Below are positions 1-64,000 of a DNA stretch of 64,000 nucleotides, piece after piece (position 1 is the first letter of the stretch; every line of letters starts with the position of its first letter). The DNA is from Nemertoderma westbladi. Its lineage: Eukaryota > Animalia > Xenacoelomorpha. The position numbers and the translations under genes are program-made. The notes beneath the pieces were generated by a model. That model saw only the letters and a program-made list of their open reading frames with translations. It was not told where the DNA came from and searched no databases. The stretch spans positions 1-64,000 of the forward strand of contig JAUCBJ010000042.1 of the NCBI GenBank assembly GCA_032718475.1, in the 5' to 3' direction.

Positions 1-1218
1 CTGTTGGGAGGAGCGTATCCGATTCTCCTTCATCTCTCCGAGGAGAATATCCATCCCCCGCCGTCTCTCGTCTACCCAATCAACCGCCGAAGCAGGATCC
101 GCCAACGTCGTAGCGGGCGGACGAGGGACAACGGGCGACAAATTTTGAATAATTCGCTCGGGGTCCAGGACCTGAACTGTATCCGGGGCAGTTCTACGGG
201 GCACAGGTAGCTTAGTGCTATGCAAAGGGAATTTAGAGGTAGTCTCAGGGAGCACAGGTATGTCTATCACCGAAGGGGTGATTTCAAGAACAGGCCTAAT
301 TATTTCAGGCTCATCTACTATAGTAGGGAGTCTTTCTATTTTAATTATTTGGTCTGTGGGCTCAGTACTACCTAAGTTGGTGTTATTTAGTTGCCTTCTA
401 ACAGCTGGAGGCAAATCAGGCAATTTCTGCCGGTGGAATGTTCTTTTACGTCTGCTTAGGCGAGATCGATTTCTTCCGCCTTCAGTGTCAGTGGTATCGC
501 CTTCCTCAGATGAGGTATACCCTTGTCTTTTGGGAGTAGATCGACTCATCATCTGCATATTACTAGCTGCTAACTGTTTACTGAAGTCGTCTTGCTTCTC
601 TTGAAGATTTTCCAACTCCAGTTGGATGATCTCTTCAGCCGCTTTTCGTTCTACTTCCGCCACTGCTGCCGCTTTTGCCTCTGCTGCTGCCGCTTTTGCC
701 TCTGCCGCTGCCGCTTTTCGTTCTGCTTCCGCCACTGTTCGTTCTGCTTCCGCCACTGCTGCCGCTTTTGCCGCTGCCGCTGCCGCTTTTCGTTCTGCTT
801 CCGCCACTGTTCGTTCTGCTTCCGCCACTGCTGCCGCTTTTGCCGCTGCCGCTGCCGCTTTTGCCTCTGCCGCTGCCGCTTTTCTTTCTGCCTCTGCCAC
901 TGCTGCTATCTTTCTGTCTTCTATACGCTTTTTCCTTACTTGTTCTTCCCTTTCTCTAGCGATGCGGAGTTGTTCATCGAATTTAGCTTGGTTCGCCGCT
1001 AACCTATCCACATCAATCGCATCTAACACAAGTTTGGCTCCTTCGCTATTAGGGCTAAGTCCCTCTAGCCTTCTCCTCAACTCTTCATCTCCCAAAAAAC
1101 GCTGATAGTCTGACAGATAGATGTCAATGGCATCCCTCTTATGCGGTTTCTCTGCTGTCACTTCACTCTCGGTTGTATCTAGTAGACTGTCTGACAGGTT
1201 CTGCTTTGCGTCAGACAT
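1..1218 (-). CDS. gag: Gag N-terminal region of E1 (open to window edge), with an Ala/Glu/Lys-rich helical repeat
   Basis: Manual translation from ATG at 1218: MSDAKQNLSDSLLDTT...AEAERKAAAA...MQMMSRSTPKRQGYTSS...KLPDLPPAVRRQL...SSQQ, with no stop seen down to base 1. Matches the ORFs at 37428-38481. Absent from the ORF track because no stop lies in the window. Confidence 0.85.
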   Translation of the reverse strand, partial: MSDAKQNLSDSLLDTTESEVTAEKPHKRDAIDIYLSDYQRFLGDEELRRRLEGLSPNSEGAKLVLDAIDVDRLAANQAKFDEQLRIAREREEQVRKKRIEDRKIAAVAEAERKAAAAEAKAAAAAAKAAAVAEAERTVAEAERKAAAAAAKAAAVAEAERTVAEAERKAAAAEAKAAAAEAKAAAVAEVERKAAEEIIQLELENLQEKQDDFSKQLAASNMQMMSRSTPKRQGYTSSEEGDTTDTEGGRNRSRLSRRKRTFHRQKLPDLPPAVRRQLNNTNLGSTEPTDQIIKIERLPTIVDEPEIIRPVLEITPSVIDIPVLPETTSKFPLHSTKLPVPRRTAPDTVQVLDPERIIQNLSPVVPRPPATTLADPASAVDWVDERRRGMDILLGEMKENRIRSSQQ

Positions 1219-2569
1219 GCTTATGTGTACAGTTGAATGTCTACTGCTGTATTACAGTCTGAGCAAGTCTAGTAACTCAGTATTAACTGCTAGCCTAGTA
1301 ATTAATTACCGTTACTGCTACTCAGTGTAGCGTGATATATATAATATATTAGAATACCGGTATGCTTATAGTATATATAACTATTATTACAGACTAGGTT
1401 TATCACAGAATACCGGTATAATTTTAGCACAAATATATATAAATATATAATAGGCCTATCGGAATACCGGTATACAGCTTACAGTTTGTAGTATATATAA
1501 TTCTGAAATAGAATTAATTACACGTACCGGTATAATTTCAGCCTAGATTTATAGAAATAAAGATAATAGGCCTATCGTAAATACCGGTATATCAATTATT
1601 TTAAAATAACTGAATTTCTGAACTTTAGGGTTACTTGGTTACTATAACTTACTTTATTACCGTTATTTAAGCAGTAATCCAACTGATATTGAGACCTAAT
1701 GGTTGTATGGTAGGCCTACTATTTATAAATCGTTAGATTTGATTTATAATATATATATACCCGTTTTAATGGGTTTTGTCTATGTTTGAAATAAATGTTA
1801 TTATTTCTGGGGTAATCACTACACAAAGCGGTGCGCTTTCAGTGAAGTGTTACGTATAGGACACTAAAACAAATAATACTAATTTACCTAAGTTACTTAA
1901 TACTACAAATTACGTACAATTCGGGTTGAGATTACAATCTCTAAATAAACACAAAAATTTACAAAAACACAAATACGAATTTTTAGGGTAATTTTACAAG
2001 AAGTCTACAAACCAGCCTAACAAAGGGTTAGAAAACCGGTTATTACAACGGACAGGGTACTACGGTATTTGAAATAATAAGTAGTAGTAAATACACTGCG
2101 TTGTCCAGATAGGAAAATACCACCGCCTGACGACCTATAGCCGTATCGCTATAGGTTCTACGTTATGTATCACGGAGTGTTCCTACCTAGAAGTTAATAG
2201 AGCTAATCGAATGTGCCTATCAACCACTTTACAACACAAATATAATGCCTACACTAATTATTCTCGGAAAGCACTGTACACTAAACCCTAAATTAGGTAC
2301 GAGTACTTGTACAACAGATAATCAGTAATTAAATATACTTGAACAGCTAAAAGAACCACGGCATCTGCTGGAGTGACCGATGCACAAAATCACCAGTCTT
2401 TACCTACGCCAAGCAGCCCGTGTAGTACCGAGGTTAATTTAACTATAGCGGTATGTATAACAAACACAATTACTGTAGGAACAAACTTGGGGACTTGAAT
2501 GTTGCGAATAATCGCATAAACTCTGAATAATAAATATTACGCTACGCGTACAAACTACTCAAACAAAAT

Positions 2570-3110
2570 ACAGACCGAACACTGACAGACTACTATCAAG
2601 CCTAAACAAACTACGGTATATGCAGACTCCGAAATGATTAGGGAGTATGCGCTCTAACCCAGTAGTGCGACTTATTCTTTAGTTGGGGGTTTACCTTACA
2701 GCGTTCGCTGCCCCTACTGCCTAATCGTACTTAATCGGACAGATGATCTACACACGCGGCAATCCGTTCAGACTTAATAACAGCCAGACAACTATCCAGC
2801 CTTCAAATTATTTAAATAAAATTATAAGCTACCCGTACAGACTTACACAAACAAAGTACAGACTAAACGATGGCAGACTACTCTCAAGCCTAAATAAACT
2901 ACAGGACATGCAGACTCCGAAATGATTAGGGAGTATGCGCTCTAACCCAGTAGTGCGACTTATTCTTTAGTTGGGGGTTTACCTTACCGCGTTCGCTGCC
3001 CCTACTTCCTAACCGTACTTAATCGGACAGGTGATCTACACACACTGCAATCCGTTCAGACTTAACAGCAATCAGACAACAGCTCAGCCTACAACTTGTC
3101 TGTACAATAT
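2570..3110 (-). repeat. Tandem ~300-bp duplication in the E1 leader
   Basis: The block GCAGACTCCGAAATGATTAGGGAGTATGCGCTCTAACCCAG...ATCCGTTCAGACTTAA occurs at ~2620 and ~2910. A homologous duplication is present in the E2 leader at ~35380-35960. Confidence 0.85.
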
Positions 3111-3464
3111 GATCAGGCTTACACGCCTTCTGTTCAATACTGGCCTACAAACAAATAAAACTGACAGAAATAGGCCTAAGTAAAATCCCAATAAAACCAG
3201 GCGTCCCCGATTAATTATTAAGACCTACCGGCATATATAATCAAATCGAATAATACTGCTGTACTTATACGGAAGTACCGGTTAGGACAGTTAGGCCTAC
3301 GGACTTACAGAAGTACCGGTTCTGGCAGTTGGACCTACGGGCCTACGGCAGTACCGGTTCTGGCAGTTGGGCCTACTGACCTACAGATGTACCTTCCAGG
3401 TTTACCGGTTGACCGGTACTTTCAACTTTATTGCTTACTGCAATAAAGAAGCTATATCCTTTAA

Positions 3465-4693
3465 TGTTCGCGCTTTCAGACCTTTGGCAGTTTAACCCAC
3501 CAAATTAAGATGTCTTCTAGATATTAAATCGGTTTTTAGTCTATGACAAGTATTTGATTCACTACACTAGTCGAAACCAATCTGTGCGCGATCATTCACC
3601 CGCTGGATATTCCCGGGAGATTGGGTTCGACGGTTTAATTTTATTGCTATGTAAGCCTAATGTATTATTCGACTGACAGTACTATATAATCTCTGACAAT
3701 ATTATTCACCTTCGGTAATATTAACAGTTCCTTTAGGACGTGGCGCTTTATCTATATAAACAGAGTTATGACTTAAACTACTCACAACGATATGGCTTTA
3801 ATTATAATTCACATATATGGCGCATTCTTTAGGAATTGCTTCTTTAACAGACTCACTCATACACAATGCTGCACAATACTGCACACTAATCTGCCAATCT
3901 TCACTGATTTTAGTCACATATAAAAGGAACACAGACTGACTCATGTAGGGTCTATCAAATAACATTAGATTCACTTCAAACCACTTTAACATAAGTCACA
4001 ATCGTTTATCTGTAACCCTTCTCTCTTACCTTCGGTATATCAAGAATATTGGGTTTCGGGGTTATTTATCGTTATTCCAAATATAATTATTCATCAACCA
4101 TATTATGAAGAACTGACGGTAAATAGCAGTATAAAACAACAATGAAAACACTGATTGTTATGAGTTTGCAATGTTTCAGCAGTCAGCATGTATGATCAGT
4201 CAGCAGAGTCGTTAGGTTAAAGGATATATGTCCTTGTAATTAAACCTACTAGTGTAAGACTAAAAACAGTAAAGCACAAAATACTTCCAAGCCGTTCTTT
4301 CTTTGGCTCAGGACTGAATGTAAACACTGCACATAGGCATTGCGTCATTTCTCGGAAATTTTCTGTACAAGGAGCCACAAAAACGCTCTAATTGGCTGAC
4401 TGAACTGAGAGACGCCGTAGAACAAAGGAAATCAACACGTATGAATGTCAGCTGTTAACCGTAGTCATAGTAACTACTGTTCAAGAGTAGCTATCACCCC
4501 TTTGCGTCACGAATTGCCATAGAATCATAAAATATGCCTTTCACAGTACACATACGGAGGAAATAGGTCTTAGATCCTCTAAAAACACCGATACAGCAAT
4601 AATACGGTCTCTTACACTTATTAAATCAACTACAGAGTATTTTAATGTAAAAGATAATAAAAATAACGGGGCAATTCAGCAAAGGCTTTTACA
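3465..4693 (-). repeat. 5' LTR of E1 (~1229 bp, TGT...ACA termini)
   Basis: Minus strand begins TGTAAAAGCCTTTGC and ends GTCTGAAAGCGCGAACA, homologous to the LTRs at 33863 and 45853. Confidence 0.9.
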
Positions 4694-6026
4694 GAAGATG
4701 AAACACAACCTGTTGAGGACCGGACCTTGTCGGGACCGGTGGCTTTGTTTGGGGACAGTTTATTCCTTAGTACGTTGAGAACGTTTTCCTCAGTAAAGTG
4801 TATTTCCGAAAGACTGAAACCATTTGGGTGATCTATGCTGTAGGTTGAGTAACTCCATAATAAATGGTAAAATTAGCGGAAGAAATTTCGTTAAATAGAT
4901 TAGCTTTATCAGAGTCTTATGTAATTACACTGCCAGGTTGCTGTCTTTCATGAATGGGATAGGGGATCGGCGAACAAGATAACATTTTGCATAATTCCAG
5001 AACTGTTTCGAGTTGCGGTTTATCAGAACTTGGTCGCCATATTTCTGATTACGAGATTGAATTCTTTCATTTAGGTTTCTTTGTAATGCTTCAAGTTTGT
5101 CCTTAAGCTAAGTGCTACGTAATGGGTCAGATGTCAGAAGAGTTCTTGTGGGGCGAGACACGTAGTCGGCGAGCCTTTGCATACGGTTCATATAGGGCAA
5201 ATGGGGCATGTCCGTCTGTCTGTCTGTCCGTCTGTCTGTCTGTCCGTCTGTCTGGTAAATGTTTGAACGCGAATTTCTCGGCATCGCTCGTTCGGAATTG
5301 AACCAAACTTAGTAGGTAAGTAGTAGAGAGAAAGTTTAGAAAGTTTGTAAAGTTTGGTGAAAAATCATGCAGTCTGACGTCAGCTACGACAGATTATGTG
5401 GTTTTTAGAAAATGTTAAATTTCTCGGGAAGGCCTCATTTTCCTGAGCTGAAATTTTGGTGGCCTGTAGAGAATCATGAAGTCTATCTTTTACGAAATTG
5501 AAAAGTTAAGACATTTAATTGGGGATCCGCTAGAGACTCAGAAGTAATGACATAGGCCTACCGGTACGGTACTGCTGTACAGTGCTGCACTGGTAAGTAC
5601 GAAATTGCAGAATAACAATTTGACACCACCTAGCGGATTAACATATGATTGTATATCGAATGAATACATCTATAGCATGGGATATGGGGTCCAAACTAGA
5701 CATGCCCCATTTGCTCTATATGAACCGTATGCCAAGGCTTGCCGACTACGTGCTGCGCGAAGTCCCCACGAACGTGTTCTTACGTTTACTTCTAATTCTG
5801 TTGATATTGATATATCTTTTCTGGCGCTGTGATTCTAAATCTAAACGTGGTTTCTTACGCGATTTTTTTTTGGAACGTAATCATCTTGAGGGAATTAAGA
5901 ATGAACGTCAAAGACTTCAAATTAGTTTCAGCTCTGAAATTGGCTAGAAGAAGACAGAAAGGGCATTGATATAAATAAGTTGAGGGTAAGTGATACAGTT
6001 AGATTTCTCGAAATTACGAAGATTAC
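4694..6026 (-). mobile_element. CR1-clade LINE fragment (ORF2 linker), interrupted by a HINE-like insertion and by the E1 LTR
   Basis: Near-identical to 12877-13579. Minus-strand motifs NSKQFWNY, DSDKANLFNE and PNKATGPDKV are typical of the CR1 ORF2 region between endonuclease and RT. Confidence 0.7.
5148..5775 (+). mobile_element. Non-autonomous HINE/DINE-1-like (Helentron-associated) or MITE element
   Basis: Absent from the sister copy (empty site AGTTCTTGTTCTTACG at 13321-13336). Has imperfect ~65-bp (sub)terminal inverted repeats (CACGTAGTCGGC...CATATAG(G/A)GCAAATGGGGCATGTC) and a (GTCY)n microsatellite right after the left repeat. The junction can be read as a T|T insertion without TSD. 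Confidence 0.7.
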
Positions 6027-6605
6027 ATATTGAAACTTCTAACTTCGATTATCATTATTATTATTTCTTTTTCTTTATCTTTATTATCTCTTTTCGCCGG
6101 AACAATTCGGTTTTGTACCAGGTAAGTCTACAGTACATTAATGGAAATATTCAGCATGATAATCGAGCCTTTGCGACTTACGCATTTTCGGAGATAGCAA
6201 TACAGTATATTTCACTCTCTCAAATTTGGAGGAGGTTGACAAAATCAAGTCGAGATTTGTTAAACGTACAGTATGTTATGTTTACACAAGACTACATATA
6301 AACCACGGCCTTAAAGTCTATCGGCGACAAGTAATTCGTGGAAGACCTCTTCAATAAACACCCCTAATGTTTAACACTGAAGCTATTAACGCTTACAAGG
6401 AACATAGATCTGAACGATTGGAAAATTTCACCAACCGGGAATATGAACTTGGTCCTGCGGTCACAATGTTCTTCTTGGAAAGGTGTGAGGCAACATAACC
6501 GACATGTTGTGACCCGCACAACGGCGCACGGTTGGCATCATCGCTTCTGTGCACCTTATCATGATCGCTCTAATTTGTGTTTTTTTAAATTCTGTGGGTC
6601 TAATA

Positions 6606-7593
6606 CGGTGGCTGATTGCGGCCAATTATTTCCATTTTTTAATGTTTTTCACCCGGGTGAATAACGTTTATCACCCGGGTGAAAAACGTTTATCACCCGG
6701 GTGAAAAATATTTATCACCCGGGTGAAAAACATGTAGTTAGTTTCCTTATAAATAATATTTTCATAGATCATTTTGATCCAGATTCACTCTTAGCGAATT
6801 AATATCTCTACCAATGTTAATGACCAATTAAGGGAAAGGATCATGTTACAGTGGTATGTTATTCTAACAAAAACAATAAACGAAAGTCAATAGTTCTAAA
6901 TAGTTCGTCAGTCAATAGTTCGAAAGTCAAACATTTAAATATTTTTCGTTGTGATACTGTAAATGTTTTTCACTCGGGTTATAAATGCTTTTCACCAGGG
7001 TTATAAATGTATTTATATTTGATTGTAATTTATTGTATCTGTGGTCTGTGCAACTCTAGCTCATCAGTCATCCATCACTACCGAACCTGCCCGAGTCTAC
7101 CGAACTTTGAGACACCCTTACGTTGCGCACTCTTCCTTTTAGATCTATAATTATAACTTTAGCTTACACGAATTCTAGGCGACGCTAAAGTTTTGTCTAC
7201 TGTTACCTTTAGATTTTATTATATTACTGTCCCTGATTTAATTTTAGAAATCTAGTTAGTTGGTTTTAATTAATTGGTTAATGTGTATATTATACTTTTT
7301 GCCTTGTAAAACTTCCGATGGATTTGGAAATTAAACACCTGCCGATTTCATAAATGTATTTAACCCGGGTGATAAAAGTTTTTCAGCCGGTTGATAAATG
7401 TTTTTGACCCGGGTAGTAAATGGTTTTGACCCGGGTAGTAAATGTTTTTCACCCGGGTGATAAATGTTTTCACCTGGGTGATAAATATGGTTTTCACCCG
7501 TGTGATAAATGTTATCACCCGGGTGATAAATATTTTTCACCCGGGTGAAAAATAATTTAATAAATGGAAATAATTGGCCGCAATCAGCCACCG
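6606..7593. mobile_element. TA-flanked MITE with ~32-bp TIRs and subterminal arrays of the palindrome TTCACCCGGGTGAA
   Basis: TA-CGGTGGCTGATTGCGGCCAATTATTTCCATTT at 6604 and its reverse complement ending CCG-TA at 7595. ~21-23-bp CCCGGG-centred repeats at both ends. Confidence 0.85.
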
Positions 7594-10563
7594 TAGTTTA
7601 ACGTAGAAAACTTTTTACCACATAATATCTTGTCCATCTTGCCCTCGACTGTTTATCCACTATAGAATAATCCCCACTGAGCTTACTTTTAATTTATTAA
7701 CAATACTCTTTTAAATTTTATTGTTTTAATGTGACACTACTATATATATATTTTAACATCCGTAATTTTATTGAATCATTGATAATAATTATTAAATTTG
7801 CCCTGTTAAGGGTGTGTCTTCAAAAAAAAATATGTGTGACATTTCCTCAATTTTCAATAAATTTATCTGGAATTCCATATAGAGGCAGTCCAGCGTAGGT
7901 CAGTACAGTAGGTAGGCATACTTAATGATTATAACATTAACTTTCACTTTAATATACGATTTTCCGTATGGTATATACATACATGTAAATAAATTACACC
8001 CCATAATATTGAATTATGTATACTGTAATAGTACACTGTGTAGAAAATAATAATAATAACGGAGATCTTATGCTATTTAATTCCTATTAGAATATAAATA
8101 TCGAATCCTATAGAGATATACAGTATGTATAAAACACAGTATATCGCATAAATGGTATTAATTTCTATATTGTGCTGCATACAAGGGTAAGTATGTAAGT
8201 TTGTTCAGTCATGCAATTATTTCTTTCTTATAACCCGCACAGATACAACTTGTTTATTGTTTTGATTAGATTCAGCCCTTCTTTAACCTGGGTTTTTATT
8301 GAAAACCGTATTCTTCACAGTGTGGGTAAAATATAATGTGAAATATAACAGCAGAAAGTCCGATATAGGCCTACTTCACAAGCCCCCGACGACAGCAGCT
8401 GCAGAAGGAAAAGCATGGAACCGAAACATGCACATATTTTTTTAATAGACATACAGTATACTACTGTCACTGTGTGATATTTTTTTACATCGCTACCGGC
8501 TACAGAGGAGCATGTTACAAGAAAAGTAATCTAATGCTTAACCATGCCAGCCTGTTTCGTTCGACAGCTTTTGCTACAGTATTAAGTAAATTGTATTATA
8601 AACTGTATGTGGATAGCCAGTAACCGCCAAGCAACGTAACCTTCCAATGTAATCTAACCGCTGTGGGAGAGTCATTTTTTTTCAAGTATTGCCGTACGTG
8701 ACCTTTAAATTATTGGTAGTGTATTACAGTATAATCTTATTGCGGGGTTAAAGATAGCTCATTATCATGAATAATTTACACATTTATTTTATAAGAGCCA
8801 AGTAGAGTTTATAAGAACACAAGGTTTTTTCATATTCGTTTAGAAATTATGACGAAGAGTTAATTAATATTTTTATTAACAACATAAGGACAACATTAAC
8901 CAACATAAGGAGTCCGTACAAGGACATGGAATCCTCGGTTTTTCCTTATTATACATGTTCGCCAGTCCAATATATTATTGTGATAAGGAGCATATGTCAG
9001 CTATCTCAATTCAATATATTGAGATAGCGTACATGAATACTAACAATAATAATAAATAATAATAATAACATATGTTTTTATTTCATAAAAACAATAGCAA
9101 TAAAAATACAATAACATCACGTGTAATAGTTCGTGTACTCAATAAAAATATATTAATGGCCTCAGCCATATGCCCGCGAGGCACCACAGAATGCAATATA
9201 TAAGGTATGTCATACTACTTACTGTACATAAATTAATTTAATGTAAGATAAAATATAAGTGTAATTAGTAGTTCCTGTGAGATATAAATGACTACATACG
9301 TTGGCATAGAGGATAGTTCAAATAAATTAACCAACTGCAATATATCAATCAACTGTAGTTCTGATCGTGAACAATGTACATAGACGTTTTCCACGAACCC
9401 TTGCAATATTGTAGTAAATAAAAAGAAATTAATGAGGTTCTACAGTCCCAATCCCAATAAACATTAACTTGGTCATTTTGGCGGCCAAAACGACCAAAAT
9501 GGCCAAATATAAATTGCGGCATTCATGAAAGGAACTTCTGAGGCAAGTTGGCTTGTCAATCACAGCCAGTGAATAGAGGCTGAGTGTAAGTAAAGCCCAG
9601 GATGTTGGCAGATAGAAAAAGGCTTCGATTTCCGGACATTCCCTCCCCAACCCCCCCCCCCCCCCCCCCCCCCGGACTGTTCCGTACTGTTTTATATTTC
9701 GCACGTTTATTTTTCATTTTGTAAGGTAAACGGACCGCTTGTATCCAGACAAGTTGTACAGTATCCAATTTCCCTTTCTTAGCTCAGAAATTTATATTTT
9801 GCATCCCGATTTTACATTTTGTATCCACGTTTTATTTATGGATTTCATCAATTCAATTACACTGTATTGTTTGCTAATCTTTAAACAATTAATTAGATGA
9901 CCTATATATTCCATCCCCCGAATGATATATTGTTTTGTTTACTAGAGTTATAATAATTATGTAATAGTTTTAATTATGAGTATTATTATCTAATTATTTT
10001 CTTCAAATTGAAGCAGATGGGGTTGACTATTATTGATGGTCCTTTTTCGAAGAAATCCTACATGGGCATTTTGGAGCTAACCCGCCACTACTACTGCTTG
10101 GCTCACTGGAAGTGTATTTAGGTAAAGCTCTATTGTAAGGCTGTGGCTCTGTTTAAGCTTAGCTGAGCCAAGACGACAGACATTAGGATGGGAACACGAA
10201 CACACCATATTATCCTTCCCCTATTCATTTCAATGGTAGCCTGCTTGTCTTTCCCGCACTGGGGGGAGACCATTGCCATTGGTTAGCTGTATGCTATTGT
10301 AATACAAAGAGAGCGGCAGGATAAAGAGAAATGCCGACCTCACTAATAATGGGCTGGTCCCACAGGTCACTTTAAGGTAGGTGGTAAAGTAGGTACGTAC
10401 AGTTTACATGTTCAAGGGCGCCAGTCCCTAGTCGCTAGCCCATAGTCTGTCATGGAGTTCCTGTAGTAGTTTCAGACGCTTTCACTCAGTATCCTAGTGT
10501 CCAGGAAGTTGGGAGTTGAGTGTGGGTGGGTGGATTGGTGGCCCCCACGCAACACCGCAGTGT

Positions 10564-10968
10564 CGGGTGACTACAAAACAAAGACCAACGACCCAAATAA
10601 TAAAGACCTGTACAAATACAAAACACATGTGTTAACTTTCGTTTATTGTTTTGGTTCCCCAACACGCCTCTGTAACCTGCTTCTTTACTAACCTGCTCCT
10701 TTAAATGGCAATGTGACCTCACGCTCTCTGGCAATGGGACCTAAAGCTCTTTGGAACCTAACGCTCTTTGGGACGTAACGCGACTTTACCTCTTTGTTTT
10801 GTACAGGTCACAATGAGCGTTATGTACCATTGCTATTTAAAGGAGCAGGTTAGTAAAGGAGCAAGTTACAGAGGCGTGACGGGGGGATTCAAAACAATTA
10901 ACGAAAGTTAACACATGTAACAAGATTATGCAGGTCTTTATAATTGGGTCTTTGTTTTGTAGTCACCC
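10564..10968. mobile_element. Foldback/MITE element with ~150-bp imperfect inverted arms, nested in the 9443-11556 element
   Basis: GGGTGACTACAAAACAAAGACC...CCTGCTCCTTTAAATGGCAATG pairs with CATTGCTATTTAAAGGAGCAGG...GGTCTTTGTTTTGTAGTCACCC. A partial related copy lies at ~16885-16960. Confidence 0.75.
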
Positions 10969-11044
10969 CGCAGTGTCCGCGAATTATACATTGTGAAAAA
11001 ATATTAAAAAAAAATTTTATTATAAAAAAAAATATTATTGAAAT

Positions 11045-11212
11045 TAATTTCCGAAATTAACATCCCGAAATTAATTTATGGACGTCCATTAATTAGTTAT
11101 TTCATTACGATTCTGATTGGTTTATAGATTATTTTCGGGACGTCCATAAGTTAATTTCGGGACGTCCATATAGTTAATTTCGGGACGTCCATAAATTAAT
11201 TTCGGGACGTCT
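11045..11212. repeat. Short direct/inverted array of TTAATTTCGGGACGTCCATA units
   Basis: About 5 copies are visible, plus inverted CCGAAATTAA copies. Confidence 0.7.
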
Positions 11213-11559
11213 CAGATTATTATACGATACTCCTCCTTTAACGAAGCTCCATTCAACTCCTTTTATACGACTGTGTACTCTATCAATGCCTCAGTGGGCG
11301 GACTCCAGTACTGCAAGGCTCAGCGCCGGGTAAGTTAACAATCTGTCAATAATAAAAATGAAAGCGAGCCGACATTTAGTCAGATCCACCAAATGGATGG
11401 CCAAGGAGACAGACTGTCTGGATTGAGCTGATTCGAGTTAAATCGCTTCGCCAAAACGACCAAGTAGCCCATAGGAATACACTACATTTTTTTTGGTGAT
11501 TTTGGTCATTTTGGCCGCCAAAACGACCAAGTTAATGTTTATTGGGATTGGGACTGTAA

Positions 11560-13579
11560 ATATGTTAGTAGTGGAAGATATGTTCCAGATATTTATAAAA
11601 ACGCACAGAAAAATGATTTTGTTTTGAGTGACCTCTTGCGCTGCGATTTTGATACAGACTAAAAATTTCTTTTGTGTTGTTTTAATCGTAATTATTTTGG
11701 GCATTTCAGTTAGGTCGGCTTTAATTCTACGAATTTCCAGTGGTTCTTCATTTAAATGTAACAAGCGATCGCTATATGAATAATTTTTCATACCAGGTAA
11801 ATGTCTAACGAAATCTCTTTGAACTCGTTCTAAAATGTTGATGTCACGATCAATAGAAGGATTCCATATTGGAGAGTTGAATTCCAGAATAGGTCATGCA
11901 AAAACTTTGAATAAATTGATTTGAAAATTTGCCGAAAGCTTGCCGTATTTGAAAACATATCTTTCTGGCCTTACCTGAAATAATTTGAATGTGTTCGCTG
12001 AACCGTAAGTCGTCTGATACTTCAATGCCGAGGTTCGCGACCGGAAGGTTTATTCTCAATGGTGACGCTGTTCATAGTGTACGAAGGAATACGATCTGAT
12101 CAAGGAGATTGCAAGGAGACAACATGACATTTCTTAATATTAAAATATAGTTGCCATGTCGCTGACCATGTACATATAGTGTCGATGTCGAATTGCAAGA
12201 CCTGCTCGTCACTGGCTGTAAGGATTCCTCTGTAAAGTTTGGTGTCATCTGCAGAAGCTTAATACTGGTCCCTGGTGTATGCAATCGCAAATATTTGAAC
12301 AGGATGAATAGCAGTGGCGATATATCACTTCCCTGCGGTACCCCACTGGTTACCGAAATTGCAGATGATAACTTGTCATTGATTTTTGTCCGTTGGGTGC
12401 GACCAGAGATAAGAAGGATTCCAACCATACTAGAAGATTACCGTCGATCCCATAGCTTTTGAGTTTGCAGATAAGTTTGGGATGGGAAACTCGATCAAAA
12501 GCGCGTTTAAAATCGGTGTACAGGATATCAACTGGTTTACCCAAGTTTCTTATTCTCACCCATTCCGTCTAACATCCCAACAGCTGGGTTAATGTAGATT
12601 TGTTCCTGAGAAACCCATGCTGGTTTTTGGTTATAGCTCCCATAGATATTAAGTAGTCCAGTAGCTGGTCACGGATTATAGATTCAATTGTTTTCACCGA
12701 AGTGACGTTAGTGATATTCCACGGTAGTTTAGGCCATCCGAGCTTGATCCAGCAAGTTTGTAGAATGGAATAACGTTGGATATAATGGAGGATATATAAA
12801 ATAAATATATAATAATGGAGGAACGGTTCTCGTGTCAAAGAATTGTCGGGATAATAGTCGCCCAAGGGGAGCAGCGAAGATGAAACACAACCTGTTGAGG
12901 ACCGGACCTTGTCGGGACCGGTGGCTTTGTTTGGGGACAGTTTCCTTAGTACGTGGAGAACGTTTTCCTCAGTAAAGTGTATTTCCGAAAGACTGAAACC
13001 GTTTGGGTGATCTATACTGTAGGTTTGAGTAGCTCCATCATCAATGGTAAAATTAGCGGAAGAAATTTCGTTAAATAGATTAGCTTTATCAGAGTCTTAT
13101 GTAATTACACTGCCAAGTTGCTGTCTTTCATGAATGGGATAGGGGATCGGCGAACAAGATAACATTTTGCATAATTCCAGAACTGTTTCGAGTTGCGGTT
13201 TATCAGAACTTGGTCGTCATATTTCTGATTACGAGATTGAATTCTTTCATTTAGGTTTCTTTGTAATGCTTCAAGTTTGTCCTTAAGCTAAGTGCTACGT
13301 AATGGGTCAGATGTCAGAAGAGTTCTTGTTCTTACGTTTACTTCTAATTCTGTTGATATTGATATATCTTTTCTGGCGCTGTGATTCTAAATCTAAACGT
13401 GGTTTCTTACGCGATTTTTTTTTGGAACGTAATCATCTTGAGGGATTTAAGAATGAACGTCAAAGACTTCAAATTAGTTTCAGCACTGAAATTGACTAGA
13501 AGAAGACAGAAAGGGCATTGATATAAATAAGTTGAGGGTAAGTGATACAGTTAGATTTCTCGGAACTACGAAGATTACA
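11560..13579 (-). pseudogene. Decayed CR1-clade LINE ORF2 (linker, RT, C-terminus)
   Basis: Frameshifted pieces: NQHGFLRNKSTLTQLL, VDILYTDFKRAFDRVSHPKL, SGVPQGSDISPLLF, YSDRLLHLNEEPLEIRRIKADL. Confidence 0.85.
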
Positions 13580-13749
13580 ATCAGTTCTGGCTGAGTGCCT
13601 GGCACTTCAGTCCTGATGGACTGGTATAGTTACCTGAGCAGCGATATATGTGAGTGCCGCGTTGGAAGTCTGATGCTCTAACCATGTTCTCCACCTGGAC
13701 GTCATTGCTGCCTTTGCAAAAAACAGTACCCAACAAAAAGTTATAATAA

Positions 13750-14413
13750 ATTGGGATCATGGATCCGAAAGTCAGGTAAAGAAAGACCTTCGGATACGTA
13801 AGGGAAAGGCATGGGCAGCGTTAAATAGTCTGTCCAGGATTTGGAAGTCCCATATAATAAAACGGAACCTTAAGGTTCGATTATTTATGGTACTGTAGTA
13901 CTAGTACCAGTAGTACTCTTATATGTGAGTCCATGCTGGGCTCTAACTGCAGAGGATACCAAATCTCTGGATGGCACTTTCAAATGAATGCTGGGCACGC
14001 CGGTTTCATTGTGTCAAGTACAATGAACACATCTCCAATCAGACTCTATAGAACATTGGAGGTGTTCCATTAGTCTCCCCAAGCTTGACATTTGAATGGA
14101 ACCGCCTCCGCTTTGCAGGACATTGTTTTCGCCGTGAAGACCAGCCAGTGCATAATCTTGCTTTGGATGTCTCACATGGTGTGAATAAGAATGGTGGACA
14201 GCCCATAACTATATCGGCCCACATCTTAAAGGACACTGACACTGGCCTTGAAGATGTGAATGATCTAGCAAATGTCATGGGTAGTGATAGTTGCGGCGAC
14301 GAAATTTTGTAGACAAGCCGGCACAGCATTCGTAAATATATTATATGTTATATAAAATATATATTGCAGCTGCAAATGCAGCCTGCCGTTCGTCTGTTCG
14401 TAGTAGTAGTAGT
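13750..14413 (+). mobile_element. Degraded 5'-truncated RTE-clade LINE copy with (TAG)n tail
   Basis: Homologous to the 3' part of the 31313-32725 ORF (NRLRFAGHCFRREDQPVHNL...DKPAQHS); tail at 14401-14413. Confidence 0.85.
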
Positions 14414-15199
14414 TGGCAGGTTGGTAGAGGTGTAATCCTGTCAGACTGTGCATTTGAACGTGTAAGTTCGTAAATTCGTACCTGTTTATGTTTACGAACT
14501 TGTTTATGTTTTATTTTAATGTTTACAAACATGGTACCTAACGGTTTATTTATTTACTTCTATACAGCTGTACAGTAAGTACAAAATATACAGGAAGTAC
14601 AGAAGTCTAGAAGTCTGAACTGGAAGTACTGAAGTACGCAGTACGGTACATGAATGAAGTAGGTATGGCTGTATGGTACCGCGGTACCGGTAACGGCAGA
14701 CAGAACGGTAATGAGCTGTAACTACAAACTACTGCTGCTACTGCAGTAGCTGTATGATGAAAATTCAGAAATTAGTTTAAAAAAACCTTTTTATCTACCG
14801 AACCGATACCGGTAAGCAGGTAAGTGAGATTATCTGATTATCGGACCGGTGATCAGGTAATTCACTGATTTTTAAGAAATACCGGTGGGCCGGCAGCCGG
14901 TAGGAGGGCAGCCCATATTGCAGTAACGCGACTGGTATCGCAGTCTACTACAGTACTAGCAGACTGGTCTAGCTCTAGGCCTCTAGCAGTCTAGCTACAG
15001 AGCTAGCATACCACTGTCAGGGCTATACAGCTCTGTAGCAGCACTGGGCACCACTGCATTATTACGACACCCCAGTAATCCATTTTGCATTCGATATCTC
15101 GTGTGGTTGACAGGTTGATAATAGACTTGTGGTTGTGGCTGTATGCAGGCAGCGCTACGACTGACAACAACGATGTCGACCTAGCAACAGAATGCCCAA

Positions 15200-16290
15200 C
15201 ACCGACTCTAGCTGATGATACAGCAATGATGAAATCTGGTACCACAGTCAGCACCATATCCGTTATACTGACAAAGAATATAAATAACTTAGCAATATGG
15301 CTGATAGACAACAGGCTCAGCATGCACTTAGGATAAGATGTGATCTTATTTGGTACCAGACAGAAGCTGCTTACATCGGATGAATTAAAGATTACAGGTA
15401 ATGGGAATTTAATACCAGTCTCTTCATCAGTGCGTTACCTGGGTTGCCAGCTGGACCAAACATTGTCCAGTAAAGAAATGACCGAAAGTGTAGTAAGGAA
15501 AGGTAACCAGAGGATACGTTTTTTATATCGTCATGCTAATGTACTAGACTCGGGACTGCGTCGAATGCTATGTAAAACCCTCCCCTCATACAACCTTATA
15601 TAGACTAGACTATACTTCAATAAACAGTTAAATTGGTACTTTGGAACAACGGCTAGATGGCGGAAGAAGATAGATGTGCTTCAGCGGAAGTGCATTCGCT
15701 TCTGTCTTTTTCTGGGCGATCGAGTGCACATTGATCATTCACACTACTCTAGAATAAACTGATAAACTGGCTCCCAATCCGTGAAAGGGTTCACCAAGCT
15801 GCCAAGGTGTCGTGACCAGCATGTACAAAATATATGGTGGAACTTCACCTGGCTATCTAACAGAACTCATCATTGAATATTGTGAAACTCGTACCTCTTC
15901 ACGACACTCGACTAAATCAAAAGCAACAATTCCCCACCGGCACACATAACTCGGGCAAAATTCGTTCTTATCACTGGGTCCCCGTCTATGGAATAAGTTG
16001 CCCACAAACGTCACATCGGCAACCAGTGTCGAGTCGTTCAAGCATCTCTTGAAAAATTACTGTTTAGATCGTATTCGTACCACAGACAACGATGACCATG
16101 TATATGGTAAACACCACATTCATATATTTTAACTATTTTAATTTATCATATTCTTTTTTTATCATATATTTAACTATTTTAAGATCATCACCTGTAACTA
16201 TTTAAATGGCAGTTCAATTTTTATTATAATATATTTTTTAACGAGGTCTCCCTGGGAGACGAGGTCTTTGCCTCAAGGGGCATTCCTCGA
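15200..16290 (+). pseudogene. Decayed L2/CR1-group LINE RT C-terminal region and 3' UTR
   Basis: ADDT motif, WLIDNRLSMHLG, ILFGTRQKL, VRYLGCQLDQTLS, RIRFLYR and GPRLWNKLP in broken frames. Confidence 0.75.
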
Positions 16291-16526
16291 GGCTAATATC
16301 AGAATATACACCATACACATTTTAATCTACGTACAATTTTAAATAATCAAGGTACGAGAGGCATACTTTTTAATCTACATACAAATTTTAAATTCAACTT
16401 GTGATTCTCTCTAATTAATTGGTATTATAAATTAAATATTTTCAGTGATTTTAATGTGATTTTAAACCGTGATTTTAACTCTTAACTTAGTCTGCATACA
16501 TTTATAAATTCGATTCGTGATTTTAA

Positions 16527-16570
16527 TTAATTTGTGTTACCGAGCTTAAAAGCTCGGTAACACAAATTAA
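16527..16570. repeat. Perfect hairpin, 21-bp arms, 2-nt loop
   Basis: TTAATTTGTGTTACCGAGCTT-AA-AAGCTCGGTAACACAAATTAA. Confidence 0.95.
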
Positions 16571-16572
16571 AT

Positions 16573-16828
16573 CAACAACTGGTAAAGATATGCACGACAA
16601 ACTGAAAGTAGTTAACACTGATTTAACACAAGGCACAAAATCTAATTAGATAAAATCACAAATTGAATTTTAAAATAATAAGCAGATAAGTATGAGGTTT
16701 TAACCTCATACTTATCTGCTTATTATTTTAAAATTCAATTTGTGATTTTATCTAATTAGATTTTGTGCCTTGTGTTAAATCAGTGTTAACTACTTTCAGT
16801 TTGTCGTGCATATCTTTACCAGTTGTTG
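16573..16828. repeat. Long palindrome, 127-bp arms, 2-nt spacer
   Basis: CAACAACTGGTAAAG...TATGAGGTT-TT-AACCTCATA...CTTTACCAGTTGTTG; no mismatch seen between the arms. Confidence 0.95.
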
Positions 16829-17121
16829 TTTCGTTCCTATACTACAGTACTATATTAGTCCTCAGTGAATAATCTCAATCTCAAGGAGTAGGTTACAGAG
16901 GCGAGTTGGGGGAACCAAAACAATACACGAATGTTAAAACTTGTTACATGATTATGAACACCATATAAAAGTCCTGGGGTGTCGTTATAATGCAGTAGTG
17001 CCCCATCACTGTAGCATGTTGTGTTGATATACCTGTATACTGTAATAAATAATACCGGTACTGTGTAATATATAATATGACAGAATATTTATAGAATACT
17101 TAATAACCCAGCAGCCCAGTA

Positions 17122-20100
17122 ATGGATTCCACCAACCCTTTCAACTGCCAAGTATCCTCGCCTGAACCGGCCGATTCGGGGTCTTCCCAATGGAGTTTAG
17201 ACGAGGCCGCAAAGTCTCTGTATAAACTTGAAGGTCACCATGTCTCTCGTTCAGCCGACTTTACCTTCATAGCGGAGGCTCTTCTCAAACACAACCTCCC
17301 ACTGAGCGCCTTGGAGTTCTACTCCGAGGTTTTGGAGTCCACTGGCTGCGAGATTCCGTCGTTGAGTCGGTATTTCTCGAATCCCGCCAACTTCGAACGA
17401 ATTTGTTTAGTCCCTCCATCGAGTGGGGGCCTCCAACGGACACCGAGTCGCTCCACCATCGACTCACTCGAACTCGCCTGCCACTCGGACGACGGGATAG
17501 TCGGAGGGCGTTGCGACAAGGACTCGGACGCTTCGCGCATCGCCGTTCTAGAATACGAGTTACGAGCCGCCAAGGAAACCATCAGGGAACTCCGGACTAA
17601 TATAACCCAGTCGACCATCGCTTCAGACGGATTCCCACCGGGCCTCATCTCGTCGTCCGGACAAGCTAGTCCGGAGCCGATAAACAATAACCAGGCAATA
17701 AAACCCATAGAAAGGCGATCTTTGAACTTCATTGTTAACGAATATTTGTTGAACAACGGGTATAAACTCACATCGAACACGTTCAGCGACGAGAACCCGG
17801 ACCAAGACCTCGAGGACTGGGACCGAGTCGGATTGAATCTACCGAAACCAATCGAGCTCACCTTCATCTACAACGAGTTCAACCGGCGCTCCCCGGCGGG
17901 TGTTGGGTGTACCGAGGTTGGGTGTCAATGGGAACCGGTGGGTGGTGTCGAGGTTGGGTGCCAGTGGGAGCCGCTAGGTGGTGTCGAGGTTGGGTGTCAG
18001 TGCGATACGGAATCAGTGGAGAGTTTGCGATCAACCGTGGATAGACTTACCAAACAAATAATTACATTACAGTCAGATAGAAACTCATTTATAACAGATA
18101 ATACCGGTACTCGTTTACTTTCAGTTTCAAATCATTTATCGCCTTCTGGGACCGTTGAGTTAGAGACAAAAAATAATAAATCTGAAGTTTCAATAAAATT
18201 AGAAGCAGAATCTTTCGATGTTATAGAAGTACAAAGGGTCGAAACTGAAACTATTAAAGTACAGGTTGTAACTGAAAGTTCGTCTGAACAGACGTCGGAT
18301 TCGCCGAATGACTCGGATGGGTTTAACTCGTCGTCGCCTCGACTCCCGGCGCGGGTGAACCCGTTCAACCGCTCCTCCCAGTTCCTCCCCTCGCTGATCC
18401 TCCGCCAGCGGGAACTGCTTCTCTCTACAGTGCAGACCGCGGACGTCGTCGTCGACGATGACGAGCTGTGGACTGCGGACGAATCCTCCCCGTTCGTCGA
18501 CCTCCTCGCCCAACGCCTCCCCAACATCGTACCCAACGTCCTCCTCGCGAAACGCGACCAACTCATCCCCCTCATCGTCTCCCTCGCCTGTCTGTCGGAC
18601 CGTCACCGCGACTCAATGCTCGGCCTCCTGTTCAACCTGATAAAGAAACCCGACGAAACCCAACGTCGTCTCATCCTGTCAGGGTGTCGGCTGTTCGCGG
18701 AACGCTCGGGGGCGGAACGCGTCGAGGCGGAACTCCTGCCCCAGTGCTGGGAGCAGATCGAGCACCGCCACTGGGAACGCCGACTCCTCGTCGCCGAATC
18801 CTGCGGATACCTCGCTAGGTTCGTCTCCTCCGCGACTCGCTCCTCGCTGCTCCTCTCCATGCTCTTCCAGATGGCGACGGATCGCTCCGAGGCAGTCCGA
18901 CGCGCCGTTGTACTCAACCTCGCGGTCGTAGTCGCAACCGACGACCTCCGCGACTCATCCGACAAACTCCCGCGGGTTTCGGACGCGCTGTACGCGGCGC
19001 TGTCGGATCCGTCGGAGGGAGTCGTAGACGCTGCACTCGGCGGCCTACTCCACGCCGTCGCTCTGTGGAGTCTCGTGGAGGGGGACCTCGTGGCCATGGC
19101 GACCGGGCTGCTAGACCGCGTCAACGCCAACCCTCCCGACGGACAGTCGGTCCTTCTCGTCGGCTTCGAGTCGCTCATCCCGTTGCTGTTGGTCAACGTC
19201 CTGGAATCCTTCGAGGAGGCCGACCCGGACGACTCGTCGCTCACTCACACGATGCGACTCCCCCCGACGGCCTCCCGACTCTCAGACGTTCAGCTAATGT
19301 TCGCCGGGGACTCGCGTCTGTTAGGCTCGCTACTAGGCGCCCTGGACGCCGCCCTAGGGGACCCCGAGGTCCCGCTGGGTCCCGTTCTCGAGCGGCTCAA
19401 CGCGCGGCTCGTACCGTCGTTAGTGACCGCCGTTTCCCGGACACCGCTCCCCGATTCCGGACGACTCTCCCGCCTGATCCTCTCGGTTTGTCGCCACTTC
19501 GGTCGCGGGTTCACTTCCCGCTGCCTCGCTCGCGAGTTCCGCGGACGAGTCGCGCTCCTCGAGGCCGTAGACACCCCCCAGCGGACCGTCTCAGAACTCA
19601 TTAACGGCTGTCTCTTCCCCGTCTTTGTCTCCGGGGTTCTGGTCGCCTTCCAAGGTGACGACGACCGCGACGAGCTCTGTAAGTTCCTCGAGGAATCCGT
19701 CGTTCTCTTCTCCCTCTGTAAATGTAAACCCACCAGTTTGTTTATGAGTTTCTCCTCGGTCGTCGCGGCTTCCCACGTCTACCACGACTCGCTAACCGAG
19801 GTCGTCTGGTCCTGTGTGGTCCACGCGAACCCCGCGGTAAAGACGACGACCTGCGGGGTTATCGATGAGCTTCTCCGATCGAGTTTATCCGAGGGTTTGA
19901 TCGGGAGTAAACTGGTCCCCGCGTTGGTCACACTGTCCACGGACCCCGACGCGTCGGTTCGCATCGCGACCGTCTCGTGTTTCGGCTCGCTGTTGGCTCG
20001 CTGCGCTCCCCACTCGGTCGTCGTCGAGAAGTCCCGCATGCAGTTCGACACGTTCCTGGACGAGGGACTGTCGCCCGACTCCAACTGGTCGATGTTGCTC

Positions 20101-20349
20101 GAGGTTGTCCGCGCGTTCTCGCGGGTTTACGGGGACGTAGACGCGGGATTCCGCGAGGAGTTTATCGTGCCGAAGTTGGCGGTGATCAGTTCGGCGACGG
20201 CGGCCTCCCACGGGGATCCTCCGGGCTACAGGGACACCGTTCTCCTCCTCTTCGAGGCCTACTCCGGGCTGTCCTGCGTCGGACTCAGTGAACGCGCTCA
20301 GACCGACGCCTTTCTATCTGGCCTCGTCTATCTACATCAGGCTATGCAG
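17122..20349 (+). CDS. RELCH: RELCH (RAB11-binding, LisH, coiled-coil and HEAT-repeat protein; KIAA1468), exon 1, 1076 codons
   Basis: N-terminal NPF, ALEFYSEVLE...YFSNPANFER, LisH-type ERRSLNFIVNEYLLNNGYKLTSNTFSDEN, LPNIVPNVLLAKRDQLIPLI and ELLPQCWEQIEHRHWERRLLVAESCG. Phase-0 donor CAG|GTAAAC at 20349/20350. Confidence 0.93.
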
Positions 20350-20572
20350 GTAAACAGATTCATCCCATACATATTATTTTTAATCTGATAATAGTGTCAT
20401 ATCTGTGTCTGTCTAACAATTGTATTTATTATTTATTTATGTTGTTAATCAGTAACAGATTTCAGCATCAAGCCCTGTTTGATCAGTTTCGGTAAAACTT
20501 GTTTACCTTAGAGGCTGGAATCGCGAGCCCAATACGTGTTGGCTGACTGACTGTCGTTATTGAACTGATTAC

Positions 20573-20871
20573 TGACACTAGAACAAAATCGCCTCCGCTT
20601 TGCAGGACATTGCTTTCGCCGTGAGGACCAGCCAGTGCATAATCTTGTGCTTTGGCAGCCTCATGGAGTGAATAAGCATGGTGGACAGCCCATGACTTTC
20701 TTGAGACGCATCTTAAAGGACACTGGTCTTTAAGATGCGGATGATCTAGCAAATGTCATGGGTGATAGGGAGTTGTGGCAGCGCAATTTTGTCGACAAGC
20801 CGGCACAGCATTCTTAATATATATATATAATGCAGCTGCAATGCAGCATGTCGATAGTAGTAGTAGTAGTA
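20573..20871 (+). mobile_element. Short 5'-truncated RTE LINE copy with (TAG)n tail inside the RELCH intron
   Basis: Close match to the reverse complement of 31270-31556. Confidence 0.9.
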
Positions 20872-21031
20872 GGCGTGATCTGTATAACTTTCTCAAAGAT
20901 TTTATCGCACTCTTCTATGATTTTATTAATTAATAGTTAATAAAAACTACAATTTAATTGTACTATTTATATGATTTCCCTTCTGGCCCGCTAATCTCTC
21001 CCGTCAACCGCCTATTATTTTTCTCCCGCAG

Positions 21032-21289
21032 TCGTTCTCGGACGGACACGCCGAGATAGTTGCCAGTATGATCCGGGAAGTCGAAACTCGAATAGAAACC
21101 TCTTCGATTAATTCCTCTCCCGCTCGAGGGCGTCGTCTTAGTAACGATGTCAGCAGTTGTAGCCCTAGCAACCAATCGCAGTCAGACGACACCAAGGCGG
21201 CGAAGTTTATGAAGCATTTCGAACAGCTGAAAGATAAGTCGACAGCGAGTCGGACTAAAGTCGCTTCCATGTTTCAGCGGAAAAAGTAA
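21032..21289 (+). CDS. RELCH: RELCH exon 2 (terminal, 85 aa); predicted protein ~1161 aa
   Basis: Branch-point-like GCTAATC at ~20990, pyrimidine tract and acceptor TTCTCCCGCAG|TCG in phase 0. Gives SFSDGHAEIVASMIREVE...DDTKAAKFMKHF...ASMFQRKK*, matching the conserved RELCH C-terminus (FQRKK). Confidence 0.88.
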   Translation, partial: SFSDGHAEIVASMIREVETRIETSSINSSPARGRRLSNDVSSCSPSNQSQSDDTKAAKFMKHFEQLKDKSTASRTKVASMFQRKK

Positions 21290-21320
21290 CGATTATTTAT
21301 AATTTTTTATATCTTAAAGA

Positions 21321-21326
21321 AATAAA
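21321..21326 (+). promoter_or_regulatory. Candidate polyadenylation signal of RELCH
   Basis: AATAAA ~30 nt after the stop codon. Confidence 0.5.
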
Positions 21327-21496
21327 TTATTTTTGGTGCTAACTGTAGATTATTTCGCTTAGTTCGCATTCCTGATTAATTTAAAATCTTTGATATCTCA
21401 TTCTACATTCTGTACAAATGTTTATAAATGGACTAAAAATGTGACGAAAAAGCTAGAGATCCCATAATTTACAGTTTGTTCATCCCAGATATGAGA

Positions 21497-21838
21497 CCCA
21501 TCCCACACGATGCGTCTTGGTGAGTTGTACAGTACCCATCCCACACGATGCGTCTTGGTGAGTTGTATAGTACCCATCCCACACGATGCGTCTTGGTGAG
21601 TTGTACAGTACCCATCCCACACGATGCGTCTTGGTGAGTTGTACAGTACCCATCCCACACGATGCGTCTTGGTGAGTTGTACAGTACCCATCCCACACGA
21701 TGCGTCTTGGTGAGTTGTACAGTACACATCCCACACGATGCGTCTTGGTGAGTTGTACAGTACCCATCCCACACGATGCGTCTTGGTGAGTTGTACAGTA
21801 CCCATCCCACACGATGCGTCTTGGTGAGTTGTACAGTA
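21497..21838. repeat. Minisatellite, 38-bp unit x9
   Basis: CCCATCCCACACGATGCGTCTTGGTGAGTTGTACAGTA, head to tail with no spacers. Confidence 0.95.
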
Positions 21839-22812
21839 CACACAGACACACATAGAAAATTTCGGGGCACTTTGAAAGTCTAGTTTTGGCTGGAACCAAA
21901 AAACCCCAAATCTGCCTCACACAAGTAAAAGGTCCCATTATGAATGCACCATCTCAGCTCAACAGTCAAACAGCTTAGCTTTTTTCCTCTACTTTATTTA
22001 TTAACTGATAATATTATTGTATACTAACTAACTATATTTCACGTCGTAATACAATATTGTATTATTATTAAACCCTGTAGGATTATTGACTACTTTAGTT
22101 AACCGTTCATATTATTTGTAGTTAATTTGTCGCATATTATTTCATTAATTATGAATTATTGCTTTTCCTTTTTTAATAATTCCAACACTGTTGTGCTACT
22201 TTCTTATTGAACTCTACTCTTTTGGGGTGTACATAATTGCACAATGCGTCAACTGTCTACGATTCCCGTTTGTTCCATTATAAGGCTTTCTGGAAAGAAG
22301 GTAACATTATCGTTACAAAAAAAAATAATTGGATTGGAATGGAATTAAACCAAACTTATGACACAGTAGTTTACCAGTTACTATTTGGCCACGACTATTT
22401 TTACTAATTGGCCCAGGGCACAGTAGCAAAAATGTTTACTGTTAAATGAAGTTTTGCCTTAGGTTGGGCAAGACCAGAAAGTCCGGGACAAGGTCCAACA
22501 GACTAGGACAAGGACATCAGACTTAGACGGGAACTGACAGTGACAGTTCGACCGGTCTCTGTTTTCTTCCATGGGGTGAAAGTCACCCGCCCCTCCCCAA
22601 AATTTTAACGCTAATTAACGACCTTGTTTGGCATCAAGAGAGGACATTTATTTATACGTAAGGTCACAGTTTCATTTTTTAATTTGTCCATCACAATTTA
22701 AATCTTACAGGCTTATTCCGCTTAATATTATTGAGTTGAGACATCATATAAAAAATATACAAAAAAATAAATTATATGACAACGATAATTGCTACGTAGA
22801 ATTTAAAAATTA

Positions 22813-23532
22813 GACACTGTAAGAGCAGCGCTACACTGACACTGTAAGAGCAGCGCTACACTGACACTGTAAGAGCAGCGCTACACTGACACTGTAAGAG
22901 CAGCGCTACACTGACACTGTAAGAGCAGCGCTACACTGACACTGTAAGAGCAGCGCTACACTGACACTGTAAGAGCAGCGCTACACTGACACTGTAAGAG
23001 TAGCGCTACACAGACACTGTAAGAGCAGCGCTACACTGACACTGTAAGAGCAGCGCTACACTGACACTGTAAGAGCAGCGCTACACTGACACTGTAAGAG
23101 CAGCGCTACACTGACACTGTAAGAGCAGCGCTACACTGACACTGTAAGAGCAGCGCTACACTGACACTGTAAGAGCAGCGCTACACTGACACTGTAAGAG
23201 CAGCGCTACACTGACACTGTAAGAGCAGCGCTACACTGACATTGTAAGAGCAGCGCTACACTGACATTGTAAGAGCAGCGCTACACTGACACTGTAAGAG
23301 CAGCGCTACACTGACACTGTAAGAGCAGCGCTACACTGACACTGTAAGAGCAGCGCTACACTGACACTGTAAGAGCAGCGCTACACTGACATTGTAAGAG
23401 CAGCGCTACACTGACATTGTAAGAGCAGCGCTACACTGACATTGTAAGAGCAGCGCTACACTGACACTGTAAGAGCAGCGCTACACTGACACTGTAAGAG
23501 CAGCGTTACACTGACACTGTAAGAGCAGCGCT
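22813..23532. repeat. Minisatellite, 25-bp unit x~29
   Basis: GACACTGTAAGAGCAGCGCTACACT tandem array. Confidence 0.95.
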
Positions 23533-24554
23533 GTTAAAAAACAGTCGGCCCATAAGTTCTAGGGCCTTGTTGCTCTTGGTCGGCTGCACAGTCTGTCTTC
23601 TAATAGGCCTTTCTAGAGTCTGAGGCCATACTGTCACAATGTATTTAAACAAAGCGAAATTAAAATTAATTATCGTTGGGCCACTTTTCTTATCTTTGCG
23701 TTGCGTATTTTCCAGAAAGATATAATATAATATAATATTCTAGAACGCCCACTTTTTTTTATATAAATCCCTACATTCCTTATTGTCGAGAGCAACCAAA
23801 TAATTCATTTCAATATGCACCTGGTTTATTGTTTCATATGTTTGGGTGTTGTTTTACATTTTATCTACTATTTCGTACCTCATTTGTATTAATTATTTAT
23901 TTATAATTATCTGCGACATAATTAAGGATTAATTTTGTATTTTATATTTATTTCGATTATTTAGTATATTTTTAGTGCAATGCTTTACTCTAATCATGAG
24001 CAGCATAGGATCAAGTAAATAATAATGGATTAGCAAACTTGCACTTTATTATTTTCCCTACAGTTGTTCCGTTAGTCAGGTACATTGACCCCACCCCCCC
24101 CCCCCCCCCCCTCCCAAATGTTTCTTCAAATCTTAATGAAATTTGAAACAGAGAGTTTCACTTAACCGTTTGCTGCATGACTTTTTGTTTCAAACGAGAA
24201 AAAATATTTGTAACCTGATTTTAAAAGCACTTTGTACACTAAGTTTGATTCAAAATGAATTTTTCGAAAATATTAACCCTATCAATCAAAAGTTACAGGG
24301 ATATCGTTCTAGAACAACACCATGCGCTCGGAGGACTTTTCGTAAACTATTGTTGGCAATACAATATTCAACTCTACCGGGTTTTCTGCCTCTGCATACT
24401 TTTTTTTGCTTCGGGTTCTGGGGCAATGATTATTATCTGGTTTAAATAGTTTAAAATTTCGAAGGGTTGTTGTTGTACAACGTCATTATACAAAGAATAT
24501 TTAAAATGTATTGATAACGATTATTATGTACCCATTCATTATTTTGTATTGTTC

Positions 24555-25905
24555 ACCAGTATGAAGTGCACTGCACCAATACGAAGTGCACTGCACCAGT
24601 ATGAGGTGCACTGTACCAGTACGAAGTGCACTGCACCTGTACGAAGTGCACTGCAAAAGTGCGAAGTAGACTGCACCAATATGAAGTGCGCTGCAACAGT
24701 ATGAGGTGCACTGTACCAGTACGAAGTGCACTGCACCTGTACGAAGTACACTGCACCAGTATGAAGTACACTGCACCAGTATGAGGTGCACTGTACCAGT
24801 ACGAAGTGCACTGCACCTGTACGAAATGCACTGCACCAGTGCGAAGTACACTGCACCAGTATGAAGTACACTGCACCAGTATGAGGTGCACTGTACCAGT
24901 ACGAAGTGCACTGCACCTGTACGAAGTGCACTGCACCAGTGCGAAGTACACTGCACCAGTATGAAGTACACTGCACCAGTATGAGGTGCACTGTACCAGT
25001 ACGAAGTGCACTGCACCTGTACGAAGTGCACTGCAAAAGTGCGAAGTAGACTGCACCAATATGAAGTGCGCTGCAACAGTATGAAGTGCACAGCACCAGT
25101 ATGAATTGCACTGAACCAGTATGAAGTGCACTCTTTCAACGATGCAATGTGCACTGCATCAGTATAAGGTATACTGCATCAGTACGAAGTGCACTGCACC
25201 AGTACGAAGTGTACTGCACCAGAACCAAGTGCACTGCACCAGTATGGAGTGCACTGTAACATGCGAAGTGCACTCATTCAGCGCTTCAATGTGCACTGCA
25301 CCAGTGTATAGTGCACTGCACCAGTAAGAAGTGCACTGCACCAGTACGAAGTGCACTGCACCAGTACGAAGTGCACTGCACCAGTACGAAGTGCACTGCA
25401 CCAGTACGAAGTGCACTGCACCAGTACGAAGTGCACTGCACCAGTATGAAGTGCACTGCACCAACCAGTATCAAGTACACTGCCCCAGTACGAAGTATAA
25501 AGCACCAGTATCAAGTGCACTGCACTGGATAAAAATGCACCGCACCAGTGCTAAGTGCACTACCATGTTACGAAGTGCACTAATTCAACAGTGCACTGCA
25601 CCCGTATAGAGTGCACTGCACCAGTATAAAGTGCACTGCACCAGAACGAAGTGCACTGCACCAGAACGAAGTGCACTGCATCAGTGCGACGTGCACTACC
25701 CAGGTACAAAATGCACTCATTTACCGGTGCAATATGCACTTCACCAGTATAGAGTGCACTGCACTGGATCAATGTGTACTGCATCCAGTATGAAGTGTAC
25801 CGCACTTTATCAGGGTACACCACACCAGTGCGAAGTGCACTTCACCGGTACAAAATGCAGTAATTCCCCAGTGCGAAGTGCACTACACCGGAACGTAGTG
25901 CACTA
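24555..25905. repeat. Minisatellite, ~20-bp unit with higher-order blocks
   Basis: GAAGTGCACTGCACCAGTAY units with a palindromic AGTGCACT core; more degenerate to the right. Confidence 0.9.
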
Positions 25906-26436
25906 ATTCACCATCGCTACTAGACCCTGACGAAAAACCTTCAAATCACCACCACTCGAACAATCGTCATCGATGGAATTACACCCAGGAAGCAGGATTA
26001 TCCCTGCTTCGTCCGGATAAGAACAGCGTAGTCAGTTCTCCCCCAACTGATTGTTCCATCACGGGACACTCTTATTCTATTACGCTCAATGAGTTCATCA
26101 TCGCCCATTCTTATAAGGACAATTATGTTATAATCCAAAAAAGATAGATAGATCGATCGATATATTTATTTATTTATACATTATGTAAAATCAATAACAA
26201 ATACACCAAACAATGTACCGGTTAAAGGTATTGTCCAACATAACATATAGATTACCCCACAAGTTTTGCAGCTATTTCCAAGGGGGTCCTTTATGTTACT
26301 TGGTTACAAATACAATATTACACTACGCTAACCTAAAACGAATATAAAAAGTAATTACACTATGTATAGTACAACTTTACCGAGAGCGTGACAATGCCCG
26401 ACTCAACGATAAAGATGTAATGTACAGAACAATTTA

Positions 26437-27100
26437 TTATAAAACGTAATTACAGTATAAATAGTAAATAATTAATAAACTAATAACTTCTGTAGGACTA
26501 TTGTACCTATTTTTACATTGCACATGGAGGTGAGATTTAACTGCAGATTTAAAAGAATGTTGATTATCTAGGTTTTTAATTTCATTAGGCAGAGCGTTCC
26601 AATTTTTAATACCGTTAAAAAAGAAAGTATCAGATTCAAAGGATTTACAATTCGGGAGGTAGAAGTTTGAAGCACTAGCTCTGGTACTGTAAGAGTGTGT
26701 ATCGCGTACTCTGTTGAATTTTTGTTTTAGGTAATTGGGACATTTACCATTATACACTTTATGCACATGGTTAAGGCGTAGCTGCTTAATTCTACTATCT
26801 AAGTTACAGATTATCCTAAGACAAAGTAGTCCAGATTCAGAAAAGTCATCTGGAGTTTGGTGGTGCCTAGGTTTGTAGTCTTTAATAAATCGTACTACTA
26901 TATTCTGAGCTACTTGTAATTTACATTTAAACTGTTTGGTTAAGCCTTCATTCCAAGAAGAGCATGCATAGTCCATGTGACACTGTATTAAAGAAGAGCA
27001 AAGTAACTTGCGGGAGTCGGTGTTTAAACTATTTTTATTTCTGTATAGAAACCTAAGCCTACTGTTAACTTTCGAGAAAATATTTTTCACGAATTTTTCA
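26437..27100 (-). mobile_element. 3' fragment of an L2/CR1-group LINE ORF2
   Basis: KVNSRLRFLYR, LIQCHMDYACSSW, KLQVAQN, HSYSTR, WNALPNEIK and FKSAVK; same clade as 15200-16290. Confidence 0.8.
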
Positions 27101-28006
27101 TGAAGTATGTAAATAGGTAATAAGTATAAAAATGATAAATAGAACTGAATCAATATTTACTCAGTGAAAATGTGGCCAAAGTTAATCGCTGTGATGTGAT
27201 GAGCCATTAGCACAAAAAATGTACTCGGTTATTTCAATTTCTTATATATAAATTATTAAAAAATGTAACACAAGGGGTGATTAAAAGTGGCCAAAATTAA
27301 CGCATTTTTTATGAAAATTATATATAATATAACAAACGTTGCGTTGTTCGCCTCAAAACGGATGCACTTTGACACTTTTGGACATGACACTAGGATGTCG
27401 TGTATTTACTGCATGCTGTTATTGTATGGGTATCGGTATCGGTTTTATCATAGGCCTACCTGAAACAGGTCTGATATTATGTTTTAAACGTCACGACGTT
27501 GTCATTGCGAATTACTATCAGTTTGCTTAACACGGTACAGTACTGCAGTATCAAGTACCGGTTGTCTCATAATTTCCTAAGATCAGTGATTTGCACTATG
27601 CAGTGCAATAGGCACACCGTTTTCAAACACCCAGTAAGGAACTCAAACAATCTGTTTCAAATTTGAGATTTCATTAATAGCCTATTGTGGAAGATATAGT
27701 TAAGGGGTTGGGGGAGATAACCACACCACAAAATATTTCGATCGGTGTAGTATAGGTACCGTACTAAATCATATAAAACTATAATAAAAAACACTGAAAC
27801 TGAAAATACAGTACCAGTATGCACACTTAGGTAGGCAGGGTACTGGTAGGACTAGTATAGGTCTATGTGTTAGGCCTACTTATATTAGTTTTATTAGGCC
27901 TACTTATTCTATTAGGCCTACTGAGTAGGCCTTCAGGTATATTGTACTAATAAAATATTATTTGTGGCTATTTCCTACCATATCAATATCTCATCACCTC
28001 GTTACC

Positions 28007-28321
28007 ATGGATGACGAAGAGTATTCATACAACAGTGACACTGACAGCGTTGTTACTAAGCAGGGAACTGTTACCTGTGAAGAAGACATTGCCGAAACTG
28101 AAGCGCAGCTCACTGTCGATAAGAGTGACTACAAGGAAATGCGAGAACAGTTGGACGATCTTGATGACATTCTAAAATACTGCAAGGAGGCTTTATCAGC
28201 CGCCAAATTGCGACTCGCTATTATTCATATTGACTTAGTTACACTATTTGATCCGTATGTGGCTGAGGACGAGAAAATTTGCGCTGAAACCGCAGAGAAT
28301 ACTGATATAAACTTAGCATGA
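28007..28321 (+). CDS. Hypothetical small acidic protein (104 aa), possible coiled coil
   Basis: ACCATGG start context, higher GC than the flanks, protein-like composition (MDDEEYSYNSD...YKEMREQLDDLDDILKYCKEALSAAKLRL), AATAAA at ~28435. No family recognised. Confidence 0.4.
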   Translation: MDDEEYSYNSDTDSVVTKQGTVTCEEDIAETEAQLTVDKSDYKEMREQLDDLDDILKYCKEALSAAKLRLAIIHIDLVTLFDPYVAEDEKICAETAENTDINLA

Positions 28322-28645
28322 ACCTCTTCTTTGTTCATTTTACAGTTCAAAAACTAAGAGATCTATACAATTTATTGTTAATTGTTTTTGCATTAGGCAT
28401 ACCAATACTGCAATGGCTGAATAAGTTCGTCTCAAAATAAAAATAATTATCAATGAGGAAGAAAGGATTTTAAACAATAATACGCGCCCATGTGGGTGGG
28501 TGCGAATGGGGGAAGGTGGATGGGAATGTAGGATGCTGGGAAGATGGAAAGGTGGGTGATGGGAAAGTCGGGAGGTGGATGGAAATGTGGGTTGGAATCT
28601 AGGATGCTGGGAAGATGGAAAGGTGGGTGATGGGAATGTCGGGAG

Positions 28646-29800
28646 TGTTCGCGCTTTCAGACCTTTAGCAGTTTAACCTGCCAAATTTAGATGTCTTCTA
28701 GATTATAAATCGACTTTAGCCTATGACGAGTATTTGATACACTACATTAGCCGAAGCCAGTCTATGCGCGACCATTCACCCGCTGGATATACCCGGGAGA
28801 CTGGATTCGGAAGCTTTGACCTTATTGCGGTGTAGGCCTACTGTATTATTCGACTGATCGTTAACATATAATTTCTGACAAATATTATTCACTTTCGGGA
28901 AATATTAACAGTTCCTTTAGGACGTGGCGCTCTAAATATGTAAACAGAGTTATGACTTACACTAGACACAACGGGATGGCTATGGATTCACGTATAAAGC
29001 GCATTCTTTAGGAGATGCTTTGTTATCAGTCACAATCATGCACACTACCGCACAATGCTGCACACCGATCTGCCGACCTTCACTAATTTTAGTCACATAT
29101 AAAGAGAACAACCACCGACTCATGTAGTGCCTATGAAATAGCATTAGATTCACTCCAAAACCACTTTAATGTAAGTCGCAATTGTTATATGTAACCGGTC
29201 TCTCTAACCTTCAGTATATCAAGAAGATTGGGGTTTTCTGATTATTTGTCGATATTATCCAAATATAACAAGATTCCATCAACTGATATAATTAATAACC
29301 GAATAAACCATAAATAGCAGTGAAATAATGCGGTGAAAGCATAATGCATATGTACTGAGTTGGTTTGATAACAGTTATACGTTTCTATGACCAAAGCCTA
29401 CTAATGTTTGGCTAAAGCCTGAAACACAGCAATTCCAAAGCCGGTCTTCTGGCTGTGGACAAAATACACATACTGACTCAATTCATGAGTTTCTGTATAC
29501 AATCTCCAACACAGAGTCAAAAAACGCTCTGATTGGTCGACCGAACAAAGAGAGAACAAAGAACAAAGAAATGTTACACGTGGACATATCAGCTGTTAGA
29601 TGTCGTCATGGTAACTACACTGTATCAAGAGGATTTTGGCTTATTGCGACATAAGATCGCTAGTTATGTCCGCTAAAGTACACAGCTAGTTATGTCCGCT
29701 AAGGCACACATACAGAAGAAATGGCTCTTTATATCCACTAAAACACCTACAGAGTACTTTGCGGGGAAAATAACTAGCTAGATCCGCAAAAGCCTTTACA
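28646..29800 (-). mobile_element. Solo LTR of the BEL/Pao family (1155 bp) with 5-bp TSD GGGAG
   Basis: GGGAG|TGTTCGCGCTTTCAGACC...GCAAAAGCCTTTACA|GGGAG; reverse complement of the E2 LTR. Confidence 0.95.
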
Positions 29801-31269
29801 GGGAGGTGGATGGGAATGTGGGAAGATGGAAGGAAAGGTGGGTGATAGGAATGTTGGGAGGTGGGTGGGAATGTGGGAAGATGGAAGGAAAGGTGGGTGA
29901 TAGGAATGTCGGGAGGTGGGTGGGAATGTGGGAAGATGGAAGGAAAGGTGGATGGGAATGTGGGAAGATAGATAGAAAGGTGGATGGGAATGTGGGAAGA
30001 TAGATAGAAAGGTGGATGGGAATGTGGGAAGATAGATAGAAAGGTGGATGGGAATGTGGGAAGATAGATAGAAAGGTGGATGGGAATGTGGGAAGATGGA
30101 TAGGAATGTGGGAAGATAGATTAAAGGTGGATGGGAATGTGGGAAGATGGAGAGGAATGTGGGAAGATAGATAGAAAGGTGGATGGGAATGTGGGAAGGT
30201 GGATGGGAATATGGGAAGATAGATAGAAAGGTGGATGGGAATGTGGGGAGATGGATAGGAATGTGGGAAGATAGATAGAAAGGTGGATGGGGATGTGGGA
30301 AGATGGATTGGAATGTGGGAAGATAGATAGAAAGGTGGATGGGAATGTGGGAAGATAGATAGAAAGGTGGATGGGAATGTGGGAAGATGAATAGGAATAT
30401 GGGAAGATAGATAGAAAGGTGGATGGGATGTGGGAAGATGGATAAGAATGTAGGAAGATATATAGAAAGGTGGATGGGAATGTGGGAAGATAGATAGAAA
30501 GGTGGATGGGAATGTGGGAAGATAGATAGAAAGGTGGATGGGAATGTGGGAAGATAGATAGAAAGGTGGATGGGGATGTGGGAAGATGGATAGGAATGTG
30601 AGAAGATAGATAGAAAGGTGGATGGCAATGTGGGAAGATAGATAGAAAGGTAGATGGGAATGTGGGAAGATAGATAGAAAGGTGGATATGGATATGGGAA
30701 GATGGATAGGAATGTGGGAAGATAGATAGAAAGGTGGATGGGAATGTGGGAAGATAGATAGAAAGGTGGATGGGAATGTGGGAAGATAGATATAAAGGTG
30801 GATGGGAATGTGGGAAGATGGTTAGGAATGTGGGAAGATGGATAGGAATGTGGGAAGATAGATAGAAAGGTGGATGGGAATGTGGGAATATAGATAGAAA
30901 GGTGGATGGGAATGTGGGAAGATGGATAGGAATGTGGGAAGATAGATAGAAAGGTGGATGGGAATGTCGGAAGATAGATAGAAATGTGGATGGGAATGTG
31001 GAAGGTGGATGGGGATGTGGGAAGATGGATAGGAATGTGAGAAGATAGATAGAAAGGTGGATGGCAATGTGGGAAGATAGATAGAAAGGTAGATGGGAAT
31101 GTGGGAAGATAGATAGAAAGGTGGATATGGATATGGGAAGATGGATATGAATGTGGGAAGATATATAGAAATGTGGATGGGAATGTGGGAAGATAGATAG
31201 AAAGAAGGTGGATGGGAATGTGGGAAGATAGATAGACAGGTGGATGGGAATGTGGGAAGATAGATAGAA

Positions 31270-32745
31270 ACTACTACTACTAGGATCGGCATGCTGCATT
31301 GCAGCTGCATTTTTAAGAATGCTGTGCCGGCTTGTCAACAAAATTACACCGCCACAACTCCCTATCACCCATGACATTTGCTAGATCATCCGCATCTTTA
31401 AGGCCAGTGTCCTTTAAGATGCGTCTCAAGAAAGTCATGGGCTGTCCACCATGCTTATTCACTCCATGAGGCTGCCAAAGTACAAGATTATGCACTGGCT
31501 GGTCCTCACGGCGAAAGCAATGTCCTGCAAAGCGGAGGCGATTTTGTTCTAGTGTCAAGCTTGGGGGAACCAATGAGACACCTCCAATGTTATATAGTGT
31601 CTGGTTGGTGATGTGTGCATTGTACTTGACACAATGTACCCGGCGTAGCATTCTTGTGAATGTGCCATCCAGAGATTTGGTGTCCTCAGCAGTTAGAGCC
31701 CAGCATGGACTCCCGTAGAGAAGTACTGGAACTACTGCTGCTCTAAATAATCGGACCTTAAGTTTCCGATTAATTCTAGGTGACTTCCAAATCCTGGAAA
31801 GCCTATTCAAGGCTGCCCATGCCTTTCCCTTACGTATTCGAAGGTCCTCACCTGACTTCCGGATCCATGATCCCAGGTAACAGAAGTCGTCCACATGCTC
31901 AAGCATACCATCCTTTGAGCTTATGCTCATCCGATCAGAGACTTGCTGAGGACTTTCAAAGTTAACTGTCAGAATTTTGGTCTTTCTGGAGTTAATAAAA
32001 AGACCAACACTAGAAGCAGCATGTTCTAATGAGCTGAGGAGCCGTTGGGCTCCCTCTAATGATTCTGAGAGTACTCCTAAGTCATCAGCAAAGTCTAGAT
32101 CAGTTAGGTACTTGGCAGGATTTCCTCTACTTCTGGAGCCAGTAGGTGGAGTTATCATCACCCCATCATCATTATGATGATCTAAGGACATGCGTAGAAC
32201 ATAGTCAACCACAATAATGAACAAGAATGGTGCAAGTGTGTCTCCTTGGAGGACGCCCCATAACACTTCAAATGGTTCTGTGTCACCGTCAACAGTAGAC
32301 ACAAATGTTGTCGAACCATCGTATACTGATCTGATTGCTGCAATAATTTCATCAGGAATCCCATATAATGAAAGTATGCTGAACATACGTGAGCGAGAGA
32401 CTGAATCAAAGGCCTTGAAGAAGTCAACAAAGATAACAGCCAGATGCCTGTCTTTCTTTTTTGATAACTCTTCAATTATCCTTCTAAGTGCCAAAATGGG
32501 CTCCATGGTCCCACGACCTTTACGGAACCCATTCTGATTTCCACGTAGCAGTCTCTCAATGGGATCCCTGATGCGATTTAATAGAATTATATTGCATAGT
32601 TTTGCAGCAATCGAGATCAATGAGATTCCCCGAAAAGAACCATAGAGTGTTAGGTTGCCCTTCTTGGGAACTGGCACCAACTTATTTGTTTTCATTTCTT
32701 GTGGGACTCTTGTTGTACGGTACATGTCTACTATGATGGGATAGA
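31270..32745 (-). mobile_element. 5'-truncated RTE-clade LINE inserted in the satellite
   Basis: Very short 3' UTR followed by a (TAG)n tail (ACTACTACTACT on +); uninterrupted RT ORF. Confidence 0.9.
31313..32725 (-). CDS. Non-LTR reverse transcriptase (RTE clade), 5'-truncated, no endonuclease
   Basis: FRGISLIS, NQNGFRKGR, FVDFFKAFDSV, GVLQGDTLAPFLF, DLDFADDL, FCYLGS. Confidence 0.9.
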   Translation of the reverse strand: MYRTTRVPQEMKTNKLVPVPKKGNLTLYGSFRGISLISIAAKLCNIILLNRIRDPIERLLRGNQNGFRKGRGTMEPILALRRIIEELSKKKDRHLAVIFVDFFKAFDSVSRSRMFSILSLYGIPDEIIAAIRSVYDGSTTFVSTVDGDTEPFEVLWGVLQGDTLAPFLFIIVVDYVLRMSLDHHNDDGVMITPPTGSRSRGNPAKYLTDLDFADDLGVLSESLEGAQRLLSSLEHAASSVGLFINSRKTKILTVNFESPQQVSDRMSISSKDGMLEHVDDFCYLGSWIRKSGEDLRIRKGKAWAALNRLSRIWKSPRINRKLKVRLFRAAVVPVLLYGSPCWALTAEDTKSLDGTFTRMLRRVHCVKYNAHITNQTLYNIGGVSLVPPSLTLEQNRLRFAGHCFRREDQPVHNLVLWQPHGVNKHGGQPMTFLRRILKDTGLKDADDLANVMGDRELWRCNFVDKPAQHS

Positions 32746-33862
32746 TGGGATAGATAGAAAGGTGGATGGGAATGTGGGAAGATAGATAGAAAGGTGGATG
32801 GGGATGTGGGAAGATGGATAGGAATGTGGGAAGATAGATAGAAAGATGGATAGGAATGTGAGAAGATAGATAGAAAGGTGGATGGGGATGTGGGAAGATG
32901 GATAGGAATGTGGGAAGATAGATAGAAAGGTGGATGGGAATGTGGGAAGATGAATAGGAATATGGGAAGATAGATAGAAAGGTGGATGGGAATGTGGGAA
33001 GATGAATAGGAATATGGGAAGATAGATAGAAAGGTGGATAGGAATGTGGGAAGATAGATAGAAAGGTGGATGGGATGTGGGAAGATAGATAGAAAGGTGG
33101 ATGGGGATGTGGGAAGATGGATAGGAATGTGGGAAGATAGATAGAAAGGTGGATGGGAATGTGGGAAGATGAATAGGAATATGGGAAGATAGATAGAAAG
33201 GTGGATAGTAATGTGGGAAGATAGATAGAAAGGTGGATGGGATGTGGGAAGATAGATATAAAGGTGGATGGGATGTGGGAAGATGGATAGGAATGTGGGA
33301 AGATAGATAGAAAGATGGATAGGAATGTGGGAAGATAGATAGAAAGGTGGATGGGGATGTGGGAAGATGGATAGGAATGTGGGAAGATAGATAGAAAGGT
33401 GGATGGGAATGTGGGAAGATGAATAGGAATATGGGAAGATAGATAGAAAGGTGGATAGGAATGTGGGAAGATAGATAGAAAGGTGGATGGGATGTGGGAA
33501 AGATAGAAAGGTGGATGGGAATGTGGGAAGATGAATAGGAATATGGGAAGATAGATAGAAAGGTGGATGGGATGTGGGAAGATAGATATAAAGGTGGATG
33601 GGATGTGGGAAGATTGATAGAAATGTGGGAAGATATATAGAAATGTGGATGGGAATGTGGGAAGATAGATAGAAAGGTGGATGGGGATGTGGGAAGATAG
33701 ATAGACAGGTGGATGGGAATGTGGGAAGATAGATAGAAAGGTGGATGGGGATGTGGGAAGATGGATAGGAATGTGGGAAGATAGATAGAAAGATGGATAG
33801 GAATGTGGGAAGATAGATAGAAAGGTGGATGGGGATGTGGGAAGATGGATAGGAATGTGGGA

Positions 33863-35037
33863 TGTAAAGGCTTTTGCGGAATTAGCTAGTTATTTTCCCC
33901 GCAAAGTACTCTGTAGTTGTTTTAACGGACATAAAAAGCCGTTTCCTTACTGTACCGGTGTTTTAGTGGACATAAAAAGCCATTTCTTCTGTATGTGTAC
34001 TTTAGCGGACATAACTAGCGATTTTATGTCGCAATAAGCCAAATACTCTAAACATCGGAACTAAGATGACGACATCTATCAGCTGTGTCCACGTGTAACT
34101 TTTTCTTTGTTCTTTGTTCGTTCTTTGTTCGGTCGACCAATCAGAACGGTTTTCACTCTGTGTTGGAGATTGTATGCAGAGGCTCACGCAATTCAGTCAG
34201 TGTGTGTATCTTTCTAAGCCCAGAACACCGGCTTAGGATTCTTCTGTACTTCTGTGGATGTTTCAGACTTTAGCCAAACATTAGTAGGCTTTGGTCATAG
34301 AAACGTATAACTGTTATCTAATCACATATCAAACCAAAACATATTGTCACATACTAACACCGCATTTTTACTGCTATTTACTGTCGGTTATTAATTATAT
34401 CAGTTGATGGAATATTATTATATTTGGATAATATCGATAAATAATCATGAAACCCCAATCTTCTTGATATACTGAAGGTAAGAGACAGGTTACATATAGC
34501 AATTGCGACTTACATTAAAGTGGTTTTGGAGTGAATCTAATGCTATTTCATAGGCACTACATGTGTCGGTTGTTGTTCTCTTTATATGTGACTAAAATTA
34601 GTGAAGGTCGGCAGATCAGTGTGCAGCATTGTGCGGTAGTGTGCATGATTGTGACAGATAACAAAGCATCTCCTAAAGAATGCGCTTTATACGTGAATCA
34701 ATAGCCATCCCGTTGTGTCTAGTGTAAGTCATAACTCTGTTTACATATTTAGAGCGCCACGTCCTAAAGGAACTGTTAATATTTCCCGATAGTGAATAAT
34801 ATTTGAAGAAATTATATATTAACAATCAGTCGAATAATACAGTAGGCCTACACCGCAATAAGGTCAAAGCTTCCGAATCCAGTCTCCCGGGTATATCCAG
34901 CGGGTGAATGGTCGCGCATAGACTGGCTTCGGCTAATGTAGTGTATCAAATACTCGTCATAGGCTAAAGTCGATTTATAATCTAGAAGACATCTAAATTT
35001 GGCAGGTTAAACTGCTAAAGGTCTGAAAGCGCGAACA
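33863..35037 (+). repeat. 5' LTR of E2
   Basis: TGTAAAGGCTTTTGCGG...GTCTGAAAGCGCGAACA. Confidence 0.97.
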
Positions 35038-35048
35038 ATAACAGTTAT
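35038..35048 (+). promoter_or_regulatory. Non-tRNA primer-binding-site position, complementary to LTR positions 34307-34317
   Basis: ATAACAGTTAT is the reverse complement of ATAACTGTTAT. The equivalent pair in E1 is 3453-3464 with 4217-4228. Confidence 0.7.
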
Positions 35049-36909
35049 GATTTCTTATTGCAGTGTAGGCAATAAATACAGTTTAATATTGTTCTGGTAA
35101 GAACAATAACAGTTATAGCTTCTGTATTGCAGTAGGCAATAAAGCTGAAGTACCGGTCAACCGGTACCCAGTAGGCCTAACTACCTAACCACCCGAACCG
35201 GTACTTACAGCAGTACAGGTACAGCAGTATTATTCGATTTGATAATTATATACCGGTAGGCCTTAATATTTAATCTGGGACGGCTGCCCTGGTTTTTTAT
35301 TGAGATTTTACTTATTTCTGTCAGTTTTATTTATTTGTAGGTTAATATTGAGCAGAAGACGTGTACGCCTGCTCAGATTGTACAGATAATTTGTAGGCTG
35401 GACTGTTGTCTGACTGTTGTTAAGTCTGAAGATATTGTAGTGTGTGTAGAGTGTATGTCCAATGAAGTACTAGTTAGGAACGTAGGGGCTTCCAGTGCTG
35501 TGAGGTAAATCCCCCTGAAAGAATAAGTCGTACTACTCGGTTAGAACACATACTAACTAACCATTTCAGAGTCTGCATATACTGTAGTTTGTTTAGGCTT
35601 GATAGTAGTCTGCCAGCGTTTGGTCTGTATTTTTGTATGTGTAGTCTGTACGGGTAGCGTAATATTTCTTATTTAGATAATTTGTAGGCTGGATTGATGT
35701 CTGGCTGTTGTTAGGTCTGAAGAGATTGCGGTGTGTGTAGAGTGTATGTCCGATAAAGTACTAGTTAGGAACGTAGGGGCTTCCAGTGCTGTGAGGTAAA
35801 TCCCCCTGAAAGAATAAGTCGTACTACTCGGTTAGAACGCATACTAACTAACCATTTCGGAGTCTGCATATACTGTAGTTTGTTTGGGCTTGATAGTAGT
35901 CTGCCAGCGTTTGGTCTGAATTTTGTTTGAGTAGTCTGTACGCATAGTGTAATATTTATTATTCAGAGTTTATGCGATTATTCGCAACATTCACAACCCC
36001 AAGTTTATTCCTACAGTAATTGTGCTTGTTGTACATACCGTTATAGTTAAATTAACCCCGGTACTACATCAGGGCTGCTTGGCATAGGTAAAGACTGGTG
36101 ATTTTGTGCCCCGGTCACTCCAGCAGATACCGTGGTTCTTTTAGCTGTACAAGTATTTCTAACTGCTGATTATTTGTTGTATAAGTACTTGTACCTAATT
36201 TAGGGTTTAGTGTACAGTGCTTTCCGAAGGTAATTAGTGTGTAGGCAGTATATTTGTGTTGTAAAGTGGTTAATAGGCACGTTGGTTCTGGTAGACTGCG
36301 GTAATTAACTTCTAGGTAGGAACACTCCGTGATACATAACGTAGTACTTATAGCGATTCGGCTATAAGTCGTCAGAAGGTGGTATTTTTTCTATCTGGAC
36401 AACGCAGTATATTTACTACTGCTTAGTTATTTTCAAATACCGTAGTATCCTGTCTGTTTGTAATAACCAGATATTCTAACCCTTTGTTAGGCTGGTTTGT
36501 AGACTTTTTGTAAAATTACCCTAAAAATTCGTACGTGTAATTTTTGTGTTTATTTAGAGATTGTAATCTCACCCCGAATTGTACGTAATTTGTAGTATTA
36601 AGTAACTTAGGTAAATTAGAATTATTTGTTTTAGTGTCCAACAAGTAGCACTTCACTGAGAGCGTACAGCTTCTGTGCAGTGACTCCTTCCCAGAAATAA
36701 TAACATTTATTTCAAATATTGACAAAACCCATTAAACGGGTATATATATATATTATAAATCAACTCAAACCGATTTATAAAATAGTAGGCCTGTCATACA
36801 ACAATTAGGTCTTAATATCAGTTGGACTACTGCTTAAATAACAGTAATAAAGTAAAGTAAAGTAACCAAGTAACCCCTAAAATTCAGAAATTCAATTATT
36901 CTAAAATAA

Positions 36910-37300
36910 TTGATATACCGGTATTTACAATAGGCTTATTATATTTATATTTATATATTTGCGCTGAAATTATATACCGGTATTCTGTAATTAATTCTAG
37001 TCTATAATTATACTTATATATACTATAAGTGTAAGCTGTATACCGGTATTCACGATAGGCCTATTATATATTTATATATATTTGCGCTGAAATTATATAC
37101 CGGTATTCTGTGACAAACCTAGTCTGTAATAATTATACTTATATATACTATAAGTGTAAGCTGTATACCGGTATTCACGATAGGCCTATTATATATTTAT
37201 ATATATTTGCGCTGAAATTATATACCGGTATTCTGTGACAAACCTAGTCTGTAATAATACTTATATATATACTATAAGCATACCGGTATTCTAATATATT
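36910..37300 (+). repeat. AT-rich tandem repeats with TACCGGTA cores in the E2 leader
   Basis: GCGCTGAAATTATATACCGGTATTCTGT...GTAAGCTGTATACCGGTATTCACGATAGGCC repeated ~3 times; equivalent array at ~1340-1600 in E1. Confidence 0.85.
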
Positions 37301-37427
37301 ATATATATATATCACGTTACACTGAGTAACAGTATCGGTAATTAATTACTAGGCTAACAGTTGATACTGAATTACTAGACTTGCTTTAACTGTAATATAG
37401 CAGTAGGCATTCAACTGTAAAACAAAC

Positions 37428-40400
37428 ATGTCTGACACAAAGCAAAACCTGCCAGACAGTCTCCTAGATACAACCATCTGTGACCCAGACAGGAGTGTGG
37501 AACGTGTGAGACCGAAGTTCAATTCACCTCCTACTGTAAGAAAGATCATCCCTCCAGTAGTAGTATCAGACCCTAGGCTAGTCCAACACCGTAGGTCTAT
37601 CATAGGCACTCGAGCTCAGGTCAAGCGGGACCAAGAAGCAGCAGAACAGCAGCAACACTCGAGCCGAGAACTTATTTCTCAGCGGCCCGACAGCTCCAGT
37701 AGTGCGGATACTGTAGAGCTGACACCCGAGCGCGGAGCAAAGATGGCAGATGCGGTTTATTCGGATCCCCTTCTCATCCTTCCTGCAGCCGTACTCACTA
37801 GGGTATTGATTGCGGTGGAGGAACACCAGATTGATTGGGCGAGAAGTAAGCGATCGACCAAGGATAGTTGCTAGTCAAATGCAGATGATGAGTCGATCTA
37901 CTCCCAAAAGACAGGGATATACATCATCTGATGACGGCGATACCACCGATCCTGAAGGCGGAGGAAATAGATCTCGTCTAAGCAGATGTAGAAGAATGTC
38001 CCACCATCAGAAATTGCCTGATTTGCCCCCAGCTGTTAGAAGGCAACTAACTAACACAGACTTAGGTAGTACAGAACCTACAGACCAAATAATTAAAATA
38101 GAAAGACTCCCTACTATAGTAGATGAGCCTGAAATAATTAGGCCTGTTCTCGAAGCCACCCCTTCGGTGATAGAGACACCTGTACTCCCAGAAACTACCT
38201 CTAAATTCCCTTTGCACAGTACTAAACTACCTGTGCCCAGTAGGACTGTTCACGAGTCCGAACCCATCCTGGACGCCGAGCGAGATATCAAGAATTTATC
38301 GCCCGTCGTCTCTCGCTCGCCCGCTACTACGTTGGCGACTCCCGCTTCGGCGGTCGAGTGGGTAGCAGAGGGACGACGGGAGATGGGTCTCCTGCTCGGG
38401 CAGTTGAGGGAACACGCAAGTGCTCCTCTCAGCAGGTCCGGGAGATGGAAGGAACTGTTCAGCAGTTCAAGGGCACAGTAAGGGAAAGTAGGTTAGAGTT
38501 GCAAGAGGTGCAGCAGAGTATCGCATTAGAACGCGACAAATTAGTAAATACCCAAAGGGGTATACCATCAACCCCGGTAACAATGTGTCAACCTGTTAGG
38601 TCTGAAGTATTTCATGCGCAAGGTGTGGAGCCTACACGCATCTATACTGCTAGTGAAGTAGAAACTCCTATAGTAAACCCTATTAAGGGTAATTATAAAC
38701 CTGTTGACAATGATATTCCATATAGACTTGATAATAATCCGAGAAATTTATATACCGATAACTCGATATTAAATAACACGATGGCCCAAGAAAGTTTTAC
38801 GCGTCAAATGGCTAGAACCGAAGCCCGTCAAGCGGTAAAGGTGGGAGAGATCGTCAAGTTCAATGGAGATGAGATGAAATGGTTACCTTTTAATGAATAT
38901 TACAAAGATAACATACAGAACTCTGTGCTATCTAACGGAGAGAAATTGAGATTCCTCATCGAGTGCTTGGAAGGATCTCCCAAGTTAATGGCGTTAAAGT
39001 TTATTGGACATCCAGATGGATTAAGACAAGTTTGGGATACACTAAACACCAGGTATGGTAATAGGAATAACATAGCTAGGTATTTGTATGCAAAATTGGT
39101 AGCGCCCCGAAAGTTCATTAGCAGCGGGATTATAGAGTTTTCCGATGAGATTCAGGAGATCTGTAGACAATTAGATTGGCTAGGTAAGTCTCATGAATAT
39201 CAGAGTTCTATGGTTATTGGAGCCGCGGCCTCTACTTTACCTAAGGGTGAAGTAGGTACACGCTGGGATAAGAAAGTGTTATATATGATGGAACAACAAC
39301 GACGAGACCCTACCATGGCTGATCTCATGTCATTCTTAGATGGAGAAGTGAAATTACAGCTCCTAAAGCAGTCCAGAGAGAAGACACCGGAAAACAAGGT
39401 AAGTGAGAAACCCGTTTCTAGGAGAAAGGTAACACCAGTGTGTTATACCGACGACGGCGAAAGCCAGGCTTCTCAAGAAGAAGACAGCAGGAAAGACACT
39501 GAAAGATCTTATTATGTCAACAAAACGCCTAAAGACGTAAGTAAATTCAAGTCTCGAACCAATGACAGGAGAGAACAGGTAAGAAAAACTCCTCCTACGT
39601 CTCCTAAGAGAATTCAGGTAAGAAAGCCCGAAGAAAGAACGAGTGTGCACAACGTTACTCAAAATAAGGCAAGTAACATCAAACCGAAATGTGCGCTGTG
39701 TGACGGGCCCCACCGTTTGAATATGTGTGATAAATTCCTAAAGAAATCATTAAAGGATAGACGTGAAGTCATGTGGGATAAGCGGTTGTGTTATAATTGC
39801 CTCAGACGAGGACACCAACGGCGAACCTGTTAATCCGACGCAAGGTGTGCAAAGTGCGGCGCAAAACATCATATCTTGTTGCACACGGAATTCGAACGAA
39901 ACAGCCCGAGTCAGGTAAGTGAGTCCGAACTACATGTCCAATTCAGTGATGTGAACGACACTGACCAATATTCTGAGATGGAAGGATTCTATACGGACGA
40001 ATTCTCCGACGAAAACGAATCCTGTTACCTGACAAATACCGCAGTGTATCGAGCACTTACGTATGAAAAGGACACAGACAGCGACCTAACCCTAACTACT
40101 TCTGATCGACAACCATCTTGGAAAGCGCCAACTTCCAATGTAGGGATTAGAGAATTTCCTGTGGTACAGATAAGGGTCCACGGACCAAAAGGGAGTTATG
40201 TAGTGAACGCCCTCCTTGACTCCGGTAGTACAGGAACATTCATCGACAAAGAGCTAGCCGAAGACATATTTGCTGGACAACCCAAGTTCCGAACTAAGCT
40301 AAACATGTCAGGAATTATGCAGGTTTGGAAATCTACAGTAACAGCGGATTATTATGTAGGTGCGTTGTCCACCCCCCAGGACGAACTAGGAGAACATAGC

Positions 40401-40441
40401 ATAAGGTCAGTGAAAATGGTGGCAATAAAGAACTTCGCTAC
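37428..40441 (+). pseudogene. gag: gag-protease of E2, with frameshifts (~37830, ~38410) and a stop at 39831
   Basis: DUF1759-like KFNGDEMKWLPF...LSNGEKLRFLIECLEG; knuckles CALCDGPHRLNMC, CYNCLRRGHQRRTC and CAKCGAKHHILLH; aspartic protease NALLDSGSTGTF. Confidence 0.92.
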
Positions 40442-41255
40442 TGTACGCGCTTTTGGAAGACATTTAGCAGTTTAACCCGCCAAAATTTATATGTCTTTTG
40501 GTTTATAAATCGACTCTAGAAGATGACAATATTTAATACCAATAAACACAACATTAGCAGAAGCCAGCCTAGTGCGCGTCCATTCACCCGCTGGATAATC
40601 CCGGGAGACTGGATTCTGAGGGCTTAGATTATTATTGCAGTGAAGCTTACGGTATTGTATTATTCGATTGATCGTTAATAAATAATTTCTGACTAATATT
40701 ATTCACTTTCGGGAAATATTAACAGTTCCTTTAGGACGTGGCGCTCTATCTAGATAGACAGAGATATGACTTACACTAATCACAACGGTAAGTCGGTAAG
40801 GCTTATGATTCACGTATGAGGCGCATTCTTTAGGAAATGCTTAGTTATCAGCCACAATCATGCACGCTACCGGTAACACACAATACTGCTCACTAACTTG
40901 CCGACCGTCAATGAATTTTATCATATATAAAGAAAATAGCAACAGACCAATGTAGTGCTTATCAAATAGCATTAAATTCAATACACACCACAATAATATA
41001 AGTCGCAATCGCTATATATAACCCGTCTTTCTAACCTGTAGTGTATCAAGAAAATTGGGAAATTTGGGTTCTTTATAAATGTTCTCCAGATAATATTCAA
41101 TCAACTGATATAAAATATGACAACAGTAAAAACATTAAGACGGTAGGTTAAGATATAATATGAACAGATATGTACAGTGATATATTAAGAATTGTGCCGC
41201 CGATTTGATTTGATATATGAATTGTTGATTTGATAACAGTCATACGCTCTATAAT
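40442..41255 (-). mobile_element. Inverted, truncated LTR of a diverged subfamily of the same family, inserted in the protease gene
   Basis: Starts precisely with TGTACGCGC (cf. TGTTCGCGC); shares CATTCACCCGCTGGAT and AACAGTTCCTTTAGGACGTGGCGC with the other LTRs. Confidence 0.85.
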
Positions 41256-41265
41256 CTGTGATGTA

Positions 41266-42763
41266 AAGTGATTCCGAACTACATGTCCAATTCAGTGATG
41301 TGAACGACACAGACCAAAGTTCTGAGATGGAAGGATTCTATACGGACGAATTCTCCGATGAAAACGAATCCTGTTACCTGATAAATACCGCAGTGTATTG
41401 AGCACTTACGTATGAAAAGGACACCGACAGCGAGCTCCCCCTAACTACTTCTGACCGACAACCATCTTGGAAAGCACCAACTTCCAATGTAGGAATCCGA
41501 GAATTTCCCGTAGTGCAGTTGAGGGTCCACGGACCTGAAAGGAGTTATATAGTGAACGCCCTCCTTGACTCCGGTAGCACAGGAACATTCATCGACAAAG
41601 AACTAGCCGAAGACATCTTTGCTGGACAACCCAAGTTCCGAACTAAGTTAAACATGTCAGGAATTATGCAGGTTTGGAAATCTACAGTAGTAGCAGATTA
41701 TTATGTAGGTGCGTTGTCCACCCACCAGGATGAACTAGGAGAACACAGTATAAGGTCAGTAAAAATGGTGGCGATAAAGAACTTCGCTACCAGCCAAGTA
41801 GAACCTTATAACTGGGATGAGGACGATTTCACCCAGCAGCTTAAGATACCTAGATTCAACACAGACTACCCTGGAGTGCAAATACTCATCGGCCAAAATG
41901 CGCATGAGGCGCTTGAGACATTGGAGAAACGGCCTGCTCAACCGCAACCACTACAAGCCTATGCGGGAAGAACTAGAGTAGGTTGGTACTTTACTGGCCC
42001 TTCCCGTAGAACTCTCATGGAAAGGTTACCAAAAGAACGGGTATACCAAGTAAGTGAATGGGAAGCGGAGAGCAGTGAGGTAGACGACCCAACTGAGGGA
42101 ACACCATACTCCTCAGATAATGACGATATTAACTCCAATGTAGATCAATGGAGACATTGCCCCGAGACGATTAATCTAGCCGACATCGCTTCCAGAGGAG
42201 CAACTCCTCAAGAACTGACAGATACTCCAGACTGGTTAGGTGGACCCGACTTCCTAAGTAAAGAAGATGAATGGCCTCCCCATCTTACCACGGCTGAGAT
42301 TAGACAAGCCAGGGGAGCGGAGAAAGTCAAACCTAAAACCCGGATGAGTAAATCAAGGTTATTTAAACCCGTGATAGATCTGTCTGTACTACACATTGCC
42401 AGGGACGACACTGTGGATCTAAACTCCCCCACCGCGAACCGATCTGTTGTGGAGATCAGAGAGAGAGACTGGAGATCTGGAACACCAGACGTCTTGCCGG
42501 GACTCTCACCTCTCCTGCCGGGAGCGATGGACCACTATAGATCCTGGAATCGGCTTTGTAAGGCCGTCGTGTATTTGAAGCGATGTTTCTATCGTCACTA
42601 TTCCAGGACGAAGAGGAAACCTGGAATTGTATTCGAAACACAACAACTCAATCGCCCAGTTGGTCGTTTATTGTTTACTGGAAAGAGACCGAGAACTGTC
42701 TGGAAACTATGGAAGGCAAGATACTCTTCCCACGACCACCTCCCTAATCCAACAAACATCTAG
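41266..42763 (+). pseudogene. pol: Second protease copy fused in frame to the C-terminal RNase H-adjacent segment of BEL/Pao Pol (RT and integrase missing)
   Basis: 41266-41790 duplicates 39917-40441. Then ILIGQNA and RTRVGW, followed directly by QWRHCPETINLADIASRG...WLGGPDFL...WP. No YxDD or DDE motifs. Confidence 0.85.
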
Positions 42764-43329
42764 GGACTCCCCAACGTAACAGCGTCTGGAGTGGGTGTGT
42801 GACCATCTTATTTTATATTTGTTTTTATTATTTTATATTTATGTATGTATTATTATGTAATTTTATTATAATCGTTTTCTTTAATTTTATTTAGTAGAAT
42901 GTTATTTTAGCGATTATTTAGTAGATTAGTGCAATATATATTAGTGTTTATTACTTAATTACTTATATATTATATATTTAGTGCGACGGCGAGAAATAAT
43001 TCTTTTTCTCTTTCCTTACTGTCCGTATTACATTATAAATACGTGACTACAGTAAGATGAAATATCCGTACTTATTAAAGTACAATAAAACTCCTACTAT
43101 ATTCAAGTATTATTGGTAAGTAGAGTATTAGGAATGCAAAGTTCAGATCCTCGTGTCTCGGCTAAACCAAGCTCTGGGTAGACCTTGGAAACGACTTGCC
43201 TCTTCTCACTGACATTGCTTCTTGCGATATTGCTCTCATACCGTATATTAAATAATACATATAGTAGCGTGATGTCCCTTTAACAGTAGCGTACAACGCA
43301 AATAAATCTGTTAAACCCTTTGACCATCT

Positions 43330-43597
43330 GTAATTCTAGTCGATTAAGATATCGCGGCACCCACCGATATACTTGAAAGACAAAATTCTAGAATCAGTAG
43401 TTAACGTCCCCAGACAAGTTCTGGAATAAACCGGTGCCCATCTTAAATATTAATTATTAATATTTATAAAGTCTGTCAAATTCAGATCCTTTAAAATTCT
43501 AGTCAATTAAGATATCGTAGCACTTACCGATACTCTTAAAAAGACAAATTTCCTAGAATCAAGGATCCCAGTCCCCAGACATGCTCTGGAATAAAAT
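43330..43597 (+). repeat. Two diverged ~100-bp direct repeats in the E2 3' internal region
   Basis: AATTCTAGTC(G/A)ATTAAGATATCG...GTCCCCAGACA...TCTGGAATAAA at ~43332 and ~43495. Confidence 0.75.
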
Positions 43598-44415
43598 TGT
43601 GTCTATTTAATGTTAAATAATAAAATTTACGGGAATAAATTTAAATTCATCTTTTAATGAATTTGATAAATTGTCATTTTTATACAATTTATAACATTCC
43701 CAAAATTCCCTAAATTAATAGACCATGGGAGCGGAGATTCACCCTATTAAGTGTATTAGTGTGCGAGAATCTCCAATATATAGTCAATAGCCGATAAAAT
43801 TCATAAAATCATGTATAAAGAGGAATATTGACAATTAAAGAATTACTATTAAATAGCATCCCAGATCTGTATGCATGAGAATTACCCTAATTCTACTGCT
43901 AGCTTTCCATAATGTCACCATGGCAACAACCACGCTAGAATTAGAAGTGAGTTAAAAGAACAATAAAGGCTTGCCCCATTGAATAGCATAAGGAATAAAT
44001 AGCATACTGCTAGTATCCCAGGATACCCAATAATAACGTGGCATTCTGGAAGGCACTTGACTAACGGACAAATGGCCCGAATGTGTGCGGTTTGTGACAG
44101 TTGTGTGGAATTTGTGCGTTTATAGGTGAATGTTACTACTAAAGTGTGTTTACAGTAGCGAGTCGCAATTGTGAAAGTAGCCCTAACTCTCCAAGTAAGA
44201 ACCTGAAGTAAATCTAAGCCTTTGGGACGGACGGTGGAGTGACTCGCGCTGGTTGTTGTGGTCGTTGTGCAGCTACTACGTTGGCGATAGGCACATCGGC
44301 GAAAGTACACCAGCGCTGAGGATCTTGCGCTGTCCGGGGGCCGAGAGGGGTAGGCAGCGACGCCCGCTAGCCTAATTATAACTAATTATAATATTGATAA
44401 ACTCATATAGCAGCT

Positions 44416-45774
44416 ATGACTGAATTGATAGAAGATGATCTTGGTATCAGGGAGAAATATACTCCACCGTTGCAAGCATTTGTTGATAGCTTGATACGCA
44501 GCGACGCTAGTCCAACTAATACGGAGGACGATGGTCGTTATATCGAACCGCCGATGTCCCAGGAGCAACTTACGCGTGAATTGGACTATCGAAAATTCAC
44601 TGCTCACTATACGCATCGTAATGGTACGCATATGGACTTCTTAACTACTGGTCATCCTATCGATTTACACTATACGAACGATGTCGACACCGAAAGGGAA
44701 ATGGTACTATTTAAATATTCTACCCAGCGGAGTCGGAACGATAAACTGAAAATAGAATGCGAAAATTCTATTTGAAATCGACTCGAAAGAGAAGACGTTA
44801 AAGAACCGGATAAACGCAGTAACTCCAACGTATATTTGGAATTCTTGAGAGAAACGTTGTAAAACCGAATAAATATCACCCGCGTTTCCCCTTCAAGACG
44901 TGCGTCTTTGGTATTATTGCGATGAATGCCCAAGACCCAACCAACAAACGGAAAGACATAAACATCCGCGGAGACGTTGCTTTAAACACGGTTTTACTCG
45001 CTATATTTACGGGAGTTTCGAGTGAAACTTGTTCGATGTATCACCTACGCTCGCTCGATTCAAACGATCCTTAAATAAACCTATGATCAGAGTTCCGGAA
45101 TACTCGGTCAGACCTTCTCATTCCCTAGTTAGACCTCAGACTCTTGATCCTAATAGTATCACGGATCCTCCCGAACTGTACTCACTGTTCAAAGATCTAG
45201 TGTTACCCGAACGGTTAGTCGGTGGCACTCCAGTTGTGGGCTCCCTAGATATTCGCCCATCTTACCTAGCCGGATTGGGATGCGGACATCTAATATCGCC
45301 ATTCAACCGTATCATCGTCCCTGTTTAACCCGATACAACCTGTCACCAAGGCGGAGGAGAGAGTTGTACGAAACGTGTTGGACACTATTTGTCAAAAGAT
45401 CGGAAAAGGAACCTATAATTGTTTAGAAAAACGTAAATTGCAGCAGCAAGTCCAAGCGGTAAACGAATTAGCTTTATCTCAGTTCGATCAGGAAATCCAG
45501 AATCTCTAAGAAGATATCGAACTTGGACGACCCTATTCTCTGCAAGAGTTTTGGACGAACGCATCCAACGATAAGCGGAGGAAAATCAGCTCGAGGAGAA
45601 GCATATCGAAATGGACGAGACATTGACAGTAACCCTAAACCTTCCGATGCAATTGTATTGCACCCTTTACCCGGGAGTTATAGCCCTCCTAGTAAAGTGG
45701 CTCGCCCCAAAGAGAAAAGGACTCTTGCTAGCCTCAAAAAGCTGCGTAAACGCCGTCCGCGCAAGAAAGACTAA
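44416..45774 (+). pseudogene. Decayed extra ORF (ORF3 position) of unknown function in E2
   Basis: Consecutive protein-like segments in shifting frames (44416-44775, 45029-45328, ~45325-45620, 45523-45774) with higher GC than the flanks, ending ~80 bp before the 3' LTR. Confidence 0.55.
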
Positions 45775-45852
45775 CTGTTTAGAGTATTTTTATATTGTAG
45801 AAACTGTGATTTTGTATATTTTATAGACTCAAATCCCATTTTCTGGGAGCGG

Positions 45853-47028
45853 TGTAAAGGCTTTTGCGGAATTAGCTAGTTATTTTCCCCGCAAAGTACT
45901 CTGTAGTTGTTTTAACGGACATAAAAAGCCGTTTCCTTACTGTACCGGTGTTTTAGTGGACATAAAAAGCCATTTCTTTTGTATGTGTACTTTAGCGGAC
46001 ATAACTAGCGATTTTATGTCGCAATAAGCCAAATACTCTAAACATCGGAACTAAGATGACGACATCTATCAGCTGTGTCCATGTGTAACTTTTTCTTTGT
46101 TCTTTGTTCGTTCTTTGTTCGGTCGACCAATCAGAGCGGTTATCACTCTGTGTTGGAGATTGTATGCAGAGGCTCACTCAATTCAGTCAGTGTGTGTATC
46201 TTTCTAAGCCCAGAACACCGGCTTAGGATTCTTCTGTACTTCTGTGGAAGTTTCAGACTTTAGCCAAACATTAGTAGGCTTTGGTCATAGAAACGTATAA
46301 CTGTTATCTAATCACATATCAAACCAAAACATATTGTCACATACAAACACCGCATTTTTACTGCTATTTACTGTCGGTTATTAATTATATCAGTTGATGG
46401 AATATTATTATATTTGGATAATATCGATAAATAATCATGAAACCCCAATCTTCTTGATATACTGAAGGTAAGAGACAGGTTACATATAGCAATTGCAACT
46501 TACATTAAAGTGGTTTTGGAGTGAATCTAATGCTATTTCATAGGCACTACATGTGTCGGTTGTTGTTCTCTTTATATGTGACTAAAATTAGTGAAGGTCG
46601 GCAGATCGGTGTGCAGCATTGTGCGGTAGTGTGCATGATTGTGACAGATAACAAAGCATCTCCTAAAGAATGCGCTTTATACGTGAATCAATAGCCATCC
46701 CGTTGTGTCTAGTGTAAGTCATAACTCTGTTTACATATTTAGAGCGCCACGTCCTAAAGGAACTGTTAATATTTCCCGAAAGTGAATAATATTTGTCAGA
46801 AATTATATATTAACAATCAGTCGAATAATACAGTAGGCCTACACCGCAATAAGGTCAAAGCTTCCGAATCCAGTCTCCCGGGTATATCCAGCGGGTGAAT
46901 GGTCGCGCATAGACTGGCTTCGGCTAATGTAGTGTATCAAATACTCGTCATAGGCTAAAGTCGATTTATAATCTAGAAGACATCTAAATTTGGCAGGTTA
47001 AACTGCTAAAGGTCTGAAAGCGCGAACA
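45853..47028 (+). repeat. 3' LTR of E2
   Basis: Direct repeat of 33863-35037. Confidence 0.97.
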
Positions 47029-47678
47029 TGGGAAGATAGATAGAAAGGTGGATGGGAATGTGGGAAGATAGATAGAAAGGTGGATGGGATGTGGGAAGAT
47101 AGATATAAAGGTGGATGGGATGTGGGAAGATTGATAGAAATGTGGGAAGATAGATAGAAATGTGGATGGGAATGTGGGAATATATATAGAAAGGTGGGTG
47201 GGAATGTGGGAAGATGGATAGGAATGTGGGAAGATAGATAGAAAGGTGGATGGGAATGTGGGAAGATAGATAGAAATGTGGATGGGAATGTGGGAAGATA
47301 GATTAAACGTGGATGGGAATGTCGGAAGATGGATAGGAATGTAGGAAGATGGATAGGAATGTGGGAAGATAGATAGAAAGTTGGATTGGAATGTGGGAAG
47401 ATGGATAGGAATGTGGGAAAATAGATAGAAAGGTGGGTGGGAATGTGGGAAGATGGATAGGACTGTGGGAAGATAGATAGAAAGGTGGATGGGAATGTGG
47501 GAAGATAGATAGAAAGGTGGGTGGGAATGTGGAAAGATAGATAGAAAGTTGGATGGGAATGTGGGAAGATGGTTAGGAATGTGGGAAGATAGATAGAAAG
47601 GTGGGTGGGAATGTGGGAAGATGGATAGGAATGTGGGAAGATAGATAGAAAGGTGGGTGGGAATGTGGGAAGATGGAT

Positions 47679-50218
47679 GGAATGGGGCTAGCCACCGAGC
47701 CTTGCCTAACGTCGTTTGAAATACTGAACGAATTAGAGTCAGAATTTTGCCAACGCACACAGCAGGATTGATTACTATATATCCATATTAACACTCTAAG
47801 GAAAAACGCCGAAACCCCCTTTTTCAACAGTTCAAGAAACAGCTTGCACCATTCGACCATGTCGAATGCCTTCGACAGGTCCAGTAGAAAGCCATAAACC
47901 GGAGTCGAATGCCTCGAGTAGAACCCCACGACCTCAGATGCGGCCCAGGTGCATTGAGAAGACTAGAACCTGACTGAAAACTGAACTGCAGTTCGTCCAA
48001 TAGTAAACATTCTGACTGCGAAAGAAGCAACGACGAGAGTGCAATCGCTCTATAATTATTCGAAACATTCTGATCGACCAACTTGTCCTTAATGAGTGGA
48101 ATGATTACACACGTTAATATGAACTGAGGAACGTAGCCATGTGATAAGAAAACATTAAATAAATTTACTCAGATGTACACGTAATTCCGGAGGTCCATTT
48201 ATTAAACATTCAGAATCAAATCCAAATGTGACGTCACACTTTGAACTTTTAAGTCTATGAAGACCCTCAGAAATCAATTCCGGGGAAATACTTGGCAAAT
48301 CATCCGTAGAGCACCCTCTCAGCTTCTCTGAAATTGTATCGTTCATTTTTTCTACATCGGGACCATAAGGTTGATTAAAAAGATTCTAATAAATATCAGA
48401 AAACTTATCAGCTATGGATTGCGGATCACAACAGCCGTCAGTAGTCGAACTTGCACCGCTAGGCACAGAACGAAGTTTCTTGATTTCCTTAAATATATCC
48501 GTGTTATTCTTAAGGCATGCCTGTATGAGTTTATCACGGCGAACCTTATCAGCAGACCTTTTTAACCGCCGGACGGCGTACTTATATTGGGAGCGAGTAA
48601 CCCGCCGCATATGAAACAAATGTGGATTCTGGAACGCGTTGGGACAACATGCAGAAACCCATAAACTGTGCCAGAAGATGGCCTCTTCTTTGAAAGGTTT
48701 AACATGGTCAGTCCAGCCTGGCAGAATCGGCCGGTCGGATGAATCAGATGAACCCCCAGACCCGTTTCCTCGACCATTAACAAGGCAACTAGAACTACTA
48801 TCAATCGATTCCAGAATATCCATGGTGTATTTTTCTATATCTACTCTATGACTGCAATCGGTGCAAAAAACATTGTTACACAACGAAATGTCCGAAAAAG
48901 ATTCCAAATTATTCAGTGCCCCAGTTAATTTAGCACTAAACTCACGTTGTTTTTCACATGAGGCTTGTTTAAAATTAGCTCGACATTTATTACTGCTATT
49001 ACCAGTTAAATTACCAGCCGGCATATTTAAAACACCAATATCAAACTTTATAAAAATTGGGCAGTGTGAAGATAAATTGGCACCGGAATGTACCACATCT
49101 GATTCCACAACATTGTCGAGTAACATACTATTACCAAAAAAGTGATCTAACGTAGAATGAAACACAGACTGTTCCCTGAAACAAGTATAAGTGAAATCAA
49201 TAGGGAATATATCCCACATACGGCCAAAATTTAATTCCTGTAGAAATTGGCTGACTGCATGTACATGAGACGATGTACGGGAGAAATCTGCATTAATATC
49301 ACCGGCAATTAACACATTGGCACAGTCTACTGAATTTATAATATCTTTAATATCGCAAAATAACTTGAGCAACTCATCTGAGACAAAATTGTCTCTTTTA
49401 TCTACAGGGAAATACGAGTTAATTAACACAAGTGGCTTTGCATTTGGTAAGTTCAAACTAATAACATGTAAACGAGGATTATTAACTTTAACAATATTTA
49501 CATACTTAGACACTGCATTCTTAATAATGAAACACAAACCCCCGGAGGGCCTACCGGCACGCACAGCATTATCGCAGTAAGTAGCAGGCTGAATAATACA
49601 ATGATACTGAGACTGGGGAAACTCTTTCTTAATCCTATAGATATTATCGTGCAGAACAAAATGTTCTTGTAAGCATACAATATCCGACCCTAGTAAAATA
49701 ACTTTAATAAACTCGAGCTTATCTGGTGATAAACCTGTACTATTGTAGGAAGATACACAGAAAATATTAGAGCTCGATTGACCGTTACTTGGAATAGTTC
49801 CGGTAGCCATCGCTTTAGTTTACCGAACGAATGGCTCGTAGGCATAACCTAATTCCGGCTTCCGCCATAGACCCACTTCCTCACGCACACCCCAGGAGGC
49901 CAAGTAGACGGCTCAAGCGCTTTGTCGATGTCGCGTGATGACAGAGTTATACGAAAGCTGGCTAACCTTGAGTCCTGCGGTGACTTCCGTTGCAAGGCCT
50001 CCGCTCCAATGTTGATACCATGCGCCTTCAGGTTCTCAATCAACTCCAACGCTTTGGTTCCCTTTTCCAACCGAAAGACAAAAATGTCCGTTGGGGCCGC
50101 ACTCAAACCCCCAGCTTGACTCCCTTTACCTGTCCCCACCACAAACGCTGGAGCTGAGCGACGTTGGGGGAGGGGGCGAGGGTCACGTTGGGTTTTACGG
50201 TAGCTGACCGTAAACCTG
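47679..50218 (-). mobile_element. Internal fragment of an APE-type LINE (RTE-X-like; clade uncertain): ORF1 C-terminus, endonuclease and N-half of RT
   Basis: ORF1 end IFVFRL...SFRITL...WPPGVCVRKW (49849-50142); ORF2 SYNSTG, CLQEH, GRPSGGL, AGDINADF, STLDHF, SSHCPI (48386-49810); broken RT NYRAIALSS, LDLSKAFDMV, VRQGSVASP. Confidence 0.88.
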
Positions 50219-53200
50219 ATGTGGGAAGATAGATAGAAAGGTGGATGGGAATGTGGGAAGATAGATATAAAGTTGGATGGGAATGTGGGAAGATGGATAT
50301 AAATGTGGGAAGGTAGATAGAAAGGTGGATGGGAATGTGGGAAGATAGATAGAAAGTTGGATGGGAATGTGGGAAGATGGTTAGGAATGTGGGAAGATAG
50401 ATAGAAAGGTGGGTGGGAATGTGGGAAGATGGATAGGAATGTGGGAAGATAGATAGAAAGGTGGGTGGGAATGTGGGAAGATGGATAGGAATGTGGGAAG
50501 ATAGATAGAAAGGGGGATGGGAATGTGGGAAGATAGATAGAAAGTTGGATGGGAATGTGGGAAGATAGATAGAAATGTGGGAAGATAGATAGAAAGGTGG
50601 ATGGGAATGTGGGAAGATAGATAGAAAGTTGGATGGGAATGTGGGAAGATGGTTAGGAATGTGGGAAGATAGATAGAAAGGTGGGTGGGCATGTGGGAAG
50701 ATGGATAGGAATGTGGGAAGATAGATAGAAAGGTGGATGGGAATGTGGGAAGATAGATAGAAAGGTGGATGGGTATGTGGGAAGATGGATATGAATGTGG
50801 GAAGATAGATAGAAAGGTGGATGGGAATGTGGGAAGATAGATAGAAAGGTGGATGGGAATGTGGGAAGATGGATATGAATGTGGGAAGATAGATATAAAG
50901 GTGGATGGGAATGTGGGAAGATGGATAGAAATGTGGGAAGATAGATAGAAAAGTGGATGGGAATGTGGGAAGATAGATAGAAAGTTGGATGGGAATGTGG
51001 GAAGATGGTTAGGAATGTGGGAAGATAGATAGAAAGGTGGGTGGGAATGTGGGAAGATGGTTAGGAATGTGGGAAGATAGATAGAAAGGTGGGTGGGAAT
51101 GTGGGAAGATAGATATAAAGTTGGATGGGAGTGTGGGAAGATGGATAGAAATAAGGGAAGATAGATAGAAAGGTGGATGGGAATGTGGGAAGATAGATAG
51201 AAAGTTGGATGGGAATGTGGGAAGATGGTTAGGAATGTGGGAAGATAGATAGAAAGGTGGATGGGAATGTGGGAAGATAGATAGGAAGGTGGATGGGTAT
51301 GTGGGAAGACGGATGGAAATTTGGATGGGAATGTGGGAAGATAGATAGAAAGTTGGATTGGAATGTGGGAAGATGGATAGGAATGTGGGAAGATAGATAG
51401 AAAGGTGGGTGGGAATGTGGGAAGATGGATAGGACTGTGGGAAGATAGATAGAAAGGTGGATGGGAATGTGGGAAGATAGATAGAAAGTTGGATGGGAAT
51501 GTGTGAAGATGGATAGAAATGTGGGAAGATAGATAGAAAGGTGGATGGGAATGTGGGAAGATAGATAGAAAGTTGGATGGGAATGTGGGAAAATGGTTAG
51601 GAATGTGGGAAGATAGATATAAAGGTGGGTGGGAATGTGGGAAGATGGATAGGAATGTGGGAAGATAGATAGAAAGGTGGGTGGGGATGTGGGAAGATGG
51701 ATAGGAATGTGGGAAGATAGATAGAAAGGTGGATGGGAATGTGGGAAGATAGATAGAAAGTTGGATGGGAATGTGGGAAGATGGATAGAAATGTGGGAAG
51801 ATAGATAGAAAGGTGGATGGGAATGTGGGAAGATAGATAGAAAGTTGGATGGGAAAGTGAATGTGGGAAGATGGTTAGGAATGTGGGAAGATAGATAGAA
51901 AGGTGGATGGGAATGTGGGAAGATAGATAGAAAGTTGGATGGGAATGTGTGAAGATGGTTAGGAATGTGGGAAGATAGATAGAAAGGTGGGTGGGAATGT
52001 GGGAAGATGGATAGGAATGTGGGAAGATATATAGAAAGGTGGATGGGAATGTGGGAAGATAGATAGAAAGGTGGATGGGAATGTGGGAAAATGGATATGA
52101 ATGTGGGAAGATAGATAGAAAGGTGGATGGGAATTTGGGAAAATTGATAGAAATGTGGGAAGATAGATAGAAATGTGGATGGGAATGTGGGAAGATAGAT
52201 AGAAAGTTGGATGGGAATGTGGGAAGATGGTTAGGAATGTGGGAAGGTAGATAGAGAGGTGGGTGGGAATGTGGGAAGATGGATAGGAATGTGGGAAGAT
52301 AGATATAAATGTGGGTGGGAATGTGGGAAGATAGATAGAAAGTTGGATGGGAATGTGGGAAGATGGATAGAAATGTGGGAAGATAGATAGAAAGTTGGAT
52401 GGGAAAGTGAATGTGGGAAGATGGTTAGGAATGTGGGAAGATAGATAGAAAGGTGGATGAGAATGTGGGAAGATAGATAGAAAGTTGGATGGGAATGTGT
52501 GAAGATGGTTAGGAATGTGGGAAGATAGATAGAAAGGTGGGTGGGAATGTGGGAAGATGGATAGGAATGTGGGAAGATATATAGAAAGGTGGATGGGAAT
52601 GTGGGAAGATGGATAGGAATGTGGGAAGATATATAGAAAGTTGGATGGGAATGTGTGAAGATGGTTAGGAATGTGGGAAGATAGATAGAAAGGTGGGTGG
52701 GAATGTGGGAAGATGGATAGGAATGTGGGAAGATATATAGAAAGGTGGGTGGGAATGTGGGAAGATAGATTAAACGTGGATGGGAATGTGGGAAGATGGA
52801 TAGGAATGTAGGAAGATGGATAGGAATGTGGGAAGATAGATAGGAATGTGGGAAGATAGATAGAAAGGTGGATGGGAATGTGGGAATGTGGGAAGATAGA
52901 TTAAACGTGGATGGGAATGTGGGAAGATGGATAGGAATGTAGGAAGATGGATAGGAATGTGGATGGGAATGTGGGAAGATAGATTACACGTGGATGGGAA
53001 TGTGGGAAGATGGATAGGAATGTAGGAAGATGGATAGGAATGTGGGAAGATAGATAGGAATGTGGGAAGATAGATAGAAAGTTGGATTGGAATGTGGGAA
53101 GATGGATAGGAATGTGGGAAGATAGATAGAAAGGTGGATGGGAATGTGGGAAGATGGATAGAAATGTAGGAAGATGGATAGGAATGTGGGAAGATAGATT

Positions 53201-56200
53201 AAACGTGGATGGGAATGTGGAAAGATGGATAGGAATGTAGGAAGATGGATAGGAATGTGGATGGGAATGTGGGAAGATAGATTAAACGTGGATGGGAATG
53301 TGGGAAGATGGATAGGAATGTAGGAAGATGGATAGGAATGTGGGAAGATAGATAGGAATGTGGGAAGATAGATAGAAAGTTGGATTGGAATGTGGGAAGA
53401 TGGATAGGAATGTGGGAAGATAGATAGAAAGGTGGATGGGAATGTGGGAAGATGGATAGAAATGTAGGAAGATGGATAGGAATGTGGGAAGATAGATAGA
53501 AAGGTGGATGGGAATGTGGGAAGATAGATAGAAAGGTGGATGGAAATGTGGGAAAATGGATATGAATGTGGGAAGATAGATAGAAAGGTGGATGGGAATT
53601 TGGGAAGATGGATAGAAATGTGGGAAGATAGATAGAAAGGTGGATGGGAATGTGGGAAGATAGATAGAAAGTTGGATGGGAATGTGGGAAGATGGTTAGG
53701 AATGTGGGAAGGTAGATAGAGAGGTGGGTGGGAATGTGGGAAGATGGATAGGAATGTGGGAAGATAGATAGAAATGTGGGAAAATGGATATGAATGTGGG
53801 AAGATAGATAGAAAGTTGGATGGGAATGTGGGAAAATGGATATGAAAGTGGGAAGATAGATAGAAAGGTGGATGGGAATGTGGGAAGATAGATAGAAAGT
53901 TGGATGGGAATGTGGGAAGATGATTAGGAATGTGGGGAGATAGATAGAAAGGTGGGTGGGAATGTGGGAAAATGGATATGAATGTGGGAAGATAGATAGA
54001 AAGTTGGATGGGAATGTGGGAAAATGGATATGAATGTGGGAAGATAGATAGAAAGGTGGATGGGAATGTGGGAAGATGGATAGAAATGTGGGAAGATAGA
54101 TAGAAAGGTGGATGGGAATGTGGGAAGATAGATAGAAAGTTGGATGGGAATGTGAATGTGGGAAGATGGTTAGGAATGTGGGAAGATAGATAGAAAGGTG
54201 GATGGGAATGTGGTAAGATAGATAGAAAGTTGGATGGGAATGTGGGAAGATGATTAGGAATGTGGGGAGATAGATAGAAAGGTGGGTGGGAATGTGGGAA
54301 AATGGATATGAATGTGGGAAGATAGATAGAAAGTAGGATGGGAATGTGGGAAAATGGATATGAATGTGGGAAGATAGATAGAAAGGTGGATGGGAATGTG
54401 GGAAGATGGATAGAAATGTGGGAAGATAGATAGAAAGGTGGATGGAAATGTGGGAAGATAGATAGAAAGGTGGGTGGGAATGTGGGAAAATGGATATGAA
54501 TGTGGGAAGATAGATAGAAAGTTGGATGGGAATGTGGGAAAATTGATATGAATGTGGGAAGATAGATAGAAAGGTGGATGGGAATGTGGGAAGATGGTTA
54601 GGAATGTGGGAAGGTAGATAGAGAGGTGGGTGGGAATGTGGGAAGATGGATAGGAATGTGGGAAGATAGATAGAAAGGTGGGTGGGAATGTGGGAAGATA
54701 GATAGAAAGTTGGATGAGAATGTGGGAAGATGGATAGAAATGTGGGAAGATAGATAGAAATGTGGATGGGAATGTGGGAAGATAGATAGAAAGGTGGATG
54801 GGAATGTGGGAAGATAGATAGAAAGTTGGATGGGAATGTGGGAAGATGGTTAGGAATGTGGGAAGATAGATAGAAAGGTGGATGGGAATGTGGTAAGATA
54901 GATAGAAAGTTGGATGGGAATGTGGGAAGATGATTAGGAATGTGGGAAGATAGATAGAAAGGTGGGTGGGAATGTGGGAAGATTGATAGGAATGTGGGAA
55001 GATAGATAGAAAGGTGGGTGGGAATGTGGGAAGATAGATAGAAAGGTGAATGGGAATGTGGGAAGATAGATAGAAAGTTGGATGGGAATGTGGGAAGATG
55101 GATTGAAATGTGGGGAGATAGATAGAAAGGTGGATGGGAATGTGGGAAGATAGATAGAAAGTTGGATGGGAATGTGGGAAGATGGTTAGGAATGTGGGAA
55201 GATAGATAGAAAGGTGGATGGGAATGTGGGAAGATAGATAGAAAGTTGGATGGGAATGTGGGAAGATGGTTAGGAATGTGGGAAGATAGATAGAAAGGTG
55301 GGTGGGAATGTGGGAAGATGGATAGGAATGTGGGAAGATAAATAGAAAGGTGGATGGGAATGTGGGAAGATAGATAGAAAGTTGGATGGGAATGTGGGAA
55401 GATAGATAGAAAGGTGGGTGGGAATGTGGGAAGATGGATAGGAATGTGGGAAGATAGATAGAAAGGTGGATGGGAATGTGGGATGATAGATAGAAAGTTG
55501 GATGGGAATGTGGGAAGATGGATACAAATGTGGGGAGATATATAGAAAGGTGGATGGGAATGTGGGAAGATAGATAGAAAGTTGGATGGGAATGTGGGAA
55601 GATGGTTAGGAATGTGGGAAGATAGATAGAACGGTGGATGGGAATGTGGGAAGATAGATAGAAAGTTGGATGGGAATGTGGGAAGATGGTTAGGAATGTG
55701 GGAAGATAGATAGAAAGGTGGGTGGGAATGTGGGAAGATGGATAGGAATGTGGGAAGATATATAGAAAGGTGGATGGGAATGTGGGAAGATAGATAGAAA
55801 GGTGGATGGGAATGTGGGAAAATGGATATGAATGTGGGAAGATAGATAGAAAGGTGGATGGGAATGTGGGAACATGGATAGAAATGTGGGAAGATAGATA
55901 GAAAGGTGGATGGGAATGTGGGAACATGGATAGAAATGTGGGAAGATAGATAGAAAGGTGGGTGGGAATGTGGGAAGATGGATAGGAATGTGGGAAGATA
56001 GATAGAAAGGTGGATGGGAATGTGGGAAGATAGATAGAAAGTTGGATGGGAATGTGGGAAGATGGATAGAAATGTGGGGAGATAGATAGAAAGGTGGATG
56101 GGAATGTGGGAAGATAGATAGAAAGTTGGATGGGAATGTGGGAAGATAGATAGAAAGTTGGATGGGAATGTGGGAAGATGGTTAGGAATGTGGGAAGATA

Positions 56201-57368
56201 GATAGAAAGGTGGGTGGGAATGTGGGAAGATGGATAGGAATGTGGGAAGATATATAGAAAGGTGGATGGGAATGTGGGAAGATAGATAGAAAGGTGGATG
56301 GGAATGTGGGACAATGGATATGAATGTGGGAAGATAGATAGAAAGGTGGATGGGAATGTGGGAACATGGATAGAAATGTGGGAAGATAGATAGAAAGGTG
56401 GATGGGAATGTGGGAAGATATATAGAAAGTTGGATGGGAATGTGGGAAGATGGTTAGGAATGTGGGAAGGTAGATAGAGAGGTGGGTGGGAATGTGGGAA
56501 GATGGATAGGAATGTGGGAAGATAGATAGAAAGGTGGATGGAAATGTGGGAAGATAGATAGAAAGTTGGATGGGAATGTGGGAAGATAGATAGAAAGGTG
56601 GGTGGGAATGTGGCATTTACTTTACTGTTCAATTATATTTATCTGAAATCATTCACGAGTTCAGTAGTCACAAGGCTAGCAAAATGCTTTTTCTAAATAA
56701 TTTTTGTGTCTAATTCATTGATTTACCGATATATTTTCAAAATTATATCACAATCAATCAAAGTCACACATTATTTCTCAGAATCTCACTACCCAGCGGC
56801 GCGTGTACGCTCTCAGTCGTACCTAAATATACAGTATTTTGGATGGTACAGTAATTTTAGGAAAAAATAATAATTACTTACAGTAAATAATAATAATTAC
56901 TTTTTACCAACGGGGTCCAACATTTTTTTCAATTTGTTTTCGGGGGGGGGGTGGGGGGGGGGGGGTAGGGGCACAAAAGATGCGACTGCCGGGGGCCCGA
57001 AAATCCATAATCCGTCCCTGCAACTCTAAAGTACAATTTGGTTATTAGGCAGTGATGAGTTATACATTCAAAGAAAGACTATTAAAACTAAATGCACTCC
57101 CAATATCTATATACCTCCAATTATGTGACCTTCTAACAATATTAAAAATAATAAATATCACATCGACTGGACGCAGCACATTAAAATAAAGACGCACAAT
57201 CGGGACAGGAATACTCGTAGTACAAATCACCTTACATTCGATATATCGCAACCACGGAAATGCATTTCGAAGCAAAATTGTTGGTTCCGTGCGCCGCTTC
57301 TAGCTAATCAGTTACCATCGCGAACTGAATTTTTTTACCATGTTGGACTAAAGGCCCGACTCCTAGAC

Positions 57369-59533
<2,165 letters not shown>

Positions 59534-60401
59534 TCTGGCGACACTTCCATAAACGATATGACGTAGATATCAACTGTACATGGAGATTAAACTGCGATTG
59601 TGTCCAAATGAATTGTAATTTGTGTCTCCCGAATCTTGCTGACCTTCTCAACCCATAATCATAACGCCTTAATTAGACCTACATCTATATTTATTGCCCT
59701 ATTATTGATTGTTATTTTATGTAAATCATTAATCATTTTAAGTAAATACTGTACATATATAATTTTAATGCAATCGTTTTCTTTAAAAGCCAAACCATTT
59801 CATATAAATGCGTGTGACGTCATAATTTTATAGTATTGTACTTTGTTATTTTATGAAATTTTACTGAATTTTTAGTCTTTTAGTAAATATTGTACATTAT
59901 ATAATTTTAATCCAATCATTTTACTTAGAAACTGTTTGTTATTTTTATGAATTTTACTGTATAGCTAAACCATTTTAAATGCAAGCACGTTGTCACAATT
60001 CTATAGTACTTAGTTCTGTTATTTTTATGAAATTTTATTGAATTGACCTACTGTACGTGTAATTTTACTTAATTTTATTGCATAGCCAATACACTTTACT
60101 GTATAATTTATACAATGAGATATTGCTTGACATTTTATTTGTTTAACGTTTTAAGTAAATAGTGTACATAAATAATGTAAGCGATTCTAGACATGTGTTG
60201 TATTTTGTACAATATAAACTATTACAATCTTATTATATAGGGCCTGTTGTATGAATGCAATACTGTAAGATATTTTATTCCAAAATTGTAACATTACTCA
60301 ACGCCGTTAGTATTAACAGCGAGTTGTTATTTAGCACTTTACAACTTTAGAGGACATTACAGCATTGTATTGGCCTGTACATTTAGTATTGTATTTGGTG
60401 T

Positions 60402-60493
60402 TATTGTTTACGTGACGACGCATGACGACGTTAAGTAATGTCCCACTAAGGGGACATTACTTAACGCCGTCATTGGATACCACGTAAACAATA
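60402..60493. repeat. Imperfect ~92-nt hairpin
   Basis: TATTGTTTACGTG..ATGACGACGTTAAGTAATGTCCC-ACTAAG-GGGACATTACTTAACGCCGTCAT..CACGTAAACAATA. Confidence 0.85.
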
Positions 60494-60979
60494 GGTGGAA
60501 ATTTGCCTGACAGCCAGATAGGCCTACTGCATTACCTACCGGTAGGCGGGGTATAGCTATTAATAACCAGTAGCTATATTATTAACATGGCTCCAAACGC
60601 CACCATAAATATAAGCTAACTTATTTATAACATAATTTATGTCATTTTTACATTTATTTATACAGCAACTAATATAATTTGTGCAGTTTCTATCACTTAT
60701 AATATATATACAATCATTTCGTAATGTTAAAATTTTGGAATAAAACTACATACATACTTGTTGCAAAGTACTTTACAGTGTTCTGATCCTCGTGGCTTTA
60801 TTTTCACTCACTCACTAACGTTCGTTCGTGTAACAAAGCCACTCGGATCATCACACTGTAAAGTGCTACTTTACACACAAGTATGTAAATATTTATTAGA
60901 TAAATTTGTGCGTTGTTAACTCACTAGGGGGGGACCCCGTCACGTTATCGTGTAAATCTATTTTAATAATAATAATAAT

Positions 60980-61384
60980 GAGGATGTTACATGCGGATGT
61001 TATATGCGGATGTTACATGCGGATGTTAGATGCGGATGTTACATGCGGATGTTATATGCGGATGTTACACGTGGTTGTTACATGCGGATGTTATATGCGG
61101 CTGTTACATGCGGATGTTACATGCAGATGTTATATGCGGATGGTACATGCGGATTTTAGATGCGGTTGTTACATGCGGATGTTATATGCGGTTGTTACAT
61201 GCAGATGTTACATGCGGATGCTAGATGCGGATGTTACATGCAGATGTTATATGCGGATGGTACATGTGGATGTTACATGCGGATGTTAGATGTGGATGTT
61301 ATATGCGGATGTTAGATGCGGATGTTACATGCGGATGTTACATGCGGACGTTAGATGTGGATGTTACATGCGGATGTTACATGC
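60980..61384. repeat. Minisatellite, 13-bp unit TGCGGATGTTACA x~31
   Basis: Direct reading; 13-aa periodicity in the overlapping ORFs. Confidence 0.93.
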
Positions 61385-61713
61385 ACTATCTAAGCATCCT
61401 GTCTGCGCATGTCCAACAATAACCGCACTAATATAAAAAAATTTCATTAATAATTACTTTTTTTACTTTAAACTTTTTTATCTTTAAAATTATCAAAATA
61501 TAAAATAATTAAAATTATTTCTTACTAGATAACAACTTGGCAGAAGTAAATGCATTAGGTCCTGGTGTATTAAGGATAAGCACTGGTAGCAATAAATTTG
61601 TTTGTTAAATTATTGGGAATGAATATTAAAATAAAATAAGAATAGTAATAAGCTGGTGGAATCTTTATATAGAAGGGAGGCCGGACAAAAGTATGAATGT
61701 TTTAAGAGACAGA

Positions 61714-61781
61714 CGCATCCGCATCCGCATCCGCATCCGCATCCGCATCCGCATCCACATCCGCATCCGCATCCGCATCCG
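61714..61781. repeat. (CGCATC)n hexamer array
   Basis: About 11 copies; reverse complement of the TGCGGA core of the 13-bp array. Confidence 0.9.
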
Positions 61782-62891
61782 TGCTGATGTCAAAAATATG
61801 TTAGGATAATAATTCCAAAGATAGATACCATCACAAGAAGGTAAATTTTAAAAAAGTTATAAATTTCGCAAATAAAATATATAAATGTTTGCAATAACTT
61901 TCACTAATTTTTTTAGCTTTTCGTTCAATAGATGTCAAAACTAAAATATAATATAATGGATATATACGATATGAATAACAAAGTGGGTAATTTTATTAAT
62001 ATTAACAAATATCATATTAAAGTGATGACACGTGTTATTCTGTCGTACTAGTAGTCATTTGAGTGAGAGTAAAGAATTCATATGTCCTACACAATTACCA
62101 AAAACTTTATAGTTATTGAAAGTCAAAATATATTGACAAATTATATCGAACTTGCTTACTACTGTAGTAGTATACAAGTTCCATATAATTTGTCAATATT
62201 TTGATTCCATATATTCCATGTATACAATAATTAGGGGCGAACCGAGTCTGACAATATAATTAAATTCAATGATTGTAACCGGTAAACTAATAATATTATC
62301 ACATAATATATTAATATTCTTAATAGTAAATTCATAATACGTACAAAATCCTATGATACTAAAATTAAAATAGCTTTGGTGCATACTGTGAGAAACAGAT
62401 AGGGAGGGAGGGGGGGGGGGGGGGGGAGGGGGGGGGGGGACTGGACGCAATAAAAATTCATCCCTCTCCAGGGGAAATTCGACGACACCCCAATTGGCGT
62501 CCTGGAATATAGTGTCTTTATTCAGGTACCCCCCCCCCCCCCCCCCGTAATGAGATTGCATGAAATTTGAAACGAAAGTGTTTGAAAAAGTGTCTCCGGC
62601 GACATTTCACCAGTTACACTGCAATTATTCTTCAACCTTATAGTGGCAACCTTAAAGCTGGCCATGTAAGGATTCTAAAAAAATCAAAACATTTGAATTT
62701 GGTTGGGAAATAGCTGATATATGGGCATTCGAACGTTGCATGTATTTAGTTTCCAATTCAGCTATTATTATTATATTTAATAAATATACTCTCATATTCT
62801 GGAACAATTGTTTATTACATACCATGTAGCTGAGCGAGCAGCAATGCATACCTCTTTAATCATACCTCTTTAATGCAGATTGTGATGTAAT

Positions 62892-64000
62892 ATGTATGTG
62901 ATTGGTGATATCATTAAATGCGCCCTCAATATTGGTAAATTGCCTACACAATTTGGCGACACATCCATGACATACCTATATAAGGACAAAGGAAAATACA
63001 TTAATATGGGTGGTTCCTACCGTCCTATTAGCTCGATCAGTGTTTTTGCGAAAATTTTCGAGTCACTTATATTGAGGAACTACTTGGATTGCTTAGTTTT
63101 AGAAAATAGTGACGCACAGGTGGCATACAAACAAAGTATCGGTGCCGACTTAGTGGTAGCAACAGCACTGGAATTAATCGAGTGTCAACGACAGCGTGGA
63201 GAAATAATGTTTATCTGTCAGATGGATATACAAGATGGGTTTGATAATATCGACCATTTAAAGCTATTTTATAAACTCTCTACCCGAATGAACCCACATA
63301 TATGCCGCTTGTTGATTGAATATTATTCTATCAGCAGGATCTTCTTTAGGTTTGGCAGCGAAATAGATGTCAACGGGTTTTATATCAAACGTGGTGTAAA
63401 ACAAGGGTCACTGATTTCACCTCACCTCTTCAACTTCTACCTGACGGATATGTGCAAACATCTGCAAGCAAAGGGATTTGGTTGCCATAGCAACAACACC
63501 TGCATTATAGATGCTGATGATATACTGTTATTATGTAATAATCCTGCTGAAGTTGAATTAATGGCGACTGAAATTAACTCTGAATTACAGAAGCTGGGAT
63601 TGCGAATAGAAATAGACAAAACAAAGTGGATGACTGCAGCTAGAGACGACAAAGAGACAACACCTTGTATTATTAATATAAACGGAACATTAATTCCAGC
63701 CTCCCCAACAATCAAGTTTTTAGGATACAAGCTATATTCTAGAATTCATGACATATATAATGACTGTTAAAGTCGATAGTAATACTATCCGAGACATTCC
63801 ATAGGGCTGGTTGGAATGCAAAACTGCTGAAAACAGACGACATTGCAACACTTTGGAAGTCTTATGCATTACCTGCAATCCCTTTGCATTCAACCTTGGA
63901 GCGTTAACAGAAAGTCAAAGGAATTTTATAAACACCAATAACCGGAAAACATTGCGCCCTTTACTATTTCTCGGTAACTCTACCATTCTTTCCTTATCTG
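62892..64000 (+). pseudogene. Decayed non-LTR reverse transcriptase (RTE-X-like; clade uncertain)
   Basis: SYRPISSISVFAKIFE, MDIQDGFDNIDH, RGVKQGSLISPHLFNFYL, DADDILLL, IKFLG. Stop at 63768 with broken continuation. Confidence 0.8.

Follow-up and report, generated by a model that had tools for sequence, protein, structure and literature searches.

How does a BEL/Pao retrotransposon start reverse transcription when its 5' LTR is not followed by a tRNA primer-binding site (PBS)? In animals, BEL/Pao counts among the main LTR superfamilies. The ICTV account describes its replication as poorly understood, with tRNA priming assumed (PMC8742986). We analyzed two related copies, E1 and E2, in a 64,000-nt stretch of Nemertoderma westbladi DNA (contig JAUCBJ010000042.1, assembly GCA_032718475.1), hereafter the window. 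Pairing with their own LTRs, in these copies and in distant relatives, makes it likely that E1 and E2 prime minus-strand DNA with a fragment of their own RNA rather than with a tRNA.

E2, a BEL/Pao element that lacks reverse transcriptase (RT), was inserted recently. Its 5' LTR (33863..35037, plus strand, 1175 nt) and its 3' LTR (45853..47028, plus strand, preceded by a short purine tract) are 99% identical, with 11 substitutions and one gap over 1176 columns, and the 5-bp target site duplication (TSD) TGGGA flanks the element at 33858-33862 and 47029-47033. The LTR ends are fixed by the element's own 3' LTR, by this TSD, and by an E2-subfamily solo LTR (28646..29800, minus strand, TSD CTCCC). 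The window edge truncates its sister copy E1, of which the 5' LTR (3465..4693, minus strand, 1229 nt, TG...CA) and the long leader with the start of gag (1..3425, minus strand) remain. Its LTR terminates in CGAACA and matches E2 at 29 of the final 30 nt; this end rests on homology only, because the window does not reach the E1 3' LTR. The E1 and E2 LTRs are 82% identical over the 3' 680 nt of the E1 copy, and 1..3425 is 83-85% identical to E2 35040-38435. Within E2, and in reverse orientation, sits L4 (40442..41265, minus strand), an LTR from a sister subfamily that is truncated at its 5' end and flanked by a 525-bp duplication.

Judged by protein ancestry, E1 and E2 belong to BEL/Pao. The E2 gag frame (38244..39833, plus strand, ending in a stop codon) contains DUF1759 (PF03564, E 8e-12) and zinc knuckles, and a second coding segment (41402..42763, plus strand) encodes a protease to which a part from downstream of the RNase H region is fused, in Pao order. 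Of 150 matching proteins, 15 were scanned for domains, and 14 of these contain Peptidase_A17 and 14 DUF1759. A word-based search among longer proteins gave a score for none of 1435 candidates. This gag, the protease, and the Pao-type region after RNase H resemble those of Belpaoviridae/Semotivirus, as do the LTRs of both copies (TG...CA, within the 0.2-1.2 kb range) and the 5-bp TSDs of E2 and the solo LTR. Unlike Belpaoviridae, E2 is without RT, RNase H core, and integrase, the E1 counterparts of which lie off the window. Ty3/gypsy chromovirus ancestry, and hence membership in the Tf1/sushi group, was not found, as the relatives of E1 and E2 are Pao polyproteins.

The initial annotation had proposed that both copies pair with their own LTRs just after the 5' LTR, and this pairing was confirmed. 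In E1, the PBS TTAAAGGATATA (3453..3464, minus strand) abuts the LTR end with zero spacer, carries no TGG, and is the exact reverse complement of a candidate self-primer site in its own LTR (4217..4228, minus strand, LTR nt 466-477), giving 12/12 Watson-Crick pairs between 3464-3453 and 4228-4217. In E2, the first PBS copy ATAACAGTTATG (35038..35049, plus strand) likewise abuts the LTR end without a TGG, and it forms 11 Watson-Crick pairs and, at the twelfth position, one G-U with its candidate site (34306..34317, plus strand, LTR nt 444-455). A second PBS copy (35106..35117, plus strand), in a 68-nt tandem duplication, pairs 12/12 with the same site; contigs without the 68-nt duplicated unit are present in run X3 (the runs X1, X3, X4, and X5 all consist of contigs). 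Further copies of the LTR site lie in the E2 3' LTR (46296-46307), the solo LTR (29379-29368), and L4 (41244-41233). We considered L4 as captured strong-stop DNA and rejected this, as L4 extends 21 nt past the 5' end of its site, an extent that agrees neither with cutting at the site nor with a transcript start placed by promoter motifs. A 9-nt LTR match at E1 leader nt 13-21 was also set aside, being no better than other offsets and not kept in E2.

Could the pairing be a chance match or an artefact of local duplication? The words are short and A+T-rich, and the E2 11-mer also repeats its own site in direct orientation, with one mismatch. Against this, in 20,000 dinucleotide shuffles of the LTR, an exact complement arose 9 times for the E1 12-mer and 32 times for the E2 11-mer (14 and 81 when offsets of 0-4 were allowed), and the shuffles of related loci described below point the same way. 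E1 fits the inverted reading only: its 12-mer is not palindromic, and the E2 11-mer is nearly so, but its centre base obeys the reverse-complement reading. The two LTR sites are also positionally homologous, as first proposed, lying 16 (E1) and 17 (E2) nt after a TAGTAGG motif (34282..34288, plus strand, in E2), 752 and 720 nt from the LTR end, and at similar distances from a CCAAT box. Together with the mirrored differences that follow, these observations make chance or duplication extremely improbable.

The E1 and E2 sites differ at 4 of 12 positions, and each of the four is mirrored in the sequence following the LTR. The part of the LTR around the site is only about 50-67% identical between the copies. 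By hand arithmetic, chance would produce four mirrored differences at about 1/495 x 1/81 = 2.5e-5. Cross-pairing of one element's site with the other's PBS fails, with only 5-6 Watson-Crick pairs and duplex energies of +0.9 and -0.6 kcal/mol, against -11.6 and -11.9 kcal/mol for the own-site duplexes. Covariation within the family rests on these two elements. The one-base change in the L4 site would be expected to be mirrored as well; L4-type ends instead carry the E2-type 11-mer, with only a G-U pair. The differences had been described as compensatory base changes; their mirroring stands, and they need not be selected compensatory mutations, because plus-strand synthesis would, if the site is the primer, copy it into the PBS each cycle. 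Such copying follows from the standard LTR replication cycle.

A different primer, half of a host tRNA or another small RNA of the host, would make the LTR match secondary. Half-tRNA priming is known in Copia lineages, according to the available text of PMC6317226, and the ICTV describes Bel/Pao as tRNA-primed, with an 18-nt PBS for tRNA-Arg or tRNA-Gly (PMC8742986). E1 and E2 differ from that description in carrying no 18-nt PBS for either tRNA 3' end, and the lack of TGG excludes a mature CCA end. All six loose ends readable as leader starts (X1, X3, X4, X5) are also without TGG, and they differ from one another by substitutions and one-base indels; therefore a single host RNA would not explain them, nor the four E1/E2 differences. 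The LTR site would need to track each host primer by chance. We found no Rfam family in 33800-35400 and no tRNA gene within the window. Priming by a host RNA thus appears very unlikely. The X5 contigs, which may derive from RNA, have no cover upstream of 34335; this gap was not used as evidence.

The initial annotation had suggested looking for the pairing in related BEL/Pao families. We compared 12 Pao loci on metagenome contigs, each with a defined LTR right end; two of them, L041 and L076, are one family, and metagenome contigs may be chimeric. TGG was absent in all 12, and all 12 had 10-15 nt, starting at offsets 0-4, that pair with the element's own LTR; the offset range was enlarged from 0-3 after L044 and L079 failed at the narrower setting. 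The score was reached by none of 200 shuffles per locus in eight loci and by 2, 2, 4, and 10 shuffles in the others; in L041, L076, and L079 (3/12) it was equalled by another element's LTR. Since the tRNA-type PBS is missing in these loci as well, we read it as a variable BEL/Pao trait. Exact-pattern scans for E1/E2 family motifs gave no match in viral or metagenome contigs, and Pao alignment against viral contigs found no relative. When 55 loci whose LTR ends are not known were scanned blind, contiguous matches were mostly local palindromes at null level, and these were not counted.

In eight of the 12 loci, the pairing appears only across the joint of a predicted intron, for which GT...AG was the only criterion. 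Seven of the eight predicted donors read GTAAG, and all acceptors are CAG or TAG. One locus, L065, has an acceptor-bearing upstream copy and a contiguous copy in the 3' LTR. The E1 and E2 matches are contiguous and span no exon-exon joint, and no splice joint beats them; on sequence grounds, the two elements are the contiguous, intron-less form of the primer signature. The signals for placing E2 in the clade of splice-joint loci are mixed. In a quick tree, E2 gag forms a long branch (2.78) outside that clade, and its profile scores for and against the clade are tied (116.8/116.5). The protease plus connection favors the clade (98 versus 49), whereas the zinc-knuckle/protease piece counts against it (19 versus 31).

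If the LTR site is the primer, where does the primer end? The initial annotation offered two possibilities, the RNA 5' end, as in Tf1, or an RNA 3' end stopping at the site, and both were revised. The CCAAT box (34137..34141, plus strand) lies 169 nt upstream of the E2 site and is common to the solo LTR and to E1, where the distance is 167 nt, and 3/11 relatives have TATA boxes 122-167 nt upstream of their site; the site is thus probably not the RNA 5' end. Neither AATAAA nor ATTAAA was found shortly before the E1 or E2 site, and hexamers of this kind occur downstream of it in both elements and in 9/11 relatives, which disfavors a 3' end at the site. These motifs suggest that the primer is an internally cut piece, neither the first 11 nt of the RNA nor its 3' end. 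Whole-RNA folding is equivocal on the helix. In E1, most pairs reach 0.83-1.0 if the site itself, or a position 20 nt upstream, is taken as the RNA start, and the probability falls to 0.01 with 100 nt upstream; for the first E2 PBS copy it is 0.0 in all four settings. Against the promoter motifs, folding weakly favors an RNA start at the site.

The helix might also be purely structural, serving packaging, dimerization, or a translation switch, with something else as primer, for example a protein or, as in retrons, a 2'-OH where the helix ends. A stem-loop with a predicted -10.4 kcal/mol directly follows the E1 PBS (3426..3448, minus strand) and is kept in both E2 leader copies, consistent with a structural role, as is the near-palindromic E2 11-mer. 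CTAAC/CTAAT follows the LTR site in E1 and E2, a motif that we take to resemble a branch point. Neither the solo LTR nor L4 has CTAA, however, and the E1 12-mer lacks the palindrome. The helix also ends 0-4 nt from the LTR end in 14/14 elements scored, the place that fixes the start of the minus strand. We therefore regard a purely structural helix as improbable.

Self-priming thus remains the best explanation and is well supported as an inference by the pairing, the Pao gag and pol parts, and the 12 related loci. Transcription would begin within the 5' LTR, probably some tens to roughly 100 nt before the LTR site, and that site would anneal to the PBS. A cut at the 3' end of the site would free a 3'-OH opposite the last LTR base; by analogy with Tf1, the cutter would be RNase H of an RT supplied in trans. 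RT would then copy about 720-750 nt of LTR and jump to the 3' copy, and plus-strand synthesis would copy the primer back into the PBS, keeping the two mirrored. In many relatives, the primer is predicted to form by splicing an intron out of the LTR.

The primer could instead come from a separate molecule of the element's own RNA (a short LTR-only transcript, a second packaged RNA, or the 3' LTR copy), acting in trans on unspliced full-length RNA as template; in intron-bearing relatives, the LTR-only transcript would be spliced. Introns persist in the LTRs of 8/12 relatives, so the copied template must be unspliced and the primer spliced. Poly(A)-like hexamers within the LTR downstream of the site, retention of the site in solo LTRs, and weak cis folding across 720-750 nt also fit such a supply. 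However, a spliced 5' LTR and an unspliced 3' LTR on one RNA would explain intron retention equally, and Tf1 acts in cis, as far as the available text of PMC7175516 states. We consider supply in trans unlikely; it differs from the best explanation only in the molecule that provides the primer, and our confidence in self-priming partly covers it.

Self-priming is established outside BEL/Pao. Per the available text of PMC7175516, PMC4600332, and PMC5341516, Tf1/Tf2 of S. pombe, Tj1 of S. japonicus, and the Tf1/sushi group have a PBS without TGG and an 11-nt complement in their own 5' LTR, with a cut predicted at the 3' end of that complement. E1 and E2 share the TGG-less PBS and the complement in the own LTR, and the stem-loop next to their PBS is reminiscent of the U5-IR structure that a cited title mentions. 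They differ in that Tf1 is a Ty3/gypsy element, whereas E1 and E2 carry Pao gag and pol pieces; the Tf1 primer is described as the first 11 nt of the RNA, whereas promoter motifs in E1 and E2 point to a transcript start before the site; the loop spans 720-750 nt, and many relatives need a predicted splice. Tf1 self-priming was shown experimentally, whereas E1 and E2 are known from sequence alone. For the Copia TAR lineage (Houba, Osr-1) and the Tcn1 clade, the available text of PMC6317226 predicts self-priming by a rule of at least 10 nt of complement to the own 5' LTR, 0-5 nt after it; E1 and E2 fall under the same rule, without a TGG. These are plant Ty1/copia and Ty3/gypsy elements, and that text describes no splice-joint primer. 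The portions available of PMC3118150, PMC554778, PMC9094657, and PMC8233318 do not address BEL/Pao priming, and those of PMC3587641 and PMC13524379 concern the PBS of Copia and Gypsy. In the literature searched, we found no description of BEL/Pao self-priming, and the initial annotation had been aware of none; supplementary element tables, Repbase, or GyDB may already record such a PBS. Cer7 of C. elegans, a BEL-like element, reportedly encodes its own tRNA-like primer. It would be an internal tRNA mimic used with a normal PBS, whereas E1 and E2 would use a short LTR stretch.

On balance, we lean toward a broader reading, in which a large part of BEL/Pao primes without tRNA through an internal piece of the LTR transcript, assembled by host splicing in many families, with E1 and E2 as an intron-less, very high-copy form and the PBS re-templated every cycle. 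The self-priming claim predicts exact RNA ends at 34317 (E2) and 4217 (E1). If true, BEL/Pao would be the third self-priming superfamily, after Ty3/gypsy, where it is shown, and Ty1/copia, where it is predicted. This would bear on the order in which self-priming and tRNA priming arose; hairpin priming has been proposed as ancestral in the available part of PMC3601003. A splice-built primer would link reverse transcription to host RNA processing. Self-primed elements would be overlooked by annotation that requires a tRNA PBS and, we infer, would escape control by tRNA fragments.

The window contains a family of long-LTR elements. E2, a BEL/Pao element on the plus strand, is complete in outline: its LTRs (33863-35037 and 45853-47028) differ by 11 substitutions and 1 gap in 1176 columns, and a 5-bp duplication, TGGGA, flanks it. 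DUF1759 is present in the gag frame (E 8e-12); a query with E2 gag returned 150 proteins, and among the 15 long ones scanned for domains, 14 carried Peptidase_A17 (Pao family) and 14 carried DUF1759. The pol of E2 consists of a protease followed by a piece from after RNase H. It lacks RT, the RNase H core, and integrase, so E2 needs these in trans. Between this remnant and the 3' LTR lies a broken extra reading frame (44401-45826) with no Pfam match above the curated cut-off; its location would suit an env-like or captured gene. The related element E1 (LTR at 4693-3465, minus strand) continues beyond the window and is 82-85% identical to E2 across the 3' part of the LTR, the leader, and the start of gag. 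The DNA adjoining the E1 5' LTR (4694-6027) is 97-98% identical to another repeat copy (12876-13579).

A solo LTR (29800-28646, TSD CTCCC) and E2 are both inserted in a single purine-rich satellite made of 8/12/20/32-nt units (28495-33862 and 47029-56600). L4, an inverted LTR (41265-40442, minus strand) that is truncated at its 5' end and belongs to a sister subfamily, lies inside E2 between two 525-bp copies of the protease region that are 92.7% identical (39917-41790). On the right it stops exactly at the LTR CA; on the left it breaks off at a short microhomology, 21 nt upstream of the primer-like site. A template switch may have produced this arrangement. A donor-like AG/GTAAGA (34471-34483) in the conserved 3' portion of the E2 LTR is retained in E1 and, in the form GTTAGA, in the solo LTR and L4; it is perhaps the donor from which a gag message is spliced over the 2.4-kb leader. 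Elsewhere, the window holds a 1093-aa intronless frame that has HEAT repeats and lies within a block of 60% G+C (17107-20388), a near-perfect inverted repeat whose 130-nt arms are 2 nt apart (16570-16831), and a reverse-transcriptase frame (62886-63770; RVT_1, E 2e-30) that is unmatched by the long Pao proteins and likely belongs to another retroelement.

The initial annotation proposed that the bases directly after the 5' LTR pair with a site in the element's own LTR, and we confirmed this pairing. In E1, the first 12 nt pair perfectly with LTR nt 466-477 (4228-4217); in E2, 11 Watson-Crick pairs and one G-U form with LTR nt 444-455 (34306-34317). Exact complements arose in only 9 (E1) and 32 (E2) of 20,000 LTR shuffles. 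The two sites are homologous by alignment and by their distances to TAGTAGG, CCAAT, and the LTR end; identity around them is about 50-67%, compared with about 85% further 3'. All four differences between the sites are mirrored in the leaders, as claimed, and leaders set against the other element's LTR form only 5-6 pairs (+0.9 and -0.6 kcal/mol, versus -11.6 and -11.9 for their own). The E2 leader carries a 68-nt duplication whose second copy pairs at 12 of 12 positions; because the E2 3' LTR ends at the border of the first copy, that copy would have defined the LTR end during the latest cycle of replication. E1 and both E2 copies each have a stem-loop after the primer site.

Further family copies were judged from four sequencing runs, each aligned twice, out of seven, all of them contigs and none recorded as RNA. 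The family is very large: 9012 contigs in run X1 and 2606 in X3 aligned to 33863-35230. Downstream of about 34370 their cover far exceeds that on the 5' side, and it peaks locally at 34261-34297, immediately upstream of the site; this is the pattern of a very large family with variable U3. E1-type leaders occur in X3 and X5, and some contigs lack the 68-nt unit. A search on the L4 right end found the first 11 nt of the E2 leader with another 12th base (X1, X5); with the 12th base free, the core is 11 nt. One further variant has a changed first base relative to E2 together with a one-base insertion (X1, X4), one lacks the first base (X1), and one carries three substitutions (X5); no leader variant on L4 right-end contigs starts with TGG. 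The mirrored leader predicted for L4's one-base site change relative to E2 was not found. At L4-type ends the leader is the E2-type 11-mer, which leaves only a G-U pair at the changed base, a result that counts against self-priming. The LTR sites of the new variants lie outside the contig view, so the proposed covariation in this family continues to depend on the comparison of E1 with E2.

Alignment of 15 Pao polyproteins led to 79 metagenome-contig loci (the best 80 of at least 557 confirmed matches). A direct repeat surrounds the frame in 30; the right end of the 5' LTR was fixed in 12 (for L041, from the contig end and from its sister L076), and the remaining 18 were not used. We scored contiguous and GT-AG-spliced complements of the post-LTR bases in each locus's own LTR. 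TGG was absent in 12/12, and 10-15 nt paired with the own LTR in 12/12 at offsets 0-4, a range enlarged from 0-3 after L044 and L079 failed there. The pairing is contiguous in four loci and spans a predicted intron of 67-186 nt in eight. Shuffles matched the score in 0/200 for eight loci and in 2, 2, 4, and 10 of 200 for the rest, and another element's LTR equalled the own-LTR score in 3/12. The predicted introns have the donor GTAAG in 7/8 and the acceptor CAG or TAG in 8/8; these motifs, beyond what the search required, are the firmest sequence check of the putative spliced pairing. In another eight loci, whose LTR start is known but whose end is inferred, spliced matches of 10-13 nt were obtained, six of them by script and two by eye. 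These were not counted; the only null counts for them were 1 (L003), 3 (L050), and 2 (L051) of 20.

L065 contains both an acceptor-bearing and a contiguous copy: its upstream LTR piece (1-326) ends in a sequence resembling a 3' splice site, at the position of a contiguous primer-like site in the 3' LTR (6694-7103). These copies, 88% identical, possibly reflect natural intron loss or an assembly chimera. L048, its sister in the tree, has an inferred LTR end; one of the two has a predicted spliced site and the other a contiguous one, and their primer-site differences are mirrored after the LTR. L055 (1-15890) is a tandem array of Pao elements with common LTRs, its 845-nt repeats 100% identical.

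Judged from sequence, it is quite likely that E1 and E2 are primed by their own RNA. The helix ends at the LTR border, the point where minus-strand synthesis must start, and the spacer (zero in E1 and E2, 0-4 nt in relatives) is that of a usual PBS, 0-5 nt (PMC6317226). Tf1 RNA pairs with the PBS through its first 11 nt and is cut by RNase H between nt 11 and 12 (PMC7175516), and by analogy this chemistry is the simplest reading. Plus-strand synthesis would copy the primer into the PBS each time, which would explain the mirrored changes: a change in the LTR site would reach the PBS without a second mutation. The alternative that the primer is an RNA 3' end terminating at the site fared poorly, as AATAAA/ATTAAA lies downstream of the paired stretch in E1, E2, and 9/11 relatives. 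Together with upstream promoter motifs (CCAAT at 167-169 nt in E1 and E2; TATA boxes at 122-167 nt in 3/11 relatives), these hexamers suggest that the primer is probably cut from the transcript interior. The long 5' tail of such a primer at second strand transfer could be solved by a second cut or by a primer supplied in trans. Folding gave no clean support for the predicted helix: it dominated in E1 only if the RNA began at the site or no more than 20 nt away, and the first E2 copy was unpaired in 4/4 settings.

The feature is real, and E1 and E2 probably self-prime in the manner of Tf1, without being members of the Tf1/sushi group. Whereas the Tf1 primer is the first 11 nt of the RNA, motifs in E1, E2, and their relatives place it probably inside the transcript. 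Among the titles and abstract beginnings searched, with few subscription journals covered, we found no report of BEL/Pao self-priming or splice-made primers. Cer7, a BEL element of C. elegans, is said to encode its own tRNA-like primer. Published accounts describe self-priming as shown for Tf1 (PMC7175516), proposed for Tj1 and the Tf1/sushi group (PMC4600332), and predicted for Tcn1 and Copia TAR (PMC6317226), and report another non-tRNA site in Dictyostelium Skipper elements (PMC5006619). Bel/Pao elements, described as occurring in animals only (PMC3601003), are assigned an 18-nt PBS for tRNA-Arg or tRNA-Gly in the ICTV profile, which calls their replication poorly understood (PMC8742986). 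Since E2 may fall outside the clade of the 12 Pao loci, these loci show own-LTR pairing to be widespread in BEL/Pao without implying a single origin.
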